From positions 1,760,303 through 1,824,302 of the forward strand of contig OZ251578.1 in NCBI GenBank assembly GCA_965243835.1: DNA of 64,000 nucleotides. Reading direction: 5' to 3'. Numbering within the stretch: position 1 is the first letter of the stretch; each line of letters starts with the position of its first letter. The notes under the pieces are model-generated. The model ran no database searches and was not told the origin of the DNA. It worked only from the letters and a program-made list of their open reading frames with translations. Origin of the DNA: Candidatus Spongiisociaceae bacterium. Its GTDB lineage: Bacteria; Actinomycetota; Acidimicrobiia; Spongiisociales; Spongiisociaceae. Of this stretch, positions 1 to 64,000 are shown in pieces. Made by a program: the position numbers and the translations under genes.

Positions 1-2
1 TT

Positions 3-296
3 GTGGACGGCGCCGGGCGGTTGTGGTGCATCGACCACGGGGTGACTTTTCACTCCGCCGCCAAACTGCGCACCGTCCTGTGGAACTTCGCCGGGCGGGC
101 CCTGCCGAAGGAAATGACCGGGGCGGTGCGCCGGTTGCGGGAAAGCCTGCCGGGGGGCCTGTATGCGGAGGTGATGCGCCTGCTGGGGAAACCGGAGGCG
201 GACGCCTTGGCGGCCCGGGCGGACGACCTGCTGGAAAGCCCCGTCCATCCGCAACCGCCGGTGGACCGCCCCCCCGTCCCCTGGCCGGTCTGGTAA
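3..296 (+). CDS. C-terminal fragment of a PI3/4-kinase-like (SCO1664-family-like) protein; gene starts upstream of window
   Basis: ORF runs from window edge; motif WCIDHGVTFH resembles the catalytic-loop region of the actinobacterial SCO1664 / PI3_PI4-kinase-like family; recalled from memory only. Confidence 0.35.
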   Translation: MDGAGRLWCIDHGVTFHSAAKLRTVLWNFAGRALPKEMTGAVRRLRESLPGGLYAEVMRLLGKPEADALAARADDLLESPVHPQPPVDRPPVPWPVW

Positions 297-392
297 CCCG
301 TTTCGGTCCGGCCTTGGGCTTGGCCGCCGGACTTTCCCGGCCCTGGGCCGGATGCGCCGGTTGCGCGCAGGCTTTGCGGCTAGGATGGCACT

Positions 393-569
393 ATGACGAC
401 CGCCCCTCCCCCGCCTACCGGCGTCTGGTCCAAAACCCTGGCCGTCCTGGCTCTGGCGGGCGTGCTGGTCCTGTTCATTCTCTGGCCCGACCCCGGAGCC
501 CCCGTCGACCCCTCCCCCGCCACCGTCGCCGAAACCACCACTACCGCCGCTACCGAAGCAACCCCGTAA
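393..569 (+). CDS. small hydrophobic Pro/Thr-rich protein (58 aa), hypothetical
   Basis: ATG at 393, in-frame to TAA at 567-569; one predicted TM helix (LAVLALAGVLVLFILW); GC-rich codon usage like the host; below the ORF-track size cutoff. Confidence 0.2.
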   Translation: MTTAPPPPTGVWSKTLAVLALAGVLVLFILWPDPGAPVDPSPATVAETTTTAATEATP

Positions 570-1344
570 CTCCCTTTCCCGCAGTCCCCGGTGCGAACGG
601 CAGGCTGTTTAACACGATCTGATGCAACTCCCCGTAATCCAAGATATCAAACGTGTCGGCTTTGATGTTCAGGGTTTTACATAACTCATTGGCGCTGTCT
701 GTTTGGAACAAGTATTCATTGTTAGCCAAAGCTATGTCATAGATGGCGGCTATTAGAACCGGATTAGACGAGAAAGCGCGAGCCATCAGCTGATGATACA
801 AACCTACATTGTTTGCCATAGTTTTTAGAAACGTATCAGAAGAATGCATGGAAAATTCTGAAGCCCGGAGCGCGTTTTCCGCCAACCACCACAGGCGGGC
901 GGCGGCGTTCCAGGTCCTGCCCGGCTTCCCGATCCACAACCAATGCCTCTTCACAAAATGCGCGGGCTTCTGTTTTTTGATGTGACTTTTCCAGCGCACC
1001 GAAACGTAGGGCGACAAGGCAAAACAATTCAGGGAAGCCCAAAAACGGCCGTCGTAGGCTTGTTCGGAGGAGAGGCCGGCCACGGCTTGCCGAAGGAGCG
1101 GCGCGTAGTGGGCGTCGGTCTTGGGCCCCGCTCGCCGGATTTGATTGAGCGGGTCCAACGGTATTCTCAGCTTGATGTCCGGATAGTCGTATGGCAGCTC
1201 GCCTTTTTCCGCGGCTAAATAGTCGAAACTCTCTTTGAGTTGCCTGCTGTCGCCTTGCAGGAACAGGTGGGGAACGGTATCAGCCAACTCCTCCATAATG
1301 CGGTACCCGCCTTGGTCGAGTCGGGGGACGTAGTTCAAAATCAT
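550..1344 (-). CDS. uncharacterized 264-aa protein, paralog of the ORF at 2265..3047; last gene of the 5-gene minus-strand operon
   Basis: Clear paralogy to 2265..3047 (shared blocks LDPLNQI, DAHYAPLxRQAV, LNCFAxSPYVxVRW, HWLW, NAAARLWWL, YHQL, AAxYDxA). Both flank a PAPS-reductase-like gene, which recalls the DUF4007-type partners of PAPS-reductase genes; family assignment from memory only. Confidence 0.6.
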   Translation of the reverse strand: MILNYVPRLDQGGYRIMEELADTVPHLFLQGDSRQLKESFDYLAAEKGELPYDYPDIKLRIPLDPLNQIRRAGPKTDAHYAPLLRQAVAGLSSEQAYDGRFWASLNCFALSPYVSVRWKSHIKKQKPAHFVKRHWLWIGKPGRTWNAAARLWWLAENALRASEFSMHSSDTFLKTMANNVGLYHQLMARAFSSNPVLIAAIYDIALANNEYLFQTDSANELCKTLNIKADTFDILDYGELHQIVLNSLPFAPGTAGKGVTGLLR

Positions 1345-1422
1345 ACCGGCACTATAGCGTAATCCAATCCGCCATAGCCGCCCGCGGCTACTTTTTCATA
1401 CGGGCTTGCGACATTCAAAAAT

Positions 1423-2238
1423 TCAGAGGGCGCAGTGGCCTTCGCACTCGTTCATAAAGTGGTCTTCTTCCTCCTCCTGGTCGGCCCGGATGGCTTCGGC
1501 GAGCGGTATGCGGCGGTGGTGGAGGAAAGCCCGCTTGCGGAACATTTGGGAGGCGTTGTGGTCGGGCGAGCGGAGGCGGGCGTCCATCCGCACCGCCTCC
1601 TCGAACAGGTCGGGGTCGCTTTCCCGCACTTCCAGCCAGCTGGCCGTACTGCGGAACGGGCATCCCACGCAGGCGCTCCTGGCCAGGGTGCGGCCCGGAT
1701 AGTTGGCCTCGAACCAGCCCTGGCATTCCCGGCGGGACATCGGCTGGTCGTCTATCAGCGGGAAGCGGTGCTTGATCCACCATTCGCGGTTCGGTTTGGC
1801 CCGCATCACCTCATCGGTGGATATGCCCAGCCACATTTCCACGTTGGTGTCCGCCGACAGCATCTGCCGGGGCCGGACGCCGAGCAGTTTTCTTACTTCG
1901 ATCCGGATCGGGTCCAACTTGTAGTTTTTGGTGCACTGCCGCCAGTTGATGCCCGCCGGGTCGCCGTTGCGCTCGGCCAAGAAGGCGGGGATGGTCAACC
2001 AGGGTTGCCCCTGGGCGTTTACCCCGTCGCGGACGTCATCCCGCAGGCTCCGCCCGTTGCTGATGGTGTGGATCGGGAAACTGACCTGCGAGCGGAGCCA
2101 TTCCACCGTGTCGTACACCCCCTGCGGCTCCCATCCCGTGTCGGCGAAGAGGGCTATATCCGGCTTGACCCCGAATACGCCCCGCTCGGCCAGAAGGCAC
2201 ATCACCGTGCTCTGAATGCCCCCGCCCAAACTGACCAC
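1423..2238 (-). CDS. phosphoadenosine-phosphosulfate (PAPS) reductase family protein (DndC/SspD-like ATP pyrophosphatase fold)
   Basis: N-terminal PP-loop-like motif VSLGGGIQS followed by DTGWE. This is typical of PAPS-reductase-like proteins of DNA-modification systems and phages. A C-terminal Cys cluster (CVGCP ... CEGHC) is present. Confidence 0.75.
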   Translation of the reverse strand: MVSLGGGIQSTVMCLLAERGVFGVKPDIALFADTGWEPQGVYDTVEWLRSQVSFPIHTISNGRSLRDDVRDGVNAQGQPWLTIPAFLAERNGDPAGINWRQCTKNYKLDPIRIEVRKLLGVRPRQMLSADTNVEMWLGISTDEVMRAKPNREWWIKHRFPLIDDQPMSRRECQGWFEANYPGRTLARSACVGCPFRSTASWLEVRESDPDLFEEAVRMDARLRSPDHNASQMFRKRAFLHHRRIPLAEAIRADQEEEEDHFMNECEGHCAL

Positions 2239-2264
2239 CCTCAGCGCCGGAGGGGCGACCGACT

Positions 2265-3047
2265 TTACCCGGTGGCCCCCCGTTCTTTTGGGGGCAGACT
2301 CTTCTCTACTATCTCATATAACTCATCATATCCAAACAAATCAAAACTAACAGTCCCCGCCCGCAAATTAAGAGCCTTCATCAACTGATTCGGGTACGGT
2401 TTACCAAACAAATAATCATGTTTCTCTATGGCCAAATCATACACGGCCGCCACTAGAATAGGGTTGGCGGCACTGTAAGTACGATCCGTTAATTGATGAT
2501 ATAACTCCACATTATCAGCCATAAATTCCAACAACTGTTCCTTTGAATATTTGGAGTATTCCGCCGCTCTATAGGCGGTTTCATATAGCCACCATAACCG
2601 GGCGGCGGCATTGGAAATACGAGGTCTAGTATTCCACAGCCAGTGATTTTTGACAAAATTAATAGGAAGAGCTTTCTTTAAATGGCTAGTGCTCCAACGA
2701 ACTGTTACATAAGGTGAGATGGCAAAGCAATTGATAGATGTCCATAACGTATCTCCAGCCGCCTCTGCCGGGCTTATACCGGAAACGGCCTGACGTACCA
2801 GCGGAGCATAGTGAGCATCGGAACCCGGACCAGACTGCTCAATTTGATTTAGAGGATCCAACGGTGCCTCCAATTCAATCTTCTTGGAGTGATATGGAGA
2901 ATCTCCGTTTTTGTCAGCCCTCTCCTCAATGCGTTTCCGGAGTTCATCCATATCACCTTTCAAGAAAAGGCCGGGGGTCTCCTCAGCCAGTTCATCTACA
3001 ATCAAGTAGCCATCTTCATTGAGCATAGGGATACTATTCAGCATCAT
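2265..3047 (-). CDS. uncharacterized 260-aa protein, paralog of 550..1344
   Basis: Same conserved blocks as 550..1344; start overlaps the stop of the upstream gene by 14 nt (operon). Confidence 0.6.
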   Translation of the reverse strand: MMLNSIPMLNEDGYLIVDELAEETPGLFLKGDMDELRKRIEERADKNGDSPYHSKKIELEAPLDPLNQIEQSGPGSDAHYAPLVRQAVSGISPAEAAGDTLWTSINCFAISPYVTVRWSTSHLKKALPINFVKNHWLWNTRPRISNAAARLWWLYETAYRAAEYSKYSKEQLLEFMADNVELYHQLTDRTYSAANPILVAAVYDLAIEKHDYLFGKPYPNQLMKALNLRAGTVSFDLFGYDELYEIVEKSLPPKERGATG

Positions 3048-3936
3048 CTATCAATCCTAACTTGAATAGTCGGCCAAATGGTCGCAACAACGAATCGCTG
3101 GTCAACAATAACTGAGCGGCTCTCATAATCGTATGTTCTGAGCCAAAATTAGAACTTCCTAAATTAATATTGTTGTCTTTTAGTTTTTGATGAATACATC
3201 TATACCAACCTATTGATGGTATAGATTCGGGTATTTCACCATCATTGTCATCATCTAATTCACGAAAATAAGATAATACAGTAATCAAAGAACTCAAAAA
3301 GACGCTGGGAATAGTTGCGTTCCTAACGCCTCGTAACCTACGAAACATATCGATGGTATCCTGATTGGCAATAATATCTACAAATCGTTCATTATGGTCA
3401 ATTTTTAAATCAAACTCATCTACCTTATATTCATCCTGGTTATCTACTTTAAGTTTGAATAAACTGTCCACCTTCAATTGTTGTGGATTAACTACGAAAG
3501 ACCAAGAATTATCAACAGCCAAGGGTCGACCTTTCTCGATTGGTATAGATATATTACCATATTCAGTATGAGCGGTAGAAGTAGGAAAATTCTCGATAGT
3601 ATCACAGGCGACAATAGCCGGATGCACCTCCACTTGATTCCTTAGGTATCTCATAGATATAGTTTCCAGCAGGCAAAACCTGTTATTATCTAATGTAGTT
3701 TCCAACGGTTGACGGTACATAGTATCACGACAATATAACATCGCCAAACAGCGAGCTTGCGAGGTGAGGATATGCTCCTCTATGATTTCATCACTTATCA
3801 AAAATTCCAACTTCACTTCAACATTGCTGGAAGTTTGCCGATTTTCCAGTAAAGTAGAGAAACTACTCTTAGGATAATCATCGGAATGCGGCCTGATGAC
3901 AGGATAAAGATAGTGCCGGTTGGCATCGTATTTCAT
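3034..3936 (-). CDS. hypothetical protein (300 aa), AT-rich, no recognizable motif
   Basis: Long ORF in a low-GC segment. Tightly packed between the GHKL ATPase gene (2-nt gap) and the paralog gene (14-nt overlap). Confidence 0.5.
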   Translation of the reverse strand: MKYDANRHYLYPVIRPHSDDYPKSSFSTLLENRQTSSNVEVKLEFLISDEIIEEHILTSQARCLAMLYCRDTMYRQPLETTLDNNRFCLLETISMRYLRNQVEVHPAIVACDTIENFPTSTAHTEYGNISIPIEKGRPLAVDNSWSFVVNPQQLKVDSLFKLKVDNQDEYKVDEFDLKIDHNERFVDIIANQDTIDMFRRLRGVRNATIPSVFLSSLITVLSYFRELDDDNDGEIPESIPSIGWYRCIHQKLKDNNINLGSSNFGSEHTIMRAAQLLLTSDSLLRPFGRLFKLGLIDDAE

Positions 3937-3938
3937 TA

Positions 3939-5801
3939 CTACTCCTCAAAAAATCTTATGGAAAAAGTTTTATCTGTGACAGGTTCCCTGGTAAAAATTT
4001 CTATTTCCCGGCGTTCGCCTGGTTCCGCATCGGGCAAGGAAAATAAATTGTCATCTACAACTTGCAGCGATTCGCCTCCTACGCTGGCTTTCCTAATACC
4101 CATAGGATACTTCGTCCCATCCTCACCCACCGACAACATTTCTATCTTGGTTGGAGTAGTTTCGGGTTGCTCAAAAGCAACAATAACCGAATGTGCATCA
4201 CTTGATCCTTTTCTAAAACGAACTCCCACAAAACTTTGGGGCGTGGCTGTGGCTTGCCGCTTTTCACCTTTCTTGCCCTTTTCCTGTCCCAGTCTATAAG
4301 TACTTGTGTCACCATTACCCGGAGTTTCAGTCGGTTGTTTATCCCGTTTTTTGGATTTTGTCTTTTTGGGTCTCCATGGTGCTCTAAGACTCTGAACAGG
4401 GTCTGTAACGATTGGATCGCCTTGGTTATCGGATTGATCCCGTCCTGTATCTTGGGATTCATCGCCCTCAATAGGAAGAAACTCCGCGAGCTCGTCGACG
4501 CTTTCTGAATCTGAGCCGGGATCGGGCTCTACAAAGTCCTTAATCACCTGATAACACCACCTGCCTATTTCATCAAACAACCCCTTGGCCTTTTTGCGCA
4601 ATTTTTCATCGCTAATATTGTCTATGCTTATTTGATCGTGCCTCGGAGATTCTGCCTGCCTCAACAGGGCTTCCCCTTTAGACTTGCATTCTATGATAGC
4701 GGTAAACCCCCACCAATGAGTAGGAAGCATAGCTAACTTAGGGAATATATATTTCCGGTCGGTTGTGATAAGCATACCAGCATCTCGCACTAATGCTATT
4801 TTCTTGTTACGAGTTTCCTTATCTACTTCAATACGAATTGATATTTCTCCTACATCATCCGCAGTAAAACGATCCACCGGTGCTTCTAAAGAAACTCGTA
4901 TATAATTCCGAACCATTTTATCTTGGATATCCTGTAAATAGTGCTTGTATGTCTTCACATTTATTTTACTATCGCCTACATTTACTTCCAATCCGCCATG
5001 TATAATGGCATGAAAATAATTACTCAGAACAATATCTATACCCCGTTTTTCCCATTCCTCTAACCCATCAGTAAAAGAATATCCAGGTATGTGGATAGCT
5101 GTACCAGGTTTCTTTAATTTTAGGTCAACGGGGACTTTATCGTTCTTAAGGGAATCGAATCTCTTCCCAAGATATCCAACCCTTTTGTATGGAGTACCGC
5201 TTTTGCCTTCGTGAGATACTAATATGGCCTTCCCCATAAAGCGTTGTCGAAGATGTCCGTTCTCCAAAAAGGCGGTGTTATACAATACTGTTCGTAAGGG
5301 AGTAGCAACAAAAGAGGCGAATTTTCCTATACCAAAAGAACCGGCGGCGTCTTTTTGCGGTTTGTTTGTCAGCCCCTCGCCCTTAGTAAGAGTTTCCCAA
5401 AATGTCGGTCGGTTATTATTCTTTATGTCCGTAGCGCCGGTTGTATTACTATCCGTTATACACAAGGATTCAATTGGGCTACCCCCCCCCCCCAATAAAC
5501 CCTTTGCTTTTTCAAAACCGGGGAGATATTTTTCTTCATTGTGGGGAGAATCTATCGCATACTGAATATGCCGCGCCAAACTATCTGTCGCCAACAAAAC
5601 GCCGTCTAACATCTTGTGCTGAAAATTGACTACCACGGGACCGGTGCCGTCCGGGGCTTCGGCATCCAAAGAGTTCTGAATAGCCTCCCTGATGATGGAC
5701 GTTTCGCGGTCGCCGGTAAAATGGGCCATGCCGGGATGGGCCGGCCCCTCGATAGCACCGGCCTGGTTCTCTTCGAACTTCCATTTGAGGTTTTGGCTCA
5801 T
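3939..5801 (-). CDS. GHKL-superfamily (histidine-kinase/MORC-like) ATPase domain protein, about 620 aa; first gene of the operon
   Basis: N box REAIQNSLDA and G box GSFGIGKFASF of Bergerat-fold ATPases. Start assigned to ATG at 5801 (MSQNLKWKF); an alternative start is at 5840. Contains an in-frame G12 tract. Confidence 0.65.
   Translation of the reverse strand: MSQNLKWKFEENQAGAIEGPAHPGMAHFTGDRETSIIREAIQNSLDAEAPDGTGPVVVNFQHKMLDGVLLATDSLARHIQYAIDSPHNEEKYLPGFEKAKGLLGGGGSPIESLCITDSNTTGATDIKNNNRPTFWETLTKGEGLTNKPQKDAAGSFGIGKFASFVATPLRTVLYNTAFLENGHLRQRFMGKAILVSHEGKSGTPYKRVGYLGKRFDSLKNDKVPVDLKLKKPGTAIHIPGYSFTDGLEEWEKRGIDIVLSNYFHAIIHGGLEVNVGDSKINVKTYKHYLQDIQDKMVRNYIRVSLEAPVDRFTADDVGEISIRIEVDKETRNKKIALVRDAGMLITTDRKYIFPKLAMLPTHWWGFTAIIECKSKGEALLRQAESPRHDQISIDNISDEKLRKKAKGLFDEIGRWCYQVIKDFVEPDPGSDSESVDELAEFLPIEGDESQDTGRDQSDNQGDPIVTDPVQSLRAPWRPKKTKSKKRDKQPTETPGNGDTSTYRLGQEKGKKGEKRQATATPQSFVGVRFRKGSSDAHSVIVAFEQPETTPTKIEMLSVGEDGTKYPMGIRKASVGGESLQVVDDNLFSLPDAEPGERREIEIFTREPVTDKTFSIRFFEE
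5482..5493 (-). repeat. homopolymeric tract, C12 on + strand = G12 in the coding strand of the GHKL ATPase gene (encodes GGGG; currently in frame)
   Basis: 12 consecutive C at 5482-5493 inside an otherwise AT-rich gene. Confidence 0.9.
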
Positions 5802-5866
5802 AGCGGGCCCTATATTACACTGGTCGGGCGGGGAAGGCAAATCCGCCGTCCCGCCGAGGAGGACTG

Positions 5867-6856
5867 ATGACCAAATTCGCTTATTTCTGCGGCCATGAGC
5901 AGTGGCACCCGGAGCAACTGGTGGAGCATGCGGTGCGGGCCGAGCAGGCCGGGTTCGACATGCTGGTGGTGTCGGAGCACTTTCACCCCTGGGTGGACGA
6001 CGCCTCGGCCTCCGGCTTCGCCTACGCCACCATCGCCGCCATGGCCCAGGCCACCGAGCGGGTGGAGTTCACCACCGGGGTGACCACCCCCCTGTGGCGA
6101 TTCCATCCCGCCTTGGTCGCCCAGGCGGCCGCCACCCTGGACCGGCTGAGCGGCGGACGGTTCCGCCTGGGAGTGGGCACCGGCGAGAACATCAACGAAG
6201 GTCCGCTCGGATACCGCTTCCCCAAGTATGCGGAACGGGCCGCCCGAATGGACGAGGCCCTGCAAATAATGCGGCGGATGCTGGATGGGGAGAAACTCAC
6301 CTTCGAGGGCGAATATTACGTAACCGACAGGGCCAAACTCTACTCCCCTCCCCTGTCCCGGGTGCCGATCCTGATGGCGGCGGGCGGCCCCAAGTCGGCC
6401 CGGCTGGCCGGTCGGCGGGCGGATGGGGTGATCGTGTCGGTGAAAGACCCGGCGGACGCCATGGAGCGGGTAATCGGCCCCGTCCGGGAGGAGGCCGCCG
6501 CCCACGGCCGCCCCGCCCCCACCGTGCTCACCTCCCGGTGGGCGATCCTGGCCGGAGACGATGACGAGGCGTGGCAAGCGTTGTTTTCCTGGCGTGGCCT
6601 GCGGGCCCCGGGACGTCTGGAGGCGGTGGATCCGATGACCCTGCGGGAGCGGGCCGACGAGTTGCCCCGCTCCGAGGTGCTGGGCCGCTACGCCCGCACC
6701 GCCAACGCCGCCGACATCATCGACGTCTACACGCCGCTACTCAAAGACATCGACGCCGATGTGATAACCATTCAGATGGCCGCCGTCGACCAGGAAGCCC
6801 TCATCGATCTGCTGGGCGCCGAAGTGCTGCCCGCCCTACGCGCCGCCGCCTCGTAA
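5867..6856 (+). CDS. LLM-class F420-dependent oxidoreductase (luciferase-like monooxygenase family)
   Basis: Luciferase-like TIM-barrel motifs (FDMLVVSEHF, RFRLGVGTGE) typical of F420-dependent G6PD-like LLM enzymes. Confidence 0.75.
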   Translation: MTKFAYFCGHEQWHPEQLVEHAVRAEQAGFDMLVVSEHFHPWVDDASASGFAYATIAAMAQATERVEFTTGVTTPLWRFHPALVAQAAATLDRLSGGRFRLGVGTGENINEGPLGYRFPKYAERAARMDEALQIMRRMLDGEKLTFEGEYYVTDRAKLYSPPLSRVPILMAAGGPKSARLAGRRADGVIVSVKDPADAMERVIGPVREEAAAHGRPAPTVLTSRWAILAGDDDEAWQALFSWRGLRAPGRLEAVDPMTLRERADELPRSEVLGRYARTANAADIIDVYTPLLKDIDADVITIQMAAVDQEALIDLLGAEVLPALRAAAS

Positions 6857-9000
6857 ACCCGCCCGGAGATAAGCCCCGATCCCCCCGCACTCCCCAAAAA
6901 CGACCCCCTTGAATTTGCCGCCCACCTGAATTAAACTGAAAAGGCGGAGCAAAACTGAGGGCGGGCGGGTGGGGGGTGGGCGGGACCCCGCCTTCCGAAA
7001 AATTTTTCCGAGAACGCGAAAAAAATACCTATTTTCCCCAATATCTCCGTCAGGGGAACGCCCACCCGCGCTGGCGCCTCCCCCGGCCCCCGTCTTTGTC
7101 ACACCACCGGATTAAGGTAGGTAACCATGATGACATACGACACCCAACTAGCCCATCAACTCCTCCGAGCGGGCGCCGACGACCCGCACGCCGAGTCCGC
7201 CCGCAACAAGAGAAAGCCACCCGCTTCCTAATAACCCCGCCCGAGAAGAAGCACCGCTCCCCCGCACTCCCCAAAACGACCCCCTTGAATTTGTCACACT
7301 AGGCCATTAAAATTAAAGGCGGAGCAAAACTGGGGGCGGGCGGGTCCCCGCCTTCCGAAAATTATTTCCGAGAACGCGAAAAAAATACTTATTCTCCCCA
7401 ATATTTTCCGTCCGAGGAACGCCCACCCGCGCAGTGCCGTCCCTGCCTCCGTCTTTGACACCCCCGGATTAAGGTAGGCAACCATGACATACAACACCCA
7501 ACTAACCCACCAACTCCTCCGAGCGGGCACCGGCGACCCGCACGCCGCGTTCCACCCCCAACCAGAGGAAGCCACCCGCTTCCTAATAACCCCGCCCGAT
7601 GAGAAACACCGCTCCCCCCACACTCCCCAAAAACGACCCCCTTGAATTTGTCACACTCGGCCATTAAAATTAAAGACGGAGCAAAACTGGGGGCGGGCGG
7701 GCGGGGGGTGGGCGGGTCCCCGCCTTCCGAAAAATTTTTCCGAGAACGCGAAAAAAATACTTATATTTATTTCCGTCAGGGGAAACGCCCGCCGCGCCGG
7801 GTCCCGCGCCTTGGCCCCCGTCTTTGTCACACCACCGGATCAAGGTAGGCAACCATGACATACAACACCCAACTAACCCACCAACTCCTCCGAGCGGGCG
7901 CCGACGACCCGCACGCCGAGTTCCACCCGCAACAAGAGAAAGCCACCCGCTTCCTAATAACCCCACCCGAGGAGAAACACCGCTCCCCCCACACTCCCCA
8001 AAACGACCCCCTTGAATTTACCGCCCGCCTGAATTAAACTGAAAAGGCGGAGCAAAACTGGGGGCGGGCGGGACCCCGCCTTCCGAAAAATTTTTCCGAG
8101 AACGCGAAAAAAATACCTATTTCCCCCAATATCTCCGTCAGAGAAACGCCCACCCGCGCTGGCACCTCCCCCGGCCCCCGTCTTTGTCACACCACCGGAT
8201 CAAGGTAGGCAACCATGACATACGACACCCAACTAACCCATCAACTGCTCCAAGCGGGCGCCAGCGACCCGCACGCCGAGTTCCACCCGCAACAAGAGAA
8301 AGCCACCCGCTTCCTAATAACCCCACCCGAGGAGAAACACCGCTCCCCCCACACTCCCCAAAAACGACCCCCTTGAATTTGTCACACTCGGCCATTAAAT
8401 TAAAAAGGCGGAGCAAAACTGGGGGCGGGCGGGCGGGGGGTGGGCGGGTCCCCGCCCTCCGAAAATTTTTTTCCGAGAACGCGAAAAAAATACTTATTTT
8501 TCCCAATATTTCCGTCAGGGGAACGCCTGCCGCGCCGGGTCCCGCGCCTTGACCGCCATCTTTGTCACACCACCGGATCAAGGTAGGCAACCACAACATA
8601 CGACACCCAACTAGCCCATCAACTCCTCCGAGCGGGCACCAACGACCCGCACGCCGCGTTCCACCCGCAACAGGAGAAAGCCACCCGCTTCCTAATAACC
8701 CCACCCGAGGAGAAACACCGCTCCCCCCACACTCCCCAAAAACGACCCCCTTGAATTTGTCACACTCGGCCATTAAATTAAAAAGGCGGAGCAAAACTGG
8801 GGGCGGGCGGGCGGGGGGTGGGCGGGTCCCCGCCCTCCGAAAATTTTTTTCCGAGAACGCGAAAAAAATACTTATTTTTCCCAATATTTCCGTCAGGGGA
8901 ACGCCTGCCGCGCCGGGTCCCGCGCCTTGACCGCCATCTTTGTCACACCACCGGATTAAGGTAGGTAACCATGATGACATACGACACCCAACTAGCCCAT
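6857..9000 (+). repeat. tandem array A: about 5.8 direct copies of a 355-380-bp cassette. Each copy holds a promoter-like element, a G-rich leader, an A5T5 palindrome, an RBS, and the start codon plus about 30 codons of the downstream helicase gene
   Basis: Motif cactccccaaaa(a)cgacccccttgaatttg recurs at about 6887, 7263, 7621, 7991, 8351 and 8731. ATGACATAC start-like segments recur at 7127, 7484, 7855, 8215 and (ATG lost) 8590; the real start is at 8971. Two unit subtypes alternate 1,2,2,1,2,2, implying a higher-order duplication of about 1.1 kb. Copies differ by several percent. Confidence 0.9.
8751..8779 (+). promoter_or_regulatory. sigma70-like promoter candidate (TTGAAT-N17-TAAATT) of the last cassette, about 190 nt upstream of the helicase start; equivalent hexamers are in every cassette
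   Basis: -35 TTGAAT at 8751-8756, 17-nt spacer, -10 TAAATT at 8774-8779. The same architecture (TTGAAT-N17-TAAAAT) is at 7642-7670 and in the other units. Confidence 0.4.
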
Positions 9001-11067
9001 CAACTGCTCCGGGCGGGGGCCGGCGACCCGCGCGCCGGGTTCCGCCCCCAACAGGAGGAGGCCATTCGTTCCCTGGTCGGGGGCCGGGCCCCGAACCGGC
9101 TGTTGCTGGTTCAGAAAACCGGATGGGGCAAAAGCTTCGTCTACTTCATCGCCACCAAGCTCCTGCGCCGACAGGGGAAGGGGCCGGTCCTGCTCATTTC
9201 GCCCCTGTTGGCGTTGATGCGCAACCAGATCGCGATGGCGGAGCGTTTGGGAGTGGCGGCCGCCGCCATCCACTCCGGCAACAAACCGGAATGGAAGAGC
9301 GTGGTCGAGCGACTGTCCCGGAACGAAATCGACATTCTGCTGATCTCGCCCGAACGGTTGGCCAATCAAAAATTTAGGGAAGACGTGTATGCGCCCCACC
9401 TAAGCCAACCAGGTATGTGGGTGGTGGACGAAGCCCACTGCATATCGGACTGGGGGCATGACTTCCGACCGGATTACCGGCGGATCGAGGGCCTGGTCCG
9501 CGGCCTGCCCCCCAATGTTCCGTTGCTGGCCACCACCGCCACCGCCAATGACCGGGTGGTGGACGACCTAGAGCAAATACTGGGGCCGGATCTGCGAATT
9601 ATGCGGGGCGACCTGGACCGGCCGTCCCTGCGTCTGCAAACCATCGCCATGCCCTCCCCCCGGGATCGCTTGGCCTGGTTGGCGGAGAATGTTCCGCAAC
9701 TGCCCGGCAACGGCGTGATTTACACCTTGACCGTCCGGGATGCGAAGCGGGTGGCCCGGTGGTTGCAAAGTTGCGGAGTGGATGTCCGCGCCTACACCGG
9801 CTCCACCGACCCGGCGGAAAGGCCGGTTCTGGAAAATGCCCTGCTGGACAATCGGCTGAAAGCCTTGGCGGCCACCTCCGCCTTGGGCATGGGTTTCGAC
9901 AAACCGGATTTGGGGTTCGTCATTCACTATCAGGCCCCCGGATCGGTGATCGCCTACTACCAGCAGGTGGGCCGGGCGGGGCGCGGCATCGGCGAGGCCC
10001 GCGGTGTGCTGTTGAGCGGCGTCGAGGACCAGGACATCATCGATTACTTCCGCGAAAACGCCTTCCCGACCCGGGCGGAAGTGAAGGAAATGCTGGCCGC
10101 TCTTAGGAGAGCGAAGGACGGGCTGTCGTTCTACGACCTGGAAACCAGGGTCAACCTCAACAGCTACCGCTTGCGCCAAACCCTGAAATTGATGGAGTTG
10201 GAGACCCCGGCTCCGTTGGCCCGGCAGGATTCGGTCTATCAACTGACCCCGCATCGTCTGGGAGCGGGCTTCTGGGAGCGCGTGGAACGTCTCAACCGAC
10301 TGCGCCGGGAGGAGCAGGCTGAAATGCGGGAATACGTCGGGCTTGCATCGGGGCATATGAACTTTCTCATCAAGGCCCTCAACGGCTCCCCCGCCGCCGG
10401 CGATGACCCGCCGACCCTGCCGCCCCTTCCCACCACCATTTCCGGAAAACACCGGGTGGCCGCCGAGGATTTCCAAAAACGCGACTGGTATAGCATCGCG
10501 CCGCGTAAAAAATGGCCGAGGGGCGGCCTCCCCCGACTCGGCGTCCGCGGCCCCATCCCAGAAGACCGCAAATACCAACGGGGACGGGCCCTTAGTTTGT
10601 GGGGATTCGGCGCTCTCGGTCGGCTGGTAAAACAGGGAAAATACCAAGACGCCCGCTTCCCGGATCAATTGGTGGAAGATTGCCGGCGAATGTTCCGCGA
10701 CTGGAACCCGCAACCAACGCCGCGCTGGGTCGCCTGCGTGCCTTCACACAGCCATCCCGACCTGGTACCCGATTTCGCCCGGCGGCTGGCGGACGCCCTG
10801 GGTCTCCCCTTCCGCTCCGTACTGGAAAAAACCGGCAAAAACCGTCCCGCCCAAAAAGTTATGAACAACAGCAGGATGAGGGCCGACAACGCGGACGGAG
10901 CGTTCCGGGTAAACGACCGCCTGATGGGCCCGGAATACGGGGAACCGGTACTGCTGGTGGATGACGTTGTGAATTCAAGATGGACGATGACCGTGTGCGC
11001 CTGGCTGTTGCTGACGCAGGGAAGCGGCGAGGTGTTTCCGTTGGCCTTGGCGCAGGCGGGGGACTAA
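8971..11067 (+). CDS. RecQ-family DNA helicase fused to a C-terminal ComFC/GntX-like phosphoribosyltransferase (PRTase) domain
   Basis: RecQ motifs: PQQEEAI, TGWGKSF (Walker A), DEAHCISDWGHDFRPDY, LATTATA, YQQVGRAGRGIG. C-terminal about 130 aa carries ComFC-like motifs (NADGAFRV ... VLLVDDVVNS), characteristic of type-I PRTase/ComF proteins. Confidence 0.8.
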   Translation: MMTYDTQLAHQLLRAGAGDPRAGFRPQQEEAIRSLVGGRAPNRLLLVQKTGWGKSFVYFIATKLLRRQGKGPVLLISPLLALMRNQIAMAERLGVAAAAIHSGNKPEWKSVVERLSRNEIDILLISPERLANQKFREDVYAPHLSQPGMWVVDEAHCISDWGHDFRPDYRRIEGLVRGLPPNVPLLATTATANDRVVDDLEQILGPDLRIMRGDLDRPSLRLQTIAMPSPRDRLAWLAENVPQLPGNGVIYTLTVRDAKRVARWLQSCGVDVRAYTGSTDPAERPVLENALLDNRLKALAATSALGMGFDKPDLGFVIHYQAPGSVIAYYQQVGRAGRGIGEARGVLLSGVEDQDIIDYFRENAFPTRAEVKEMLAALRRAKDGLSFYDLETRVNLNSYRLRQTLKLMELETPAPLARQDSVYQLTPHRLGAGFWERVERLNRLRREEQAEMREYVGLASGHMNFLIKALNGSPAAGDDPPTLPPLPTTISGKHRVAAEDFQKRDWYSIAPRKKWPRGGLPRLGVRGPIPEDRKYQRGRALSLWGFGALGRLVKQGKYQDARFPDQLVEDCRRMFRDWNPQPTPRWVACVPSHSHPDLVPDFARRLADALGLPFRSVLEKTGKNRPAQKVMNNSRMRADNADGAFRVNDRLMGPEYGEPVLLVDDVVNSRWTMTVCAWLLLTQGSGEVFPLALAQAGD

Positions 11068-12125
11068 TGACCTGGCCGCTTCTGCCCAATACACAGGCGA
11101 TTCTGCTTTTGACCGCGCCCCTGCTGGCGGGAGGGGAGGGCGACGTAGCCGAACGGTTAAACTTGCGGGGATACCGAAAACTGGAAGAACATCTGCGCGG
11201 TCGGGGGCGCGATCTAGCCGACCTGTTGCTGGAGGACCCGGAGGAGGTTCTGGGGGAAAGCCCGCCCTGCGACATCGGGAGAATCAAGGACCTGCTACGG
11301 AGGGGAGGGCGTCTGGCGGCGGCCGTCGACCATTGGAGCACGCGCGCCATCTGGGTGATCAGCCGCTTCGACGAGGAATACCCGCGCCGCTTCCGCACTC
11401 GCCTCGCCGGCTCGGCCCCTCCTCTGCTGTACGGGTGCGGGGACCGGTCGCTCCTCAACCGGGGGGGATTGGCGGTGGTGGGGCCGCGCCAAGCGGACGA
11501 AGACGCCCTGAAATTCGCCCAGTGGACGGGAGGCTTGACCGCCCGGGCCGGGTTTCCTTTGATTTCCGGCGGGGCGCGGGGTGTGGACCGGGCGGCTATG
11601 ACCGGGGCCATGGAAGCGGGCGGGCAGGCGGTGGGGGTGCTGGCGGGTAAACTGGAAAAAGAAATAATGACCCGCGACCGGCGGGATTGGATTCTGGAGG
11701 AGCAGATGTTGATGGTCTCCCCCTACGACCCCGGGGCCGGTTTTCACCGCGGGACTGCTATGGGACGCAACAAGTTGATCTACAACCTGGCCGACGCCGC
11801 CCTGGCGGTGGAAGCGGACCCCAAACGGGGCGGAACCCGCGCCGGGGCGATGAACCAACTGCAGGCCAACCGCAAACAACCCGACCGACAGGTTCCCATA
11901 TACGTACGGGACATCCCCAGCCCCGGCCTGGACTCCCTGCGGGAAAACGGAGCGCAAACCTGGCCCGACCCGGAAACAGCCGACGAACTAAAAAACATCC
12001 TGGACAGCGCAACGGTATTTGACTCTCCGGACCACTCCCAACCTCGCCCACCTGTCATCCCGGCTGATGAGCTATTTCCCGAAACCAGTCAACAGCAACC
12101 ATTGCCCCTCGGTGCCGGAGGGTAA
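11067..12125 (+). CDS. dprA: DprA/Smf-family protein (DNA-processing protein A; SLOG/Rossmann fold), translationally coupled to the helicase gene
   Basis: Start ATG overlaps helicase stop (TAATG at 11065-11069). DprA SAM-like N-domain (EYPRRF..APPLLYGCGD) and Rossmann core (LAVVGPRQA, ISGGARGVDRAAMTGAMEAGGQAVGVLAGKL, SPYDPGAGFHRGTAMGRNKLIYNLADAALAVEA). Confidence 0.7.
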   Translation: MTWPLLPNTQAILLLTAPLLAGGEGDVAERLNLRGYRKLEEHLRGRGRDLADLLLEDPEEVLGESPPCDIGRIKDLLRRGGRLAAAVDHWSTRAIWVISRFDEEYPRRFRTRLAGSAPPLLYGCGDRSLLNRGGLAVVGPRQADEDALKFAQWTGGLTARAGFPLISGGARGVDRAAMTGAMEAGGQAVGVLAGKLEKEIMTRDRRDWILEEQMLMVSPYDPGAGFHRGTAMGRNKLIYNLADAALAVEADPKRGGTRAGAMNQLQANRKQPDRQVPIYVRDIPSPGLDSLRENGAQTWPDPETADELKNILDSATVFDSPDHSQPRPPVIPADELFPETSQQQPLPLGAGG

Positions 12126-12560
12126 CTACTCCTCCGCATCATCAATATTGTTAGGGTTCATAGACTCCGCCAACTGCTCTACTTGGTTTATCAATAATTC
12201 AATCTCGGGAACAGTAGGTACCAAATCATATTCGTGATGGTGACAGGCCCGACTTAGGGCTACCCAAGCGGAGTGGGCATCTTCGGATGTCACAGTATCA
12301 ACTGCAACCCTACCGTCTCGGGCTAATTGCTTAAGACAAGCAAGTTGCGTAAACCGGCTTGTATTCTTCATATAGCGATAATAGTAATGGTCATTCCAAA
12401 GTCTGTCCAGTGTCGCTTCAAGAACTTGGCGAGTCAGCAAAGCCGCCGCCCGATGCCATTCGCCTCGCGGCCCATCAGTATGGTTGAGTAAACCCCGAGC
12501 GAGGTTTAGTAGGTCAAGGGTCATAACGACGTAATCTTTCGGCCAAACTTTGACAATCAT
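12126..12560 (-). CDS. small His-rich hypothetical protein (144 aa), downstream partner of the Rad50/SMC-like ATPase
   Basis: AT-rich ORF overlapping the upstream gene by 47 nt; no recognizable motif. Confidence 0.45.
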   Translation of the reverse strand: MIVKVWPKDYVVMTLDLLNLARGLLNHTDGPRGEWHRAAALLTRQVLEATLDRLWNDHYYYRYMKNTSRFTQLACLKQLARDGRVAVDTVTSEDAHSAWVALSRACHHHEYDLVPTVPEIELLINQVEQLAESMNPNNIDDAEE

Positions 12561-14922
12561 TAATTAGATTAGCCAAATCACCAGAATATTTACTATGAGT
12601 ACCTTTATTAGTATCGCTGAATACCTCTGCAAATCTCTTCCCCCATTTACTGGAGATTTTACCAAACACTTTGTCGCTTTTATTAATACTATCAAATAAC
12701 GCTACAGAGGCTTTCTGACTTAATTTCTTGGCCTCGAATAACTCTTGTTCAATCACCTGATGAGTTTTACCTTTATCCAGCCATCGTCGCCATACTGCTT
12801 CCACACAGGCGGCTTCTAATCCGCTACGACAAAACCCTGGAATAACCCGCCTTGCTATATCCTCTAGCATATCATCATCCTTCAAAATGGACCGTGCCTC
12901 AAAAAAATATTGAATAACCGGATCGCGCTTTTCCGCAATAGTAACTTTCGATTTTACCGATCTCCTAACCTCTAGACAATGGTGTTCAATATCTAAATGA
13001 CGTAAAGACTCCGGGAGTCGATTGTCGTGAGTGAACACAATTAGTTGACGACTCTTGGCAACCTTGGCGAATACTCTGGCTAGTCCATCAACCCGAGCAG
13101 GGTCCATAGATTGTATCGGATCGTCAATAACCAAAAAGCGAAAGGGACTAGCGGGAAGCATTACCCGGGGAAAGAAAATGGACAAAGCCAAACTGTTTAT
13201 TTCTCCTTGACTAACCACAGACAAGGCATCTGTCTTAATATCATCCACTTCCACCCCAAGGGCCACTCTACGTTTAGTGCGACTACCAGTTAGTTGAACG
13301 GAAAGTAAATCAACGTTGCTTTCCAAACGTAGTTCTTTCCAAATTTCCAAGGCCTGGTTCTCTATAGGAGACCAACGGGTGTTACGTATATTTTCGTTTA
13401 CTTCTTTAAGATATTTTTCTGCCCTTTTTAGGTTAGTAATTTCTGATTGCTCTCTCCTTACTCGACAGGCTTTGTGAACCCAAGGCGAAAGAATAGACAT
13501 AGCCGCTAGCCACTTTTCTTCTCTATCAGAGTACAACTGACGAGCTTGTTCAATAATTTTATTTGCTTCACTTTCGACCGAGGAGTATAATGTAAGCAAG
13601 TGTTCATCTATTTCACTTTTATCGTCAGGCAACGAACTCCACTTTTTCCAAATAGAAACCAGCGAACCTATCTCTATAGTTTCAGTGTCGGACAATAGAG
13701 GAGGTTCTATCAAAATCTCAACCTCCTTTATTACGTTTTCCAGATTACTTTTGGCATCCCTATATTTTTGAGAGCTTGCTTTCAGTCTTTCTATCTGCTC
13801 TTCTACTTTGGTAACCCAACTACTATCCAAAATACCTTCTTCGCAAACTGGACAACGATTGTTCTCGTGTGTGCCATAATATTTCAAAGCCAGATTTAAT
13901 ATACTCATTAAGTTTTCGGCGTGCTCTGCTTCCGTACCAGATAAGTTAGACCAATCTGTATATGCCTTGTTCAGTTTTTTTGCTATTTTCAATACTTGCT
14001 CTTGATTTGGAACCTTGATATTTATAAGAGTTTGTAAATCCTGATGATAAGTAACTGGCTCCGATTGAAGACTTTTTATAATATCCAAGTCCCAATTTCG
14101 TTTCTTGACAGCTTCCACAACTTTTGTTGCACGCGGGTCTTCTAGTTGCTCAAACTGGGGAAGAATATTATTTTTTCGTTCTGCCTCTACCTGGTTTGCC
14201 AGTTTTTCTCGTGCTAATCGGGTATTAGCTAAAGCTTTCATCGCTTGGGCAATAATACCAATACCGAGTACTTTGCTGAGAGTGTCATGCAGGGATGACG
14301 GACTATTTTCAATGATGCCAAGTTCCTTATACGATAAAATGGGGCGATATAAATCAAGTGGTTCTTTCCAACCTATTCCATCTAGATCGGAAATTTCCTT
14401 TCCATGATGTTGCGCACTGCATTTTCCTTCTTCCAGTTCGGAATTTTGGGACCAAGTGCACTCTACCATAGTTGGTTTATTCATTCCTTCTACTTGAAAT
14501 CTGGCGGATATTTTGGTATTATTGCCCTGATGGAGATTCCGCCAGCCTTGCTTCCAAACTACCGCTTTTTTGCTTTCCCAGCGATAGCTATCCCCGGTTA
14601 ACAATACTTCCAATCCTTCTGCGAAGCTGGACTTGCCGGAGCCGTTTCTGCCTACAACGACCGTAAGACCCGGGCCGGGAGGTATCTCCAATGTGGCCTC
14701 CGGTCCGATACCGCGAAACCCGGATACCGTTATGTCCTGTAGGTAAACAGGCGGAACCAGCTCTCCGTTGTCCGACATCGTATCGGGTCCATCTACGTAT
14801 TCATCAGTTAAGACGCGCTCCACGTCATCCTCACCCCTGAGGGCGGCTAGCACCAGGCTTATAATCTGCTCGTCTTTAGTAAGTTTGGCGAGCTCTTGTT
14901 CTACTTCTTGATAGAGGCCCAT
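12514..14922 (-). CDS. Rad50/SbcC/SMC-like ABC ATPase with a central CxxC zinc hook (802 aa)
   Basis: Walker [13 protein letters not shown] signature VSQGE, Walker B RFLVIDDP, H-loop IVFTHD, long coiled-coil middle with NRCPVCEEG zinc-hook motif. AT-rich relative to flanks. RBS AGGAGGGG 5 nt before ATG at 14922. Confidence 0.7.
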   Translation of the reverse strand: MGLYQEVEQELAKLTKDEQIISLVLAALRGEDDVERVLTDEYVDGPDTMSDNGELVPPVYLQDITVSGFRGIGPEATLEIPPGPGLTVVVGRNGSGKSSFAEGLEVLLTGDSYRWESKKAVVWKQGWRNLHQGNNTKISARFQVEGMNKPTMVECTWSQNSELEEGKCSAQHHGKEISDLDGIGWKEPLDLYRPILSYKELGIIENSPSSLHDTLSKVLGIGIIAQAMKALANTRLAREKLANQVEAERKNNILPQFEQLEDPRATKVVEAVKKRNWDLDIIKSLQSEPVTYHQDLQTLINIKVPNQEQVLKIAKKLNKAYTDWSNLSGTEAEHAENLMSILNLALKYYGTHENNRCPVCEEGILDSSWVTKVEEQIERLKASSQKYRDAKSNLENVIKEVEILIEPPLLSDTETIEIGSLVSIWKKWSSLPDDKSEIDEHLLTLYSSVESEANKIIEQARQLYSDREEKWLAAMSILSPWVHKACRVRREQSEITNLKRAEKYLKEVNENIRNTRWSPIENQALEIWKELRLESNVDLLSVQLTGSRTKRRVALGVEVDDIKTDALSVVSQGEINSLALSIFFPRVMLPASPFRFLVIDDPIQSMDPARVDGLARVFAKVAKSRQLIVFTHDNRLPESLRHLDIEHHCLEVRRSVKSKVTIAEKRDPVIQYFFEARSILKDDDMLEDIARRVIPGFCRSGLEAACVEAVWRRWLDKGKTHQVIEQELFEAKKLSQKASVALFDSINKSDKVFGKISSKWGKRFAEVFSDTNKGTHSKYSGDLANLINDCQSLAERLRRYDP

Positions 14923-14975
14923 TTACCCCTCCTTGGAGATGCCGTCCCATTCAGTATACCGCACTGATGTTCGGC

Positions 14976-15482
14976 TCAGGCGGGGAGGGTTCCGGTTTTC
15001 AAAAGGTTACGGCGGCGGGCGGGGTCGGACAGGCGGCAACGGCGCCATAGCCAAAGCAGGTAGGCCAGGCCCGCCGCCTCCTGGAGCAGGAGCGGCCAGC
15101 GGAAATTTGTCCAGTCGTTGGGGACCCCGACCGGGAACTCCCAGCCGAAAAAGGGCCAGAGCAGGGTGTCGCGGAGCGTCCACATTCCGTCCAGCAACAG
15201 GTGAAACATCACTCCCACCGCCAACGCCATCCATCGTCTGCGGGACGGCCTCCCGCGCCGGGTCGCAATCAACACCGTCACCAGCAGAACGGCGAAGAAC
15301 AGCAACGTGTGGCCGAAGATGCGGCCCGTCCCGAACGCGCCCGCCCCGAAAACCAAACCCGTGGGCTTGTCCAACAGGTCGGGCAAAACGGCCCCCGCCA
15401 GCAGGAAACGCACATCCACCGCCGGGTCCCGGAACAGGTAACGGAACAGGAACAGCGACCCCCCCAGATGCCAAAACAGCAT
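14976..15482 (-). CDS. membrane-bound metal-dependent hydrolase (YdjM/DUF457-like)
   Basis: Several TM segments, conserved His/Asp pattern similar to LexA-regulon YdjM-type inner-membrane hydrolases. Confidence 0.4.
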   Translation of the reverse strand: MLFWHLGGSLFLFRYLFRDPAVDVRFLLAGAVLPDLLDKPTGLVFGAGAFGTGRIFGHTLLFFAVLLVTVLIATRRGRPSRRRWMALAVGVMFHLLLDGMWTLRDTLLWPFFGWEFPVGVPNDWTNFRWPLLLQEAAGLAYLLWLWRRCRLSDPARRRNLLKTGTLPA

Positions 15483-16205
15483 TCAGGGAACCACCACCGC
15501 CCGGCAGTGTATGCAACGGGGCGGAAACTCCTCCACCACCTCCTCGTATTCGGCCATGGACATTTCCATATGGCAGGCCCCGCAACTGCGTCCGTTCAAA
15601 GCCCCCACCACCACCCCGCCCCGCCGCTCCCGCAACTCCTCGTACAATTCCATCAGATCCGGAGGCACCAGCGGGGCGATTTCATCCCGGCGGGCGTCCT
15701 GCGCCGCCAACCGGACGTCGATCTCCGACCGCCTGCTCCGGATCGTCTCCGCCAGCGAACGTTCGGTCCGCTCCGCCTCCTCCGCCTCCTCCTCCGCCTC
15801 CCCGGCGGCCGCGGCCGTCTTCTCCCGCTGCTCCAAAAGTTCCAACAGTTCGTCCTCCGTAACGGAGTTCTGGCGGCGCAGGCTGTCCACTTCCATCCGC
15901 ATATTCTGCGTCTCCCGGGCCCCCATCCCCCCGGCGAACAGCCGTCTTTCCCGCTCCCCGAGGGTCCGCTCGGCCAACTGCAACTCCCCTTCCACCCGGC
16001 TCGTCTCCCGGTCCGCTTCCCGCAACCGTTCCGCCGTCTGTTCGCGGGCCGCCGCCGTCGCCGCCGCCGTTTGGACGGCCGCGGCGTGCTCGGCCAATTC
16101 GGGCATTCCCTCCCGTTCGGCGAGCAACCGGTCCGTCACCGAATCCACCGCCTGCAAGTCCAACAGGTCGGACAAACCGGGCAACTCGTTCATACCGCCT
16201 CCCAC
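15483..16205 (-). CDS. zinc-ribbon/coiled-coil protein (COG1579-type), partner of Nif3
   Basis: Coiled-coil region plus C-terminal CxxC...CxxC (CGACHMEM ... CIHCRAV). Conserved neighborhood with the Nif3 gene. Confidence 0.6.
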   Translation of the reverse strand: MGGGMNELPGLSDLLDLQAVDSVTDRLLAEREGMPELAEHAAAVQTAAATAAAREQTAERLREADRETSRVEGELQLAERTLGERERRLFAGGMGARETQNMRMEVDSLRRQNSVTEDELLELLEQREKTAAAAGEAEEEAEEAERTERSLAETIRSRRSEIDVRLAAQDARRDEIAPLVPPDLMELYEELRERRGGVVVGALNGRSCGACHMEMSMAEYEEVVEEFPPRCIHCRAVVVP

Positions 16206-17005
16206 GGGTGATCGTTCGGATCGCTCAAATAATCCACCGCGGCCGCCTCCCCCGCCAGCGCCCCGGCTGTGAAATCATACAGCCCGCGCACCCCGGGACG
16301 CTCGGTCGGGATATGCCCGGCGTCGATCACCGCCATCCCCCAGTCCAACCCGAGGCGGGCCTGGTGATGGGAAACATCGCCGGTTACATAAACGTCGGCC
16401 CCGGCCGCGGCCGCTTCTTCCATGAACGAGCCGCCCGCGCCGGGCAGGACCGCCACCCGTCCCGCCGGGGCGTCCCCCCGCAACCGCTCCCCCGGGCCGG
16501 CCCGCCGGGGGGCGCAACCCAACTTTTCCCGCACCGTCTCCGCCAACCGGCCGGCGCTCCCCGCAAAAAGCCCCACCCGGCCCAGCCAACACTCCGCCCC
16601 GGCGGTTTCCAACTCCGCGAACCGGCCGTCCTCCTCCGACTCCAACCCCAGGGCGGCGGCCAGGGCGTCGGCGCATCCCCCCGGGGCCGCATCCCAGTTG
16701 GTGTGCACCGCGATTACGCTCACCCCCGCCTCCAGCAAGGCCAGCGTCCGACCCTCGGGGCCGGGACGGTCCCGCACCGCGGACAGGGGACGGAACAGCA
16801 ACGGATGGTAGGTGACCGCCAAATCGTATCCGCCGTCCGTGATCCGCCCGGCCGCGGCGGAGGTAATTTCATGGACGACCGCCGCCCGCCCTATCCGCCG
16901 TCGCAAGCCCCCCGCCTGCAAACCCACCGCGTCCCAGACGGCGGCGGAGGCGAAAGGAGCCCGACGGTCCAGCGCCTCCAGCAGGTCTTGGATCAGAAAA
17001 GCCAT
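16190..17005 (-). CDS. Nif3-like dinuclear metal center protein (YqfO/GTP cyclohydrolase 1 type 2 family)
   Basis: Nif3 family motifs (AVTYHP, VHTNWD, GDVSHH) and conserved pairing with the COG1579 zinc-ribbon gene. Confidence 0.75.
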   Translation of the reverse strand: MAFLIQDLLEALDRRAPFASAAVWDAVGLQAGGLRRRIGRAAVVHEITSAAAGRITDGGYDLAVTYHPLLFRPLSAVRDRPGPEGRTLALLEAGVSVIAVHTNWDAAPGGCADALAAALGLESEEDGRFAELETAGAECWLGRVGLFAGSAGRLAETVREKLGCAPRRAGPGERLRGDAPAGRVAVLPGAGGSFMEEAAAAGADVYVTGDVSHHQARLGLDWGMAVIDAGHIPTERPGVRGLYDFTAGALAGEAAAVDYLSDPNDHPWEAV

Positions 17006-17074
17006 CCGCCGCCCATCGTAACCGGCCGCGCCGCCCCAAGCCGCCCAAAACGGGGCGGTCGGCGGACGGCCTCC

Positions 17075-17746
17075 TTAGGCAACTCCGGAAACCTCCCACA
17101 CCCGGGCCTGCCACAAACTTCGCGAACCGCGTCTCGCCAAGTCGACTATCCCCCGCTCCGACAGGGCGGCCACCGCCCGGCTGGCCGCCAGCGAGGCGGG
17201 GAGCGGAATGGAACGTTCCGCCAACTTGCGCACCGCCGAATACATCCTGCGGGCGGCGTCCAGAATGGAGGCCTCGTCCTGGATGGAACCGGTGGGCAGA
17301 AACATCCGCCCCCCCGCCGCCAGCCGGCGCCGGGCCTCGGTCAGCATGCGGATGGGAAGTTCGCTCCCCCGCCGTCCGCCGCCGCCCTTGGTGGGAAACC
17401 ATCCGCTTTCATCGGCCAGCTCGTCCGGGATGCCGGACACGTCGCCGATGATCACATCCGCCGCAACGTCGTCCGGCAACGGCCCGAACAGGTCGCCCCG
17501 GTGGAAGGTCACCCGCCCGGCCACCCCGTTGGCGGCGGCGTTGGCCTCCCCCACTTCCACCACGTCCGGGTTTTTGTCCACGGCATGCACATGCCCGGCC
17601 CCCAGTTTGGCGGCGATGATGGCCAGAATTCCGCAACCGCATCCCACGTCGATCACCATGTCTCCCCGGTTGACGCGCATTTCGGCGGCGATCAACGTCG
17701 ACAAGGTGGAGGGCGTGAACGTGGTGTCGGAAATCCGGAGGTTCAT
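17075..17746 (-). CDS. class I SAM-dependent methyltransferase (small methyltransferase domain)
   Basis: Motif I VIDVGCGCGILAI, motif post-I VHAVD, motif II. Confidence 0.7.
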   Translation of the reverse strand: MNLRISDTTFTPSTLSTLIAAEMRVNRGDMVIDVGCGCGILAIIAAKLGAGHVHAVDKNPDVVEVGEANAAANGVAGRVTFHRGDLFGPLPDDVAADVIIGDVSGIPDELADESGWFPTKGGGGRRGSELPIRMLTEARRRLAAGGRMFLPTGSIQDEASILDAARRMYSAVRKLAERSIPLPASLAASRAVAALSERGIVDLARRGSRSLWQARVWEVSGVA

Positions 17747-17864
17747 CGGCCCCAGACGGCCTTTCCACAGAAAAGGTTCGGTTATGCCGCCTCCCGTCGC
17801 AGACGTTCCCCAGGATAGCCGACCCGCCGGACAAACGCGCCGCCCGCGCCGCCGGCTCAGAAGC

Positions 17865-18839
17865 TCAGAACTGGAGGGCGGCCCCCGCCCAGTGCAAACC
17901 CGCCCCGAAGGCGGTGAGCATTACCAGGTCGCCCCGCTGGATGCGCCCGCTGGCCTGGGCTTCGCACAACGCCAACGGAACCGAGGCTGAACCGGTGTTG
18001 CCGTATTCCTGAATGTTGACGTATACGTTGTCCCGCCCGATTCCCAGGTTTTTGCCGACCGCGTCGATGATCCGCCGGTTGGCCTGGTGGGGGATCACCA
18101 GGGCCACGTCCTCCGCGGATTTTCCCATTCGCCGCAACAGTTCCTTGACGGTGGCCGACATGCGGGCCACCGCGTTGCGGAACACTTCCTGGCCGTTCAT
18201 CACCAGGCGCAGGTGCTCGCCCGACTCCAGCAACTCCCGGTTGAAGGGACGCCGGGTGCCGCCCGCAAAAACGTTGAGTATCCCGGTTTTGGAACCGTCC
18301 GTCCCGGACAGGGCCTCCACCATGCGGGCCTTGCCCGCCCGGCCCGCCGGCCCCATCACCAGCGCCCCCGCCCCGTCCCCGAAGAGCACCGCCGTGTTGC
18401 GGTCGGTCATGTCGATCAGCCGGGTGATCAACTCCACCCCCACCACCAGCACGTTTTTGGAATAAAAGGCGATCCGGGACCGGGCCACGTCCAAGGCCTG
18501 GATGAAACCGGCGCAACCGCTGCCGCTCAAGTCGTAACCGGGGACTTCCCGGCAACCCAGCTCTTCCTGCAGGAAAGCGGCCGTGTCGGGGGTTTTCGCC
18601 TCCGGGGTGTCGGTGGCGACGATGATTTCGTCGATGTCGGAGGCGGACATCCCGGCGTCGGCGATGGCCCGGCGGGCCGCATGGGAGGACATGGTGAGGG
18701 TGGTTTCATCGTCGGCCGCGAACCGGCGCCGTTTGATGCCGGTGCGCCGGGTGATCCACTCGTCGCTGGTGTCCAGCCGGCTTTCCCATTCCCGGTTGGT
18801 CACCACCCGCTCCGGCACATAGGCCCCGAACCCGAACAC
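17865..18839 (-). CDS. fabH: beta-ketoacyl-ACP synthase III
   Basis: FabH active-site region GSGCAGF, HQAN and N-terminal/C-terminal conserved blocks; length 324 aa. Confidence 0.9.
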   Translation of the reverse strand: MFGFGAYVPERVVTNREWESRLDTSDEWITRRTGIKRRRFAADDETTLTMSSHAARRAIADAGMSASDIDEIIVATDTPEAKTPDTAAFLQEELGCREVPGYDLSGSGCAGFIQALDVARSRIAFYSKNVLVVGVELITRLIDMTDRNTAVLFGDGAGALVMGPAGRAGKARMVEALSGTDGSKTGILNVFAGGTRRPFNRELLESGEHLRLVMNGQEVFRNAVARMSATVKELLRRMGKSAEDVALVIPHQANRRIIDAVGKNLGIGRDNVYVNIQEYGNTGSASVPLALCEAQASGRIQRGDLVMLTAFGAGLHWAGAALQF

Positions 18840-18974
18840 CGTGCTCAGCGTGCGCCTCCTGTTCTACCGCGCTTCCATGGCGGGCGCCGGACTGCAACGG
18901 CCCGCCCCGTCCGGTAATCGTAATCGCAAACCCGCCCGCCGGCGGCATTGGACCAGACGAACCCGCGGCGCGGC

Positions 18975-20135
18975 TCAAAAAAGATTCCGCCACCGGCCGC
19001 GCAACCGGAAAATGGCCAGGCCCGCCGCCAGGGAAGCGGCCGCGGCCAAGGCGAACACCGCCCGCGGCCCGACCGCTCCGTAGAGGGGGGCGGCGATGAA
19101 CGCCCCGGCTCCGGCGCACAGCAAACCCACCCCTTCCATGATCGCCTGCCCTTCGGCGGACTGGCCGGCCGGAACCACTTTGGCGGCCGCCGCCTGGGCG
19201 GTGGGGAGTTGGAAAGCCCACAGGCTGGAATACACCGCCGCCAAACCCATCAGGGCCGCCACCCCGGGGGACCATCCCAGCAGAAACACCACCGGCACGG
19301 TGGCGAAGGTGGACAGCATGGCCAGCCGGATGGGGTTGACGCGGTCGGCGAGGGCTCCCCCCACCGGGCTGAGGGCCGTGCTGGGCAGGGCGGTGGACAA
19401 GTAACTGAAACCCACCAGCAAGGTGCTGGCCCCCAAATCGGAGGCGAAGCGGGACCAGACCGCGTCCAGCACCCCGATCATAAACCAGGCGATCCCGGCC
19501 ACCACCAGCCCCGACGTCACCCCCGGCAGGCGGGCGATGCGCCAGCGGGTGAGGCGGACGATGGGACGGGCGTAGTGGTCCGGTTTGGCGAAAACCAACA
19601 GCGGGAGCATCAGCGCCCCGACCGCCGCCGGGACCAGGAAAGGCAAGGCGGTGTTCACTTCGTTCAACGCCCCGCCCAGGGGAGGCCCCAGCAGGAAGCC
19701 GGCCAGCAACGACGAGGTGAGCAGGCTCAATGTGCGGCCCTGGTGCTCCGGATCCCAACTGAGCATCACCCGGCGGCCGGAGCTGACCACCGCCCCTTCC
19801 GCGAATCCGAGCAGGGCCCGGGCGGCGATCCAGTGCCACAGTCGGGAGGCGGCGGCCATCCACGCCAGGGAGACGATCATCGTCGCCGCCCCGATCAGGA
19901 TCACCCGCCGCTCCCATCCCCGGTCGGCGAGGGGGGACATCGACAGGTGGGTGGCGAAAGTGGTTAGAAAAGTGACCCCGGCGATCACCCCCAAAGTCCA
20001 AGTGGGGTAGCCGAATCGGTCTTGGATGTCGGCCAACAAAGCCAGGATGGCCCCGATTCCCATCCCGAGGACTGCGGCCATCACCAAGAGCACGACCCGT
20101 CCGAGACGGCGCTGGGCATCGGTCATCAGCGACAA
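18975..20135 (-). CDS. MFS transporter
   Basis: 12 predicted TM helices, MFS signature-like DRxGRR region; probable TTG start at 20135 (ATG 9 nt downstream is an alternative). Confidence 0.75.
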   Translation of the reverse strand: MSLMTDAQRRLGRVVLLVMAAVLGMGIGAILALLADIQDRFGYPTWTLGVIAGVTFLTTFATHLSMSPLADRGWERRVILIGAATMIVSLAWMAAASRLWHWIAARALLGFAEGAVVSSGRRVMLSWDPEHQGRTLSLLTSSLLAGFLLGPPLGGALNEVNTALPFLVPAAVGALMLPLLVFAKPDHYARPIVRLTRWRIARLPGVTSGLVVAGIAWFMIGVLDAVWSRFASDLGASTLLVGFSYLSTALPSTALSPVGGALADRVNPIRLAMLSTFATVPVVFLLGWSPGVAALMGLAAVYSSLWAFQLPTAQAAAAKVVPAGQSAEGQAIMEGVGLLCAGAGAFIAAPLYGAVGPRAVFALAAAASLAAGLAIFRLRGRWRNLF

Positions 20136-20159
20136 TGATAATCCCGGACGGGGGGCGTT

Positions 20160-21300
20160 TATGCGCCGTCATGGGAAACCGGCCCCCGGCCCGTTGCGAC
20201 CGACCCCCGAAACCCGACCCGACCGGAAAAATTTCGCGGACGAAACCACCCGCCCGCCCCCCTCCCTCCCGCCCTTAATATACCCAAAAAATCACAACCA
20301 AACAAGAGGGTCTTTTCCCGAGAACGACGAAACACCAGGTCAAAGACACAATTAACGCTAAAAAATCTTACGCGAAGCCGAACGGACGGAACAATCCCGA
20401 CAACGGGGCCGCGGCGAAGGCATCTCGGCGGCACCCCGATTGCTTCCGCCCAAACCGGGCATCCCGACAATGGGAGCGCAGGAGCACCCCGGCATAGAGG
20501 GGCGAAGGCGTTATAACCCAATCACCAAAACGCGAATCGTCCCAACAACCCCAAGTCGCCGGCCAGCGGGAACGATGACCATCCCCAGCGGGAAACACTG
20601 CGCGCCGTCCCCGGGTAACCGGCCCTGCCCCTGTTGCGGCCAACCCGCAGAACAACCCGACCGAAAAAATTTTCGCGGACGAAACCTCCCACCCGCCCGC
20701 CCCCCTCCCTCCCGCCCTTAATATACCCAACATTCTGAAACTAAACAAGGGGGTCTTTTCGCGAGAACGACGAAACACCAGGTCAAAGGCACAATTGACG
20801 CTAAAAAATCTTACGCGAAACCGAACGGACGGAACAATCCCGACAACGGGGGCGCGGCGAAGGCATCTCGGCGGCACCCCGATTGCTTCCGCCCAAACCG
20901 GGCAACCCGACAACGGGCGACCGCGCACCGGAGCACCGGAGCGGCCCGGATAGAGGCGAGGCGTTGTAACCCAATCGCCAAACGCGAATCGTCCCGTCCC
21001 AACAACCCCAAGTCGCCGGCCAGCGGGAAACAATGCGCGCCGTCCCCGGTTAACCGGCCCTGCCCCTGTTGCGGCCAACCCGCAGAACAACCCGCCGAAA
21101 AATTTTCGCGGACGAAACCGCCCACCCGCCCGCCCCCCTCCCTCCCGCCCTTAATATACCCAACATTCTGAAACTAAACAAGGGGGTCTTTTCGCGAGGA
21201 TCGCGAAATGCCGGGTCAAACGCATAATTTGTGCTTAATGAATTTTTCGCGAGGTCGGATGCGGGTCAAACGGGCGACGGGGGCGGCGGGACGGCCTGTG
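20160..21300 (-). repeat. tandem array B: about 2.6 copies of a 431-445-bp unit between the MFS gene and tRNA-Val. Each unit carries, on the minus strand, the same promoter/G-rich/A-T-palindrome core found in array A
   Basis: ccctccctcccgcccttaatatacc recurs at about 20262, 20702 and 21137. The reverse complement of the unit aligns to the array A core (gacccccttg ... taWaWt ... gggggcgggcgggtggg ... cgaaaa(a)tttttcg). Confidence 0.85.
20277..20305 (-). promoter_or_regulatory. sigma70-like promoter candidate (TTGTTT-N17-TATATT, minus strand) in the MFS-proximal unit, reading toward the MFS transporter gene
   Basis: rc of 20300-20305 = TTGTTT, 17-nt spacer, rc of 20277-20282 = TATATT. The same arrangement is in the other units. 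Confidence 0.4.
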
Positions 21301-21322
21301 CGTTGCTAGAGTGGAGGGGGCG

Positions 21323-21396
21323 GGGCGTTTAGCTCAGTCAGGGAGAGCGCTTCCCTTACAAGGAAGAGGTCGGCGGTTCGAACCCGTCAACGCCCA
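21323..21396 (+). tRNA. tRNA-Val (anticodon TAC)
   Basis: Manual cloverleaf folding: acceptor GGGCGTT/AACGCCC, D-arm GCTC-AGTCAGGGA-GAGC, anticodon stem CTTCC/GGAAG with loop CTTACAA, T-arm GGCGG-TTCGAAC-CCGTC, discriminator A; CCA not encoded. Confidence 0.85.
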
Positions 21397-21499
21397 CTCT
21401 TTCCCTCGTCCGCGTTCGCCGGTCCGCGCCGGCGGGTCCGGTTGCGGGGGGAGCTGGGGAAACGCATGAAATAGAAACTTCTTTAGAAGGAGTCGTCCG

Positions 21500-22447
21500 A
21501 TGCCCGTTAATCCTTATCGCTCCACCGGCTCCGTTGCGGCGCGTCCGGCGCGGTTGCGCCGTTCCTGCCTGGCGGTGCCCGGCTCCAATCCCCGGATGAT
21601 GGAAAAAGCCGCCGCCGTCGACACCGACCAGCTGTTCCTGGACCTGGAGGACGCGGTGGCCCCCGCCGAGAAAGTGAACGCCCGGCGCCTGGTGGCGGAA
21701 GCGTTGCGCACCGTGGACTACGGGGACACGGTAGTGACGGTGCGGGTCAACGACGCCACCACCCGCTGGCAGTACGGGGACATCATCGAAATAGTCTCCG
21801 GCGGGTGGGAGCGGTTGGACTGCCTGATGATACCCAAAGTGCAGGACGCGGGGCAGATGTGGTTCGTGGAGAATCTGCTCACCCAACTGGAAGAAGACTT
21901 GGGCATCGGGAAGCGAATCGGGTTGGAAGTGCAAATCGAAACCGGAACCGGCTCCGTCAACATGACCGAAATCGCAACCGTGACCGACCGGATCGAAACC
22001 CTCATTTTCGGACCGGGCGACTATTCGGCCAACCAGGGGATATGGCAGGATTCGGTGGGAATGGTGGAACCCGGCTACCCCGGCCACCAGTGGCATTACA
22101 TTCTGGCCCAGATCGTCAACAACGCCCGGGCGGCGGGGTGCGACGCCATCGACGGGCCGTTCGGGGACTACGGGGACCCGGACGGTTTCCGGGAGTCGGC
22201 CCGGCGGGCCAAACTGCTGGGGGTGGACGGCAAATGGTGCATCCATCCTTCGCAGGTTCCCCTCGCCAACGAGGTCTTCACTCCCACCGCCGGGGAACAG
22301 GCGGCCGCGCAACGGGTGCTGGCGGCCTATGCGGAGGCGTTGGCCGCCGGGCGGGGGGCGGCCAGCCTGGACGGGAAACTGATCGACGAGGCCTCCCGCA
22401 AGATGGCGGAGAAACTGGTCGCCAAAGGACGCTCGGCGCGGGGCTGA
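21500..22447 (+). CDS. HpcH/HpaI aldolase / citrate-lyase beta (CitE) family protein (citryl- or malyl-CoA lyase-like)
   Basis: CitE-like motifs (LFLDLEDAV, metal-binding E/D pattern, FGPGDYSA). Confidence 0.75.
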   Translation: MPVNPYRSTGSVAARPARLRRSCLAVPGSNPRMMEKAAAVDTDQLFLDLEDAVAPAEKVNARRLVAEALRTVDYGDTVVTVRVNDATTRWQYGDIIEIVSGGWERLDCLMIPKVQDAGQMWFVENLLTQLEEDLGIGKRIGLEVQIETGTGSVNMTEIATVTDRIETLIFGPGDYSANQGIWQDSVGMVEPGYPGHQWHYILAQIVNNARAAGCDAIDGPFGDYGDPDGFRESARRAKLLGVDGKWCIHPSQVPLANEVFTPTAGEQAAAQRVLAAYAEALAAGRGAASLDGKLIDEASRKMAEKLVAKGRSARG

Positions 22448-22466
22448 GGGGCGGGCCGGAAACCGG

Positions 22467-22877
22467 ATGGAACGGGAGAAAATCGACCGGCGGTTGCGGG
22501 AAGCCCGCCGGGCGGTGCTGGGCACCGCGGACGAGGAGGGGCGGCCGCATCTGGTTCCCATCGTGTTCGCCTACTGGCGGGACGGCCTGTACACGGCGGT
22601 GGACGGCAAGCCCAAAACCACCCTCCGTCTGCGCCGTCTGGACAACATCGCCGCCAACCCGCGGGTCTCGGTTCTGATCGACCGCTATGAGGACGACTGG
22701 TCCCGTCTGTGGTGGATCCGGGCGGACGGAGAGGCCGTCATCCGGACATGGGCGAACATCCCGGCCGGGGCCCGCCAAGCCCTGGTCGGCAAATACCCGG
22801 ACTATGCGCAGGCGCCCCCGCCGGGCCCGGTCATCATGGTCGTCATCGACCGGATCGCTTCCTGGTCGGCGACGTGA
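22467..22877 (+). CDS. PPOX-class probable F420-dependent enzyme (pyridoxamine 5'-phosphate oxidase-like split barrel)
   Basis: Size (136 aa) and motif pattern (LGTADEEGRPHLVPIVF ... RVSVLID) typical of the TIGR03668-type family. Confidence 0.65.
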   Translation: MEREKIDRRLREARRAVLGTADEEGRPHLVPIVFAYWRDGLYTAVDGKPKTTLRLRRLDNIAANPRVSVLIDRYEDDWSRLWWIRADGEAVIRTWANIPAGARQALVGKYPDYAQAPPPGPVIMVVIDRIASWSAT

Positions 22878-23014
22878 GGGGGCTCCGCCGGCGGCGATAG
22901 CGTGCCGGAGGGGGCGGAGGGCGTTTTGAATTACACGTATGAAATACCCGGAGGGCGCGCCGCGCGGTCGTAGGGTGGAGCGTTCTTACTTCCCCAAGAA
23001 CGAGGTTCCGCCCT

Positions 23015-23275
23015 ATGACCAACCTAAACCCATCCGCGGACGAACGCGAACGCGACCGGTTCTTCTTGGAACGGCTCCGCACCGCCCTGGTTCTGCTCAA
23101 GCCGTTGGAACGGGAAATCATCACCGCCCGGCACGGATTGGACGACCAACCACCCCAGCCCTTGGGCGAGATCGCCCACCGGCACGGGCTGTCCCCCTCC
23201 GAAACCCTGGAAGTGGAGGAGCAGGGGCTCGCCAAACTCCGCCATCCCGCCATGGCCCACTACCTGCGCACATGA
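23015..23275 (+). CDS. stand-alone sigma-70 region-4-like HTH protein (86 aa)
   Basis: LKPLEREIITARHGLDD...LGEIAHRHGLSPSETLEVEEQGLAKLR matches sigma region 4.2 HTH; no regions 2/3 are present. Confidence 0.5.
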   Translation: MTNLNPSADERERDRFFLERLRTALVLLKPLEREIITARHGLDDQPPQPLGEIAHRHGLSPSETLEVEEQGLAKLRHPAMAHYLRT

Positions 23276-23300
23276 CAACCAACCCCGGGCGGGCCCGCCG

Positions 23301-24779
23301 TCAGCCGGGGGCCAACGTCCAGCCCCGGGGATGGGCGGCGACCAGCCGCTCCGCCGACTCCGGCCCCCACGATCCGGCCCGGTAAGGCTCGGGTCGGCCC
23401 TGCGCCCGCAGCGCCGGCGCGTAAAACCGCCACGCCTCCTCCACCTCGTCCCCCCGCACGAACAGGGTCCGGTCGTCGCACATTACGTCGTGGAGCAGTG
23501 TCTCGTAGGCGTCCGGCAACCGGCCGAACATGTCCTCGTAGTCGAAAGTGAACGGCTGGGCGGCCAGACGCGGGGCTTCCACGGGAACCTGCACGTCGAA
23601 CAGCAGGTCGAATCCTTCGTCGGGTTGCAACCGGAAATAGAGGACGTTGCCCGGCGGGCGATCCCGGTCGTAACGTTTGAACAGCGACACCGGCGGCTCC
23701 CGGAAAGTGACCGCCACTTGGGTGAGGCGAGCGGGCAGGCGCTTGCCGGTGCGCAGGTAAAAGGGGACCCCCTGCCAGCGCCAGCTGTCGACGAACACCC
23801 GCAGGGCGGCGTAGGTTTCAGTCGTCGAATCCGCCGCCACCCCCGGCTCTTCCAGGTATCCGGGCGCCGGGCTCCCGTCGACCGTCCCCGCCGCGTACTG
23901 GCCGAGGACCGCATCCTCCGGGCGCAGGGCCCGCAGGGACTGCAGCACTTTCACTTTCTCGTCCCGGACGGCTTCCGCTTCGAAAGAGGGGGGCGGTTCC
24001 ATCGCCACCAGGCTCAGGACCTGCGTGGCGTGGTTCTGAATGACGTCCCGCACCGCCCCCGACCGGTCGTAGTAGCCGGCCCGGGAGCCGATGCCGTCCC
24101 GTTCGGCCACCGTGATCTGAACGTTGTCGATGCGGTCCCGGTTCCAAACCGACTCGAACACCGGGTTGGCGAAGCGGAACACCAGCAGGTTCTGGACGGT
24201 GGCCTTGCCCAGGTAATGGTCGATGCGGAAGATGCGGCTTTCGTCGAAATAGCGGTGCAGGACGCGGTTCAACTCCCGGGCCGATTCCAGGTCGGAACCG
24301 AAAGGTTTTTCCACCACCAGCCGGGTCCAGCCCGAACTGCGGTGCAATCCCGCCTCCCCCAGGGCCCGCACCGCGGCGGGCACCACCTGCGGGTGCACCG
24401 CCAGGTAGAAGACGCGGTTGCCGCCCAGCCCGTGTTCCCGCTCCAAGGCGGGTATGCGCTCCGCCAAAGCCCGGTAGGAGCCGGGGTCTTCCCCGACCGG
24501 CTGGTAATAAAGCATGCGGTCGCACCACCGGTCCCGGACTTGGGCGTCCTCCGGGAAGGCTTCGGCCAGAGCGGCGCGGGACAGTTCCCGAAACTCCCGG
24601 TCGGTCAGGGGGGAGCGGGCCGCCCCCAGCACCGCGCACCGGTCTTGGAGCCCCGCCTCCCGCACCAGATGGTAAAGAGCGGGGAGCAACTTGCGGCGGA
24701 ACAGGTCGCCGGTGGCCCCGAACACCGTCAACAAATGGCTTTCCGCCCGCCCCCCGCCCGCCGTCGCCGGAAACATCAC
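23301..24779 (-). CDS. zwf: glucose-6-phosphate 1-dehydrogenase
   Basis: G6PD signature RIDHYLGK, NAD(P)-binding FGATGDL, EKPFG; 492 aa. Confidence 0.95.
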   Translation of the reverse strand: MMFPATAGGGRAESHLLTVFGATGDLFRRKLLPALYHLVREAGLQDRCAVLGAARSPLTDREFRELSRAALAEAFPEDAQVRDRWCDRMLYYQPVGEDPGSYRALAERIPALEREHGLGGNRVFYLAVHPQVVPAAVRALGEAGLHRSSGWTRLVVEKPFGSDLESARELNRVLHRYFDESRIFRIDHYLGKATVQNLLVFRFANPVFESVWNRDRIDNVQITVAERDGIGSRAGYYDRSGAVRDVIQNHATQVLSLVAMEPPPSFEAEAVRDEKVKVLQSLRALRPEDAVLGQYAAGTVDGSPAPGYLEEPGVAADSTTETYAALRVFVDSWRWQGVPFYLRTGKRLPARLTQVAVTFREPPVSLFKRYDRDRPPGNVLYFRLQPDEGFDLLFDVQVPVEAPRLAAQPFTFDYEDMFGRLPDAYETLLHDVMCDDRTLFVRGDEVEEAWRFYAPALRAQGRPEPYRAGSWGPESAERLVAAHPRGWTLAPG

Positions 24780-25900
24780 CTACCCCCTGCGACCGCCGCC
24801 AGCGACGCTCGCCGCCCCGGCCGACTTGGGGGGTTGTCCGCCGACGGCATTAAACCCGGCCACCGGACCCTCCCCGACATCCACCCGCCGCCCCCGACCG
24901 ACGAGAGCCTGACAAATAGCCTTCGGTCCAGGCGGCGAACACCCGACCGAAAGTGAAACCGGTTCCCGGAACCGGGCAGGCCCGCCCCGACCCGCAACCT
25001 CCAAAAACAACCCATCGTCGCCCCCACCCCCGCGCAACCGGCCCACGGACGCCGAAAACGACGAAACCGACCGCGAACGCCATCCGACAAGACATCCCGC
25101 AACGAAATTAAACACCGCGCACTCCCCCGGCCAAACCCGCGCCCCGACGACCGGACCCTCCCCGACGCCCACCCATAACACCTGCCGCCCCCGGCCCGAG
25201 CAGGAAGCGCCTCGCAACGAAACAGGTCGCCGGTGGCCCCGAACACCGCCGACAAATGACCTTCCACCCATCCCTACACCCACCGCCGGAAACATCCCCG
25301 CCAACGGCCAAGCCCGGCAAAGACCGGACCCCGGCCGCCGGGTCCTCCCCGACATCCACCCGCCGCCGACGACCGACGAGAGCCTGACAAACACCCTCCG
25401 GCCCGGGCGGCGAACAACCGACCGCAAGCGAAACCGGTTCCCGGAACAGACAGGCCCACCCCGCCCCGACCCGCAACCTCCAAAAACAAACCATCGTCGC
25501 CCCCGCCCCCGCGCAACCAGCCAACGGGCCGACAACGAAGGCCGAAACCGACCGCGAACGCCATCCGACAAGACATCCCGCAACGACATTAAACACCGCG
25601 CACTCCCCCGGCCAAACCCGCAAGACCCGCACCCCGACCCACCGGACGCTCCCCGACGCCCGCCGCCCCCGGCCCGAGCAAGAAACGCCTCGGGGCACCC
25701 GAGCGGCGAACACCCGACCGAAAGCGAAACCGGTTCCCGGAACAGACAAGGCCCGCCCCGACCCGACCCGCAACCTCCAGAAACAGTCCGTTGCCGCCCC
25801 CGCCCCTGCGCAACCGGCCAACGGATGCCATAAGCGAAGGCCGAAACCGACTGCGACCGCTGTCCGATAAAAGGCCTCGCAACGAAATTAAACACCGCGC
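24780..25900 (-). repeat. tandem array D: degenerate tandem copies (units about 280-500 bp) of the pgi-3'-end / intergenic / zwf-5'-end junction
   Basis: Segments resembling the last about 200 nt of pgi (cgacgagagcctgaYaa ... gaaaccggttcccggaac) recur at about 24860, 25340 and 25640 (plus the copy in the 3' part of ORF 25888..26472). A copy of the zwf start region (aacaggtcgccggtggccccgaacaccg) is at about 25210-25270. cgcaacgaaattaaacaccgcgc recurs at 25092, 25591 and 25872. Confidence 0.8.
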
Positions 25901-26472
25901 GCTCCGCCGGCCAAGCCTGATAAGGTCCCCGCGGCGGTCACCGGATCCTCCCCTGCATACGCCCGCAATGCCCGCCGTTCCCGAACGAGGAGAGCCTGAT
26001 AATCGCCTCCGGCCGGGGCGGAGTCGCTTCCGTTATCCTCCGTCCTACGCTCCCCGTCTTGAATCAGCCAGGCGATCTGTTCTGCGTTCAAAGTAGGCGG
26101 AGCCAACTGCGAGGCAAACGATTTCCAAGGATGCTTGCCCGGATTTTTGTTGGGCACGTTCTTCACGAAGGTCAGTTGCAGATGCCAGCCCGGTTCCAAC
26201 CCGGAGCGGATGCAACGTTCCACTTCGGTGCGCAGCGCCTTCTTCTCCAAGCTGATCCTCCGGTAGGGGCCGTGGCCGCCTTCGCTCTGGTTCGGAACCG
26301 TGGGATCGTAAATCTGAACCAAACCGACCGGCTTCCCGGCGGCGGCAAGAGCGCCGCTCTCCAGGTTGATGAAGGTCACAACGCCTACCACCGTAAAGCC
26401 GGGCTCCGGCCACTTGACGCAACGGCCCCGCAAAACGCCCCGCGCGCCTTCTGCCAAATTGAGGTGCGTCAT
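25888..26472 (-). CDS. hypothetical protein (194 aa) whose C-terminal about 45 aa is a diverged duplicate of the PGI C-terminus (chimeric ORF)
   Basis: C-terminus APAGGDYQALLVRERRALRAYAGEDPVTAAGTLSGLAGGARGV parallels the PGI C-terminus AQAGGDYQALIGRGRRVLRVDVGEDPAAGVRALLDLARGGA. N-terminal 150 aa unrecognized. Confidence 0.45.
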   Translation of the reverse strand: MTHLNLAEGARGVLRGRCVKWPEPGFTVVGVVTFINLESGALAAAGKPVGLVQIYDPTVPNQSEGGHGPYRRISLEKKALRTEVERCIRSGLEPGWHLQLTFVKNVPNKNPGKHPWKSFASQLAPPTLNAEQIAWLIQDGERRTEDNGSDSAPAGGDYQALLVRERRALRAYAGEDPVTAAGTLSGLAGGARGV

Positions 26473-26539
26473 TGCCTTTTCTTCTTTCTCCTCCGCCGCC
26501 CGCCCGATTTGGGGGGGTCCACCGACGGCGCCGACGGCA

Positions 26540-28188
26540 TTAAGCGCCGCCCCGGGCCAAGTCCAGCAAGGCCCGCACCCCGGCCGCCGGGTCCTCCCCG
26601 ACGTCCACCCGCAACACCCGCCGTCCCCGGCCGATGAGGGCCTGGTAGTCGCCTCCGGCCTGGGCGGCGATCAACCGACCGAAAGTGAAATCGGTTTCCG
26701 GAACGGGCAGGTCCGGGCCGCCCCGGTCCACGATCTGCAGAAACATCCCGTTGTCGGCCCCGCCCTTGTGCAACTGGCCGGTGGAATGCAAAAAACGGGG
26801 GCCGAAGCCGACGGTGACCGCCGTCCGGTGGGCGTCCCGCAGGGCGCGGCGCAGTTCCGCCAGGAGCGGGGAGGCCGGGCCGTCCATCGGCAGGTAAGCC
26901 TGGACGGCCAGGTAATCGCCGGGGCGGAGGCCGGCCAGCCATTCCCCCCAGGCGGCGGCCAAAAGCGGGGGGCGGGCGGCGTCCGTCGCCTCCGGCAACG
27001 GTGGCCCCTCCCCGGACATGGCCCGGTTGGCCAAGTCTTTGGCCACTTGCACGTCCGGCTGGTCGAACGGGTTGATCCCCAACACCGCCCCGGCGGCGGC
27101 CGTCGCCATCTCGCTCCGGTACAACTCCCCTCCCAAGTCATAGGGGTCGTCCGCCGTGATGCGCACAATGGGATGGCCGACGGCCTGCAGGGCTTCCAAA
27201 GCGGCCGGGACGCCGGCCGGGTCGTCGTCGGCCAACGCCAGGTGAATGAACAGCCGGTCCGGGCCGTAGGAGTCGGGACCGCCTACCGGTTCGTCGGTCA
27301 CCGGAACCAAACCGGTTCCCCGTTTGCCGGTGCTTTCCGCCAGCAACTGCTCCGCCCACGCTCCGTAGGCGGCCAGGGAGGGGGAGGTCAGGAAAGTGAT
27401 CTTGTCCCGGCCGGCCCGGGCGGCCTCCCCCATCACCGCCCCCAGTTTCAGGCCCGGATTGTCCGGCGGGGGACGGTGCGGGCCGCATTCTTCCATCATC
27501 TCCGCCGCCCCGGACAGCAGACGGGCGGCGTCCATTCCCAGCAGGGCGGCCGGAACCAGCCCGAAGGCGGTCAGGGCCGAATAGCGCCCGCCCACCTCGG
27601 GCGGAGCCCGGAACACCCGGCGAAACCCCCGCTCTTCGGCCAGGGATTCCAAACCGGAACCGGGATCGGTTATCGCGGCGAACCGGCTCCCCGGCTGGGC
27701 CGCAACCCGTCCGACCTGCTCCCAGAAGTACCGGAACAGGGACAGGGTTTCCAGGGTGCCCCCCGATTTGGAGGACACCAAAAAGAGGGCGCGCTCCGGA
27801 TCCAGGCGGGCCCCGGCCTCCCGCACCGCCGCCGGGTGGGTGCTGTCCAAAACCGTCACATCCGGATAACCGGGAGCGGACCCGAATATTTCCCGAAACA
27901 CTTCCGGGGCCAGGCTGGAGCCGCCCATCCCCAACAGGACCACCCGGTCGCACCATGGGCGAACCTCCTCGGCGAAGGCCCGCCACTCCGGCAGGGTTGC
28001 GGCGGCTACGGCCGGGGCCCGCAACCAGCCCAACCGGTCGGTCAGTTCGGGGACGGGCTCCGCCGACCACAGGGCGTGGTCGCCTTCCCACAGCCGGGTT
28101 CCGAAATCGGCCCGCTCCCAAGCCCGCAGGCGCTCTGCGACCGGCTCGGCCAAATCCGCCAACGCATAGGAAACGGTCGCGCTCATAA
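26540..28188 (-). CDS. pgi: glucose-6-phosphate isomerase
   Basis: PGI motifs (GMGGSSLAPEV, SKSGGTLET, GGRYSALTAFGL, bidomain length about 549 aa). Start set to ATG at 28188 (MSATVSYALADL); the longer ORF-track version runs into repeat array C. Confidence 0.85.
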
Positions 28189-28189
28189 C

Positions 28190-30188
28190 GTTAATGCTCC
28201 ATTCATAAGGGGGCGTTTGCTCCTGCTTTCCCGTTTTCGCACCGGGACCTACCCCGGACTTTACCGGCTGATTATGCCACCCCCGGCGGGCGGCGAACCG
28301 GCGCGGCGCGGTATCCGCGCACCGCCGCCCTTTGCCAGCCATAAAATCCACCGGGCCGGTAACGCCGCCGCATCGCAGAACCCGCACCGGATTAACAAAA
28401 GCCCGCCCGCCCCCGCCGGGCGAATCGGGGCCGGCCAGCTCCCGGTAACGGAACAAACTCTCCCTGACCGTCAAGGCCGACACCGGCGCGCGGCCAGCGA
28501 GCAACCCCCGCCCGGACAGCGAAACCAGGCTACGCGACGTTACGCAACCACCAAGGCGTCCCCATCAACGCGCATAGCCCCGGGCAGAGTCACATAAACA
28601 GTGGCGCAAGCGGGAAAATCCACCGAACCGGTAAAACCGCCGCATCCAAAACCCGCACCGAACTAACAAAAACGCACCGCCCCTCGGCGGGCGAAATCAG
28701 GACCGCACCGCTCCCCCGACAACCCAAACAAACCCTCCCCAACCGGCCACGGCCGACACCAGCGCACGGCTTACGAGTAGGGACCAGCGGGCAACGAACC
28801 CGATTGTACGGACTTACACAACCACCAAGGCATCCACATCAACGCGCATAGCCCCGGGCAAGGTCACCGTACACAGTGGTGCGAGCGGGGAAATCCACCG
28901 GACCGGTAAAACCGCCGCATCCAAAACCCGCACCTAACTAACAAAAACGCACCGCCCCTCGGCGGGCGAATCGGGGCCAGCCGGGCTCCCCGACAACCGG
29001 AACAAACCCTCCCCAACCGGCCAACGCCAACACCGGAGCACGGCCAGCACGCAACCCCCGGCCGGACAGCGAAACCAGGCTACGCGACGTTACGCAACCA
29101 CCAAGGCATCCCCATCAATACGCATCACCCCGGACAAGGTCACGTACACAGTGGTGCGAGCGGGGAAATCCACCGGACCGGTAAAACCGCCGCATCCAAA
29201 ACCCGCACCTAACTAACAAAAACGCACCGCCCCTCGGCGGGCGAATCGGGGCCAGCCGGGCTCCCCGACAACCGGAACAAACCCTCCCCAACCGGCCAAC
29301 GCCAACACCGGAGCACGGCCAGCACGCAACCCCCGGCCGGACAGCGAAACCAGGCTACGCGACGTTACGCAACCACCAAGGCATCCCCATCAATACGCAT
29401 CACCCCGGACAAGGTCACGTACACAGTGTGCGAGCGGGGAAAATCCACCGAACCGGTAAAACCACCGCATCCAAAACCCGCACCGAACTAACAAAAACGC
29501 ACCGCCCCTCGGCGGGCGAATCGGGGCCAGCCGGGCTCCCCGACAACCGGAACAAACCCTCCCCAACCGGCCAACGCCAACACCGGAGCACGGCCAGCAC
29601 GCAACCCCCGGCCGGACAGCGAAACCAGGCTACGCGACGTTACGCAACCACCAAGGCATCCCCATCAACGCGCATAGACCCGGGCAAGGTCACCGTACAC
29701 AGTGGTGCGAGCGGGGGAAATCCACCGAACCGGTAAAACCACCGCATCCAAAACCCGCACCGAACTAACAAAAACGCACCGCCCCTCGGCGGGCGAATCG
29801 GGGCCAGCCGGGCTCCCCGACAACCGGAACAAACCCTCCCCAACCGGCCAACGCCAACACCGGAGCACGGCCAGCACGCAACCCCCGGCCGGACAGCGAA
29901 ACCAGGCTACGCGACGTTACGCAACCACCAAGGCGTCCACTTCAATACGCATCGCCCCGGACAGGGTCACGTACACAGTGTGCGAGCGGGGGAAATCCAC
30001 CGGACCGGTAAAACCGCCGCATCCAAAACCCGCACCGGATAACAAAAGCGCACCGCCCCTCGGCGGGCGAATCGGGGCCGGCCGGCTCCCCGACAACCGG
30101 AACAAACCCTCCCGACCGGCCACGGCCGACACCGGCGCGCGGCCGGCGGGCAACCCACGGCGGGGCGGCTAACCCGGGTTGCGCGGCC
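28190..30188 (-). repeat. tandem array C: 7 decayed direct copies (about 275 bp each) of an internally deleted ridA gene, between the ridA stop and the pgi start
   Basis: ttacgcaaccaccaagg recurs at 28540, 28813, 29090, 29365, 29640, 29916 and 30189 (the genuine ridA 3' end), with periods of 273-277 bp. Units retain ridA-like 3' (TVYVTLPGAMRIEVDALVVA-like) and 5' segments. The units at 29090 and 29365 are near-identical. Confidence 0.9.
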
Positions 30189-30566
30189 TTACATCACCGC
30201 CAAGGCGTCTACTTCAATGCGCATGGCCCCGGGCAGGGTTACGTATACGGTGGTGCGGGCGGGGAACGGCTCGACGAAGAACTCGCGCAGGGCGTCGTTC
30301 ATAGCCGGAAAATCCGCCGGGTCGGTGAGAAACACCCCCAACCGGATCACGTTTTCCGCGCCCGCCCCGGCCGCTTCCAGGACCCGTGCCAGGTTGGCGA
30401 AGGCGCGCCGGGCCTCGGCGGCGAAATCGGGGCCGGCCAGCTCCCCGGTAACCGGATCGAACCCTCCCTGGCCGGCCAGGGCCAGCACCGGCCCCCGGCG
30501 CACGGCCGGCGAGTAGGGACCGGCGGGCGGCGGGGCCTGGTCGGTGAAAGTCGCCTGTTTGTTCAT
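30189..30566 (-). CDS. ridA: RidA/YjgF family reactive-intermediate deaminase
   Basis: RidA motifs (GPYSPAV, NVIRLGVFL, TVYVTLPGAMRIEVDA); start taken at MNKQATF (30566). A longer alternative starting at 30611 overlaps the upstream gene. Confidence 0.8.
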   Translation of the reverse strand: MNKQATFTDQAPPPAGPYSPAVRRGPVLALAGQGGFDPVTGELAGPDFAAEARRAFANLARVLEAAGAGAENVIRLGVFLTDPADFPAMNDALREFFVEPFPARTTVYVTLPGAMRIEVDALAVM

Positions 30567-30594
30567 GGGAATCGCCTTTCTCTGGGATGGTCGT

Positions 30595-31815
30595 TCATTG
30601 GTCGGCCGCATCGGACAGGGCCTCTTCCAGTCGGGAGGGGGCGATGGGCGGGGACGGCTCCGGGACCAGATCCGTCAACAGGGGCAACTCCCGATAACCG
30701 GAACCGGAGGCGATCAGCGCTGCGTCCTCGTAATCGGCGTCGCCGGACCGGAGGCGCCGCAGTCCGGCCGCCACCGCCCCGCTGGCCGGCTCCACGATCA
30801 CTCCGGCCCGGGCGGCCAGCCAGCGGGCGCCCTGCACGGCCTCCTCGTCCGTCACGCTGATCACATCCCCCTCCGACTCCCGCACGGCCCGCAAAGCGGA
30901 CGACCCGTCCGGGGGGCGGGCGTGGGCCAACTTGGAAAGCACCGCCTCGCCCTGGCTCCCCCCGCGGTCGATGAAAGGAATGTCCCGCTGTTCGGTTATC
31001 CCCCGCCGGTGGGCCACCTCCAGCGAATTCCATTCCCGGGGCACCACCCCCACCATGCGGGGAATGCGATCCGTCACCCCCCGCTCCCGCAAGGCGACGA
31101 AGCCGTCGTGCATGCCGCTCAAAGTGCCGCCTCCCCCCACCGCCGTGATCACCGTCCCCGGGGCCCGCCCCAGCTGCTCGCAGATTTCAAAGGAGATGGT
31201 TTTCGGTCCTTCCGCCTGATGGGAGTTGTGCGGAATGGCGGTGCTGGCGTGGTAGAAGCCCAGCTTTTGGGCCAGGTTTTCCACGCGCTCCAACAGCCGG
31301 TCGATCTGCTCGTCCACCGCCACCACCGCCGAGCCGTGCAGGAGCAGGGGAACCATCCGGTAGCGGGGCTGGACTCCGCTCATCAACACGATGCTGCGAA
31401 TCCCGCACCGGGCGGCGCAGGCGGCATGGGAAATGCCGGTGCTGCCCGCGGACACGATCAGGGAAACGGACGCCCCCGACAGTTGCGCATGCCGCATGGC
31501 GATGGCCAGTTGGCGGTCCTTGTGGGAGCCGGTTCCGTTGCGGGTTTCGTCCTTCACCCACACCCGGCCGGGCGCCCCCGGAACCGACAGCAGGGGCGTG
31601 CCCCCGGCGGGCAGATCCACCCGGTCCGCGGCGGGAGGCGGCAGGGGCAACAGGTTCCGGTAACGGTCCACGCCGAAAGCCCCCTCCCGGGCCAGGGGGG
31701 CTTCTCCGCTGAATATAAAGCGGGGCGTTCCTCCGCATTCGGGGCAGAAGCGCCGCTCTTCGGGAAGCGGGGCGGCGCATTCCCGGCAGACGGCCCGGAA
31801 AAGAGGGGAGGTCAT
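30595..31815 (-). CDS. PLP-dependent enzyme of the threonine-synthase-like (PALP) family with N-terminal zinc ribbon
   Basis: N-terminal CRECAAPL..CPECGG ribbon; PLP-lysine region WVKDETRNGTGSHKDRQ; glycine loop GGGGTLSG. Start ATG at 31815 (MTSPLFRAV) with GAGGGGAG RBS. Confidence 0.6.
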   Translation of the reverse strand: MTSPLFRAVCRECAAPLPEERRFCPECGGTPRFIFSGEAPLAREGAFGVDRYRNLLPLPPPAADRVDLPAGGTPLLSVPGAPGRVWVKDETRNGTGSHKDRQLAIAMRHAQLSGASVSLIVSAGSTGISHAACAARCGIRSIVLMSGVQPRYRMVPLLLHGSAVVAVDEQIDRLLERVENLAQKLGFYHASTAIPHNSHQAEGPKTISFEICEQLGRAPGTVITAVGGGGTLSGMHDGFVALRERGVTDRIPRMVGVVPREWNSLEVAHRRGITEQRDIPFIDRGGSQGEAVLSKLAHARPPDGSSALRAVRESEGDVISVTDEEAVQGARWLAARAGVIVEPASGAVAAGLRRLRSGDADYEDAALIASGSGYRELPLLTDLVPEPSPPIAPSRLEEALSDAADQ

Positions 31816-32672
31816 CCTTTCACCCCTCCCCCGGTCAGGCCCCGCACCAGGTTCTTCTGCGCGATGAGCGCAAAAGCCAAAGGCGGAATGATGATCAGGG
31901 CGGCGATGGCCGCCATCGGGCCCCACAGCACGCCCTTGTCGGTGATGAACGCGGCCACCGTGACCGACAGCACTTTCGCCCCCTCCCGGGTGGTGGAAGC
32001 CGCGATCAGGAACTCGTTCCAAGACAGGAAGGCGCTCAGGATGGCGGCGGCGGCGATGCCCGGGGCCACCAGCGGAATCTGCACCCGCACCAGCCGTTGC
32101 CACAGGCCCGCCCCGTCCACGATGGCCGCCTCGTCGAACTCGGACGGAACCTGCCGGAACGAGGTGTGCATGAGCCAGGTGGTCAAAGGCAGGGTCAAGC
32201 CGAGATGACCGAGGATGATGGCCAGGCGGGTGTCCAACTGCCCCAACTCCCGCATCGCTAAAAACCAGGGGACGATGGAAGCGATGCGGGGATAGAACCG
32301 GACGAAGAGCAACACGCCCACGAAGAAAATGACCACCCGCGGCGACACGGACAGCCGATGCAAGGCGTACCCGCCCGGAACCCCGAACAGCAGGGAAACA
32401 GCGATCACCGCCGTCGTCACCACCAGGCTGTTGGTCGCCACCCGCAACGCGTCGAAGTCGTTGAAGGCGATGCGGAAGTTTTCCAGGGTGACGGAGCGGG
32501 GCAGGAGCCGGGGCGGTATTTCCAGAAAGGCGTTGGCGGGCTTGAGGCTGGTCAGCAACAGGAAAAACAAGGGGGTCAAAGCCCAAACCAGCGCAATCGC
32601 GATGATCGCCCACCTGATCCACCGGGTGCGCGAACGGCGCCGCGGCGGGGCCGGAGCGGGGAGGGCCGTCAC
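31812..32672 (-). CDS. carbohydrate ABC transporter permease (MalG-like)
   Basis: EAA loop (EAAIVDGAGLWQRL), 6 TM; GTG start overlapping upstream stop as GTGA at 32669-32672. Confidence 0.7.
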   Translation of the reverse strand: MTALPAPAPPRRRSRTRWIRWAIIAIALVWALTPLFFLLLTSLKPANAFLEIPPRLLPRSVTLENFRIAFNDFDALRVATNSLVVTTAVIAVSLLFGVPGGYALHRLSVSPRVVIFFVGVLLFVRFYPRIASIVPWFLAMRELGQLDTRLAIILGHLGLTLPLTTWLMHTSFRQVPSEFDEAAIVDGAGLWQRLVRVQIPLVAPGIAAAAILSAFLSWNEFLIAASTTREGAKVLSVTVAAFITDKGVLWGPMAAIAALIIIPPLAFALIAQKNLVRGLTGGGVKG

Positions 32673-33595
32673 AGTTGGGCCTTGGTCTGGGAGCGCACCA
32701 TGGCGGTGGAGACCACCACCGCCACCGCCATGAACAACAGCGAAGCGGCGGAGGCCCGTCCCAGGTCGAAGTTGCGCAAACCCAGGGAGTAAATGTAGTA
32801 GGGCAGGGTGAATGTGGCCCAGCCCGGACCGCCCCGGGTCAGCGAAATTATCACATCCAGGCTGATCAGGGACTCCAGGGTGCGGAACAGCACAATCAGC
32901 AGAATCACCGATTTCATAATCGGGAACTCCACCAGGCGCACCCTCTGCCAGGGAGAAGCCCCGTCCACTTTGGCCGCTTCCCGAATGTCGTCCGGGATGC
33001 CGGTCAGACCGGCCGCGGCCAGCAACAGGACGAAGGGCGTCCACTCCCAAATCTCCACCGCGATCACCGAAACCAGGGCCCAGCCCGGATCGCCCAGCCA
33101 CACCGGGCCTTTAATCCCCAGCGGGGCCAGCAGGAAATTGTTGACGGGACCGGCCTGCACGTTGAGCATCAGGCGCCACACGATGCCCACCGCCACCGGG
33201 GCGATCACCATGGGGGCCAGCAGGGCGGTGCGTATCCAGCGGGAAGCCGACACCTCCAGGGTGGCGTAGGCCAAGCCCACCCCGATCAGCAACTGCAACG
33301 GAACCGAAACCCCGGTGATGACGGCGGTGTTGCGCACCGACCTCCAAAAAATGGGGTCGGAAAGCACCGCCCCGAAATTGTCCGCCCCCACCCAGCCCTC
33401 CGACTGCTGACTTTGGGTTAGGACCCAGTCCTGGCCGGCCAACAGCGCCGTCCAGACCAGCAACCCCATCTGGGCGGCCACCACCGCTATCACCGGCGCC
33501 AGGAACAGCCACAGACCCGTCTGCGGGTCGCGGCGGCCGGACAGCCGGGAAGGCCCCGGGAATCCCCACCTTCCCGGGGCCGTTCCCATCGTCAC
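32669..33595 (-). CDS. carbohydrate ABC transporter permease (MalF-like)
   Basis: EAA loop (EAAKVDGASPWQRV), 6 TM. Confidence 0.7.
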   Translation of the reverse strand: MTMGTAPGRWGFPGPSRLSGRRDPQTGLWLFLAPVIAVVAAQMGLLVWTALLAGQDWVLTQSQQSEGWVGADNFGAVLSDPIFWRSVRNTAVITGVSVPLQLLIGVGLAYATLEVSASRWIRTALLAPMVIAPVAVGIVWRLMLNVQAGPVNNFLLAPLGIKGPVWLGDPGWALVSVIAVEIWEWTPFVLLLAAAGLTGIPDDIREAAKVDGASPWQRVRLVEFPIMKSVILLIVLFRTLESLISLDVIISLTRGGPGWATFTLPYYIYSLGLRNFDLGRASAASLLFMAVAVVVSTAMVRSQTKAQL

Positions 33596-33641
33596 CAGGG
33601 GCCCCCGGCGCGCTCAGCCGGCGGAACCGCAGCGGCGCGGG

Positions 33642-34907
33642 TCAGGCTTGCTGCATGCCCAGGGCGGCCGCCTCGTCCACCGCCGCCTGCGGCGGATCCA
33701 GGGGGCCCCATCCTTCGTGCCAACTGTCCACCACCTGCTCCGGGCTGAGGGCGCCGGTGAGCATCTCCCCCACCGCCCGGAAAGCCACCTCGAAGGCCGG
33801 GAAGGTCCACGGCACGTTGATGGCCTGCGCCAGGTTGGCCGCCTGCGTCGGGTAGTCATGGCCGTTGGCGGCCAGCGCGTCCGGGTCGGAGTAGGTGCCG
33901 GAAAAGGGCGACCCGATTCCGTATTCGACCATGTTGGCGGCGGAGTTCTCCGGGTTGATGTACGCCTTGATCCACTCGTACACCAGCTCCGGGTTGTCGG
34001 AAGTGGAGGCGATGGACGCGTTCCACAAGCTCAGCCAGGGCCGTCCCGGTCCGGGCAGCGAACCCAGCGCCCATTGTCCGGGAAGGGACTCGTTGGCCGC
34101 CGCCCGGTTGAAACTCGGCCAGCCGATCATCACCGCCGCCCCGCCCGAGTTGAACAGCGCATTGGCTTCGTCGATGCTGAGTGCCACCGCCCCCTCCGGG
34201 GCGTAGTCCAGGGTGCGTTGCAGAACCTGCAAGGCGGCCACGGCCGGCCCCCGGTCCACCCCGTAGCGGCCGGCGGAATCCACCATCCAGCTGTCGTAGG
34301 CGGCCAACCAGATGGCCGGGGTCTGCTCCACCGCCCCGTAGGCGAACACGAACGGGCTCATTCCGGCCGGCAGGGAGGGTCCCAGGGCGTCCAAGGCGGC
34401 GAAGAACTGGTCCCAGTTGGCCCAGTTCGGGGAGACGCCCGCCTGCTCGAATATATCGGTGCGGTAGAACAGCCCGTAGGCGTCCACCGCGTAGGGAATG
34501 CCGACGATGTCGTCCCCGTTGTAGGCCGCCCGGCCCGGTTCCAGCAATTCGGGTATGAAACCGGGGAAATCCTCCGCCGAGTACAAGTCGCCCAGGGAAC
34601 GCAACTGCGGGAACTGGTCGGCAATCCAGGAGGTGGACGAAATCAAGTCGAACTGGCCGGTGCCGGTGGCCAAGTCGGTCACGTAGGACTGGGTCAGAAC
34701 CTCGAACGGCTGGGCCACCACCTCGATAGTGGCCCCGGTCTCCTCCTGGAAGGAATCAACCAGGTCCCGGGCCGCGTTGTCGTAGGTGCCCGACTGCATG
34801 TAGCTGACCACGATCTCCTGGCCCTCGAAGCCGTCGTCGCCTCCGCAGGCGGCGGCCGCCAAAGCCAGGACGGCTGCGGCCGCAGCCATCTTCCTGAATA
34901 AGCTCAT
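33642..34907 (-). CDS. ABC transporter extracellular solute-binding protein (family 1, sugar)
   Basis: Signal/lipobox-like N-terminus (LALAAAACGG), SBP_bac_1-type length and composition; heads the permease operon. Confidence 0.7.
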   Translation of the reverse strand: MSLFRKMAAAAAVLALAAAACGGDDGFEGQEIVVSYMQSGTYDNAARDLVDSFQEETGATIEVVAQPFEVLTQSYVTDLATGTGQFDLISSTSWIADQFPQLRSLGDLYSAEDFPGFIPELLEPGRAAYNGDDIVGIPYAVDAYGLFYRTDIFEQAGVSPNWANWDQFFAALDALGPSLPAGMSPFVFAYGAVEQTPAIWLAAYDSWMVDSAGRYGVDRGPAVAALQVLQRTLDYAPEGAVALSIDEANALFNSGGAAVMIGWPSFNRAAANESLPGQWALGSLPGPGRPWLSLWNASIASTSDNPELVYEWIKAYINPENSAANMVEYGIGSPFSGTYSDPDALAANGHDYPTQAANLAQAINVPWTFPAFEVAFRAVGEMLTGALSPEQVVDSWHEGWGPLDPPQAAVDEAAALGMQQA

Positions 34908-35101
34908 TGCCTCTCTCCTCTCCTTGGACGCAAATCGCTACCGGCCGCCCGGGCTTCATCGCCCTCCGGCGGCTCTTGTATCCACCCTAACCGCATCCGG
35001 GAAGGCCAAGTCGGCGAAACCGCTAAAAATCGGGCGGAAAAGCCGAGCGGCCGCGCAGGGCGTATTGCGGGAGCCCGGACCGCTGGGTGGGGACGGTTGC
35101 T

Positions 35102-35851
35102 TTAGGTGAGGCTCTCCGGCAACAGCAGGGAACGAAACGCGGCGGCGGCCGCCCCGATATGCTCGGCTCCGTCGCTCATGGCCAGCGCCCCGTGTCCGGG
35201 GAGCAGGGCGTCCACCGGCCGCCGGGCCAGGTCGGCGATGGTGGAGCGGTATTCGTCCAGGGAGCAATCCGGGGTGTTGAGAAGGGCGATGCGTCCGCCG
35301 TGGAACACGCAGTCGCCGGTGAAAAGGTAGTTTCCGGCCCGGCCCGGGACCGCGAACACCGCGTGTCCGGCGCAGTGGCCGGGGGCGGGGACGGCCTCCG
35401 CCGTCGTCTCCCCGAACTGAAAGGGGCCGTAGCCGAGGGCGTCGTCCAAGCCCGGAACGGGACGGAAGCAATAGTCGTCCGGGTAGAGGCCGCCCGCTTG
35501 GGCCAAGGCGAAACCGGTGGCCTCCGTATCCCCGACGGCCAGCGCGGCCCGCGTTTCGGCTCCGGCCACCACCGTGGCCGGGACCCGGTCCAGCCAGGAA
35601 CGCAACCCGCCGCAGTGGTCGATGTGATAGTGGGTCAAGGCGATGTGCGTGATGCGCTCCGGGTCCAGCCCGTCCGCCCGCAGGTTGCGCCAGATGGCGT
35701 CCAAGCCTCCCTCGTGGTCCATCCCGCAGTCCACCAGCAGGATGTCTCCCCCGGAGACCAGGGCGTAAACATGGCTGTCCTGGGCGGTGGACAGTCCGAA
35801 CCCGTTGAAGGCGCCGCCCCCCACCAGAAACAGATCTTCGGCCAGTCGCAT
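35102..35851 (-). CDS. MBL-fold metallo-hydrolase
   Basis: HxHxDH motif (THYHIDHCGG) plus downstream His/Asp ligands. Confidence 0.8.
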   Translation of the reverse strand: MRLAEDLFLVGGGAFNGFGLSTAQDSHVYALVSGGDILLVDCGMDHEGGLDAIWRNLRADGLDPERITHIALTHYHIDHCGGLRSWLDRVPATVVAGAETRAALAVGDTEATGFALAQAGGLYPDDYCFRPVPGLDDALGYGPFQFGETTAEAVPAPGHCAGHAVFAVPGRAGNYLFTGDCVFHGGRIALLNTPDCSLDEYRSTIADLARRPVDALLPGHGALAMSDGAEHIGAAAAAFRSLLLPESLT

Positions 35852-35966
35852 ATCCCGCCTCCCTCCTCGCAGGTTCTCCCCGGAGCATTAACATTAGCCC
35901 CGTCCCGTTGGCCGCACCGCACTCCCCCGCCGGAAGGGGGCGGCTCCGCCGCGGTTGCGTCCGGGG

Positions 35967-36704
35967 TCAATCCACCCTGGCGTAGGCCAGGAAACCGCCG
36001 TCCACCGCCAGCGTGCACCCGGTGATGTAAGAAGCGGCCGGGGACAGCAGGAAAGCGACCGCGGCCGCGACTTCCTCCGGGCGGCCGGGACGGCCCAGCG
36101 GAACGTTTCGGCGAATAGCGGCGTCGGCCTCCGGCTCCGAATAAACCTCTTGATAGGCCTCGGTGGCGATCGGGCCGGGGGCGACGGCGTTCACCAAAAT
36201 GTCATACGGGGCCAGGTCCACCGCGGCCGCCCTGGTCAAAGCGGCCAACCCCCCTTTGGACGCCACGTAGGAGGCGGCACCCGCCTGGGCGGCCAGGGAG
36301 TTTACGGAGGCGATGTTCACGATCCGCCCTCCCGCCCCGGCCGCCGTCATCAACCGGGCGGCGGCGCGCATCAGCCGGAAACCGCCGGTCAGGTTCACGG
36401 CCAGGGTTTCCTCCCACACCCCGGTCTCCGTTTCGTGAAGGGGCTGGCCGAGGGAGACGGCGGCGTTGTTGACCAGACCGTAGATTCCGCCGCCGTCGCG
36501 GCCGACCCGCTCCGCCGCCTCCTCCGTCGCATCCCCGTCCCGCAAGTCCACTTCCCGCATCTCATATTCCCGGTCATTGCGGGGCGGGATAACGTCCCAG
36601 CCGACCACTGCGGCCCGGAGGCCGGCCAGGTAGTCGGCGATGGCCGCCCCCAAGCCGCGGGCGGCCCCGGTTACGATCACGGTTTTCCCGGCCAGTCCCT
36701 CCAT
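35967..36704 (-). CDS. SDR-family oxidoreductase (3-oxoacyl-ACP-reductase-like)
   Basis: TGAARGLGAAIA cofactor motif, NAAV, catalytic YVASKGG. Confidence 0.8.
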   Translation of the reverse strand: MEGLAGKTVIVTGAARGLGAAIADYLAGLRAAVVGWDVIPPRNDREYEMREVDLRDGDATEEAAERVGRDGGGIYGLVNNAAVSLGQPLHETETGVWEETLAVNLTGGFRLMRAAARLMTAAGAGGRIVNIASVNSLAAQAGAASYVASKGGLAALTRAAAVDLAPYDILVNAVAPGPIATEAYQEVYSEPEADAAIRRNVPLGRPGRPEEVAAAVAFLLSPAASYITGCTLAVDGGFLAYARVD

Positions 36705-36781
36705 TGTCTTTCACCCTACCCGGCCCGGCGGGCGGACTTCCCGGGAGTTTCGGTTTGACCGTTCCGACCGCCCGATTTGAC

Positions 36782-36801
36782 TACCGAACGTATGTTCGGG
36801 T
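36782..36801. promoter_or_regulatory. LexA SOS box (TACCGAACGTATGTTCGGGTA), 17 bp upstream of the radical-SAM gene
   Basis: Perfect CGAACGTATGTTCG palindrome matching the Gram-positive/actinobacterial LexA consensus GAAC-N4-GTTC; an identical core is upstream of recA at 54988-55001. Confidence 0.65.
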
Positions 36802-36814
36802 AGAATTGGGGGCT

Positions 36815-37831
36815 ATGAGCGAACTTCGTTGGAAAACCGCAGGACGGGGGGAAGACCCGCCCGCCTTGTTCGATATGGTGGTGGAGAGGCGCATCGGGCG
36901 GGGGGCCTACCGGGGTTTGGAGTTTCTGCATGTGGAGTCCAAAACCCTGATCAACCGGGTTCCCAACAACCGGATGTTCCCCTTTGAATACACCATCAAC
37001 GCCTACCGGGGGTGCAGTCACGCCTGCGTCTACTGCTTCGCCCGCCCCACCCACGACTATCTGGGGCTGGGCATCGGCGAAGATTTCGACACCCGGATCG
37101 TGGTGAAAATCAACGCCCCGGAACTGATCCGGCGGGAAACCGAACCCCGCCGCTGGCCGGGGCATCCCATCGCCATGGGCACCAACACCGACCCTTATCA
37201 GCCGGCGGAAGGCAAATACAAACTGACCCGGAGCATCGTGGAGGCGTTGGCGGAGCGGCGCAACCCGTTCACCATTTTGACCAAATCGCCGCTGGTGTTG
37301 CGGGACCTGGACCTGTTGCGGGAAGCGGCCGCCCGCGCTGAAGTGGGCGTCAACCTGTCCGTCCCCACTCTGGACCCGGAGGTGTGGGCCGCCTCCGAGC
37401 CGGGAACCGCCCATCCCCGCAAACGGCTGGACGCGGTGGCCCGTCTGAACGAGGCCGGGGTGCCCTCCGGGGTGCTGATGATGCCCATTTTGCCCGGCCT
37501 GTCCGACGGGCCGGAACAGATCGAGGAGGTGGTGGCCGGGGCGGCCGCGGCCGGAGCCCGCTTCATCGCCGGTTCCTACCTGCATCTGCGCGGCCCGCTG
37601 AAACGGCACTATTTGGACTGGGTGGGCGATGAGCGCCCGGATCTGCTGGCCCGCTACCAGCGTTTCTACCGCCGGGGGGCCTACGCCCCCGCCCCGGCCC
37701 GCAAACGACTGGGCGGCCTGGTAAACCGCATAATCGACAAACACTTCGGCCGCCGCCCCCGCCCGGCCGGGGCGTCCCCGACCGCCGCCCCCCTCCCGGC
37801 CTCCCCCGTCCAAACCCCCCTCCCCATCTAG
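36815..37831 (+). CDS. radical SAM protein of the SplB/Rv2578c-like (DNA-repair photolyase-like) family
   Basis: CSHACVYC (CxxxCxxC) cluster and family-typical blocks; start ATG 36815 (MSELRWK). An SOS box immediately upstream supports a DNA-damage role. Confidence 0.7.
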   Translation: MSELRWKTAGRGEDPPALFDMVVERRIGRGAYRGLEFLHVESKTLINRVPNNRMFPFEYTINAYRGCSHACVYCFARPTHDYLGLGIGEDFDTRIVVKINAPELIRRETEPRRWPGHPIAMGTNTDPYQPAEGKYKLTRSIVEALAERRNPFTILTKSPLVLRDLDLLREAAARAEVGVNLSVPTLDPEVWAASEPGTAHPRKRLDAVARLNEAGVPSGVLMMPILPGLSDGPEQIEEVVAGAAAAGARFIAGSYLHLRGPLKRHYLDWVGDERPDLLARYQRFYRRGAYAPAPARKRLGGLVNRIIDKHFGRRPRPAGASPTAAPLPASPVQTPLPI

Positions 37832-37858
37832 CCGGCCCCGCCGGTTTTAGATTCAGGT

Positions 37859-39100
37859 TTACAGAACCCTCCACCAAGGGGCGGCCAGCACGTTGTCGGT
37901 CAGCCATCGCACTTCGCGCCCGGCGTGCAACACCAGCCCGGCCCGGGCCCGGTCGCGGTATTCGGAGCGGAAAGTCAGCAAGCGTTCCCCGTCCCGCAGA
38001 CGGGGATGGGCGGAGGACTTCACCTCCACCGGCAGCAGGTCATCGCCCGCTTCCAGCACAAAATCCACTTCTGCGCCGGCGGCGGTGCGCCAGTGGAAAA
38101 TATCGGCTTGCCCGGCCCGGGCGTCCCGCCAGGCCAGCAGATTGTTCAACACGATGTTTTCCAGGTGCGCCCCCCGGGGTTGCGTCTCCCCCGTTATGTG
38201 CATGGACAACCCGACATCCCCCCAATACATCTTGGGGCTTTTCATCAGCCGCTTGGTCCGATTGACGGCGAAGGCGGGAACCCGCGCCAACATGTAGGAG
38301 GTTTCCAGCAGGTTGAGATAGCGGTGAACGGTGGGCTGGGAGAGGGCGGCGTCCCGGCCCAGTTCCGTCTGGTTGACCAGCCGGCCGACGCGCAGGCAGG
38401 CTATTCGCATCAGACGGCGAAAGTCGGGCAGGGCGGTAACGGATGAAATGTCGGACAGGTCCCTTTCCAGATAGGTTCGGACGTAGCCGTCGAACCAGAT
38501 GTTCCGCTCCGCGGCGGTTTCCAGTTGCAAGGCGGGACGCGGAAATCCGCCCCGGAGGGCCAGCTGGCGCCAATCCTGCGGCTCCGCGCTCCGGGACATC
38601 AGGAGCTCCGGCCACTGCGCGTGGTCGGCGGTTAACAACTCCTCCCACATTCCGCCCTGACCGAGTCCCCGTTGCTCGCGATGGGTCATGGGCCGCAACG
38701 TCAGGTAGGAGGCGCGTCCCGCCAACGACTCGGAAATCTGTTTCATCAACAGCAGGTTGGCGGAGCCGGTGAGCAGGAATTTCCCCGGCCGGTGGTCGGC
38801 GTCCACGGCCCGCTTCACCGCCGCCAACAGGTCCGGTTCTTTCTGTACCTCGTCGATGGTGACCGGCCCCCGCGCCGCCAGCAACTCGTCGGGGCGGCGA
38901 CGGGCCAGGTCCCGGGCGTCCGGGTCATCAAGCGAATAGAACCGGCGCGGGCCGGGGATCAGTTCCCGCACCAGGGTCGTTTTACCCGTCTGACGGGCTC
39001 CGGTGACCGCCACCGCGGGCATCACCCGCAACCGTTCGGCCAAACCGGGAGCCGCCAACCGGGGTAGTGCGTTATCATTCACCCCCTGAATGATAACCAT
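37859..39100 (-). CDS. AAA ATPase with DUF4143 (COG1373 family)
   Basis: Walker A GARQTGKTT, Walker B-like; C-terminal DUF4143-type region. Confidence 0.75.
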   Translation of the reverse strand: MVIIQGVNDNALPRLAAPGLAERLRVMPAVAVTGARQTGKTTLVRELIPGPRRFYSLDDPDARDLARRRPDELLAARGPVTIDEVQKEPDLLAAVKRAVDADHRPGKFLLTGSANLLLMKQISESLAGRASYLTLRPMTHREQRGLGQGGMWEELLTADHAQWPELLMSRSAEPQDWRQLALRGGFPRPALQLETAAERNIWFDGYVRTYLERDLSDISSVTALPDFRRLMRIACLRVGRLVNQTELGRDAALSQPTVHRYLNLLETSYMLARVPAFAVNRTKRLMKSPKMYWGDVGLSMHITGETQPRGAHLENIVLNNLLAWRDARAGQADIFHWRTAAGAEVDFVLEAGDDLLPVEVKSSAHPRLRDGERLLTFRSEYRDRARAGLVLHAGREVRWLTDNVLAAPWWRVL

Positions 39101-39124
39101 TCACCAGGTGAATAGATTACAAAT

Positions 39125-40171
39125 CTAGGCGCGGGCCTCTTTTTTGACCAGAGGTGCGGCTTGACTCCTCGGCGATCCCACCCGAAACACCTTGCGAGGG
39201 CGTCCCACGCCCTGCTTCTCGTGGTGGGCTATGACCAGACCCGCTTCTTCGAGACGGCCCAGTACCTGGGCGGCGCGGGCGCGGGTTACTCCGAAGTGCT
39301 CTTGCAGTTCCTCATCGGAGGCGCTGACCGGACCGAAGACCAGGATGTGTTGCCAAAAGCGGGCTTCGGTTCCGCCCAACCGGGCAGCCTCCTGCCGGAA
39401 ACGTTCCCGACTGGCGTTTTCCCCGGCGTCGCTGAGGAGCGACTCCCGCACCAGTGCCAATATCCGCCGGGGGTTGCCGCTGCCGCCTTTGATGATTTCC
39501 TCATATTCGGAACGAATAATGTCCACCTCCCGGACATCCTCGGAGCCGGCGATCGCCAACCGCGCCTCCAAAAGATCGCGGGCAACAGGATCGTCCATGA
39601 GCCCGATGGCGATCTCGGCTTCGAAGAAAGCATCGGCGGGAGGGGTCAAATATTCGGAGCGATAACGGGACAAGCCGCATACCACCCAGCGACAGGGCAA
39701 CCTCCATATCTCGTCCCGGTAACGCCCGAACATCTGGTGCGTCAACTGCGGAGCGTGCATATCGTCAAGGAACACCACCGGCAAAACTTCTTCCTCAACC
39801 CGCCTTATGCGTCGCACCAAATCATGAAACCGGGAACCGGTCGCGGGCGCGGGGAGCCCCATCACCTCTCTGTGAACATCGGAAAGTATTTGACGACGGC
39901 CCATCCCCCATGTGACGATCGCATCGTACACCTGCGCGGAATCCTTGATTTTGGCTCCGCTCAGGTAGAAGCAAGGGCGGCCCGCTTCCTCCAGCCGCCT
40001 TTGGTACTGAGACATGAGCGAGGTGACCCCGATGCCGCGCTCCCCCAGGGCCAGCACGTTGAAATCCAGCCGGGCGGCCCGCTCCAGGCGACGGAGCTCG
40101 GCTTCCCGGCCGACGAACAACCTGCCGTCGGCGTTGGATGCGGTCAGCGGTCTCTGACTGAGATGTAACAT
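39125..40171 (-). CDS. ATP-binding protein (archaeal-ATPase-like) with C-terminal winged-helix domain
   Basis: FVGREAELRRL lead-in typical of Arch_ATPase/ORC-like NTPases, degenerate P-loop GERGIGVTS, C-terminal wHTH (VTRARAAQVLGRLEEAGLV). Confidence 0.45.
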   Translation of the reverse strand: MLHLSQRPLTASNADGRLFVGREAELRRLERAARLDFNVLALGERGIGVTSLMSQYQRRLEEAGRPCFYLSGAKIKDSAQVYDAIVTWGMGRRQILSDVHREVMGLPAPATGSRFHDLVRRIRRVEEEVLPVVFLDDMHAPQLTHQMFGRYRDEIWRLPCRWVVCGLSRYRSEYLTPPADAFFEAEIAIGLMDDPVARDLLEARLAIAGSEDVREVDIIRSEYEEIIKGGSGNPRRILALVRESLLSDAGENASRERFRQEAARLGGTEARFWQHILVFGPVSASDEELQEHFGVTRARAAQVLGRLEEAGLVIAHHEKQGVGRPRKVFRVGSPRSQAAPLVKKEARA

Positions 40172-40231
40172 TATTTGCTAAATTTACAGTAAGTTTAGCA
40201 AATTGTCAAATCGCCTGGTCAGAGCGGGTTT

Positions 40232-40765
40232 TCAGTCGGGGTCGTAATCGTCGTCGTAGACATCGCATTCGCCATCTTGGTCGTCGTCGTCCTCGTCGCA
40301 ATAGTTGTCGTAGTCGTGCTCGTAGTCATCGCATTCGCCGTCGTAGTATTCTTGGTCGTCCTCGCAGACGAAGGTGGTCGTGGTGGTCGCCTTGGTGCTC
40401 TTGGTGGTGGTAGTCGGCTTGGTGGTGGTCGTCGTCGGGGCGGTAGTGGTAGTCGCGGGCCGGGCGGCGGGGTCCACCGAGTGCAGATGGTCCTGCCCGC
40501 CGCTGAGGAAAGTGGCCGCCTGCCCGCGGGTCAAACCGTCCGGGTAGGCCCGCAACAGGACTTTGGCCAACTGCGCGGCGGTGATGTTCCGATCGGGCCG
40601 GAACGACCCGTCCGGGTAACCCTGGAACCATCCCCGCTCCACGGCCACCCGTATGCCGTCGGAATGCAGATGCGCATCGGGCACATCGTCAAACGAGGTC
40701 AACGCAACCGCCGCCGCCCCGCCCAACAACACCGCGAAAAATACCGACGCCAATATTCTTTTCAT
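40232..40765 (-). CDS. SLH-domain protein with poly-Thr linker and acidic Cys-containing C-terminal tail
   Basis: Signal peptide, SLH motif (FDDVP..H....I....G...GYPDGSFRPD..ITAAQLAKVL), T-rich linker (TTTTAPTTTTTKPTTTTKSTKATTTTT), D/E/Y/C-rich tail. Confidence 0.7.
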   Translation of the reverse strand: MKRILASVFFAVLLGGAAAVALTSFDDVPDAHLHSDGIRVAVERGWFQGYPDGSFRPDRNITAAQLAKVLLRAYPDGLTRGQAATFLSGGQDHLHSVDPAARPATTTTAPTTTTTKPTTTTKSTKATTTTTFVCEDDQEYYDGECDDYEHDYDNYCDEDDDDQDGECDVYDDDYDPD

Positions 40766-40806
40766 AGTAGTACCTCCGCTATCACCGAAGAAGGTTTGAA
40801 TACCAA

Positions 40807-41532
40807 CTACCCAAGTATCTCGGTAAGGATATTACTACGGGTACGGTCCTTGTATAAATAATAATACCAATTATAAAAAACGCCTCTCCGTAAATCCCAC
40901 ACCTCGATTTTTATCCTTCTGTTGTCACCGGGCCAAGTATGAGTTGGGCTATAACCTCCCACCTCATATGGATCTACTGTAAATGAAGTAGAATCCCAAA
41001 AATTATCGACATCTATCTCCACACCAAAATCAATATTGCACTCACTATTATCAATGGAAAAACGGATCTCGTTGTCTGATAACCATTCAGCCTCTCCTAG
41101 GGGGAACGGGCAGGAAAATGGTGCCGCAAGAGTGGTTGGAACGGTGGCTGTAGTCGTGGTAGTCCTTATGATAGGTCGCGTAGTGGTTGTGGTTGTTATA
41201 ACGGGTCTGGTAGTAGTTGTAGTAGTGGGTGGGCCGTTTTCCAGGTAGGTTATGCCGTAGTACAGGATGGCCGCCGTCTGGGCCCTGGTTATGGAGTCGT
41301 AGCTGTCAAACAGGCGTTTTACCACTATTTGCAGTTCGTTTTCGGACAGCTCCCTATCCGGTTTGAAACTCCGGTCAATATAGCCTTGGAACAAGCCCCT
41401 GTTGTAAGACCATTCTATGGCCTCATTAAACTCGTGATCTTGCGGAACATCCGTGAAGCGACCGCTGGTGGCAATCACGGGAGCGGCCAGCAACAACGCC
41501 AACGTAGCGGTGGCTATCAACCTGAACTTCAT
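40807..41532 (-). CDS. SLH-domain protein with poly-Thr linker and AT-rich C-terminal domain
   Basis: Signal peptide, SLH motif (FTDVPQDHEF..AIEW....GLFQGYIDRSFKPD), T-rich linkers, low-GC C-terminal half. Confidence 0.65.
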   Translation of the reverse strand: MKFRLIATATLALLLAAPVIATSGRFTDVPQDHEFNEAIEWSYNRGLFQGYIDRSFKPDRELSENELQIVVKRLFDSYDSITRAQTAAILYYGITYLENGPPTTTTTTRPVITTTTTTRPIIRTTTTTATVPTTLAAPFSCPFPLGEAEWLSDNEIRFSIDNSECNIDFGVEIDVDNFWDSTSFTVDPYEVGGYSPTHTWPGDNRRIKIEVWDLRRGVFYNWYYYLYKDRTRSNILTEILG

Positions 41533-41613
41533 TTACGACTCCAATCCGGTCACAGCGGGAGGTCGCGCCGCGGAATTACCCGCGGCGCGAGCGGTTCACC
41601 GCCGAAAGGGGGC

Positions 41614-42978
41614 TTAGCCGGTTACTGCAGGGACTTTCTCCAAGGCGGCGGCTATCTTCTCCTGCGGGTGCTGGTAGTCGGTCATTTCGCCGGACAGGAA
41701 CGACTCGTAGGCCGCCATGTCGAAGTGGCCGTGGCCGCACAGGGCGATCAGGATCACCCGCTCCTCTCCGGTTTCCCGGCACCGGGCGGCTTCCCGGACG
41801 GCCCCGGCGATGGCGTGCATGGGCTCCGGGGCGGGGATGATCCCCTCGCTGCGGGCGAAGCGCACCGCCCCCTCGAAGCATTCGGTCTGGGCGATGGCCT
41901 CCGCCTCCAAAATCCCCAACTCTTTCAGATGGGAAATGAGAGGGGCCATTCCGTGATAGCGCAACCCTCCCGCATGAATCGGGTCGGGGATGAAAGAATG
42001 CCCCAGGGTGTGCATCTTGATCAGCGGGGTCATCCCGGCCGTGTCCCCGAAGTCGTAGCGGTATTCGCCTTGGGTCAGGGTGGGGCAGGCGGCCGGTTCC
42101 ACCGCCCGGATGACCGGGTTCATATTCCCGGCCAGTTTCTCCCGGATGAACGGGAAAGACAATCCGGCGAAGTTGGAACCGCCGCCGGTGCAACCGATCA
42201 GCACATCGGGGGTCTCCCCCGCCTTGCCCAACTGGGTCAGGGCCTCCTGGCCGATCACCGTCTGATGCATCAGCACATGGTTGAGAACGGACCCCAGCGA
42301 ATAGTTGACATCCCCGTTGGTGGCGGCCACCTCCACCGCCTCCGAAATGGCGATCCCCAGGCTGCCGGGACTGTCCGGGTCGGACTCCCGGATGGCCCTC
42401 CCGGCGTTGGTGGCCTGCGACGGACTGGAATGAACGGTCGCCCCCCACGTTTGCATCATCAGGTTGCGGTAGGGCTTCTGCCGGTAGGAGGCCGCCACCT
42501 GCCACACCTCGCATTCCAAACCGAAAATCCCGCATGCCCACGCCAGGGCGCTCCCCCACTGCCCGGCCCCGGTTTCGGTGGTCAGTTTCCGCACCCCGGC
42601 CTGCGCGTTGTAATAGGCTTGGGCCAGGGCCGTGTTGGGCTTGTGCGACCCGGCCGGGCTTCCCCCCTCGTACTTGTAGTAGATGCGGGCCGGGGTGTCC
42701 AGTTCCCGTTCCAGGCCCCGGGCCCGATGCAGGGGGGTGGGCCGCCACATCCGGTAGGCGTCCCGCACCGGCTCCGGGATTTCCACGTAGCTGTCCCCGG
42801 ACACTTCCTGCAGGATGAGGTCCATCGGAAACAGCGGGGCCAGGTCGTCGGGGCCGACCGGTTGCAAAGTCCCCGGGTGCAGCACCGGCGGAGGCGGGGC
42901 GGGCAGGTCGGGGACGATGTTGTACCAATGAGTCGGCAACTCCGACTCGTTGAGCAGTATCTTGGCGGGTTCGCTCAT
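41614..42978 (-). CDS. TrpB2-type tryptophan-synthase-beta-like PLP enzyme
   Basis: TrpB-like blocks (GSHKPN PLP lysine region, GGGSNFAG) and TrpB2-specific N-terminal extension; 454 aa. Confidence 0.8.
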
Positions 42979-43116
42979 TACGCTCCTCTAATCTCCAGGG
43001 AATGGCGGCGCACCTGCGGTGCGCGGCGTCGCTACTGATAATACGATACACGGTTCGGGCGGGCGGCGCCGCCCCGCCCGGACAGCGAGCGAACCCCCCC
43101 GACCGGAGGGAAAGAA

Positions 43117-44337
43117 ATGACATCCTCCCATCCCCCCTCCCCCGACCCCCGGGATTTCCTGGGGCTGGAAACGTTGCTGACCGCCGAGGAACGGCTGGGC
43201 CGGGACACGGTGCGCCGGTTCGTGGCCGACCGGATACTGCCGGAGATAACCGAATGGTTCCGGGAGGGGGTGCTGCCCCGGGAACTGGCCCCGGAGCTGG
43301 GGAAGCTGGGGCTGTTGGGAATGCACCTGGACGGGCACGGTTGCGCCGGGGCCTCGGCGGTGGACTACGGGCTGGCCTGCCTGGAGTTGGAGGCGGGCGA
43401 TTCGGGGGTGCGGAGCCTGGTTTCGGTGCAGGGGTCGCTGGTCATGTTCCCCATCTGGAAGTACGGGTCGGAGGAGCAGAAGCGGGAATGGCTGCCGGGA
43501 ATGGCCGCCGGGGAAATCCTGGGATGTTTCGGCCTCACCGAAGCCGACGCCGGTTCCGACCCGTCGGCGATGCGCACCCGCGCCCGCCGGGACGGGGGGG
43601 ACTGGATCATCAACGGTTCCAAAATGTGGATCTCGGGCGGGTCCGTAGCGGATGTTGCCCTGATCTGGGCGGCGGTGGAACCCTCTACGCCGGCCGCCGG
43701 GTCCGCCGGGTCCGCCGGGCGGGAAGTGCGGGGGTTCATCGTCCCCGCCGACTCCCCCGGTTTCTCCGCCCGCGACATCACCGGCAAAATGTCCCTGCGC
43801 GCCTCCCACACTTCCGCCCTGTTCCTGGACGAGGTGCGGGTCCCCGACCGCCTCGTCCTGCCCGGGACCTCCACCCTGCAGGGGCCTCTTTCCTGTCTGA
43901 CCGAAGCCCGCTACGGGATCATCTGGGGGGCGATGGGGGCGGCCCGCGCCTGTTACGAGACGGCCCTCCGATACGCCGCCGACCGCCGCCAGTTCGACCG
44001 GCCCATCGGGTCGTTCCAGCTCACCCAGGCCAAACTGGTGGAGATGATGGTGTCCGTCAACCGGGGTCTGCTGGTCGCCCATCACATAGGGTGTATGAAA
44101 GACCGGGGACTCGCCCGCCCCGAACATATTTCCTTTGGGAAGTTCGACAACGTGCGGTGCGCCCTGGAGGCGGCGCGGCTGGCACGCTCCGTGCTGGGGG
44201 CCAACGGGATCACCCTGGAATACCCGGTGATTCGTCATATGAACAATCTGGAAACGGTGTTCACCTACGAGGGCACCAACGAAATCCACACCCTGATCCT
44301 GGGGCGGGCCATCACCGGTTTCAATGCTTTCACGTAA
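43117..44337 (+). CDS. acyl-CoA dehydrogenase (glutaryl-CoA dehydrogenase-like)
   Basis: ACAD motifs (GLTEADAGSD, NGSKMWISGG, catalytic-base region YEGTNEI). Confidence 0.85.
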   Translation: MTSSHPPSPDPRDFLGLETLLTAEERLGRDTVRRFVADRILPEITEWFREGVLPRELAPELGKLGLLGMHLDGHGCAGASAVDYGLACLELEAGDSGVRSLVSVQGSLVMFPIWKYGSEEQKREWLPGMAAGEILGCFGLTEADAGSDPSAMRTRARRDGGDWIINGSKMWISGGSVADVALIWAAVEPSTPAAGSAGSAGREVRGFIVPADSPGFSARDITGKMSLRASHTSALFLDEVRVPDRLVLPGTSTLQGPLSCLTEARYGIIWGAMGAARACYETALRYAADRRQFDRPIGSFQLTQAKLVEMMVSVNRGLLVAHHIGCMKDRGLARPEHISFGKFDNVRCALEAARLARSVLGANGITLEYPVIRHMNNLETVFTYEGTNEIHTLILGRAITGFNAFT

Positions 44338-44364
44338 TCCGCCCCCCGGAGCCGGGGCCGGACC

Positions 44365-45189
44365 ATGACCATTTTCCTGTCCCTGCTGGGGCCGATCGTG
44401 ATCGGGTTCGGCGACCATGTCGCCATCGGCATCGGACGCAAGACCCACCTGCCGACCATGGTGGGTTGGATTTTCCTGTACACGATGTCGGTCGTGGCCG
44501 TGTTCGCCTTTCTGGTGGGCGGCGATCCCAGCCTGCTGGACATGGTTTACGGGGCGGGGTCCGGCCTGTTCGGGGCCTGGGGCCTGATGGAGTTGTTCCG
44601 CGGCTACACCACGCGCGGGGTGGGAATCGTGGGGCCGGTGGCGGCGGTGCTGGGGGCGATAATGCCGGTGGTAGCGGGGGTCGTTACCACCGGCCTCCCC
44701 ACCGCCGCCGTGACCGGCGGCATTGCGGTGGGCATCGCCGCGCTGTGGCTGATCGGCCATCACAACGCGGCCGGGGAATGGGACCCGGTCGCCCTCCGCC
44801 ACGGCCTGCGGGCGGGGGCGGCCATCGGCGGGATGACCACCCTGCTGGGTTTGACCGCCGAAGGCTCCGGCCTGTGGCCCCTGCTGGGGGGCCGGATAAC
44901 CAGTTTCATTTTCTTTGCGATAATGTTGCTGGCCGGGGGGCATTCCCTGAAACCGGAGCGCCGGATAATGCCCGGATTGGCTTTCATCGGGGCCATGGGG
45001 GCGGTTGGAATGGGCTCCTATCTGCTGGCCGCCCAGCGCAACCTGGCCATCGCCGGCCTGCTCTTCCAAATGCTGTACGGTTTCACCCTCGTCTTCCAAA
45101 TCCTGTTCGCCGGGGAACGAACCTCCCGCTCGCAACTGGTCGGCTTCGGCCTAGCGGTCGTCTCCCTGTCCCTGATAATCCTCGGCTGA
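44365..45189 (+). CDS. multi-pass membrane protein (DMT/EamA-like)
   Basis: About 9-10 hydrophobic segments; Gly/Ala-rich helices. Confidence 0.45.
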   Translation: MTIFLSLLGPIVIGFGDHVAIGIGRKTHLPTMVGWIFLYTMSVVAVFAFLVGGDPSLLDMVYGAGSGLFGAWGLMELFRGYTTRGVGIVGPVAAVLGAIMPVVAGVVTTGLPTAAVTGGIAVGIAALWLIGHHNAAGEWDPVALRHGLRAGAAIGGMTTLLGLTAEGSGLWPLLGGRITSFIFFAIMLLAGGHSLKPERRIMPGLAFIGAMGAVGMGSYLLAAQRNLAIAGLLFQMLYGFTLVFQILFAGERTSRSQLVGFGLAVVSLSLIILG

Positions 45190-45260
45190 CCCCGCCCCGC
45201 CCGCCGTTTGTCGCAGGTCCCCGCTACTAATGGGAGACCTACTACACTGGCGGAAAGGCC

Positions 45261-46331
45261 ATGAAACTACAAACCTGCAACTCCCCGGCCCCGCTCGGCG
45301 ACGACGGCCCCTCCGCGACGGGTTCCAGCGCCCGCGCCGAATATTCGCTGCACCGGGGCGACGTATTGGACGTCTATCAGGACTGGCCCCGCCCGGATGC
45401 GATAATTTCGGACGGAGCCTACGGCTTGGGGGGCTTCCCCGGCGACCCGCCCTCCGCCGCCCGGTTGCCCGAATGGTACGCTCCGCATGCGCAAGCCTGG
45501 TCCAAATACGCCCTGCCGTCCACCGCCTTGTGGTTCTGGAACACGGAACAGGGTTGGGCGTCGTGCCATCCCCTGCTCATGGAATTGGGATGGGTCTACG
45601 AGCAAACCATCGTCTGGGATAAAGGCCTGGGCCATGCGGCCGGCAACTCCAACGGCCAAACCCTGCGCCGGTTCCCGGTGGTGACGGAGGTGTGCGTGCT
45701 CTATTCCCGCAAACTGGAGTTTCCGACCGGACGGGCAATGCTGACCGCGCAGGAATGGTTGCGACATGAGTGGCGACGTTCCGGTCTGCCGCTCAACTCG
45801 GCCAACGAAGCGTGCGGGGTGCGCAACGCCGCCGCCCGCAAATACCTGACCTCGGATCGACACTGGTATTTCCCGCCGGCCGGGATGATGGAACGAATGG
45901 CGCGCTACGCCAACCAACGCGGCCGTCCGACCAGCCGCCCCTACTTCTCCATCGACGGCGAGCGGCCGGTCACGGCCGCGGACTGGCGGAAGCTGCGATA
46001 CAAATGGAACTTTGAACACGGCGTCACCAACGTTTGGAATCACCCTCCGGTAAACGGCAAAGAGAGGTACCGGGGCTCCGGTTCAGGTTCCGCGCCCCAT
46101 GGCCGTAATCCGGGACCCAACTCCGCCGCCCATCTCAACCAAAAACCCTTGGCCCTAATGAGGCGGATTGTCAAAGCCTGCACCGACCGCGCCGATGTCG
46201 TGTGGGAACCTTTCGGCGGCTTGTGCACCGGTGCGGCGGCCGCCCTGGAGTTGGGTCGCCGGGCGTACGCGGCGGAAACGGTGACGTTCTTCGCCGACAT
46301 AGCCCAAGAACGCCTAGCGCAAGCGGCTTAA
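45261..46331 (+). CDS. beta-class DNA methyltransferase (N6-adenine/N4-cytosine family) with atypical motif IV
   Basis: C-terminal motif I NQKPLALMRRIV...VVWEPFGGLCTG; order IV-then-I typical of the beta class. The catalytic tetrapeptide position reads SDGAY rather than DPPY. GC-rich (native composition). Confidence 0.65.
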   Translation: MKLQTCNSPAPLGDDGPSATGSSARAEYSLHRGDVLDVYQDWPRPDAIISDGAYGLGGFPGDPPSAARLPEWYAPHAQAWSKYALPSTALWFWNTEQGWASCHPLLMELGWVYEQTIVWDKGLGHAAGNSNGQTLRRFPVVTEVCVLYSRKLEFPTGRAMLTAQEWLRHEWRRSGLPLNSANEACGVRNAAARKYLTSDRHWYFPPAGMMERMARYANQRGRPTSRPYFSIDGERPVTAADWRKLRYKWNFEHGVTNVWNHPPVNGKERYRGSGSGSAPHGRNPGPNSAAHLNQKPLALMRRIVKACTDRADVVWEPFGGLCTGAAAALELGRRAYAAETVTFFADIAQERLAQAA

Positions 46332-46982
46332 CCGCTATGACCGAAACCCGGAATTCCCCCGCGCTGTCCGCGCCATCCGCCCACCTCTGGGCGCGTTCCG
46401 CTAAAAGGGAGCTGTGTTGGTGGACTGGATGACCGGAAAGAGCCTCCACGCCTCCCAGCTCGCCGCCTACGCGGGGACGGAATGGACGGCGGACGGGGAG
46501 GGGAAGGTATGGGGACGGGGCGCCCCTTCTCCGGCGGCGACCGCGGCGGCTTCGGCTGACAGACCGCGGAGCGGGGCAACGAGGAACATCACCGGCGAGA
46601 AGAGGAAATCACCCCATCCCGCCAACACTAAAAAAAGGGGCCCACCACCTACGCGCCGCGCATCCTCCTTCTCCTCCACCCCTCCCAGCCGCACTCCGCC
46701 GGGAGCAGGGGGGAATGTCCCAGATAACTTCCCGTTGCAACGGGGAGTTGAATCCTTGTAACGGAGAAATACCCGCACGAGAGACGGGCCGTCTTCTCCC
46801 TGTTACAACAAGGAGGTGCGCCGCTATTCCCCGTTCGAACGGGGTCGCCGCGCCGGGCCGAGCGGGAATCGGGCGGGCCCCGGGGGAGGGAAGCACCGCC
46901 GCGAGGCGGGGGTCTTTACCGTTCCGGCGGCGGGTCCCGTTTGACGAATAAGTTCCCGAATATATACGGGGGCGGGGGCGGG

Positions 46983-47882
46983 TCAGGCGGGGAGGTGGGC
47001 GGCGGGGTTGTCCCGGAAGGCTTTTTGGCAACCGGCGGCGCAGAAATAGAAGAGGTTGCCGTCGTGCTCGGCGGTGAAGGCGGCCGTAGCCGGGTTCACC
47101 GACATTCCGCATACCGGGTCCGTCGCCTGTTCGGGGAGTTCCACCGGCGGGGCGGCCGAATCCTTGTGGGAGGTGCGGTGGGCCACCAGTTCGGCCATTA
47201 TGGAAACGGCCATCTCCTCGTGGGTGGTGGAACCCAAATCCATTCCGGCCGGGGCCCGCACCCGGAGGGCGTCCTCCTCGGAGACCCCGTTGTCCCGCAA
47301 CCAGGCACGCACCGCTTCCGCCCGTTTCGGCGAAGCCACCAACCCCACGTACACGGCGGTGGTTCCCAGCGCCGACAGCAGGGCCGGCTCGTCGAAGGAA
47401 CCCTGGGTGGCCGCCACCACGTAGGAGCGGTCCGCCATTTCCGCGATGGACTCCGCCTGCGCCGCCCCGGTAACCTCGGATGTCCGCCAACCCACCGCCC
47501 GGGCCGTCTCGGCCAAGGCGACGGTCATCGGAGAGGAACCGGCTATCACCAAGTGCGGGGCGGGCAACATCGGCTCCACGAACACCTCCATCTCCCCTTC
47601 GCTGTCGCAGGCCATGGGAACTTCGGTCACTCCCGGCCGGTCGTCGCTCCGCCCCAGGGACAGCGCCCGCGCCCGGCCGTCCCCCAGGGCCTGCAACGAA
47701 GAGCGCACCACGGTGGGGGCGGCGCAGGCCCCGCCCAGCCATCCTTCCATTCGGCCGTCCGGGTGGATGACGGCTTTGGAACCCGCCTTGCCGGAGGACG
47801 GCCCCCGCGCCCAGGTGACGGTGGCCAGGACGAAGGCCCGGCCCTCCCGCCGGAGCCGGGCCGCCCGGGCCAGAACATCCAC
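46983..47882 (-). CDS. XdhC/CoxI-family Mo-cofactor insertion chaperone with C-terminal YHS/TRASH-like metal-binding domain
   Basis: XdhC Rossmann-like region and C-terminal PVCGMSV...FCAAGCQKAF (YHS/TRASH-type Cys motif). Confidence 0.7.
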   Translation of the reverse strand: MDVLARAARLRREGRAFVLATVTWARGPSSGKAGSKAVIHPDGRMEGWLGGACAAPTVVRSSLQALGDGRARALSLGRSDDRPGVTEVPMACDSEGEMEVFVEPMLPAPHLVIAGSSPMTVALAETARAVGWRTSEVTGAAQAESIAEMADRSYVVAATQGSFDEPALLSALGTTAVYVGLVASPKRAEAVRAWLRDNGVSEEDALRVRAPAGMDLGSTTHEEMAVSIMAELVAHRTSHKDSAAPPVELPEQATDPVCGMSVNPATAAFTAEHDGNLFYFCAAGCQKAFRDNPAAHLPA

Positions 47883-47895
47883 CGGCCGGCCCGGC

Positions 47896-50259
<2,364 letters not shown>

Positions 50260-50261
50260 TA

Positions 50262-50747
50262 TCAGCTCCCCTCTCCGTCGCCTGCGGCGGCTTGGGCTTG
50301 CCCGGCGGCCTGGATGGCCGACACGATGTTCAAATATCCGGTGCACCGGCAGATGTTGCCGGAAATGGCCCAGCGCACCTCGTCGTCGGAGGGGCTGGGG
50401 TTTTCTTCCAGAAGGGACGCTCCGACCAGCATCATCCCCGGGGTGCAGAAACCGCACTGCAACCCGTGGTGGGACTTGAACGCCTCCTGGACGGGATGCA
50501 GTTCCCCGTTCTGCTTCAGGCCTTCCACGGTGGTTACTTCCCGTCCGTCGGCCTGCACCGCGAACATCGTGCAGGACTTCACCGGGCGGCCGTCGAGCAG
50601 AACCGTGCACGCTCCGCAGGAAGTGGTGTCGCATCCGATGTGGGTTCCGCGCAACTCCAAGTCGGAGCGGATGAAATCCACCAGGAGCCGCCGGGGCTCC
50701 ACCTCCCGGGTTTCCCCGGAGCCGTTGATCGTTACCGTAACCTGCAT
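50262..50747 (-). CDS. coxS: CO dehydrogenase small subunit, (2Fe-2S)-binding
   Basis: Two [2Fe-2S] motifs (CDTTSCGACTV; CGFCTPG ... CRCTGY); start MQVTVTING overlapping the coxM stop (ATGA). Confidence 0.85.
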   Translation of the reverse strand: MQVTVTINGSGETREVEPRRLLVDFIRSDLELRGTHIGCDTTSCGACTVLLDGRPVKSCTMFAVQADGREVTTVEGLKQNGELHPVQEAFKSHHGLQCGFCTPGMMLVGASLLEENPSPSDDEVRWAISGNICRCTGYLNIVSAIQAAGQAQAAAGDGEGS

Positions 50748-51622
50748 CAGCTCTCCCCTCTTGCTTGGGCGAGGGCGGAGGCGAACCCCCGCCGGGTGTA
50801 TTCGGCGACCACCGCCCGCTTGTATTCGGCGGGACCGCGGACATCGCCGTCCGGGTCGCAGGAGCGGGCGGCGATTTGCGCCGCTTCCGCAAACAGTTCG
50901 GGCCCGGGTCGCTGACCGGCCATCATCTGTTCGGCGGCGGTCACTTTCAGGTTGTGCGGATAAACCGAAGTGAGGGCCAATCCCGCTTCGGCCACCCGGC
51001 CGGACTCGTCCAATTGGAGGTGGGTCGCCACCCCCACCGTGGCGTAATCGCCGATTTTGCGCTCCAGTTTCAGGTAGGCGCCGCCGGCCGCCCCCCGGTA
51101 GCGGGGGATGCGGACTTCCGTAACCATCTCCCCCGGCTCCAAGGCGTTGGTGAACGGGCCGACTATGAAATCCGCGGCCGGGATGGTCCGTTCGCCTGCG
51201 GCGGAGCGGACGGCCACCGCAGCCCCCACCGCCAGCATCACCGAGTTCCAATCCCCCTCCGGATCGCAGTGGGCCACCGAACCGCACAGGGTTCCCCGGT
51301 TGCGCACCAGCGGATCGGAAATCCAGGGAGCGGCGGCGGCCATGGTGCGATTGGCGCGTTTCACCAAGTCGGAGGCGGCCACGTCCGCGTGCCGGGCCAA
51401 GGCTCCGACCGCCAGATGCCCGTTGGACTCCCGGATGTAGTCCAGCCCGGTCAGGTTGTTGATGTCAACCAGGTAGCCGGGAGAGGCCAGCCGCAGTTTC
51501 ATCATCGGAATCAGGCTCTGCCCTCCGGCGAGAACCCGTCCTCCGCCCCCCGCCTCCCCCAAAGCGGACAACGCCTCGCCCAGGGTGGCGGGAGCCGAAT
51601 ACTCAAAAGCGGATGGATACAC
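50747..51622 (-). CDS. coxM: CO dehydrogenase medium subunit, FAD-binding
   Basis: FAD-binding CoxM blocks (AGGQSLIPMMKLR, AHCDPEGD). GTG start at 51622 preceded by AAGGAGG at 8-nt spacing; MSL gene order typical of form I. Confidence 0.75.
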   Translation of the reverse strand: MYPSAFEYSAPATLGEALSALGEAGGGGRVLAGGQSLIPMMKLRLASPGYLVDINNLTGLDYIRESNGHLAVGALARHADVAASDLVKRANRTMAAAAPWISDPLVRNRGTLCGSVAHCDPEGDWNSVMLAVGAAVAVRSAAGERTIPAADFIVGPFTNALEPGEMVTEVRIPRYRGAAGGAYLKLERKIGDYATVGVATHLQLDESGRVAEAGLALTSVYPHNLKVTAAEQMMAGQRPGPELFAEAAQIAARSCDPDGDVRGPAEYKRAVVAEYTRRGFASALAQARGES

Positions 51623-52098
51623 GACCCGCACCTCCTTGGTTTCGCTCTTGCCTTTCCCCTTGTATAGCAGGTTTCCCGGCCGCGCGCCGGAAAAGCGCGG
51701 GAATTTTTGCCCGGCGCCGCGGATAGGCGCCGGAAGTCGCAGAACCGGGGGCGGACGACGGGAGCGGGCGTTCGCGAACCGGGGGAAACAGGAGTTGTTT
51801 TGCCTCGCAAAATTCGTATATTGAATTTTACAGGCGTAAAAATATCTAAAACAGCGGCGTTGCCATGACCGATCAACACCCGCAACCGTCGCCCGGGGAC
51901 GCCGCCGTATAGCGGACCTTTTGGGAACGCGCCCGCTGGACGGGTCGACAACCCGTGGGCGCAGGCCGTGTGCGCCGGCCAAGACGTTGGCAACAGTTTT
52001 GCTTAGGTGAAGACTAGGAATATCCGGTCTTTGAGAAGATTTAGCCAGCCTCTGACCAAGGCGCCCCGCTTCCCTAGCTTGGCAACCATTTATAGCGC

Positions 52099-52839
52099 CT
52101 ACCGCGAGCGCGGCATTTCGTTGTATGTCTCACCGTGCAGTATGCGGCCGCCGGATTTGGGGGTGCGGCCGCCCCATTGTTTGAAGAAAAAAGGGATCCG
52201 GGAATCGGCGCATTGTTCGCGTAGGTCGATCGCCCATTCGGGTTGCATTGGACGGGCTCCCGGGCCGCTTTCGCCGCCCACTATCATCCAATGCACTCCG
52301 CTCAAATCCAGGTTCGGCAGGGGTCCGAGCAAGGGTTCGGCGCTTACGAACCTGATGGCAGCGTCCACCTCGCGCAGATGGTCGATCCTGAACTTGTAGC
52401 GGGCGGTTTCCACGCTTACCCCCATCCACAGGTTGGGCGGCCACTCCAGCGCTTGTCCGAAGCGGGCCAGTCGGCGGGAACGTTTAGTGAGCAACTGGTA
52501 CTGGTGCCGGGGAGTGTCGGCGATCACATCAAACACGCGGCGAATGAACTCGTCGGGCACATCCTTGTGGAACAAGTCGCTCATCGAGTCCACGAAAATG
52601 GTGCGCGGCTTGCGCCAAGAGCGGGGAATATCCAAGGCCTTGGGATGCAAGGTCATCCCGAAACCCGGCCCGCTGGTGCGAGGGTCGCCGTCCCGGCGAT
52701 ACTTCTCCACTCCCATCGCCTGCAACCGCTTCGCCAACGTGAGCGCGTAGCAGTTGTCGCACCCCGGCGAAGTGCGATCGCACCCGGTGGTCGGATTCCA
52801 GGTGGCCCCGGTCCACTCGATCGCGGTCTTGTCAGACAT
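52099..52839 (-). CDS. phage Gp37/Gp68 family protein (DUF5131, three-Cys motif)
   Basis: N-terminal AIEWTGATWNPTTGCDRTSPGCDNCYA pattern characteristic of PF07505-type proteins (recalled from memory). Confidence 0.6.
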   Translation of the reverse strand: MSDKTAIEWTGATWNPTTGCDRTSPGCDNCYALTLAKRLQAMGVEKYRRDGDPRTSGPGFGMTLHPKALDIPRSWRKPRTIFVDSMSDLFHKDVPDEFIRRVFDVIADTPRHQYQLLTKRSRRLARFGQALEWPPNLWMGVSVETARYKFRIDHLREVDAAIRFVSAEPLLGPLPNLDLSGVHWMIVGGESGPGARPMQPEWAIDLREQCADSRIPFFFKQWGGRTPKSGGRILHGETYNEMPRSR

Positions 52840-52842
52840 CGG

Positions 52843-53565
52843 CTATTCCTCCTCGTTTCCGCGGCGAGCGCCCTCTGTCCGCCGGTTGTCCCGGGCCGGC
52901 GAATGTTCGCCGTCGGCTTCCAAACCCCACGCGTGCCATCCGTCAGCGCGGCGTCGGGCGAACAGCTCGATTTTCTTCGATTCGGGAAACATCCGCTCGA
53001 TGCGCTTGCGCACCTCCGCCGGTTTCTCCGAATGCGGACCCCGTTTGGCGCTCAGGAACTGCCGTACGTTGCGCGCCCCGCGCGGGTGCGGTATTTTGCC
53101 GCGCTTGAAAACCAGGCACAGCTCGCACTGGCTCATCGTGTAGAAGCCGGGGTTGACCCGCACCTTGTCCCACACGAAAGCGACCGTCGCCCATGCGAAG
53201 CCCCACGATTTGCCCAAATCAATGGCCTGATCCAGGTGAGGGTTGGTGGCCCACATAAACAGCAGGCAGTCGTCGGCCGCTATGTCGGGCACGGACAGAT
53301 CCTTCAGGTGGTCGAGAGTAACGGTCGGGTAATGCCGCATCGCCCCGCCCGTATCCCGGCTCCCCGCCCCGGCGTGCTGCAACTGCCCCTTGTAGTCCCA
53401 AGGCGGGTCGGCGTAGATGATGTCAAACCGGCCTTGCGGCAGTTCGGGGAAGTCGCCGGAAACTCCGTTCCAGAGATGGTCGAACGCGGCGCGCGTCAAC
53501 CGCCCGGGCTCCGCTTCCGCCGACGGACGAGCCAAATTTCCCGTTACGGCCATCTTGCTCCTCAC
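52843..53565 (-). CDS. MT-A70-family N6-adenine methyltransferase
   Basis: Catalytic motif IIYADPPWDY (DPPW), MT-A70-type fold order; 4-nt gap to the DUF5131 gene. Confidence 0.7.
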   Translation of the reverse strand: MRSKMAVTGNLARPSAEAEPGRLTRAAFDHLWNGVSGDFPELPQGRFDIIYADPPWDYKGQLQHAGAGSRDTGGAMRHYPTVTLDHLKDLSVPDIAADDCLLFMWATNPHLDQAIDLGKSWGFAWATVAFVWDKVRVNPGFYTMSQCELCLVFKRGKIPHPRGARNVRQFLSAKRGPHSEKPAEVRKRIERMFPESKKIELFARRRADGWHAWGLEADGEHSPARDNRRTEGARRGNEEE

Positions 53566-53642
53566 CTCTTCCGTCCGGAGCGTCCGGGGCGAATCCGAAA
53601 CGCCCCGGACGGAATCAGTGTATCGGGCAATCCGCTAACCGG

Positions 53643-54686
53643 TCAGGCGGTGGCGGGTTGGGGGGTTTCCGCCCCGGCCGGCGCCTCGGAATCGGGTTCC
53701 GGCGGGGGGTTGACCGCGGCCAGCACCATGTCCTGGAGTTGCACGGCCACCTCCGGGTTCTCCCGCAGGAAAGCCTTGGCCTTCTCCCGTCCCTGGCCCA
53801 GCTGATCCCCGTCGAACGTGTACCAGGCCCCGCTCTTTTTCACGATGCCCTCGTCCACCGCCACGTCCAGCAGGCTCCCCTCCCGGGAGATGCCCTTGCC
53901 GAACATAATGTCGAACTCGGCCGTCCGGAATGGGGGTGCCACCTTGTTCTTCACCACCCGGGCACGCACCCGGTTGCCGATCTGCACGCCGCCGTCCTTG
54001 ATGGCCTCGATGCGGCGCACGTCGATCCGCACGCTGGAATAGAACTTGAGGGCGCGACCGCCGGGCGTCACCTCCGGCGACCCGTACACCACCCCGATCT
54101 TCTCCCGCAGTTGGTTGATGAAGATGGCGGTGGTGGACGACCGGTTGATCCCGGCCGTCAACTTGCGCAGGGCCTGCGACATCAGCCGGGCCTGCAAGCC
54201 GACATGGGTATCCCCCATCTCCCCTTCGATCTCGGCCCGGGGCACCAGGGCGGCCACCGAATCCACCACCACCACGTCCAGGGCGTTGGAACGCACCAGG
54301 ATGTCGGCGATTTCCAGGGCCTGCTCCCCGGTGTCGGGCTGGGACAGCAACAGTTCGTCGGTGTTCACCCCCAGCGCCTGCGCGTACACCGGGTCCAGGG
54401 CGTGTTCGGCGTCCACGAAGGCGGCTTGCCCGCCGTTGCGTTGCGCCTCGGCCACCACATGCAGGGCGAGGGTCGTCTTGCCGCTGGACTCCGGGCCGTA
54501 CATCTCCACCACCCGTCCCCGGGGCACCCCCCCGATCCCCAGGGCGATGTCCAGAGCCAGGGCCCCGGTGGGGATGTGCTCGATCCGCAGGTGGGTCCCC
54601 TCGCCCAGCCGCATGATGGCCCCCTTGCCGAACTGCCGTTCGATCTGGGTCATGGCCGTGTCAAGGGCCTGATTTTTTTGCTTCAT
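53643..54686 (-). CDS. recA: recombinase RecA
   Basis: Canonical RecA sequence (GPESSGKTT Walker [14 protein letters not shown]1/L2 loops); start at MKQKNQ (54686). Confidence 0.95.
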
Positions 54687-54983
54687 TGCCTTTGCTCCTT
54701 CGTGCGTTGTCGATTGCGCCTTGCGCTTTCCTCCGCCCGGTGCCGGACCGGCCCCGGTCGGCGCGCGTCGCCTGTGGAGCACTAAGGTACGGACTGCCTG
54801 TGACAAAAACGCGGGCGGGGCCGTTTCCGACCCGTTCTTCGCTTTCCTCCTTGCCTTCTCTCCGCCCGTCGGCAGGTCGCACCCGCCTTAAATTACACGA
54901 ATGTTTTTCAACATCGGGGCAATTCGTCCTTGCGCCCCCGCAGGGATGCAAAGTCCAATATGCCTCATTTCCGCGGCGAATAC

Positions 54984-55005
54984 TACCCGAACGTATGTTC
55001 GGTAG
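54984..55005. promoter_or_regulatory. LexA SOS box (TACCCGAACGTATGTTCGGTAG) in the thpR-recA intergenic region, about 300 nt upstream of the recA start
   Basis: Same CGAACGTATGTTCG palindrome as at 36785-36798. Confidence 0.6.
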
Positions 55006-55112
55006 CAAGTATTTGGATTCCGGGCGGCGAACAGGGACGGCGGCGGGCGGAGGGGCAATCGCCGAAACCCTTGCCGGACAAGGAAAAACGAACGGCGGGC
55101 AGTGCCGGGGAT

Positions 55113-55739
55113 TTAGAGCGGAAAGGTTTCCAGCCTCTGGTAGCGGGCCGGTTTTCCGCCCAGGAAACTGCGGTACAGCGCCACCTCGGTCACCGCTATT
55201 TTCACTCCTAAGCGGGCGGAGGAGGAGCCGGCCGGATCGTCCCGGCCGCCAGCCCCCGCCGGACGCAGGTCCACGGGCGGGCGGAAGCGGGCCAGGGTGA
55301 GATGGGGATGGAAGGGACGCTCCTCCGGGGGGAGGCCGGCCGACCGCGCCGCCTCCTCCGCCGCCGTCGCCAAGCGCGCCAGGCCGTCCCGTCCGCGGGC
55401 CACTCCCAGCCAGGCCGTCGTCGCCCGGGACGGTTTCGGGAAAGCCCCCAACCCGCCCCACCGCATGTTAAAAGGAGCGGGGGTTTCGGCCCGGTCCAGG
55501 GCGGCGTCCAAGGCGGCGCACAGCCGTTCCAGAACCGGCCGCTCCACCTCCCCCGCGAACCGCAAAGTCAGGTGAAAGTTGCCGACCGGAACCGGGCGGG
55601 CCCGCCCCCGGCCGCCGTCGCCGGATGCGGAGGATTCCCCGGCCGGCAAACGGAGTTCCGAGCGCCACCGGTCGACGGCCAACTGCGTTTCATGGGGAAT
55701 AGGGACGGCGGCGAACACCCGAAACCGGGTTTCACCCAT
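55113..55739 (-). CDS. thpR: RNA 2',3'-cyclic phosphodiesterase (2H phosphoesterase, ThpR/LigT)
   Basis: Two H-x-T-x motifs (HLTLRF, HPHLTLAR). Confidence 0.8.
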   Translation of the reverse strand: MGETRFRVFAAVPIPHETQLAVDRWRSELRLPAGESSASGDGGRGRARPVPVGNFHLTLRFAGEVERPVLERLCAALDAALDRAETPAPFNMRWGGLGAFPKPSRATTAWLGVARGRDGLARLATAAEEAARSAGLPPEERPFHPHLTLARFRPPVDLRPAGAGGRDDPAGSSSARLGVKIAVTEVALYRSFLGGKPARYQRLETFPL

Positions 55740-56985
55740 CGGACCTCCACCATTCCCCGATGAGGGCCAGGCGGGTCAGTTGCAGGGCGGCGGTGGTCGC
55801 GTACGCCCGCACCCGCTCCCGATCGCCGGGCAGCCGCAACATTTTGACCCGCGCCCCCTCCGGGGTGCGCACCGCGATGAAAACCTCCCCCGGCGGGCGC
55901 TCCAGGGGCTCCGGCCCGGCCGAACCGGTTACGGCCACCGCCGCCTCCGCCCCCAGCAGGCGGGCCGCCCCCTCCGCCATGGCCCGGGCGGTTTCGGCGC
56001 TGACCGCCCCGTGTTCCTCCAACAGGGCGGCGGGCACCCCCAGCGCCCCCGTTTTCACCTGCGGGTGGTAGGCGACCGCCCCGCCCCGGAAGACCGCCGA
56101 CGCCCCCGGAACCATGCTCAGCCGGGCGGCCACCATCCCCGCCGTCATGGACTCGGCGGCCCCGATCGTCCATCCCCGCCGGGCCGACTCCTCCAGGATG
56201 ACGCCCTCGATGGTCTGCTCGTCGGCGGCGAACACGGAGGAACCCAACCTGCGCCGCACTTCGTCTTCCACCGGGGCGATCATGGCCCGGGCCCGCTCCT
56301 CGTCGGGGGCTTTGGCGGAGATGCGCACCTTCACCTCCCCGGCGGAGGCCAGGTAGGCCAGGGACGGATTGACCTCCCGGTGGTAAATATCGTCCAGGAT
56401 TTCCGCCACCGCCGACTCGCCCCTCCCCCAGGTGCGCAACATCCGGCTCACCAACACTTCGCTTCCCCCCGACTCTTCGGCCAATACTCCCGCTGCGTGG
56501 TCTTCGAACATGCGGTGCATTTCGGCGGGCACTCCGGGCAGGACGATGATCAGCGCCCCCAGGCTCCGGAGGACCAGGCCGGGGGCGGTGCCCCGGGGGT
56601 TGGGCAGCAACCGCGCCCCCTGCGGATGCTCGGCCTGACGCAGGTTGTTTTCCGGCAAACTCAGCCCCCGCCTCCGCCAGCGGGACTGCAAGTCGGCGGC
56701 GTATTCCCGGTCGTAGGCCATTTCCAGTCCGGCGGCGGCGCAGACGGCCTCCCGGGTCACATCGTCGGGGGTGGGGCCCAGGCCGCCGGTGATCAGCACC
56801 GCGTCGGCCCGGGCGGCGGCGGCGCAAATGGCCTCCGTCATCCGCTCCAGGTTGTCCCCCACCACCGTCTGATAGTGGGCGTCGTGCCCCAACTCGGCCA
56901 ACCGGGCCCCCAGGTAGGCGCAGTTGGTGTTGACGGTCTGCCCCAGCAGCAACTCGGTTCCCACCGCCACGATTTCCACGATCAT
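55732..56985 (-). CDS. cinA: CinA-family competence/damage-inducible protein (MoCF-binding N-domain + NMN deamidase C-domain)
   Basis: N-terminal MIVEIVAVGTELLLGQ, C-terminal CinA domain (GAAESMTAGMVAARL); located upstream of recA as in many Gram-positives. Confidence 0.85.
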   Translation of the reverse strand: MIVEIVAVGTELLLGQTVNTNCAYLGARLAELGHDAHYQTVVGDNLERMTEAICAAAARADAVLITGGLGPTPDDVTREAVCAAAGLEMAYDREYAADLQSRWRRRGLSLPENNLRQAEHPQGARLLPNPRGTAPGLVLRSLGALIIVLPGVPAEMHRMFEDHAAGVLAEESGGSEVLVSRMLRTWGRGESAVAEILDDIYHREVNPSLAYLASAGEVKVRISAKAPDEERARAMIAPVEDEVRRRLGSSVFAADEQTIEGVILEESARRGWTIGAAESMTAGMVAARLSMVPGASAVFRGGAVAYHPQVKTGALGVPAALLEEHGAVSAETARAMAEGAARLLGAEAAVAVTGSAGPEPLERPPGEVFIAVRTPEGARVKMLRLPGDRERVRAYATTAALQLTRLALIGEWWRSDG

Positions 56986-57403
56986 CCGACGACTCCTTGC
57001 GGCTTGCGCCCGGCGTTTCCGGGCGGCGGCGGGCACGGCATCCGTCCGTCGCCGATTATCGTCGTCATCCGCCGGTGAAAGCGCGGCCCCGACCCGACCC
57101 GCGTGTTTCCCGCGTCGCCGGTTTTGACCGGGACGCCCGCCGAATGCGAGACACAAATCTCCCCCGCCCCAACCCCGAGGATCGCCAATGAAGCAGAAGC
57201 CCCCAACGACCGCCTTTGCGCCCACCCGGCCGCCCCGTTGCCCGCCGTCACCGGAATCCTCCCCGCAACCCCGCGTACGCCAACCGCTTCGGTTGCGAAC
57301 GGCCGTTGCTCGTCCCCCCCGCCCGACTCCGCGGACCCCCGACGGGAGCGACCGCCCCGGAACATCCGCCCCTGCGCCCGCCCGACCGCCGCCTCCCCCG
57401 CCG

Positions 57404-58858
57404 TCACCGTAGAACCTCCTGCGGCCCGCGCGCGCCGACGGTTCCGTTGCGAACGGGGGCGTCTCCGTTGGGGGAGGAACCGGAAACGGACAGCACCCGG
57501 GCCGCCTGATCGGTTTCGTAGGAGCCGGTGATCTCCGCCCGCACCCACTCCCCCGGCCGCCCCCGGTCCAGGCAGATCAAGCCGTCGATGTCGGGGGCCT
57601 GCCGGTGGGAGCGCCCCACCGGGGTTCCGTCCTCCACCTGATCCACCAGCACTTCGTGGATTTGCCCCACCCCGGCCGCGTTGCGGTCGGCGGTGATCCG
57701 GTCCTGAACGGCGGACAGCTCCCGGATGCGGGCCGCGGTTTCCCGCGCATCCGCCCGGCCTTCCATGGCGACGGCGGCGGTGCCCGACTCGGGGGAGTAG
57801 GGGAAAAACCCGGCCCAGTCCAGGCGGGCTTCGGCCAGGAAATCGGCCAACTCCTCCACATCGGCCGGGGTTTCCCCCGGAAAACCGACGATGAAAGAGG
57901 AACGCAGGGCGGCGTCGGGGGCGGCCTCCCGGATGCGGCCGATCAGTTTCAGATGGCTGTCGAAACTCCCCGGGCGGCGCATAGCGCGCAACAGGGGGCG
58001 GGAGGCGTGCTGCAGGCTCAAGTCGAAGTAGGGGGCGATGACCGGGCTGTCGGCCATCTCCTCGATCAGGGCGGGCCGGATTTCGGTCGGATACAGGTAA
58101 AGGAGGCGCAGGCGGCGCAGGCCGTCCGCATCGCCGATGAACCGGAGCAGGTCCACGATGGTATGGCCGGGGCGGGAGGAGGCGGTCAGGTCGCGCCCGT
58201 AGGCGGCCAGGTCCTGGGCGACCAGCACGATCTCGGACGCTCCCCCCTCCCCCAAAGCGGAGATTTCGTTGCGGATGTCGATGGGGCGGCGGGAGCGTTG
58301 CGGGCCCCGGATGAGGGGAATGGCGCAGAAGGCGCAGGTTTTGTCGCACCCTTCGGCTATTTTCACATAGGCGTAGGGCAGGGCCGGGGCGGGGCGGTGC
58401 GTCATTTCCAGAATGTCCATTTTGGGGCGGCGGGGGCCGAGGCGCACCGGGGTCCAGTCGGTCAGGTCGTCCAGCAGGCCGACCATTTCCCCGTAGCGGT
58501 CCAGGCCGATTACCGCGTCCGCCTCCTCCGCCAGGGCCTCCTCCAGTTCCGCCCCGTAACGCTGGGCCATGCATCCCATCACCACCAAGCGGGCCGAGTC
58601 TGCTTTGGCGGCGTGGGCGTCCAGGATGGTTTCCACGGACTCTTGGCGGGCGGCTTCGATGAAGGCGCAGGTGTTGATCATCACCACGTCGGCGCTTTCC
58701 AGGTCGGCCCCGGTGCGGTAGCCGGATCCGGCCAGCAGGGCGGTCACCTTGTCGGTGTCCACCTGGTTTTTGGGGCACCCCAGGGTGGTGATGTGCACCC
58801 GGGGGGCGCGTCCGGTTCCGGTTTCCGTTGCGACGGCGGGGGCGGGGGCGGAGGGCAT
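57404..58858 (-). CDS. MiaB/RimO-family radical-SAM methylthiotransferase with TRAM domain
   Basis: UPF0004 N-domain Cys triad (C..C..C), radical SAM CDKTCAFC, C-terminal TRAM; start provisionally at MPSAPAPA. Confidence 0.8.
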   Translation of the reverse strand: MPSAPAPAVATETGTGRAPRVHITTLGCPKNQVDTDKVTALLAGSGYRTGADLESADVVMINTCAFIEAARQESVETILDAHAAKADSARLVVMGCMAQRYGAELEEALAEEADAVIGLDRYGEMVGLLDDLTDWTPVRLGPRRPKMDILEMTHRPAPALPYAYVKIAEGCDKTCAFCAIPLIRGPQRSRRPIDIRNEISALGEGGASEIVLVAQDLAAYGRDLTASSRPGHTIVDLLRFIGDADGLRRLRLLYLYPTEIRPALIEEMADSPVIAPYFDLSLQHASRPLLRAMRRPGSFDSHLKLIGRIREAAPDAALRSSFIVGFPGETPADVEELADFLAEARLDWAGFFPYSPESGTAAVAMEGRADARETAARIRELSAVQDRITADRNAAGVGQIHEVLVDQVEDGTPVGRSHRQAPDIDGLICLDRGRPGEWVRAEITGSYETDQAARVLSVSGSSPNGDAPVRNGTVGARGPQEVLR

Positions 58859-58960
58859 ATCGGTCAGTCTAAAAGGGACAGCGGACATTATGGGACGCAA
58901 CGGCGGCGGCGCGGCGATCGGCGGCTTCCCGCATCCTTTGTCTCGTTATATCCCGCGTCC

Positions 58961-60019
58961 TTATATCTCGGGGAAAAAGTAGCGGCGGATGACGTCCAAG
59001 CGGTCGTCGAAGCCGTCGGGGTGCAGATACCAGAGGGTGGCGGCCAAGGTGGACAGCATCGGGTTGCCGTCCTGGGGGGTGAAGCAGAATCCGACCACCC
59101 GCCTGCCTTCCCGCACGGTCAGGGTTTCCACCGGCACCACCGTCTGGCTGAGGATGCGCCCGTAGTAGCCGTGGTCGCGCCCGAAGGAGAAGATGCGTCC
59201 GGCGGAGCGTTTGTAGGTGAGGGCCACCCGGGGGTTGGCGGTCAGCCTGCTCACCGCCTGCTCGACGGTGATGTCGTGGTCCAGGCGAATGTCGAAGTGG
59301 AGGGTGTGCATGTATTGGCTGTTGATTTTGAGGGCGGAGGAGAACAGGTTCAGGTCGTGGCCCAGGGTTTGGAAAAGGTGATGGGCGTCGCGGGCGTGAT
59401 GGGTGCCGAACCGGTCCTGCTTGTGGGTTTCCACGGTGGGGCCGGGCACGAACCCGCCGTCCTGGCTGATGTCGTTGGCCCGCCGGATGCACAAGAAGGA
59501 ACCGTTGACGACGCGGGAGCCTCCGTCCGGGTCGAAGCCGAGGGTTTTGAGAAGGACGGCGATGTTGTGGGTGTTGCAGGACACGATGTGGATGAAGCGG
59601 TCCCGACGGCGCTCCAAGGCCTGGTCGTTGATGCCCCGGGCGTACATCTTCCCGAACCCGAATTCGGAACCCTGGGCGAGAAAGCCGAGCACGCCGGGGG
59701 CGTTCCCGTAGTGCAGTTCCTTGTTTTCGTTGCCGGAGGGGGTGCAGTCGATGACCACCGAGGCCCGCTCCAGGGCTTCCCGGGTTTCATACCGGGCGCG
59801 GTGGCCCAGCTCCGCGAATCCGGCCCAGCGGTCGGCGTCCACCGCCAGGCGCGCCCCCCGCCGCACCAGGTCGTTGACCTTGCCCCGCTCGTCCCGGAGC
59901 GGCGTGCGCTTGTGAAAGGTCACCTCGTCGATCCCGAACGTCCGCTGATGATCCGCCAAGAGCCCGATCAACGGCTCCCCGATCGTCCCGGTCCCGATAA
60001 CGTGAACAATATTTGCCAT
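58961..60019 (-). CDS. type II (archaeal-type) glyceraldehyde-3-phosphate dehydrogenase family protein
   Basis: NAD-binding GTGTIG, catalytic region IVSCNTHN resembling the type II GAPDH SCNTT motif. Confidence 0.5.
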   Translation of the reverse strand: MANIVHVIGTGTIGEPLIGLLADHQRTFGIDEVTFHKRTPLRDERGKVNDLVRRGARLAVDADRWAGFAELGHRARYETREALERASVVIDCTPSGNENKELHYGNAPGVLGFLAQGSEFGFGKMYARGINDQALERRRDRFIHIVSCNTHNIAVLLKTLGFDPDGGSRVVNGSFLCIRRANDISQDGGFVPGPTVETHKQDRFGTHHARDAHHLFQTLGHDLNLFSSALKINSQYMHTLHFDIRLDHDITVEQAVSRLTANPRVALTYKRSAGRIFSFGRDHGYYGRILSQTVVPVETLTVREGRRVVGFCFTPQDGNPMLSTLAATLWYLHPDGFDDRLDVIRRYFFPEI

Positions 60020-60088
60020 GGCCCCAATCTACCCTTTGGCGGGACCGCGCCGTCGGAAAACGTCACTTGGCCCCGCTACAATGGCCGT

Positions 60089-60367
60089 ATGAACCGTGCA
60101 ACCGATGCCAAACCGATGACGGTAGGCGACCTGGTGCGGGAACTGTCCCGCTACCCGGACGACCTGCGCGTAATGGTGAGCGGCTACGAGGACGGCTTCG
60201 ACGACTTGGAGCCCGGCCTGCTCTCCGTGCGGGACGTAGCCCTCGATCGACACCCGGAGTGGTTCTACGGCCGACACGACACCCCCCTCCCGGAAGACGC
60301 GGAGGACGTCGCGACCGTGCCCGCCCTTCTCATCCACCGCCCCAACAAAACAGACGACCTGCCATGA
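60089..60367 (+). CDS. small hypothetical protein (92 aa) translationally coupled to the downstream AAA_21 ATPase
   Basis: ATG at 60089; stop TGA overlaps next ATG (ATGA at 60364-60367). Confidence 0.45.
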   Translation: MNRATDAKPMTVGDLVRELSRYPDDLRVMVSGYEDGFDDLEPGLLSVRDVALDRHPEWFYGRHDTPLPEDAEDVATVPALLIHRPNKTDDLP

Positions 60368-61551
60368 CCTTCCTCCGCAAGGTCCGTCTGGAAAACCTGC
60401 TTTCCTTCGGCCCCGCCGGCCAGGAACTGGATCTGGGCCCGCTGAACGTGCTGATCGGCCGCAACGGCTCCGGCAAATCCAACCTGCCCGCCGCCCTGGG
60501 CATATTGGCCGCCGCCCCGCGCAACCTGCCGACGCCCATCCGCGCCGCAGGGGGAACGAGCGAATGGCTTTGGAAAGGGGCCGACCAGCCGCCCGTTGCG
60601 ACCGTGGAGGCGACGGTTGAGTACCCGGAGGGCGCTTCCCCCCTCATATATCGACTTTCTTTCACCGCCAAAGGGCACCGGTTCACTTTGGTAGACGAAG
60701 CCATCGAAAACGCCAACCCGTCCTCCGGCGAAAGCTCGCCTTCCTTCTATTATCGTTATCAGGGAGGCCAACCGATTTTGAACGTAAGAACCGAAGAAGG
60801 GTTTTGGCGGGAAAAAACCGTTGACCCTGAATATATGAACAGCGAAACCTCGGTCCTTCGCAATTATATAGACCCCTTACATTACCCGCAAATAACATAT
60901 CTAGGTGAACGGTTTCCAAAAATACTCATATACCCACAGTGGAGCTTTAGTCATTACTCGCCGCCTCGTCAACCCGCCTCAACTGACTCGCTTCCCTATG
61001 TATTGCTAGATGATGCTTCGAACCTCGCTTTGGTGATGAACAACTTGCTTAATAAGCCTACAATTCGAAGGGAAATACTTGAGAAAGTCAGGAATTTTGA
61101 TCCTGACATTGAAGACATTGTAACCAATGTCGATGGTCGCAGTGTACAGATATATACTCATGAAAAAGGTTTAAACCATCCAATATCGGCTATGCATTTT
61201 GGGGATGGGCTCCTCCAATACTTATGCCTGTTGGCTGTCCTTTATAAACCTGAATCTCCGCCTCTTATCTGTCTTTCCGAACCGGAATCCAACCTGCACC
61301 CAGATATAATACCGGATGTAGCAAAACTTCTGTTAGAGGCTTCCTCACGAAGCCAAATTATCATAACCACTCAATCCGATATTATGGTAGATGCCCTAAC
61401 GGAAACACCCGAATCCATAGTGGTATGTGAAAAATACGATAACTGCACCCAACTACATCGCCTGAGTAGAGAACAGTTGCAACCTTGGCTAGATGAATAC
61501 AGACTAGGTGATTTGTGGATATCCGGTCAAATAGGCGGCAACCGATGGTGA
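60364..61551 (+). CDS. ABC-type AAA_21-family ATPase (abortive-infection/defense-type ATPase, about 395 aa)
   Basis: Walker [10 protein letters not shown], signature-like [15 protein letters not shown], Walker [14 protein letters not shown]; AT-rich 3' two-thirds. Confidence 0.7.
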
Positions 61552-63121
61552 CCACCGGAAAGGAAACAGCAGTTCAAGGGGCTACGACTGGGTATGAGGC
61601 TGAGCTGTGGAAGATGGCGGACAGTCTGCGGGGGAGCATGGACGCCGCCGAGTACAAGCATGTGGTGTTGGGGCTGATCTTTCTCAAGTATGTTTCGGAC
61701 GCGTTCGAGGAACTACACGAACATCTGCAGGGAGTACCCGACGCCGACCCGGAGGACCCGGAGGAATACGTCGCCGAGAGTGTGTTCTGGGTGCCGAGCG
61801 AAGCGCGGTGGGGGCTCTTGCAAGCCGAGGCCAAGCAACCCGACATCGGGCAACTGGTAGATGAAGCGATGGACGCCATCGAACGGGACAACCCCGCCCT
61901 CAAGGATGTGTTGCCCAAAGAGTACGCCCGGCCCGCTTTGGACAAAACACGACTCGGCCAGCTGATTGACCTAATCAGCAACGTCAAAGTGGGCGACGCG
62001 GAGTCGCGTTCCAAGGATGTGCTGGGACGGGTCTACGAATATTTTCTGGCGCAGTTCGCCGGGGCGGAAGGCAAACGGGGCGGCGAGTTCTACACTCCGC
62101 GGTGCGTGGTGAAACTGCTGGTGGAAATGCTGGAACCCTACAACGGCCGAGTGTACGACCCGTGTTGTGGCTCATCGGGAATGTTCGTGCAGTCCATGGA
62201 GTTCATCCGCTCGCACGCCACCGGCAACGGGAACGGCGGCCTGGCGGGCGACATTTCCATCTTCGGTCAAGAGTCCAACTACACAACTTGGCGGATGGCG
62301 AAGATGAACCTGGCCATCCGGGGCATCAACGGCCAGATCGAAATCGGCGACACTTTCCACGATGACCGCCACCCCGACCTGAAAGCCGACTTCATCCTGG
62401 CCAACCCCCCGTTCAACATTTCCGACTGGGGCGGCGAACGACTGACCGACGATCAACGCTGGAAATACGGCATCCCACCCAAAAGCAACGCCAACTTCGC
62501 TTGGATGCAACACATAGTCCATCACTTGTCTCCGGGGGGGGGGGTGGGATCGTGCTTGCCAACGGGTCAATGTCGTCCCAGCAGTCCAACGAAGGCGAGA
62601 TACGCAAAAATCTGCTAGAGGCCGATTTGGTGGACTGTATGGTGGCCCTGCCTGGCCAGCTGTTCTACTCCACCCAGATCCCCGCCTGCCTCTGGTTCCT
62701 GTCCCGCAACCGAGGTAACGGACCGTTTCGAGACCGCCGCGGCGAGGTGCTTTTCATAGACGCCCGCCGAATGGGCGTAATGCGAGACCGCACCCATCGC
62801 GAACTTACCAATGATGAGATAAGTCGCATCACCAACACCTACCATGCCTGGCGCGGCGAGACAGACGCAGACGAATTTGCCAATATCCCAGGCTTCTGCT
62901 ATAGTGTACCCATAGAGGAGTTACGCAAACACGATTACGTGTTAACTCCTAGTCGCTACGTAGGAGTGGAGCCTGAAGAGGAGGAGGACGAGCCTTTCGA
63001 AGAAAAAATGACCCGACTAATCAGGCAATGGAATTATCAAACAAGCAAGGCCTTAGATACTAACAAGAAAATCACCAATAACTTAAAAAAGGTAGGATTT
63101 ACCACTGTAAGGGAACTCTAA
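61545..63121 (+). pseudogene. hsdM: type I restriction-modification methyltransferase subunit HsdM, split by a frameshift at a G11 homopolymer (phase-variable or disrupted)
   Basis: Upstream frame carries the HsdM N-domain ([26 protein letters not shown]) and catalytic NPPF. Downstream frame carries [11 protein letters not shown]...[14 protein letters not shown]. The frames switch inside GGGGGGGGGGG at 62534-62544. Confidence 0.8.
62534..62544 (+). repeat. G11 homopolymeric tract inside hsdM (currently out of frame; G12 or G9 would restore the ORF)
   Basis: Direct count of 11 G; reading-frame analysis of the flanking HsdM motifs. Confidence 0.9.
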
Positions 63122-63122
63122 A

Positions 63123-63743
63123 ATGGAATGGATATCTATGATTACTTCTTCTCTCATCGCGCTGTCCATCGCAGCTATTACTTGGTTTTTAGTATCTAGT
63201 ATCGAAAAATCTAGAAGAGAGCGGGAGCGATTGCAAGATGAACGGAGGAATCTCTATATGCATATTCTAGAGCCTTATATTATTATATTTGATAATATAA
63301 ATGAACAAACTTCAGATAATGAAATGGACCAACAAACTGGAATACGAACCGAGCTACAAGAATCACTCGATATGATAATATCAACAAATTATCGCAGAAA
63401 AGCCTTTGAACTTGTTCTAATAGGATCTGATAAAACTATTTTATTTTATAATAAACTAATAGAAATAGGACACGCTCTAGACAATAATCGTAATTCTATA
63501 CAAAATATAAGCGAAACAATCGTCATCAAATTTGGCGAATTGCTTTTATCGATAAGAAAAGATTTAGTAGGCAAAAGAACTAAACTAAACGAAATAGAAA
63601 TATTGAAAGGACACATAAAAGATATTAATATTCATATAGAAATATATAAGAAAAAATGGTCTATAATATACAAGATGCTTAGAAAACCTTCCTACGTATT
63701 AAGACCCAGAAAAATAGTTAATGAAAACGAAAGAAACAAATGA
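63123..63743 (+). CDS. hypothetical AT-rich protein (206 aa, N-terminal TM helix) inserted between hsdM and hsdS
   Basis: Very low GC, Lys/Ile/Asn-rich; start 2 nt after the hsdM stop; stop overlaps the hsdS start (ATGA at 63740-63743). Confidence 0.5.
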   Translation: MEWISMITSSLIALSIAAITWFLVSSIEKSRRERERLQDERRNLYMHILEPYIIIFDNINEQTSDNEMDQQTGIRTELQESLDMIISTNYRRKAFELVLIGSDKTILFYNKLIEIGHALDNNRNSIQNISETIVIKFGELLLSIRKDLVGKRTKLNEIEILKGHIKDINIHIEIYKKKWSIIYKMLRKPSYVLRPRKIVNENERNK

Positions 63744-64000
63744 AAAAATACATGAAGCAAGCCACTTTAGGTAGCATAGCACCATTCACTTATGGTAAAG
63801 GCTTACTCAAATCTAAGAGAAACCACTTCGGTAGGGTACCGGTATATGGTTCAAATGGTATCATCGATTATCATGATACGCCGCTAACAGATGGACCCAC
63901 AATTATAATAGGTCGCAAAGGTACTGTAGGAGCTGTGCATTTTTCTCGTATCCCTTGCTGGCCAATTGACACAACATTTTACATAACAAGCTCAGATATT
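63740..64000 (+). CDS. hsdS: type I restriction-modification specificity subunit HsdS, N-terminal part (continues beyond window)
   Basis: N-terminal TRD-like sequence (GRVPVYGSNGIIDYHDTPLTDGPTIIIGRKGTVGAVHF..WPIDTTFYI) typical of HsdS. Confidence 0.7.
   Translation, partial: MKKYMKQATLGSIAPFTYGKGLLKSKRNHFGRVPVYGSNGIIDYHDTPLTDGPTIIIGRKGTVGAVHFSRIPCWPIDTTFYITSSDI

Follow-up and report, generated by a model that had tools for sequence, protein, structure and literature searches.

What process places tandem arrays of gene fragments and spacer at several gene boundaries within one short stretch of a bacterial genome, and what becomes of the extra copies? The question is raised by a 64-kb stretch (hereafter, the window) of the genome of a Candidatus Spongiisociaceae bacterium, an actinobacterial symbiont of sponges, in which a preliminary description had proposed four independent arrays produced by a duplication process. 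Analysis by TRF, a repeat finder, and self-blastn confirmed that the window contains exactly four large-unit direct arrays (Table 1), all within the range 6857-30188 and all consisting of head-to-tail direct copies in constant register. The blastn E-values of these matches, from 0 to 1e-15, exclude chance similarity. The neighboring genes were confirmed by Pfam, and the possibility that the units are RNA genes was ruled out by Rfam and tRNA scans of the window, which returned tRNA-Val only. The clustering of all four arrays in 23.4 of the 64 kb is statistically unremarkable (P = 0.14).

Each array is built out of local sequence, every unit having arisen from the DNA that flanks it. Arrays A and B have in common a 27-nt G-rich tract, in opposite orientation; apart from this tract, no array sequence was matched in another array or elsewhere in the 64 kb. 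No array is otherwise related to any other, and the earlier grouping into two arrays unrelated to the other two has to be given up. With no sequence common to the arrays and with units that copy the flanking genes, they do not qualify as transposable elements, MITEs, or integron cassettes.

Table 1. Arrays, their parent genes, and neighboring features in the window
Feature	Position	Strand	Description
Luciferase-like monooxygenase gene	5867-6856	+	Pfam PF00296, E 1.3e-59; array A units have its last 14 nt at their left edge
Array A	6843-9064	none	Units of 354-381 bp, 5.9 copies, 85% matches
PsyrT, RecQ-like helicase with PRTase-like C-terminus	8971-11067	+	Pfam; PADLOC E 2.5e-253, residues 2-696 of 698
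PsyrA, DprA-like partner of PsyrT	11064-12125	+	Pfam PF02481; PADLOC E 1e-97; outside the arrays; start inferred by analogy with L081, annotated with a 4-nt overlap
MFS transporter gene	18975-20125	-	Annotated as MFS_1, 383 aa, in colinear L083; also compared with L001
Array B	20163-21252	none	Units of 433-443 bp, ~2.5 copies, 84%
tRNA-Val(TAC)	21323-21397	+	Rfam 69.2 bits, ARAGORN; right-hand neighbor of array B
zwf, glucose-6-phosphate dehydrogenase	23301-24776	-	Pfam; first ~100 nt copied once in the array, at 25198-25296
pgi/zwf array (D in the preliminary description)	24677-26827		Units of ~475 and 296 bp
Dead part of pgi/zwf array	24780-25887	none	T 6%, A+C 0.70
ORF194	25888-26472	-	194-codon gene lodged in the pgi/zwf array
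pgi, glucose-6-phosphate isomerase	26540-28186	-	Pfam; homologs at 95-84% identity
ridA array (C in the preliminary description)	28343-30266		Units of 275 bp, 7 copies, 89%
Dead part of ridA array	28343-30188	none	Nearly seven 275-bp units, T 7%
Intact ridA	30189-30566	-	Pfam PF01042, E 1.3e-29; parent of the ridA array
Possible fifth duplication, old and small	57158-57456		Two ~150-bp copies, 72% identity, in a C-rich intergenic tract; weak (self-blastn among the evidence)

The units of array A begin near positions 6843, 7221, 7576, 7947, 8307, and 8685, and each combines the end of the luciferase-like gene with the whole promoter and 5′ region and the first ~32 codons of the helicase gene psyrT, the 5′ end of which is the parent of the coding part; the intact helicase gene is continuous with the last unit only. 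In the pgi/zwf array, whose units descend from the pgi 3′ end, the final ~290 nt of pgi occur four times and the 5′ end of zwf once as a clear copy. The dead part of the array comprises decayed pgi-3′ copies at 24855-25086, 25298-25567, and 25605-25866, a partial copy, and the zwf 5′ copy. The fourth pgi-3′ copy (25909-26021) is read in frame as the C-terminal ~40 codons of ORF194, a homolog of which (148 aa) resides at a different intergenic site in the related locus L086 (4452-4898). ORF194 has no match in Pfam and only a weak match to an unknown family in PHROGs.

The ridA unit extends from approximately codon 10 to the stop codon plus ~30 nt of downstream spacer, and the register of the array continues into intact ridA up to position 30266. 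Array B, which starts 38 nt upstream of the MFS start codon, is essentially the spacer between the MFS and tRNA-Val genes, including a promoter-like element followed by a G-rich tract on the - strand. Any MFS coding portion amounts to at most ~50 nt and is barely alignable; the MFS 5′ end was rejected as the source of unit B on the basis of an unconvincing alignment, and a search of the window for a parent of this unit returned only the 27-nt tract in common with array A. The earlier proposal that units include the ends of adjacent genes needs correction for array B, which is essentially spacer, and for the ridA array, whose unit is most of a gene and more than a gene end. Each duplicated segment has at least one edge in a spacer, so that all neighboring genes have kept an intact copy.

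The extra copies have diverged by 10-25% from their parents. Dead copies have lost their start codons. Internal deletions ranging from ~7 to 45 nt are also present in the ridA units; at least two, measuring ~37 and 7 nt in the alignment, have lengths not divisible by three. Within arrays, adjacent units are near-identical and older units are divergent.

A graded series of progressively closer strains shows that the arrays arose recently and stepwise in one species-level lineage. In agreement with the earlier suggestion of lineage specificity, relatives at ~80% and ~85-88% identity lack them, those at ~91% have part of the set, and the complete set occurs at ~95% and in the window. The corresponding regions of L001, L087, and L091 are colinear, with junctions of 5, 0, 62, and 122 bp, and the 68-kb scaffold behind L087 and L091 extends across all four sites and is array-free at each. 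A gap of 5 nt separates the stop codon of ridA from the start codon of pgi in L001, which also has an ATGA overlap between pgi and zwf and a 62-bp MFS-tRNA spacer; in L087, as in L001, the pgi/zwf array is absent, the two genes abutting or overlapping. The ridA array is likewise absent from L086 and L087, where spacers of 128 and 96 bp occupy its position. Single-copy versions exist of the array B site in L087 (a ~386-bp spacer) and of the array A site in L083 and L091 (spacers of 252 and 122 bp, respectively).

Intermediate states are found in two lineages. That of L083 and L086 carries array A as a single copy, lacks the ridA array, and has at least 3.7 younger copies in its pgi/zwf array (L086). 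That of L081 and L085 has array A with the junction found in the window, and its pgi/zwf array (L085) is colinear with that of the window at 95% identity. Contigs of relatives break off within two of the arrays: the L085 contig terminates inside the ridA array, and six short-read contigs from five samples terminate within the array B unit. The comparison of copy numbers among strains that had been suggested earlier gave, for array A, 1 copy in L083, at least 2 in L090 (a lower bound, as a 100-N scaffold gap lies inside the array), 3.9 in L081, and 5.9 in the window. Because this series documents a stepwise origin, misassembly and mobile elements are excluded; units taken from their own flanks and clean empty sites in relatives bear out the earlier preference for a duplication process over a mobile element. 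A survey of 80 homologous loci of other species revealed paralogous gene pairs and intragenic domain repeats (L018, L049) and no such arrays, and metagenome scans with array motifs returned no match.

These comparisons show that the junctions were ancestrally compact and that, at each site, a segment of 275-480 bp was duplicated head to tail. The founding junction of array A, TTCCTA joined to ATAACCCC, is identical in the window and L081 and exhibits only 3-5 nt of microhomology. This single junction points to an illegitimate, slippage-type founding event at the microhomology. Such founding duplications would be rare, with copy number changing afterward by unequal recombination or slippage between repeats, and near-identical neighboring units together with copy-number change among strains are the pattern that these processes yield. 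A dedicated recombination activity, raised as a possibility in the preliminary description, finds no support in so short a microhomology or in later changes that look like ordinary unequal recombination. Nor does a preference for gene boundaries have to be part of the mechanism, since in a gene-dense genome only duplications that reach a spacer leave their neighbors intact and survive; a duplication confined to the inside of a gene would break that gene and presumably be purged. G4 motifs, another suggested factor, do concentrate in the arrays, which make up 10% of the window and contain 13 of its 39 motifs, but the motifs are inconsistent in strand, with those of array A opposite to those of the other arrays, and the ridA array has almost none. 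We therefore rejected them as a common cause.

In their direct copies in register, local origin with empty sites, single microhomology junction, homogenized adjacent units, and copy-number polymorphism with the founding junction in common, the arrays resemble bacterial tandem duplications and large-unit VNTRs. They differ in that their units are small (275-480 bp) and composed of gene fragments and spacer, in that several occur in one short stretch of one lineage, and in that extra copies persist to such high divergence. Mycobacterial MIRU-VNTRs are intercistronic repeats of actinobacterial operons that vary in copy number among strains and belong to one dispersed 46-101 bp family present at many loci. 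The arrays described here are also strain-variable actinobacterial tandem repeats between operon genes, but each is unique, derives from its own flanking genes, and has larger units; they do not form a dispersed family.

The most unusual feature of the arrays, which the preliminary description had missed, is that the dead copies decay in a one-strand fashion. With changes polarized by outgroups and counted once per alignment column, the + strand of dead copies exhibits 88 G>A versus 6 C>T changes on 206 G and 196 C sites (P = 1e-23). T>C likewise exceeds A>G (34 vs 12, P = 1e-6), as does G>C its counterpart C>G (26 vs 9). The per-site rates of T>C (49% of T sites) and G>A (43% of G sites) are similar. 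Adenine is one of the bases that changed least (A>G at 12 of 91 A sites), unlike in diversity-generating retroelements, whose variable repeats differ at adenines of the template. An independent, young pgi/zwf copy in L086 (c1) shows the same asymmetry (11 G>A vs 1 C>T; 8 T>C vs 0 A>G), and the young copies of this locus have changed almost purely by transitions. In contrast, ~20 kb of flanking genes, mostly at synonymous sites and on the same branches, yielded 234 G>A versus 222 C>T and 103 T>C versus 154 A>G. The A+C content is 0.62-0.70 in the arrays versus 0.51-0.54 in single-copy spacers of relatives.

The polarity of decay is identical for parent genes on the + and - strands, and the changes exhibit no dinucleotide preference beyond base composition. 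All dead DNA in the window is also repeated, and the effects of being dead and of being repeated are inseparable there. Substitutions in the fourth pgi copy, within ORF194, are strand-symmetric. The central ridA units are 97-100% identical, indicating that duplication itself is not strongly mutagenic; the one-strand bias must therefore accumulate over time. One-strand decay limited to arrays is not predicted by standard bacterial mutation models, and a literature search for a bacterial precedent found none, only mitochondrial parallels.

Viewed from the - strand, the changes in dead copies are C>T and A>G, which gives a G+T-rich and an A+C-rich strand. In animal mitochondrial DNA, G+T-rich and A+C-rich strands arise through these same changes, which are attributed to the time spent single-stranded during replication; replication is considered the chief cause of the G-rich heavy strand, and boundary-spanning duplications leave one intact and one decaying copy by tandem duplication-random loss (PMC10730292). 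Both features, the paired intact and decaying copies at gene boundaries and the C>T and A>G changes on one strand, were found in the arrays. The mitochondrial asymmetry is molecule-wide and includes functional genes, whereas here it is confined to the arrays and the flanking genes are symmetric.

We consider it reasonably probable that the four arrays are independent local tandem duplications followed by copy-number drift, comparable to large-unit VNTRs and requiring no special machine, and that their dead copies decay on one strand by way of a single-stranded - strand. It is the resemblance to the mitochondrial heavy- and light-strand pattern that suggests single-strandedness. Within the arrays, the - strand may be exposed repeatedly, either when it is the lagging-strand template of a fork that stalls or slips or when it is resected to a 3′ tail during fork restart, and the fork events responsible would be those that alter array copy number. 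Deamination would then strike both C and A on the exposed strand, in the manner of the animal mitochondrial heavy strand. Spontaneous adenine deamination is far slower than cytosine deamination. The frequency of T>C, per site as high as that of G>A, fits the mitochondrial pattern and also polymerase G·T mispairing or + strand damage at G and T. Across the window, the cumulative GC skew runs monotonically, and the background skew is weak, with the sign seen in the arrays. We infer the direction of replication through the window from this weak skew alone; the orientation of KOPS-like GGGNAGGG in the window gave no signal on it.

Displaced single strands are also deaminated at immunoglobulin class-switch regions and other R-loop-prone, GC-skewed repeats, which are kilobase tandem arrays with a G-rich strand, and an R-loop model predicts a polarity set by transcription. 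The arrays are similarly kilobase-sized with one G-rich strand, but array A, at a + strand gene, has the polarity of the arrays in the - strand operon, and R-loops or transcription were consequently rejected as the sole cause of the bias.

Alternatively, the arrays might simply reveal a general neutral mutation bias of the genome, arising from replication or transcription, as the sole unconstrained DNA in view, and would have no special DNA metabolism of their own. Third codon positions and pooled spacers are weakly skewed with the sign seen in the arrays, the monotonic GC skew points the same way, and the single polarity of all four arrays is what a replication effect would give. We nonetheless judge this reading rather unlikely, as the flanking genes are symmetric for G>A and C>T on the same branches and lean in the opposite direction for T>C and A>G. 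Selection on GC3 would lower G>A and C>T alike and cannot mask a 15:1 asymmetry, and a transcriptional origin is at odds with the common polarity of array A at a + strand gene and the ridA and pgi/zwf arrays at - strand genes.

The arrays could also have been kept as useful DNA, by multiplying promoters (arrays A and B) or by uncoupling the ridA-pgi-zwf operon, with its translational coupling, and supplying new regulatory spacers; the A+C composition would then reflect selection instead of mutation. Each array A unit carries a predicted sigma-70-like promoter, a PafBC-type TGTCac-N10-TAnnnT element, and a hairpin followed by a T-run; moreover, bacteria usually delete useless DNA, and these arrays have outlasted 5-10% sequence divergence. 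Usefulness appears unlikely, however, when start codons and -10 elements have disappeared from some units, the number of copies ranges freely between 1 and 5.9, and relatives without any array do well. RNA transcribed from array A would be rich in A and C and RNA of the other arrays in G and U, so that no RNA-level selection could act on all of them alike.

A repeat-targeting enzyme, such as a DNA deaminase that acts on one strand of duplicated or structured DNA, would be to bacteria what RIP is to fungi or AID to switch regions. The confinement of the bias to repeated, dead copies, its absence from adjacent single-copy DNA, and the almost purely transitional changes of young copies would be expected of such an enzyme. 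RIP itself introduces only C:G to T:A changes, does so on both strands, prefers CpA, and strikes all copies; to our knowledge, no RIP enzyme exists in bacteria. The arrays share with RIP a concentration of transitions in duplicated DNA that spares the single-copy neighborhood, but here T>C is equally frequent per site, one strand only is affected without context preference, and the functional copy is intact. A>G and C>T have similar per-site rates on the - strand, for which a single known deaminase class would be insufficient, the 8-25% change is that expected from neutral time alone, and the pgi copy in ORF194 is repeated yet symmetric. We therefore regard an enzyme of this kind as improbable.

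That a dedicated amplification system or a mobile element made the arrays is highly improbable. The candidate actor named in the preliminary description, the RecQ-PRTase/DprA operon near array A, gains some appeal from its position and from the grouping of four arrays in 23 kb. The operon is the widespread PsyrTA (RqlHI) defence/toxin-antitoxin pair, with the helicase and DprA-like genes matching known PsyrT and PsyrA over their full length; it is ~60% identical across many phyla and is also carried by the array-free L083 and L091 lineages. In the window it is simply a neighbor with a duplicated promoter and 5′ end and no link to array formation, and the clustering statistics, the lack of a common sequence, and the local derivation of all units likewise speak against a dedicated system. 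Assembly artifacts have a negligible chance of explaining the arrays: although relatives' short-read contigs break at arrays B and ridA and L090 has its gap in array A, the copies are diverged rather than identical, the same arrays and junctions recur in independent assemblies from different samples (L081, L085, L086), and the window is drawn from a 3.18-Mb contig.

Beyond the account of local duplication and single-strand decay, we raise tentatively, and with some doubt, the idea that tandem arrays in this organism are subject to a repeat-restricted, single-strand mutational regime whose bias is at least 10:1 next to symmetric genes. One strand of the non-coding repeats would be unpaired for long periods, through slipped or stalled forks or break-induced restart, and would decay as mitochondrial DNA does; a radical version of the idea would be an enzymatic, RIP-like activity directed at repeats. 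The arrays in any case provide an unusually clean, dated example of compact bacterial operons gaining junk DNA, with a series that leads from overlapping pgi and zwf genes to a 1.8-kb spacer within ~10% sequence divergence and that also explains why the junk DNA sits at gene ends. Dead copies adjoin their living parents, so that the organism supplies natural controls. If single-strandedness in the arrays is persistent, repeat instability would be tied to strand-specific mutagenesis, a link discussed for mitochondria, switch regions, and break-induced replication. Copy-number change and mutation of the arrays would then stem from common events, and dead tandem repeats would act as an internal log of replication-fork problems in this uncultivated symbiont.

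Tandem Repeats Finder, a direct-repeat search and self-blastn of the 64-kb window together confirmed the four arrays of tandem duplications put forward in the preliminary description, with every copy direct and E-values of 0 to 1e-15. Apart from a weak ~150-bp pair (two copies, 72% identity, in a C-rich intergenic tract), the direct-repeat search and self-blastn returned no further large-unit repeats in these 64 kb. Each copy of this pair has a terminal CGGTTGCGAACGG-like hairpin, and the pair could represent a duplication of the array kind that is smaller and of greater age. The clustering of the four arrays within 23.4 of the 64 kb is not significant (P = 0.14).

The luciferase-like monooxygenase, RecQ-like helicase, DprA-like protein, G6PD (zwf), PGI and RidA were confirmed as neighbours by Pfam, and a tRNA-Val gene adjoins array B. 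The unit of array A, at the junction of the luciferase-like and helicase genes, consists of the last 14 nt of the former, the entire helicase upstream region and helicase codons 1 to ~32, with the unit-end junction falling between TTCCTA and ATAACCCC. Each ridA unit repeats most of the gene together with ~30 nt of its downstream spacer, and internal deletions occur in the units, at least two with lengths not divisible by three. In the pgi/zwf array, the last ~290 nt of pgi occur four times and the first ~100 nt of zwf once, and among these copies is placed ORF194, a 194-codon open reading frame whose C-terminus is one of the four pgi copies. Array B, initially described as a duplicated MFS 5′ region, proved to be ~2.5 repeats of the MFS/tRNA-Val spacer, and comparison with the MFS 5′ end could not show MFS coding sequence within it. 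Two arrays had been considered unrelated in sequence to the other two; the lack of relation stands, but it holds for all four, except for a 27-nt G-rich tract common to arrays A and B in opposite orientation.

Features of the window, with strand where assigned
Feature	Position	Strand	Details
Array A	6876-9064		period 378, 5.9 copies; Tandem Repeats Finder
Array B	20163-21252		diverged copies; direct-repeat search and self-blastn
pgi/zwf array	24677-26827		diverged copies; direct-repeat search and self-blastn
ridA array	28344-30266		period 275, 7.0 copies; Tandem Repeats Finder
~150-bp pair	57158-57456
tRNA-Val	21323-21397		array B neighbour
ORF194	25888-26472	-	in pgi/zwf array
Low-GC defence island	550-14922
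PDC-M33 A/B/C-like genes	550-5840	-	defence island
SspD-like gene	1423-2238		defence island
PsyrT/PsyrA	8971-12125		defence island
LmuB-like SMC ATPase	12514-14922		defence island; GC 0.43; missing from 85% lineage (L091)
TTGTCR-N3-N8-TANNNT sites	7096-7118, 7291-7313, 7648-7670, 8379-8401, 8757-8779, 8940-8962
TTGTCR-N3-N8-TANNNT site	54784-54806	-
TTGTCR-N3-N8-TANNNT site	58341-58363	+
G-tract/hairpin elements	6959-6997, 7689-7729, 8421-8461, 8799-8839		array A

By zwf protein, the closest species-level relative (80% amino-acid identity) is a MAG of 'Candidatus Spongiisociaceae', a family of sponge symbionts within the Acidimicrobiia. This genome (L001) is colinear with the window over 12.5-37.8 kb and is without arrays B, pgi/zwf and ridA. 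Relatives closer than L001 are independent metagenome assemblies that form a graded series. Because of this series, the arrays can be stated to be real, to have been inserted into once-compact junctions, to have arisen successively in one species-level lineage and to vary in copy number among strains, as the copies of array A illustrate (1 in L083, 3.9 in L081, 5.9 in the window). The array-free and partly arrayed relatives also bear out the initial proposal of a lineage-specific duplication process.

State of each array in the relatives and in the window
Genome	Nucleotide identity	Array A	Array B	pgi/zwf	ridA
L001	~78-83%		none (MFS-tRNA spacer 62 bp)	none (genes overlap in ATGA)	none (ridA stop to pgi start 5 nt)
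L087/L091 (one 68-kb scaffold)	~85-88%	none (122 bp)	single-copy spacer	none (genes abut)	none (96 bp)
L083/L086	~90-91%	single copy (252 bp)	contigs end in B	3.7 or more young copies; ORF194 absent	none (128 bp)
L081/L085/L090	~94-95%	3.9 copies with the window junction; in L090 at least 2, with a scaffold gap	contigs end in B	95% identical to and colinear with window, including ORF194	contig ends in array
Window		5.9 copies	~2.5 copies	4 pgi-3′ copies and ORF194	7 copies

L001 carries a run of ~20 C (G on the other strand; ~13410-13440) at the later site of array B, between tRNA-Val and the start of the MFS gene. The relatives' short-read assemblies break at arrays B and ridA (contig ends in L081-L085 and L090), and array A is scaffolded with 100 Ns in L090 (9765-9864); such arrays will therefore be systematically missing or collapsed in short-read MAGs. 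Another sponge Acidimicrobiia MAG (L018, 16011-16943) contains three G+T-rich copies of ~310 bp at 85-88% identity, which appear to code for repeats of a protein domain, the frame being possibly interrupted; this repeat differs in kind from the window arrays.

Each array had a single origin: the junction of array A is common to the window and L081, and derived bases at the edge of the pgi copies are common to the window and L086. Microhomology at the array A junction amounts to a few bases only, which suggests that founding took place by a rare duplication, either illegitimate or of slippage type. The number of copies then shifts as is usual for tandem repeats, and the units bear the signature of unequal recombination or slippage. 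Array A units 2 and 3 are 96-100% alike over the compared stretches, as are units 5 and 6, and units 1 and 4 share parts at 96% identity; the central ridA units are mutually 97-100% alike, yet all are ~25% diverged from the parent, the intact ridA gene beside the array. The position of the arrays at gene ends needs no special mechanism, because in a gene-dense genome a duplication of 300-500 bp is harmless only if it reaches a spacer and spares an intact copy of each neighbour, a rule that fits all four arrays. Mobile elements, MIRUs, DGRs and RIP products were considered and rejected. The arrays add a new case to a known class, large-unit tandem duplications of VNTR type, and display every defining feature of it that could be tested, so that the original preference for a process over a mobile element is upheld. 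The dedicated recombination activity also entertained is not indicated, given the few-base microhomology and the usual mode of copy-number change.

Nor is the RecQ-PRTase/DprA operon behind array A, once named as a candidate actor, implicated. Its helicase is PsyrT (E 2.5e-253, full length) and its DprA-like protein PsyrA (E 1e-97), of the PsyrTA (RqlHI) defence/toxin-antitoxin system, and the operon is ~60% identical across many phyla. Because this known defence system is widespread and also present in array-free relatives, the operon is no more than a neighbour, with a promoter region that by chance became duplicated. The motif TTGTCR-N3-N8-TANNNT occurs eight times in the window against 0.18 expected by chance, and the copy 7 nt ahead of the PsyrT start, TGTCac-N10-TAAGGT, is spaced like tGTCgg(N10)tA(N3)T, the PafBC motif of mycobacteria (PMC8635444). 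The sequence suggests a putative DNA-damage-inducible, leaderless PsyrTA promoter, multiplied by array A. Four array A units (starts near 6843, 7576, 8307 and 8685) contain a G4-type tract (GGGGGCGGGCGGGCGGGGGGTGGGCGGG) followed by a hairpin and A/T runs, downstream of a TTGAAT-17-TAAAAT promoter; this element could be a short leader or attenuator RNA. In the single-copy ancestor represented by L083, the G-tract is present and the hairpin is weaker, and array B has a similar promoter and G-tract layout on the other strand. G4 motifs, which had been proposed for a check, are enriched in the arrays, but on a strand that differs from array to array.

ORF194 is a small gene with a weak match to phrog_1911 (E 1e-4), and it lies inside the pgi/zwf array in both the window and L085. 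In L086 (4452-4898), a 148-aa homologue (73% nucleotide identity) is flanked by a lactamase_B gene on one side and an SBP gene on the other, and L087 has the gene at neither site. The pattern resembles that of a small gene moving from one intergenic site to another, and in the window ORF194 has become fused to a pgi 3′ copy.

The dead copies, that is, the decayed extra units, have changed with a marked bias toward one strand. On the + strand, the pgi/zwf and ridA arrays contain 6-7% T, with an A+C fraction of 0.67-0.70. Changes were polarised by the functional parent and an outgroup orthologue, with each alignment column counted once, and compared by per-site Fisher tests. On this strand, G>A changes number 88 (206 G sites) against 6 C>T (196 C sites; P = 1e-23), T>C changes 34 (69 T sites) against 12 A>G (91 A sites; P = 1e-6), and G>C changes 26 against 9 C>G. 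Copies of the helicase, a + strand gene (G>A 12, C>T 0), and copies of the − strand genes ridA and pgi share one polarity. The signal is cleaner still in L086, where independent younger copies include c1 (G>A 11, C>T 1, T>C 8, A>G 0). Substitutions in the pgi copy read within ORF194 are strand-symmetric. Three controls tie the bias to the arrays. Over ~20 kb of flanking genes, substitutions polarised with three taxa along the same branches are strand-symmetric (G>A 234 and C>T 222; T>C 103 and A>G 154). The relatives' single-copy spacers have an A+C fraction of 0.51-0.54, and third codon positions are skewed only weakly, with the same sign as the arrays.

Read on the − strand, the array changes are C>T and A>G, a pair that on the animal mitochondrial heavy strand has been attributed to single-stranded time in replication (PMC10730292). 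The best inference is that the − strand within the arrays would be repeatedly exposed as single-stranded DNA. One possible alternative is a general bias of all dead DNA, since the dead DNA of the window is all repeated as well. Other alternatives would place the asymmetry in one-sided polymerase G.T mispairing during repair synthesis, in damage to G and T on the + strand or in a repeat-directed enzyme. A general replication bias would reach the synonymous sites of flanking genes, where it is not seen. Transcription cannot set the polarity, because the parent genes lie on both strands and their copies share one polarity.

Repeated single-stranded exposure of the − strand, which the weak background skew suggests to be the lagging-strand template, could come at slipped or stalled forks, or as a resected 3′ tail in fork restart, and the exposing events would be the same as those that alter copy number. 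Taken as a whole, the picture most resembles tandem duplication and random loss in mitochondria, combined with strand asymmetry, although in the window arrays the asymmetry is confined to the repeats. No bacterial precedent for such repeat-confined asymmetry was found in the literature searched, which is weak evidence. Whereas the arrays themselves are of a known kind, what is new is their array-restricted, one-strand decay.

What the first reader, a model, noticed from the sequence alone, without database searches (positions are those of the whole stretch)
12126..14922. AT-rich two-gene island: Rad50/SbcC-like ABC ATPase with CPVC zinc hook plus a 144-aa His-rich partner
The 802-aa protein has complete ABC ATPase motifs (Walker [10 protein letters not shown], signature SQGE, Walker B FLVIDDP, H-loop FTHD). 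These are split by a long coiled-coil carrying a CxxC zinc-hook-like motif (NRCPVCEEG), i.e. a mini Rad50/SbcC. It has no SbcD/Mre11 nuclease partner. Instead it has a 47-nt-overlapping small gene of unknown fold. GC content is far below the flanks. SMC/Rad50-like ATPases with small effector partners are a recurring theme in anti-plasmid and anti-phage systems (Lamassu, Wadjet, DndD-like). This particular pairing is not one I can name.
Basis: partly seen in the sequence, partly recalled or inferred. Interest (0 to 1): 0.65.

Follow-up and report, generated by a model that had tools for sequence, protein, structure and literature searches.

The report
RloC-like zinc-hook ATPase with paralogous partner
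A horizontally acquired two-gene module in a bacterial defence island encodes a Rad50-like, zinc-hook ATPase whose tail resembles the nuclease domain of the tRNA-cutting immunity protein RloC, plus a small stand-alone copy of that tail; the pair is widespread, unnamed and probably a new variant of an anti-phage system.

Summary
An 802-aa ABC ATPase (12514-14922, minus) and a small gene (12126-12524/12560) form an AT-rich insert (GC 0.43 vs 0.65). (1) The ATPase has RloC's architecture: Rad50-like head, coiled coil with an invariant CPVC hook, and a C-terminal all-helical domain with an invariant Arg-x3-Glu...His triad (R699/E703/H776, 103/103), the motif that defines the RloC/PrrC anticodon nucleases. 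(2) The small protein is a free-standing paralogue of that domain (hhalign E=4e-5, controls 0.2) with the same triad (R44/E48/H107). (3) The pair lies between two other defence modules, PsyrTA and PDC-M33. The pair is conserved in 79 of 80 loci across phyla, usually with overlapping, translationally coupled genes and no third gene. About 13% of its nearest neighbours are defence genes. No Pfam or PADLOC model covers the small protein or the C-domain. AAA_13 and LmuB matches are weak. The HEPN-like fold is only suggested (Foldseek E>0.1). Best reading: a DNA-sensing ATPase controlling an RNase built from the fused domain and its paralogue. This is a new variant of a known kind, with function untested.

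The parts
12514..14922 (-). Gene for the 802-aa RloC-architecture ABC ATPase. Layout: N-terminal extension 1-58, head N-lobe 59-215, coiled-coil arms 216-350 and 371-530, hook 351-370, head C-lobe 531-659, C-terminal domain 660-802.
   Evidence: ORF. Pfam SMC_N/AAA_21/AAA_15/AAA_23. Family of ~800-aa proteins. Alignment A2.
14926..14934 (-). Shine-Dalgarno AAGGAGGGG, 3 nt upstream of the ATG at 14922. A TATACT -10-like hexamer lies at 14953-14958 in the 53-nt gap after the ydjM-like gene.
   Evidence: Read directly from the sequence. The promoter assignment is inferred only.
14626..14652 (-). Walker [10 protein letters not shown] (res 91-99; K97).
   Evidence: Invariant G91, N93, G94, G96, K97, S98, S99.
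13843..13854 (-). CPVC zinc-hook-like motif (res 357-360) at the apex between two low-Pro/Gly, helix-prone arms.
   Evidence: C357, P358 and C360 invariant, V359 >=90%. Local HMM matches of res 330-405 to arcadin-4 (E=1.7e-8) and of 230-514 to Rad50 models. Arm composition.
13201..13212 (-). ABC signature SQGE (res 571-574).
   Evidence: Invariant.
13117..13137 (-). Walker B/D-loop start, FLVIDDP (res 596-602). The Walker B is the Asp-Asp type.
   Evidence: D600, D601 and P602 invariant. The GkaRloC ATPase-dead mutant is D572N.
13024..13035 (-). H-loop FTHD (res 630-633).
   Evidence: T631 and D633 invariant, F630 and H632 >=90%.
12517..12945 (-). C-terminal all-helical domain (res 660-802) with the triad R699 (12826-12828), E703 (12814-12816), H776 (12595-12597). 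Proposed RNase (ACNase/HEPN-like) module.
   Evidence: Triad conserved 103/103, 103/103 and 100/100. AF2 pLDDT 91, pTM 0.86, 7 helices. Top Foldseek hits are HEPN proteins but E>=0.95. No Pfam or PADLOC hit.
12126..12524 (-). Gene for the small (132-aa) stand-alone paralogue of the C-terminal domain; the longest ORF extends to 12560 (144 aa). Triad in 144-aa numbering: R44 (12429-12431), E48 (12417-12419), H107 (12240-12242). Motif S103-R-A-C-H-H-H-x-Y111.
   Evidence: ORF. Family alignment and conserved start. Triad 100/106, 98/106 and 105/106. hhalign to the C-domain: probability 70%, E=4e-5, against reversed controls E~0.2. AF2 pLDDT 83. Found downstream of the ATPase in 79/80 loci. 1198 representatives at 50% identity.
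12514..12524 (-). Gene junction ATGACCCTTGA: the small-gene start codon overlaps the ATPase stop codon (11 nt), indicating translational coupling.
   Evidence: Sequence. In related loci the commonest junction is a 4-nt overlap (29/78).

Best explanation
The two genes form an autonomous, translationally coupled module of the defence-island type. Shown: the large protein combines a Rad50/SbcC-like ABC ATPase head, a ~300-residue helical insert with an invariant CPVC hook, and a C-terminal ~140-residue helical domain with an invariant Arg-x3-Glu...His triad. The small protein is a free-standing paralogue of that domain with the same triad. The pair is conserved as a unit across phyla, without a third gene. 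Inferred, by analogy with the anticodon nuclease RloC (same architecture; triad essential for tRNA cleavage; nuclease switched on by ATP plus linear DNA; hook mutations de-repress it) and with Lamassu (Rad50-like sensor of DNA ends holding an effector in check): the dimeric ATPase senses abnormal DNA, such as phage DNA ends or replication intermediates. ATP-driven rearrangement of heads, coiled coil and hook then activates a metal-independent RNase built from the triad-bearing domains. Because HEPN-type RNases generally act as dimers, the active or latent unit is most likely a heterodimer of the fused C-domain with its small paralogue, made 1:1 by coupled translation. RNA cleavage (tRNA anticodon loops are the obvious candidate) stops translation and aborts infection. 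Approximate likelihoods: real operon 0.97; conflict/defence role 0.75; RNase effector 0.5; tRNA target 0.3; DNA-end trigger 0.4.
For: - Motifs and the invariant hook are; hook-region matches to Rad50 and arcadin-4 models are.
- The triad is invariant over ~100 members of each family.
- It fits RloC's published definition, Arg-X3-Glu-X36-52-His, with R692/E696/H737 in an 804-aa protein. Here it is R699/E703/H776 in 802 aa.
- Most small proteins have a Glu-to-His spacing of 52, the upper end of RloC's range.
- Paralogy of the small protein and the C-domain: hhalign E=4e-5, 109 colinear columns, reversed controls E~0.2. The two AF2 models have the same helix order.
- Both models return HEPN proteins as their best Foldseek PDB matches.
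- The pair is present in 79/80 loci, no third gene recurs, and overlapping junctions are common.
- The small protein co-evolves best with the C-domain: partial r 0.53, against 0.41-0.42 for the arms and ~0.09 for the hook and N-extension.
- Defence context: PsyrTA and PDC-M33 flank the pair in the window. R-M and other systems lie nearby in L081 and L087. About 19 of 150 nearest neighbours in 38 loci are strong PADLOC hits.
- The locus was acquired horizontally in this lineage.
- The ATPase diverges fast (62% identity) while its neighbours stay 94-99% identical.
Against: - No statistically significant link to RloC/PrrC or HEPN was obtained. Foldseek E-values are 0.17-5.
- Pfam AAA_13 is absent for the window protein. 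In homologues it is sub-threshold (24-27 bits against a cutoff of 36) and confined to the signature/Walker-B segment.
- The isolated domains hit nothing in Pfam, PADLOC or PDB sequence searches.
- The C-domain Glu-to-His spacing is 72, outside RloC's 36-52.
- The canonical HEPN Arg of Rx4-6H is only 63/106 in the small protein and is absent from the C-domain.
- A three-residue motif is weak evidence on its own.
- RloC works without a partner, so the precedent does not explain the small gene.
- Two of the seven inspected contexts have no defence neighbours.
- No multimer model and no experiment exists.
Confidence: 0.45

Rival explanations
1. Lamassu-type logic without an RNase. The ATPase is an LmuB-like DNA-end sensor. 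The two helical modules are non-catalytic docking or oligomerisation domains, like the 5-6-helix LmuA C-terminal domain or the small LmuC protein that sit at the hook-proximal coiled coil. The toxic activity would then lie elsewhere, or would be DNA-directed through the ATPase itself.
For: The best defence-model hit is LmuB PDLC03859 (E=7e-24, covering 23-590 of 611 profile positions). LmuB has a functional zinc hook and a deviant Walker B. [quoted passage not shown] The small protein here is a 6-helix bundle.
Against: No LmuA or LmuC model matches the small protein, even at E<=10. The gene order is ATPase then small gene, not lmuA-lmuC-lmuB. No effector gene recurs. Absolute invariance of a charged Arg/Glu/His triad in both modules is what one expects of catalysis, not of docking. 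LmuB scores of ~60-85 bits are what generic ABC heads give.
Confidence: 0.2
2. Toxin-antitoxin-like reading. The fused C-domain is the only nuclease. The small paralogue is a decoy dimer partner, i.e. an inhibitor or antitoxin that occupies the dimer interface until the ATPase senses infection.
For: Paralogy and co-evolution with the C-domain. Coupled translation. R44 is lost (Gly) in a few small proteins while the C-domain triad is never lost. RloC papers anticipated 'cognate silencing partners'.
Against: The small protein's own triad is retained in 94-99% of members, which is unexpected for a pure decoy. No instability or protease-linked features were tested.
Confidence: 0.2
3. Housekeeping DNA repair or chromosome maintenance by an SbcC/RecN/RecF-like protein, with the small protein as an accessory factor.
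For: SMC_N and RecF N-terminal matches, and Rad50/SMC heads as the best PDB sequence hits.
Against: All NCBIfam equivalog scores are far below cutoff (e.g. Rad50 23 bits vs 1087). There is no SbcD/Mre11. Distribution is patchy and acquisition is horizontal. Neighbourhoods are defence-island type. Divergence is rapid relative to neighbours.
Confidence: 0.05
4. The Cys/His-rich motif (C75, C106, H107-H109) makes the small protein a metal-binding or redox-sensing regulator rather than a nuclease.
For: The CHHH motif. Hemerythrin-like FBXL5 domains appear among the weak Foldseek hits.
Against: C75 (65/106), C106 (73/106), H108 (75/106) and H109 (84/106) are not invariant, whereas R44/E48/H107 are nearly so. 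TM-scores to hemerythrins are ~0.37, against 0.54-0.55 to HEPN proteins.
Confidence: 0.05

Closest known systems
RloC (wobble-nucleotide-excising anticodon nuclease; Davidov & Kaufmann 2008, PMC2610378; Klaiman 2012, PMC3458546)
   Same: Length is about the same (802 vs 804 aa). The order of elements matches: ABC head (Walker A Lys, Asp-type Walker B), coiled-coil insert with a CxxC zinc hook, and a C-terminal all-helical domain with an Arg-X3-Glu...His triad. The landmarks align: K97/C357/D600/R699-E703-H776 here against K44/C291/D572/R692-E696-H737 in GkaRloC. It is also found in defence contexts.
   Different: No significant sequence membership: AAA_13 is sub-threshold or absent. The Glu-to-His spacing is 72 rather than 36-52. 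There is a 58-aa N-terminal extension. RloC is a single-gene system, whereas this family always carries a stand-alone paralogue of the nuclease-like domain. Activity is untested.
PrrC (tRNA-Lys anticodon nuclease of the EcoprrI locus)
   Same: An ABC ATPase fused to a C-terminal ACNase with an Arg-x3-Glu...His triad (R320/E324/H356). The nuclease is held latent by a partner.
   Different: PrrC lacks the coiled-coil/zinc-hook insert. Its silencing partner is a type Ic R-M enzyme, not a small paralogue.
Lamassu (LmuA-LmuC-LmuB / DdmABC)
   Same: A Rad50-like ATPase with a zinc hook and a deviant Walker B acts as a sensor of DNA ends. Small helical partner proteins bind it. The effector is kept inactive until sensing. 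LmuB is the best PADLOC hit.
   Different: There is no LmuA or LmuC homologue and no separate effector gene. The gene order differs. Here the candidate effector domain is fused to the ATPase and duplicated as the small gene. The predicted target is RNA rather than DNA.
Other ABC-HEPN fusions (APECO1_4465, ERFG_01251 families; Anantharaman 2013, PMC3710099)
   Same: An ABC ATPase N-terminal to a HEPN-type RNase domain in conflict systems.
   Different: Those were described as single proteins. No zinc-hook coiled coil or paralogous free HEPN partner is reported in the text read here. Direct sequence comparison was not possible.
Rad50-Mre11 / SbcCD
   Same: Head, coiled coil and CxxC hook architecture. 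The hook region gives local HMM matches to Rad50 and arcadin-4.
   Different: There is no Mre11/SbcD nuclease. An extra C-terminal domain is present. Distribution and context are not those of a housekeeping gene.

Membership tests
RloC | ABC ATPase head with Walker A, signature, Asp-type Walker B and H-loop | tested here: met
   [20 protein letters not shown] and FTHD are invariant or nearly so in 33 sequences. Pfam ABC-type AAA families match.
RloC | Coiled-coil insert in the head bearing a CxxC zinc hook | tested here: met
   C357 and C360 are invariant. Flanks match Rad50/arcadin-4 hook regions. The arms are low in Pro/Gly. Zinc binding and the coiled coil itself are inferred, not shown.
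RloC | C-terminal domain with the catalytic triad Arg-X3-Glu-X36-52-His | tested here: inconclusive
   R699-x3-E703 and H776 are conserved in 103/103, 103/103 and 100/100 sequences, but the Glu-to-His spacing is 72, outside the published 36-52. The small paralogue has a spacing of 52-58.
RloC | Sequence membership in the PrrC/RloC family (Pfam AAA_13, PF13166; the assignment of RloC to this Pfam family is from my own knowledge) | tested here: not met
   No AAA_13 hit for the window protein at E<=0.01. Homologues score 24-27 bits against a cutoff of 36, only over profile positions 489-570. The C-domain alone hits nothing at E<=10.
RloC | Acts as a single protein with an internal switch | tested here: not met
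   An obligatory downstream partner gene is present in 79/80 loci.
RloC | tRNA anticodon-loop cleavage activated by ATP plus DNA | not testable with these tools
   This needs biochemistry.
Lamassu | LmuB SMC/Rad50-like ATPase | tested here: inconclusive
   PDLC03859 gives E=7e-24 and 83 bits over 23-590 of 611 positions, with similar values for Actinomycetota members. The score is low and comparable to other generic ABC models (mad3, PDC-S06).
Lamassu | LmuA effector with a conserved CTD, encoded upstream; usually also LmuC | tested here: not met
   The small protein has no LmuA or LmuC hit even at E<=10. No third gene recurs in 80 loci.
Rad50/SbcCD | Adjacent Mre11/SbcD nuclease, and an equivalog-level match to Rad50/SbcC | tested here: not met
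   Neighbours are a ydjM-like gene and PsyrA. Rad50 models score 22-23 bits against cutoffs of 1000-1087.
HEPN superfamily | All-alpha four-helix-core fold | tested here: inconclusive
HEPN superfamily | Rx4-6H motif | tested here: not met
   The window's small protein has R104-x4-H109, but R104 is conserved in only 63/106 members. The C-domain has no conserved Arg 4-6 residues before H776. The conserved His and an upstream acidic residue are present.
PADLOC v2.0.0 catalogued or candidate systems | Full-length match of both proteins to the models of one system | tested here: not met
   Searches give only partial ABC-head matches, and nothing for the small protein.

The most novel reading that the evidence does not exclude
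The module is a hybrid of RloC and Lamassu logic, a 'split HEPN' immune switch. The small paralogue is held as an inactive heterodimer on the ATPase's own C-terminal domain. When the Rad50-like part senses phage DNA, the paralogue is released or re-paired (small:small or C-domain:C-domain) to form the active RNase. The hypervariable coiled-coil arms would be the surface under phage counter-selection. This would be a previously undescribed way of gating a HEPN-type nuclease by paralogue exchange, in a system family with more than 1,000 sequence clusters that includes Mycobacterium, Nocardia and Streptomyces.
Probability: 0.2. Interest if true: 0.75.

Novelty: new variant of a known kind. Interest (0 to 1): 0.55.

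Why it matters
If confirmed, this adds a widespread defence module. The small protein alone has at least 1,198 clusters at 50% identity. The module is present in Actinomycetota (Mycobacterium, Nocardia, Streptomyces), Acidobacteriota, Chloroflexota, Dormibacterota and others, and it is missing from the 2023 PADLOC models. It would extend the RloC paradigm, in which a DNA-damage-sensing Rad50-like switch controls an RNase, to a two-component form. It would also offer a simple system for asking how HEPN-type nucleases are gated by dimer partners, and why the coiled-coil arms of such sensors evolve so fast. For annotation, it gives a name and a testable function to two large families that currently read 'AAA family ATPase' and 'hypothetical protein'.

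Tried and rejected
- Direct comparison with genuine RloC/PrrC was not possible. The HEPN-paper supplement held no alignments. The RloC supplement gave only an OCR-noisy coiled-coil alignment, and using its QUERY rows as bait returned nothing.
- Pfam and PADLOC searches with the isolated C-domain and small protein at E<=10 found nothing. NCBIfam at E<=0.01 found nothing for the small protein.
- PDB sequence-profile searches with both domains gave only spurious weak hits: 4mkm, E=5e-4 from two repeats that are each individually non-significant.
- PADLOC candidate PDC-S06 was considered as an already catalogued identity and rejected. Its matches are partial (~40-50 bits, signature/Walker-B region), even for Streptomyces members.
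- Phage carriage was tested on IMG/VR. Only 5 short head-motif matches appeared, and no family member.
- A non-coding RNA component was tested with Rfam over 6000-15600 at E<=0.1 and found nothing.
- General linkage to PsyrTA was rejected. It holds only in the window's own lineage (L083-L085) plus two weak cases.
- AT-richness as a family trait was rejected.
- An exact look-up of the small protein's contig found no record, so the host remains an unnamed ~3.18-Mb high-GC genome.
Full report
**1. The observation**

The window carries two overlapping minus-strand ORFs, 802 aa at 12514..14922 and 144 aa at 12126..12560. They sit in a sharp GC trough of 0.38-0.46, against 0.62-0.72 on either side. 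The pair is 0.433 and the flanks are 0.653.

In a 33-member alignment reaching down to 38% identity, all are invariant or nearly so: Walker [10 protein letters not shown], signature SQGE, Walker B FLVIDDP, H-loop FTHD and the CPVC motif (C357, P358, C360 invariant).

The ATPase gene has a strong Shine-Dalgarno sequence (AAGGAGGGG) just upstream of its ATG.

Most homologues of the small protein start at the window protein's Met13. That start is ATG 12524, which overlaps the ATPase stop by 11 nt (ATGACCCTTGA). The 47-nt overlap is therefore probably an artefact of taking the longest ORF.

**2. Is the pair a unit?**

The ATPase belongs to a large family of proteins of constant length, about 800 aa. 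A scan of one genome per species returned 80 loci with ATPases 30-39% identical to the window's. They come from Actinomycetota (Nocardia, Streptomyces, Mycobacterium, Micromonospora, Pseudonocardia), Acidobacteriota, Chloroflexota, Dormibacterota, Gemmatimonadota, Myxococcota and others.

In 79 of the 80 loci, an HMM of the small protein finds a homologue directly downstream on the same strand. The one exception is a contig that ends 95 nt after the ATPase.

All-against-all clustering of the flanking ORFs found no third gene that recurs beyond genus-level synteny. The commonest junction is a 4-nt start/stop overlap, in 29 of 78 loci.

An exhaustive profile search found 1,198 representatives of the small protein at 50% identity with E<=1e-3, and 733 with E<=1e-10. 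All top hits are stand-alone proteins of about 105-165 aa. So this is a widespread, self-contained, translationally coupled two-gene module.

**3. What the large protein is**

Pfam sees only generic SMC/ABC families: SMC_N, AAA_21, AAA_15 and AAA_23. NCBIfam gives far-sub-threshold hits to RecF, Rad50 and SMC. It also gives a locally significant match of residues 330-405, the hook region, to the Rad50-like arcadin-4 (E=1.7e-8) and to Rad50 coiled-coil regions. PDB sequence hits are to SMC and Rad50 heads only.

The arms on either side of CPVC are poor in Pro and Gly (0.04-0.06) and rich in Glu, Lys, Arg, Gln, Leu and Ala. This fits a Rad50-type antiparallel coiled coil. That conclusion is inferred, because no full-length model was made.

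They have their own invariant residues, PGFCR..LEAAC and N.G.H. Across 103 sequences, R699 and E703 are present in all 103, and H776 in all 100 that align there. An AlphaFold2 model of residues 660-802 is confident (pLDDT 91, pTM 0.86) and all-helical.

**4. The RloC connection**

An ABC head, a coiled-coil/CxxC hook and a C-terminal helical domain with an Arg-x3-Glu...His triad together make up the published description of RloC. G. kaustophilus RloC is 804 aa. Its ACNase motif is 'Arg-X3-Glu-X36-52-His', with R692, E696 and H737. Each of those residues is essential for tRNA cleavage and for toxicity. Hook mutations (C291G) hyper-activate it. Its nuclease is switched on by ATP plus linear DNA, and K44N and D572N are its ATPase-dead mutants.

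The landmarks correspond closely: K97, C357, D600, R699, E703 and H776 in 802 aa here.

The HEPN superfamily analysis classifies the PrrC and RloC nuclease domains as divergent HEPN domains, and it notes other ABC-HEPN fusions.

For both of my independent models, the best Foldseek PDB matches are HEPN proteins (HepT toxins 7bxo and 6m6u, SsR10 2q00, 1wwp, HI0074 1jog, 8xeh, sacsin 3o10). However, E-values are 0.17-5 and TM-scores 0.3-0.59, so none is significant.

Sequence models do not place the family in PrrC/RloC. AAA_13 is absent for the window protein. In homologues it scores 24-27 bits against a cutoff of 36, and only over the signature/Walker-B segment. The Glu-to-His spacing in the C-domain is 72, outside RloC's range.

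I therefore file the protein as 'works like, and is built like, RloC', not as a member of the RloC family.

**5. What the small protein is**

It has no Pfam, NCBIfam or PADLOC match. Its model is a confident six-helix bundle (pLDDT 83) with the same order of helices as the C-domain model.

A profile-profile comparison of the two families, using ~100 sequences each, gave hhalign probability 70% and E=4e-5 over 109 colinear columns. It placed R-x-A-L-E on R-x-A-L-E, and the S-R-A-C-H motif on N-x-G-x-H. Reversed-sequence controls gave E~0.2 over at most 30 columns. A first try with shallow alignments had given E=0.003.

The small protein keeps the same triad: R44 in 100/106, E48 in 98/106 and H107 in 105/106. 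The 'canonical' HEPN arginine R104 is conserved in only 63/106. In most members, which lack the window clade's 6-residue insert, the Glu-to-His spacing is 52, the upper end of RloC's published range.

Across 78 loci, the small protein's pairwise distances track those of the C-domain best. The correlation is r=0.85, and the partial r controlling for head distances is 0.53, with 0 of 500 permutations reaching it. The equally fast-evolving arms give 0.41-0.42, and the hook and N-extension about 0.09.

So the small gene is a free-standing paralogue of the ATPase's own C-terminal domain, and it probably partners with that domain.

**6. Context**

In the window, the pair is convergent with, and abuts without any spacer, the known PsyrTA defence/TA pair: PsyrT at 8971-11067 (E=2.5e-253) and PsyrA at 10980-12125 (E=1e-97). 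Further left lies a full set of the PADLOC candidate system PDC-M33.

Three related genomes share the synteny FabH-MTase-NIF3-CT398-YdjM-pair-PsyrA-PsyrT. Other contexts vary:
- L081 is an R-M/Mrr/deaminase island.
- L087 has ResIII and an N6/N4 methyltransferase.
- L082 and L086 are neutral, metabolic surroundings.

A batch PADLOC scan covered the two nearest genes on each side in 38 de-replicated loci. About 19 of the 150 genes matched strongly (E<1e-48). The matches span diverse systems: SngC, ZacC, type I/IIG/II R-M, RmrA/T, AbiEii, MzaC, mad3, Dnd Orf5, HEC-06 and PDC candidates. By my own rough expectation, not measured here, this is well above a background of a few per cent.

The family is absent from IMG/VR viral contigs. 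No Rfam RNA lies in the island.

The low GC is lineage-specific.

Between the window genome and its close relative, the neighbouring genes are 94-99% identical, PsyrT and PsyrA 93% and 91%, and the small protein 89%. The ATPase is only 62% identical. The divergence is concentrated in the coiled-coil arms (58-66%, plus a 113-aa indel), while the heads are 82-92% and the C-domain 85%. This pattern is typical of arms-race genes.

**7. Comparison with catalogued systems**

PADLOC v2.0.0 gives as its best hit an LmuB model (83 bits, E=7e-24). Then come mad3, PDC-S06, AriA, HEC-01A, GajA and PtuA, all through the ABC head. The same holds for Streptomyces, Mycobacterium and Micromonospora members, and the small proteins hit nothing.

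Lamassu is a relevant mechanistic precedent. LmuB is Rad50-like with a functional zinc hook. It senses DNA ends and, together with the small LmuC, sequesters the LmuA effector until activation. But this module has no LmuA or LmuC homologue and no separate effector gene, and its gene order differs, so Lamassu membership fails.

**8. Mechanism proposed**

Shown: the architecture, the invariant triads, the paralogy, the operon conservation, and the defence-type context.

Inferred: the Rad50-like dimer senses aberrant DNA. ATP- and hook-dependent rearrangement then activates an RNase formed by the triad-bearing helical domains, most plausibly a heterodimer of the C-domain and the small protein. 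RNA cleavage, perhaps of tRNA anticodon loops, aborts infection.

Rivals are a non-catalytic Lamassu-like docking role, a decoy/antitoxin role for the small protein, housekeeping repair, and a metal sensor. They are weighed in the relevant fields.

**9. Verdict**

This is a real, widespread, un-named two-gene module. It is best described as a two-component variant of the RloC type of ABC-HEPN defence protein. The evidence for the RNase fold and for RloC kinship rests on motifs and architecture, not on statistical significance, and no function has been tested.

Noticed in passing
window 6843-9064: A tandem array of about 6 copies of a 354-381-nt unit (TRF period 378, 85% matches), directly upstream of and running into the PsyrT start (ATG 8971). 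Each unit repeats the first ~30 codons of PsyrT plus ~280 nt of upstream sequence. It has strong negative GC skew and no Rfam match. It may be an amplified leader/promoter or a regulatory or decoy element of PsyrTA.
   Followed up: partly
window 8971-12125 (+): A complete PsyrTA (RqlHI-type) pair: PsyrT is a RecQ-like helicase with a PRTase-like C-terminus (E=2.5e-253), and PsyrA is DprA/SLOG-like (E=1e-97). It is convergent with the target pair. The PsyrA stop (TAA 12123-12125) abuts the small gene's stop (12126-12128) with no spacer.
   Followed up: partly
window 550-5840 (-): Full-length matches to PADLOC candidate system PDC-M33: A at 3939-5840 (E=3e-72), B at 3034-3936 (E=1.5e-37), C at 2265-3047 (E=3e-18), and a second C-like gene at 550-1344. 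This makes about 15 kb with three adjacent known or candidate defence modules.
   Followed up: partly
window 13330-14275 (ATPase residues 216-530); compare L083:5355-8096: The coiled-coil arms are hypervariable between near-identical genomes: 58-66% identity plus a 113-aa insertion in the relative's N-arm, while flanking housekeeping genes are 94-99% identical. This suggests diversifying selection or segment exchange.
   Followed up: partly
window 14749-14922 (ATPase residues 1-58): A family-conserved N-terminal extension (pattern LVLAAL.G...E.VL.G) precedes the ABC head. It has no family match, and Walker-A numbering implies it is absent from GkaRloC. Its function is unknown.
   Followed up: no
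window 21323-21397 (+): A single tRNA-Val(TAC) gene about 6.4 kb from the island. No integrase or att-like repeat was looked for, so it is not established as an integration site.
   Followed up: no
L081:7866-9116 and 15073-16222: In one homologous locus the pair is flanked on both sides by other AAA_15/AAA_21 ATPase genes, plus a dCMP-deaminase-like gene and BglII/Mrr/methyltransferase genes. This makes a dense defence island with several ABC-ATPase systems side by side.
   Followed up: no

Follow-up and report, generated by a model that had tools for sequence, protein, structure and literature searches.

What occupies the DNA between pgi and zwf in this lineage, and how have its repeated parts come to differ from the genes they derive from? 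L001 and L002, the relatives that stand nearest to it within the species collection, have zwf directly after pgi with a gap of ~10-45 nt, an adjacency in relatives that the initial annotation had proposed as a check and that was found. Within the 64-kb window, the whole stretch of 64,000 nucleotides analysed here, the corresponding gap is a lineage-specific insert of 1.76 kb with two components, namely duplications of the pgi-zwf junction and a small foreign gene. The chief new result concerns the duplications, whose copies differ from their source in a one-strand manner, by C>T and A>G changes on the minus strand.

Make-up of the pgi-zwf gap

The gap was analysed through a blastn self-comparison of positions 24300-27000. 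Its parts are given below in the order in which they lie from pgi to zwf; ORF194 denotes an open reading frame of 194 aa on the minus strand at 25888-26472, and c1, c2 and c3 the full copies of the pgi 3' end.

26540..28186, minus strand: pgi, intact, 548 aa (Pfam PGI, E 8e-15), with 593 relatives found, the best at 60-62% identity
26534-26841, minus strand: U0, the last ~300 nt of pgi and source of the copies, 92-99% conserved among four strains
26473..26539, minus strand: spacer 3' of the pgi stop (repeat family D7), ending in the ribosome-binding region of ORF194
26038..26472, minus strand: residues 1-145 of ORF194, a conserved small domain with phage relatives
25888..26037, minus strand: tail of ORF194; its part 25897-26021 derives from the final ~125 nt of pgi and is diverged but in frame
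25897-26021, minus strand: this partial pgi copy, forming the 3' end of ORF194 (74.4% identity, E 1e-18, blastn)
25583-25866, minus strand: c1, a decayed, non-coding copy of the pgi 3' end (70.5% identity to 26534-26827, E 3e-39)
25298-25582, minus strand: c2, a copy of the pgi 3' end (73.4% identity to 26547-26841, E 1e-48)
25198..25297, minus strand: end of the spacer plus a copy of the zwf 5' end (repeat family D6), encoding ...FGATGDLFR... (ORF 24776-25267)
25102-25196, minus strand: a partial copy, covering the final ~95 nt of pgi (72.7% identity to 26534-26632, E 7e-11)
24855-25101, minus strand: c3, a copy of the pgi 3' end still adjoining the native spacer and zwf (71.4% to 26579-26841, E 3e-36)
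24780..24854, minus strand: native pgi-zwf spacer, adjoining zwf upstream and matching the sequence after the pgi stop
23301..24779, minus strand: zwf (glucose-6-phosphate dehydrogenase), intact (Pfam G6PD_N E 4e-55, G6PD_C E 2e-107)

The final ~300 nt of pgi recur within positions 24780-25887 as four diverged copies, three full and one partial, at 70-76% identity; the same positions contain a single copy of the pgi-zwf spacer joined to the first ~100 nt of zwf. The zwf-derived part at 25198-25296 has its source in these first ~100 nt (24677-24777, 78-81% identity) and, read as 25296-25198, also matches the zwf start of strain L081. A larger unit can be aligned between 25198-25692 and 24677-25214 (76.7% over 550 columns, E 9e-107), and both sides of the ancestral junction occur within one unit in native order, that is pgi 3' end, spacer and zwf 5' end. 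In the spacer beside pgi, the first ~50 nt correspond to the native pgi-zwf spacer, which today lies at 24802-24848, and window positions 24848-24802 correspond to L081 1690-1736, directly after the L081 pgi stop. All copies of this array, hereafter array D (repeat families D1-D7), are direct and head-to-tail, with blastn self-matches of E 1e-11 to 1e-107, and are therefore far beyond GC-rich low complexity. The initial annotation had described the zone between ORF194 and zwf as built from diverged copies of the pgi 3' and zwf 5' ends, which is borne out by the self-comparison (E 1e-18 to 1e-107), as is the presence of the FGATGDLFR coding segment inside the zwf-derived copy; the duplication stands, but the copied lengths had been set too short, at 200 instead of ~300 nt for pgi and 60 instead of ~100 nt for zwf.

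The annotation had also regarded the long reading frames of this zone as spurious, rightly so, given that the 371-aa ORF at 24780-25895 has codon-position GC contents of 0.69/0.68/0.70, i.e. no periodicity, and no Pfam match. The long array ORFs are non-coding and exist because adenine is depleted, being down to ~6% in the arrays. In array D, one frame runs without a stop codon from the end of ORF194 up to the start of zwf, a condition reached by only 0.8% of composition-matched shuffles; in L081 this open frame is interrupted.

The same kind of array is present in the independent assemblies L081, L082 and L086, and an assembly artefact can therefore be discarded. Approximately 800 nt of array D are missing in L082, mosaic conversion tracts run through the array of L081, and L086 carries an array of full and partial pgi 3'-end copies with a ~408-nt period, which reaches the contig end and differs from that of the window in unit number and age. 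Strains thus differ by gain, loss and recombination of array units. The pace at which orthologous array segments evolve is close to that of fourfold sites or below it, with 2% divergence between the window and L081 over 24780-25299 and 6% at zwf fourfold sites. The bacterium is uncultured, and its relatives are known from sponge metagenomes.

The locus is the product of recurrent tandem duplications across the pgi-3'/zwf-5' junction, with intact pgi and zwf outermost and dead fragments between them, and we hold this account of its structure and history with high confidence. Bacterial tandem duplications are normally lost quickly by recombination. Array D is like other junction-spanning tandem duplications in its head-to-tail layout, native order, intact flanking genes, strain-variable copy number and exchange of tracts; unlike typical bacterial ones, it and the three other arrays of the window described below persist to 25-30% divergence, decaying with a strict one-strand bias.

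A reading frame with a pgi-derived tail

ORF194 has a GGAGG-containing stretch 5' of its ATG, and its codon-position GC content over 26038..26472 (0.65/0.51/0.72) shows a coding-type periodicity. The last 41 residues come from the partial pgi copy: BLASTP aligns the C-terminus with that of PGI in the same frame, with 22/40 positions identical (E 6e-8), in agreement with the earlier reading of this end as a diverged duplicate of the PGI C-terminus. The N-terminal ~150 aa had been called unrecognised, a description that no longer applies. This N-domain has no Pfam or NCBIfam match. Among 1.8 billion entries, it falls into a small, conserved family of which 12 representatives were found; 7 of 10 members match phrog_1911, albeit weakly (best E 6e-7). 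Single-sequence structure prediction of ORF194 gave a pLDDT of 39, and an alignment-based AlphaFold2 model (pLDDT 80.6) was used instead. In Foldseek searches, the modelled N-domain obtained significant matches to nine phage proteins, the best in BFVD being 'SsDNA binding protein, Gordonia phage Parada' (E 2e-6, TM 0.48); matches to SSB structures in the PDB had E 0.3 or worse. A ssDNA-binding-like fold is thus possible according to the model. Compared with phage ssDNA-binding-like proteins (phrog_1911, Parada), ORF194 reaches TM-scores of only ~0.48, lacks a Pfam SSB match, and carries PGI-derived sequence in place of the native low-complexity tail of the family. The tails of the N-domain homologues are unrelated and variable.

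Tandem duplications are raw material of new genes, and the initial annotation had seen in ORF194 a chimeric gene created by duplication of a gene boundary. An in-frame fusion of two parents is indeed present, but duplication did not build a new gene, as the N-domain pre-existed and its tails vary. On sequence grounds, ORF194 is a small foreign gene of a phage-related family, truncated in its tail, that reads in frame into a decayed pgi copy. The stronger proposal, that boundary duplication made a functional chimeric protein with a PGI C-terminal module, could draw on the coding-type periodicity and on the PGI-derived tail being in frame in at least seven strain variants. It appears improbable, however, not only in view of the pre-existing family with its variable tails, but also because the tail is frameshifted in L082 (267-aa product), which argues that it is dispensable. 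Moreover, the 41 residues come from the very end of PGI, which is no known independent domain, and the N-domain itself diverges at codon positions 1+2 at ~0.8 of the fourfold rate (0.090 vs 0.113, over few sites), against 0.2-0.5 in neighbouring genes.

Strand bias of the substitutions

The most unusual property, an amino-to-keto bias confined to one strand and common to all arrays of the window, is absent from the initial annotation. It was quantified on the minus strand, each alignment column contributing a single event, copies being compared with the intact source. C>T changes (112/282) outnumber G>A changes (15/325) 8.6 times per site (Fisher p 7e-28), and A>G changes (52/105) outnumber T>C changes (19/142) 3.7 times per site (p 9e-10). 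Adenine is the most heavily altered base, with 50% of source A sites changed (A>G 52, A>T 12, A>C 6). The spectra of the single full copies on the minus strand are C>T 26 and A>G 17 vs G>A 2 and T>C 5 in c1, C>T 28 and A>G 19 vs G>A 1 and T>C 4 in c2, and C>T 24 and A>G 18 vs G>A 3 and T>C 2 in c3. The copy in the ORF194 tail, as old as the others, is nearly symmetric (C>T 12, G>A 8, T>C 5, A>G 1), which hints that translation status may matter for the bias.

The youngest copies are found in L086, where two units, 90.6% and 88.7% identical to the source, carry A>G 14 and 9, C>T 10 and 12, T>C 1 and 2, and G>A 1 and 2, respectively. In the youngest, A>G or C>T make up 24/28 changes (~86%); the early signature is therefore nearly pure. 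Decay among the L086 copies is graded (9%, 11%, 21%) and accompanied by mosaic tracts, and older copies also display C>G and A>T in 2.6-fold and 5.4-fold excess over their complements. No preference of the changes for a 5' or 3' neighbour (TC, WRC, CpG, CpA), such as would point to an enzyme, was detected.

Array D is one of four tandem arrays that occupy ~10% of the window, the other three being the following.

6843..9064, plus strand: array A, 378 nt x 5.9 (TRF), between plus-strand genes
20080..21295, minus strand: array B, unit ~440 nt, between an MFS transporter gene and tRNA-Val, with the same polarity
28343..30266, minus strand: array C, 275 nt x 7 (TRF), decayed copies of the 3' part of a RidA-like gene (source 30150-30531)

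All four have the same polarity whatever the orientation of the flanking genes, a statement in which absolute and sense strand are separated by array A alone, the others lying in or beside minus-strand transcription units. Counted on the plus strand, array C has G>A 18-20 and T>C 4 vs C>T 0-2 and A>G 1-5. The unit of array A comprises the 3' flank of a luciferase-like gene, a terminator, a promoter and the first ~100 nt of a helicase gene; with L089 as outgroup, its plus strand has G>A 20 and T>C 4 vs C>T 2 and A>G 1. Array B (20521-21295 vs 20080-20864, 79.6%) shows G>A 10 and T>C 6 on the plus strand from source (21204-21295) to copy. A decayed zwf-3' copy private to L082 follows the same absolute strand, with C>T 13 and A>G 4 vs G>A 0 and T>C 1. 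Array C is missing from strain L086, and array A is absent in L089 and shorter in L087. Two further duplications were considered: a sigma-gene 3' copy in L082 offers too few clean differences for the comparison of strand and sense, and a mini-duplication at 57158-57456 aligned poorly, with no clear asymmetry.

The array-type bias is not seen at the fourfold-degenerate sites of 38 genes, which hold G 2712, C 2540, T 423 and A 303 in minus-strand genes and G 836, C 846, T 115 and A 117 in plus-strand genes. The resulting (T/C)/(A/G) ratios are 1.5 and 0.97, whereas array rates predict ~33 and 1/33. Approximately 1.5 kb of non-array non-coding DNA, from which 50893-52098 and 40766-41613 were left out as coding, is likewise unskewed. 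An array-restricted one-strand bias is, in our judgement, very probably real.

Between strains, the picture is less sharp. Array differences between the window and L081 (C/T 37 vs A/G 25) are not clearly asymmetric and 24780-25299 is only 2% diverged, so that the biased process may not operate at present, or gene conversion may mask it; the three-strain polarisation of recent substitutions has too few sites and is disturbed by conversion among units.

Several candidate features of the arrays were discarded. A G-quadruplex runaway, in which a G4 formed by a G-rich lagging-strand template would leave a gap and so promote further deamination, does not fit: G4 motifs on the minus strand number 5 in array D and 0 in array A, which has 4 on the plus strand, and array C has 1, so that G4 is no general array feature. 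A structured or known RNA family was rejected as well, with no Rfam match even at E 1 and folding z-scores of -1.2 and +1.1. No convincing selected motif is common to all arrays, and k-mer enrichment is confounded by tandem repetition.

Possible origins of the bias

The cause of the bias is probably mutational rather than selective. Selection is an unlikely cause because a single A>G or C>T change would be negligible for RNA-level properties, yet such changes already dominate the youngest copy. The explanation that we favour as a whole, that the arrays are neutral junk decaying by array-restricted, replication-strand-specific, deamination-type mutation, has in our estimation about an even chance of being correct, and its most specific part, replication-linked deamination of single-stranded DNA, is tentative and somewhat doubtful. 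According to this scheme, the minus strand would be the leading-strand sequence and hence the lagging-strand template, an assignment made because the plus strand of the window has an excess of C over G (C>G) and 29 of the 38 genes lie on the minus strand. Within the arrays, this strand would be single-stranded more often than elsewhere, owing to fork stalling and gaps or to breakage and resection; fork breakage, resection and out-of-register re-invasion would alter copy number too. Unpaired C and A on the exposed strand would be deaminated to uracil and hypoxanthine and read as T and G. Such changes would accumulate in the arrays because these are unconstrained, until A falls to the ~6% observed, and this depletion would remove stop codons and thus create the long spurious ORFs.

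Parts of the scheme have published precedents. In E. coli, particular G-rich sequences lead to ssDNA gaps in the lagging strand (bioRxiv 10.1101/2023.10.01.560376), and the lagging-strand template is reported to be the preferred target of ssDNA deaminases (PMC5287224). Other aspects are harder to accommodate: under pure deamination, the excess of C>G and A>T needs abasic-site bypass, and spontaneous deamination is too slow to alter 40-50% of sites, barring very frequent exposure or an enzyme. No deaminase gene was found among the ~55 window ORFs scanned with Pfam.

The strand asymmetry of vertebrate mitochondrial DNA is explained by deamination of C and A on the strand left single-stranded. 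The arrays share with it the same two transitions on one strand and the pairing of a G+T-rich with an A+C-rich strand. In mitochondria, replication geometry and not gene orientation sets the polarity, as array A suggests here; all weakly selected sites are biased there, fourfold sites included, whereas here only the arrays are.

Deamination could also be linked to transcription, the arrays being long untranslated stretches within or beside operons, if ribosome-free RNA formed R-loops and the displaced sense strand were deaminated, with a G-rich sense strand reinforcing the R-loops in turn, much as G-rich sense strands stabilise R-loops in immunoglobulin switch regions. The sparing of genes would then be explained, and the translated copy in the ORF194 tail is not clearly skewed, while arrays C and D, the L086 pgi array and the L082 zwf-3' copy are all G+T-rich on the operon sense strand. 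Adjacent convergent non-repeat segments of L089 point the same way, being G-rich on the plus strand at 4650-5100 and on the minus strand at 5400-5900 and so tracking the direction of the flanking operons, not one absolute strand; a purine/pyrimidine alignment seeking the origin of these segments was not significant (best 62 vs null up to 55). We nevertheless consider transcription a rather unlikely driver, as array A has changed by G>A and T>C if read on its plus, i.e. sense, strand, the reverse of the prediction, and its units carry a plus-strand terminator hairpin and a promoter-like site, no minus-strand promoter-like site having been found in the array. A further possibility is selection on the untranslated RNA: an untranslated spacer of 1-2 kb in an operon would load Rho on its C-rich, unstructured RNA and silence the downstream gene, so that loss of C and A from the sense strand would be favoured, and, in an added variant, loss of stop codons could let ribosomes read through to zwf. 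The enrichment of all amino-to-keto changes, transversions C>G and A>T included, the folding of unit RNA at -141 kcal/mol in minus sense vs -74 kcal/mol in plus sense, and the frame of array D that is open up to zwf are compatible with such selection. However, any single site would have a minute selective effect, and still A>G or C>T account for ~86% of the changes even in young copies; the polarity of array A is wrong for its flanking genes, no open frame spans array C, that of array D is broken in L081, and the folding z-scores given above are unremarkable, so that this account has a low probability.

A dedicated, repeat-triggered hypermutation has a comparably low probability. Here an enzyme system would recognise new duplicates, or a single-stranded intermediate in their formation, and deaminate C and A on one strand in a burst, after which the copies would soon be too different to recombine, in analogy to fungal RIP or strand-coordinated mutation clusters. 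The confinement of the bias to repeats agrees with this, as do the slow evolution of orthologous array segments, at or below the fourfold-site rate (2% vs 6%, window vs L081), and the finding that strains only 6-13% diverged at fourfold sites lack arrays (C in L086, A in L089) already 13-28% decayed. Clean loss of an old array by unit recombination would explain presence and absence equally well, though, and the gradient and mosaic tracts of the L086 copies fit gradual accumulation plus conversion; neither a candidate enzyme in the window nor a sequence context preference was found. In a more general form, a lineage in which new duplicates undergo array-restricted, strand-specific A>G and C>T hypermutation, possibly enzymatic, on a single-stranded duplication or repair intermediate, the idea is still unlikely. 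Ordinary neutral decay under a general replication skew, visible only because the arrays are the only neutral DNA, would account for a polarity that agrees with the weak window-wide GC skew and gene-orientation bias; it is very improbable, since the fourfold ratios of 1.5 and 0.97 are far from the ~33 and 0.03 predicted, in a contrast of leading- and lagging-strand genes that cancels codon selection. Finally, copying by a reverse transcriptase, either as mutagenic retrohoming of the kind seen in diversity-generating retroelements or as retro-duplication of an edited mRNA 3' end, might be suggested by adenine being the most changed base. It is scarcely credible: adenine changes are almost all A>G instead of A>N, C>T is equally prominent, the copies are non-coding, array A is changed on the antisense strand of the copied gene, and no RT domain occurs among the ~55 window ORFs scanned. 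A diversity-generating retroelement needs a nearby RT and produces A>N, whereas the arrays lack an RT and have C>T 112 beside the adenine changes listed above.

The arrays also resemble, in part, two other systems. Like lagging-strand-template mutagenesis and strand-coordinated clusters caused by ssDNA damage, be it of APOBEC type or at resected breaks or in break-induced replication, their changes are strand-coordinated and localised, affect bases vulnerable only when unpaired and occur in rearrangement-prone DNA; they differ in lacking a TC or any other sequence context, in adenine being hit as strongly as cytosine and in being bacterial and evolutionary, not somatic. As in fungal RIP, transitions occur specifically in duplicated DNA and unique DNA is spared, but RIP is restricted to C>T with a CpA preference and mutates both strands of the duplicate pair, 'source' included, whereas the arrays have A>G as a co-dominant change without context preference, restricted to one strand, and leave the functional source, conserved among strains, untouched.

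Whatever its cause, the bias can be followed in unusual detail, because each array is paired with an intact source gene and its substitutions can therefore be polarised; such pairs are natural mutation-accumulation records. They indicate that mutation acting locally on repeated or untranslated DNA is at least 10-fold different in its asymmetry from mutation elsewhere on the chromosome. If single-strand exposure is the cause, the arrays would mark where, and on which strand, it occurs in an uncultured symbiont. A dedicated process would be a novel way in which bacteria defend their genome or stabilise repeats. Under hypermutation, rapid divergence would explain the persistence of the copies and would offer a prokaryotic counterpart of RIP, as well as a source of sequence free of stops in all frames. 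At the level of annotation, depletion of A shows how simply junk DNA can lose its stop codons and then enter annotations as long hypothetical proteins.

Layout of the pgi-zwf interval

All relevant genes of the locus, namely pgi, zwf and the intervening 194-aa open reading frame (ORF194), are located on the minus strand. Self-comparison of 24300-27000 revealed direct, diverged copies of the pgi 3' end (~300 nt, source 26534-26841); three of them are full (c1, c2 and c3) and lie in the stretch referred to here as array D (24780-25887).

Features of the pgi-zwf interval, with identity and E-value of each pgi-3' copy
26540-28186, minus: pgi (Pfam PGI)
25888-26472, minus: ORF194, 194 aa
25897-26021: pgi-3' copy forming the 3' end of ORF194, 74.4%, E 1e-18
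25583-25866: pgi-3' copy c1, 70.5%, E 3e-39
25298-25582: pgi-3' copy c2, 73.4%, E 1e-48
25198-25296: copy of the end of the pgi-zwf spacer and the first ~100 nt of zwf
25102-25196: partial pgi-3' copy, 72.7%, E 7e-11
24855-25101: pgi-3' copy c3, 71.4%, E 3e-36
23301-24779, minus: zwf (Pfam G6PD_N and G6PD_C)

Between pgi and zwf there follow in turn a spacer, ORF194 with a partial pgi copy as its tail, c1, c2, the copied spacer and zwf 5' end, the partial pgi copy, c3 and the native spacer. A larger repeat unit is also present (25198-25692 against 24677-25214; 76.7%, E 9e-107). The diverged tandem copies of the pgi 3'/zwf 5' junction proposed in the initial annotation were thus confirmed by self-comparison (E 7e-11 to 9e-107), but the duplicated stretches extend somewhat beyond the 200 and 60 nt it gave (~300 nt for pgi, ~100 nt for zwf). 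A single minus-strand frame (24780-25895) is open over the whole of array D; it overlaps the ORF194 stop by 8 nt (GTGTTTAA) and ends at a TAG adjoining the zwf start codon. A fully open frame occurred in only 0.8% of composition-matched shuffles, and the frame is broken in the close strain L081. The corresponding 371-aa ORF lacks both codon periodicity and a family match.

In L001 (MAG RHO1_bin_64) and L002 (MAG RHO1_bin_3), the closest relatives that the species collection contains, pgi is followed directly by zwf (PGI 60-62%, Zwf 66-67% identical to the window), so that synteny provides the unduplicated junction and the 1.76-kb insert is lineage-specific. Four contigs of close strains were recovered from independent metagenome assemblies. 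L081 (94% identical) is collinear over the entire array D, although c1 and c2 contain mosaic tracts resembling gene conversion; in L082 (~90%) array D is shorter by ~800 nt; and in L086 (~90-92%) pgi is followed by an array of its own, reaching the contig end, with a period of ~408 nt and a unit of one partial and one full pgi copy. Judged from its sequence, the locus consists of junction-spanning tandem duplications that carry a gene fusion incidental to them; events of both kinds are known. A tandem duplication with its ends in two different genes leaves both intact and deposits fragments between them, and it is probably because both genes survive that junction-spanning events alone are seen.

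Origin of ORF194

The last 41 residues of ORF194 align in frame with the PGI C-terminus (22/40 identical, E 6e-8), in agreement with the diverged duplicate initially described. The N-terminal part, previously considered unrecognised, proved to belong to a family: for the first ~145 residues, an exhaustive profile search retrieved 12 representatives (36-96% identical, 92-267 aa), a count that takes in two fragments and two close strain variants. Seven of ten family members matched phrog_1911, a phage family of unknown function, while Pfam, NCBIfam and PADLOC returned no match. With an alignment-based AlphaFold2 model (pLDDT 80.6), Foldseek returned nine phage-protein matches at E <= 1e-3, the best being a protein annotated "SsDNA binding protein" from Gordonia phage Parada (E 2e-6, TM 0.48); matches to OB-fold SSBs in the PDB were weak.

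The C-terminal tails of the homologues are of low complexity and unrelated, and the L086 homologue (P0004, 148 aa, 54% identical) occupies another site, flanked by a metallo-beta-lactamase-fold gene and an ABC-transporter gene. The different sites in close strains suggest the behaviour of a mobile small gene, and the pre-existing family, variable tails and other site in L086 together indicate that ORF194 is a foreign small gene, truncated where the tail starts and joined to a decayed copy of pgi. The birth of a chimeric gene, as first proposed, is therefore upheld in part: the PGI-derived tail is in frame and the 194-aa form is retained in at least seven strain variants, but the N-terminal part pre-existed and the tail is frameshifted in L082. 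Constraint on the domain looks weak, with a divergence, over a small number of sites, of 0.090 at codon positions 1+2 against 0.113 at fourfold sites. In L086 (9239-10447), P0004 directly follows the metallo-beta-lactamase-fold gene, which also matches the anti-Pycsar Apyc1 family; the matching position of the window holds only ~40 nt (35059-35100).

One-strand decay of the copies

The feature of the locus most worth attention is the one-strand decay of its copies. Alignment of each array D copy with the intact source gave, in the minus-strand reading, 24-28 C>T and 17-19 A>G changes per copy, against 1-3 G>A and 2-5 T>C. The asymmetry persisted after pooling five source/copy families, and changed sites displayed no preference for neighbouring bases in these families.

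Pooled substitutions per site on the minus strand (one event per alignment column; Fisher test)
C>T 112/282, G>A 15/325, p 7e-28
A>G 52/105, T>C 19/142, p 9e-10
C>G 39/282, G>C 17/325, p 3.6e-4
A>T 12/105, T>A 3/142, p 5e-3

The signature is nearly pure in the younger copies of L086, where k1 (90.6% identical to its source) carries 14 A>G, 10 C>T and four other changes; identity falls to 88.7% in k2 and 78.5% in k3, decay thus growing with distance from pgi. Older copies show an excess of C>G and A>T. After decay the minus strand holds ~6% A and 46% G, which has removed most stop codons on both strands. Between-strain differences inside the array show no clear asymmetry.

Three further tandem arrays, each made of the ends of neighbouring genes, are likewise G+T-rich on the minus strand, and the four together occupy ~10% of the window.

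Further tandem arrays
6843-9064: array A, 378 nt x 5.9, from the 3' flank of a luciferase-like gene, a terminator, a promoter and a helicase 5' end
20080-21295: array B, from the 5' end of an MFS gene and its upstream spacer
28343-30266: array C, 275 nt x 7, from the 3' part of a RidA-like gene

Array A alone separates strand from sense, being flanked by two plus-strand genes and carrying plus-strand terminator hairpins and promoter-like sites. With L089, in which the array is missing and a 122-nt gap separates the two genes, as outgroup, its derived changes on the plus strand comprised 20 G>A and 4 T>C, compared with 2 C>T and a single A>G; the bias therefore tracks the absolute strand rather than the sense of the copied gene. 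This polarity excludes an mRNA intermediate and argues against R-loop damage to the non-template strand, unless array A is transcribed antisense. R-loop damage does find support in two adjacent convergent, non-repeat segments of L089 (4500-5900), each G-rich in the direction of the operon reading in (the plus strand of 4650-5100 has 51% G and 15% C; in 5400-5900 it is the minus strand that is G-rich), which may be an exception to the absolute-strand rule. The leading-strand sequence is probably that of the minus strand, since C exceeds G on the plus strand over the whole window and the minus strand carries 29 of the 38 genes. General genome skew was rejected as the source of the bias: fourfold sites (G 2712, C 2540, T 423, A 303 in minus-strand genes; G 836, C 846, T 115, A 117 in plus-strand genes) gave (T/C)/(A/G) ratios of 1.5 and 0.97, against ~33 and 0.03 predicted from array rates, in a contrast of orientations that cancels codon selection, and ~1.5 kb of non-array non-coding DNA is unskewed.

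A mutational cause is favoured over selection, because any single change would have a minute fitness effect, yet 24 of the 28 changes in the youngest L086 copy are of the two favoured types. The amino groups of C and A are exposed in unpaired DNA only, and their deamination yields uracil and hypoxanthine, read as T and G; in vertebrate mitochondrial replication, C>T and A>G on the strand left single-stranded are the classical signature. Single-strand deaminases are described as hitting the lagging-strand template preferentially (PMC5287224), and particular G-rich sequences lead to lagging-strand ssDNA gaps in E. coli (bioRxiv 10.1101/2023.10.01.560376). The minus strand of the arrays may thus be exposed as ssDNA unusually often, and its unpaired C and A would then be deaminated. 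Stalling or gaps could cause such exposure, as could fork breakage followed by resection and re-invasion out of register; the latter process would also explain copy-number changes and mosaic tracts.

Arrays missing from strains just 6-13% diverged at fourfold sites (array C from L086, array A from L089) are already 13-28% off their sources, which could reflect a mutation burst at the birth of a copy or clean loss of old arrays; the L089 region equivalent to array B is also much shorter. Among known systems, a DGR, with its A>N changes and reverse transcriptase, was ruled out, as A>G dominates, C>T is prominent and the ~55 window ORFs scanned contain no reverse transcriptase. The arrays differ from RIP in their particulars, since changes are confined to one strand and extend to adenines, show no context preference and leave the source copy untouched; they differ from ordinary replication skew in that fourfold sites are spared. 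No bacterial precedent for one-strand decay confined to arrays emerged from the literature search.

Additional observations

A Pfam scan of ~55 ORFs of the window detected no deaminase gene. The window is rich in DNA-transaction genes, including a RecQ-like DEAD/Helicase_C gene overlapping a DprA/SLOG-domain gene (8971-12125), recA, cinA and several DNA methyltransferases (45261-46331, 52843-53565, 61515-62618). L082 carries a private tandem duplication (4701-5207) across the convergent 3' ends of zwf and a sigma-r4 gene, a junction of just 25 nt in the window (23276-23300); in the decayed zwf copy, 13 C>T and 4 A>G changes were counted, compared with a single T>C and no G>A. At 57158-57456, where the 3' end of a MiaB-like radical-SAM gene meets the cinA 5' end, a stretch of ~150 nt is tandemly duplicated once across the gene boundary (72% identity); GC skew is -0.35 in the intergenic part (57226-57403), and the duplication yielded no clear substitution asymmetry.

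In comparisons of the window with L081, L082 and L086, pgi (26540-28186) is under weaker constraint than neighbouring genes, its divergence at codon positions 1+2 being about half that at fourfold sites (0.068 against 0.135, window versus L086), a ratio that is 0.1-0.25 for the ABC-transporter genes. Three low-GC islands (550-5840, 12514-14922 and 60013-64000; 33-50% GC against a ~67% background) hold unannotated ORFs, AAA_15/AAA_21/SMC_N-type ATPases and a type I methylase (HsdM), and look like variable defence islands. One contains two diverged DUF6339 paralogues (550-1344 and 2265-3047, 57% nucleotide identity), and at the place of the 12514-14922 ATPase the content of L089 differs.
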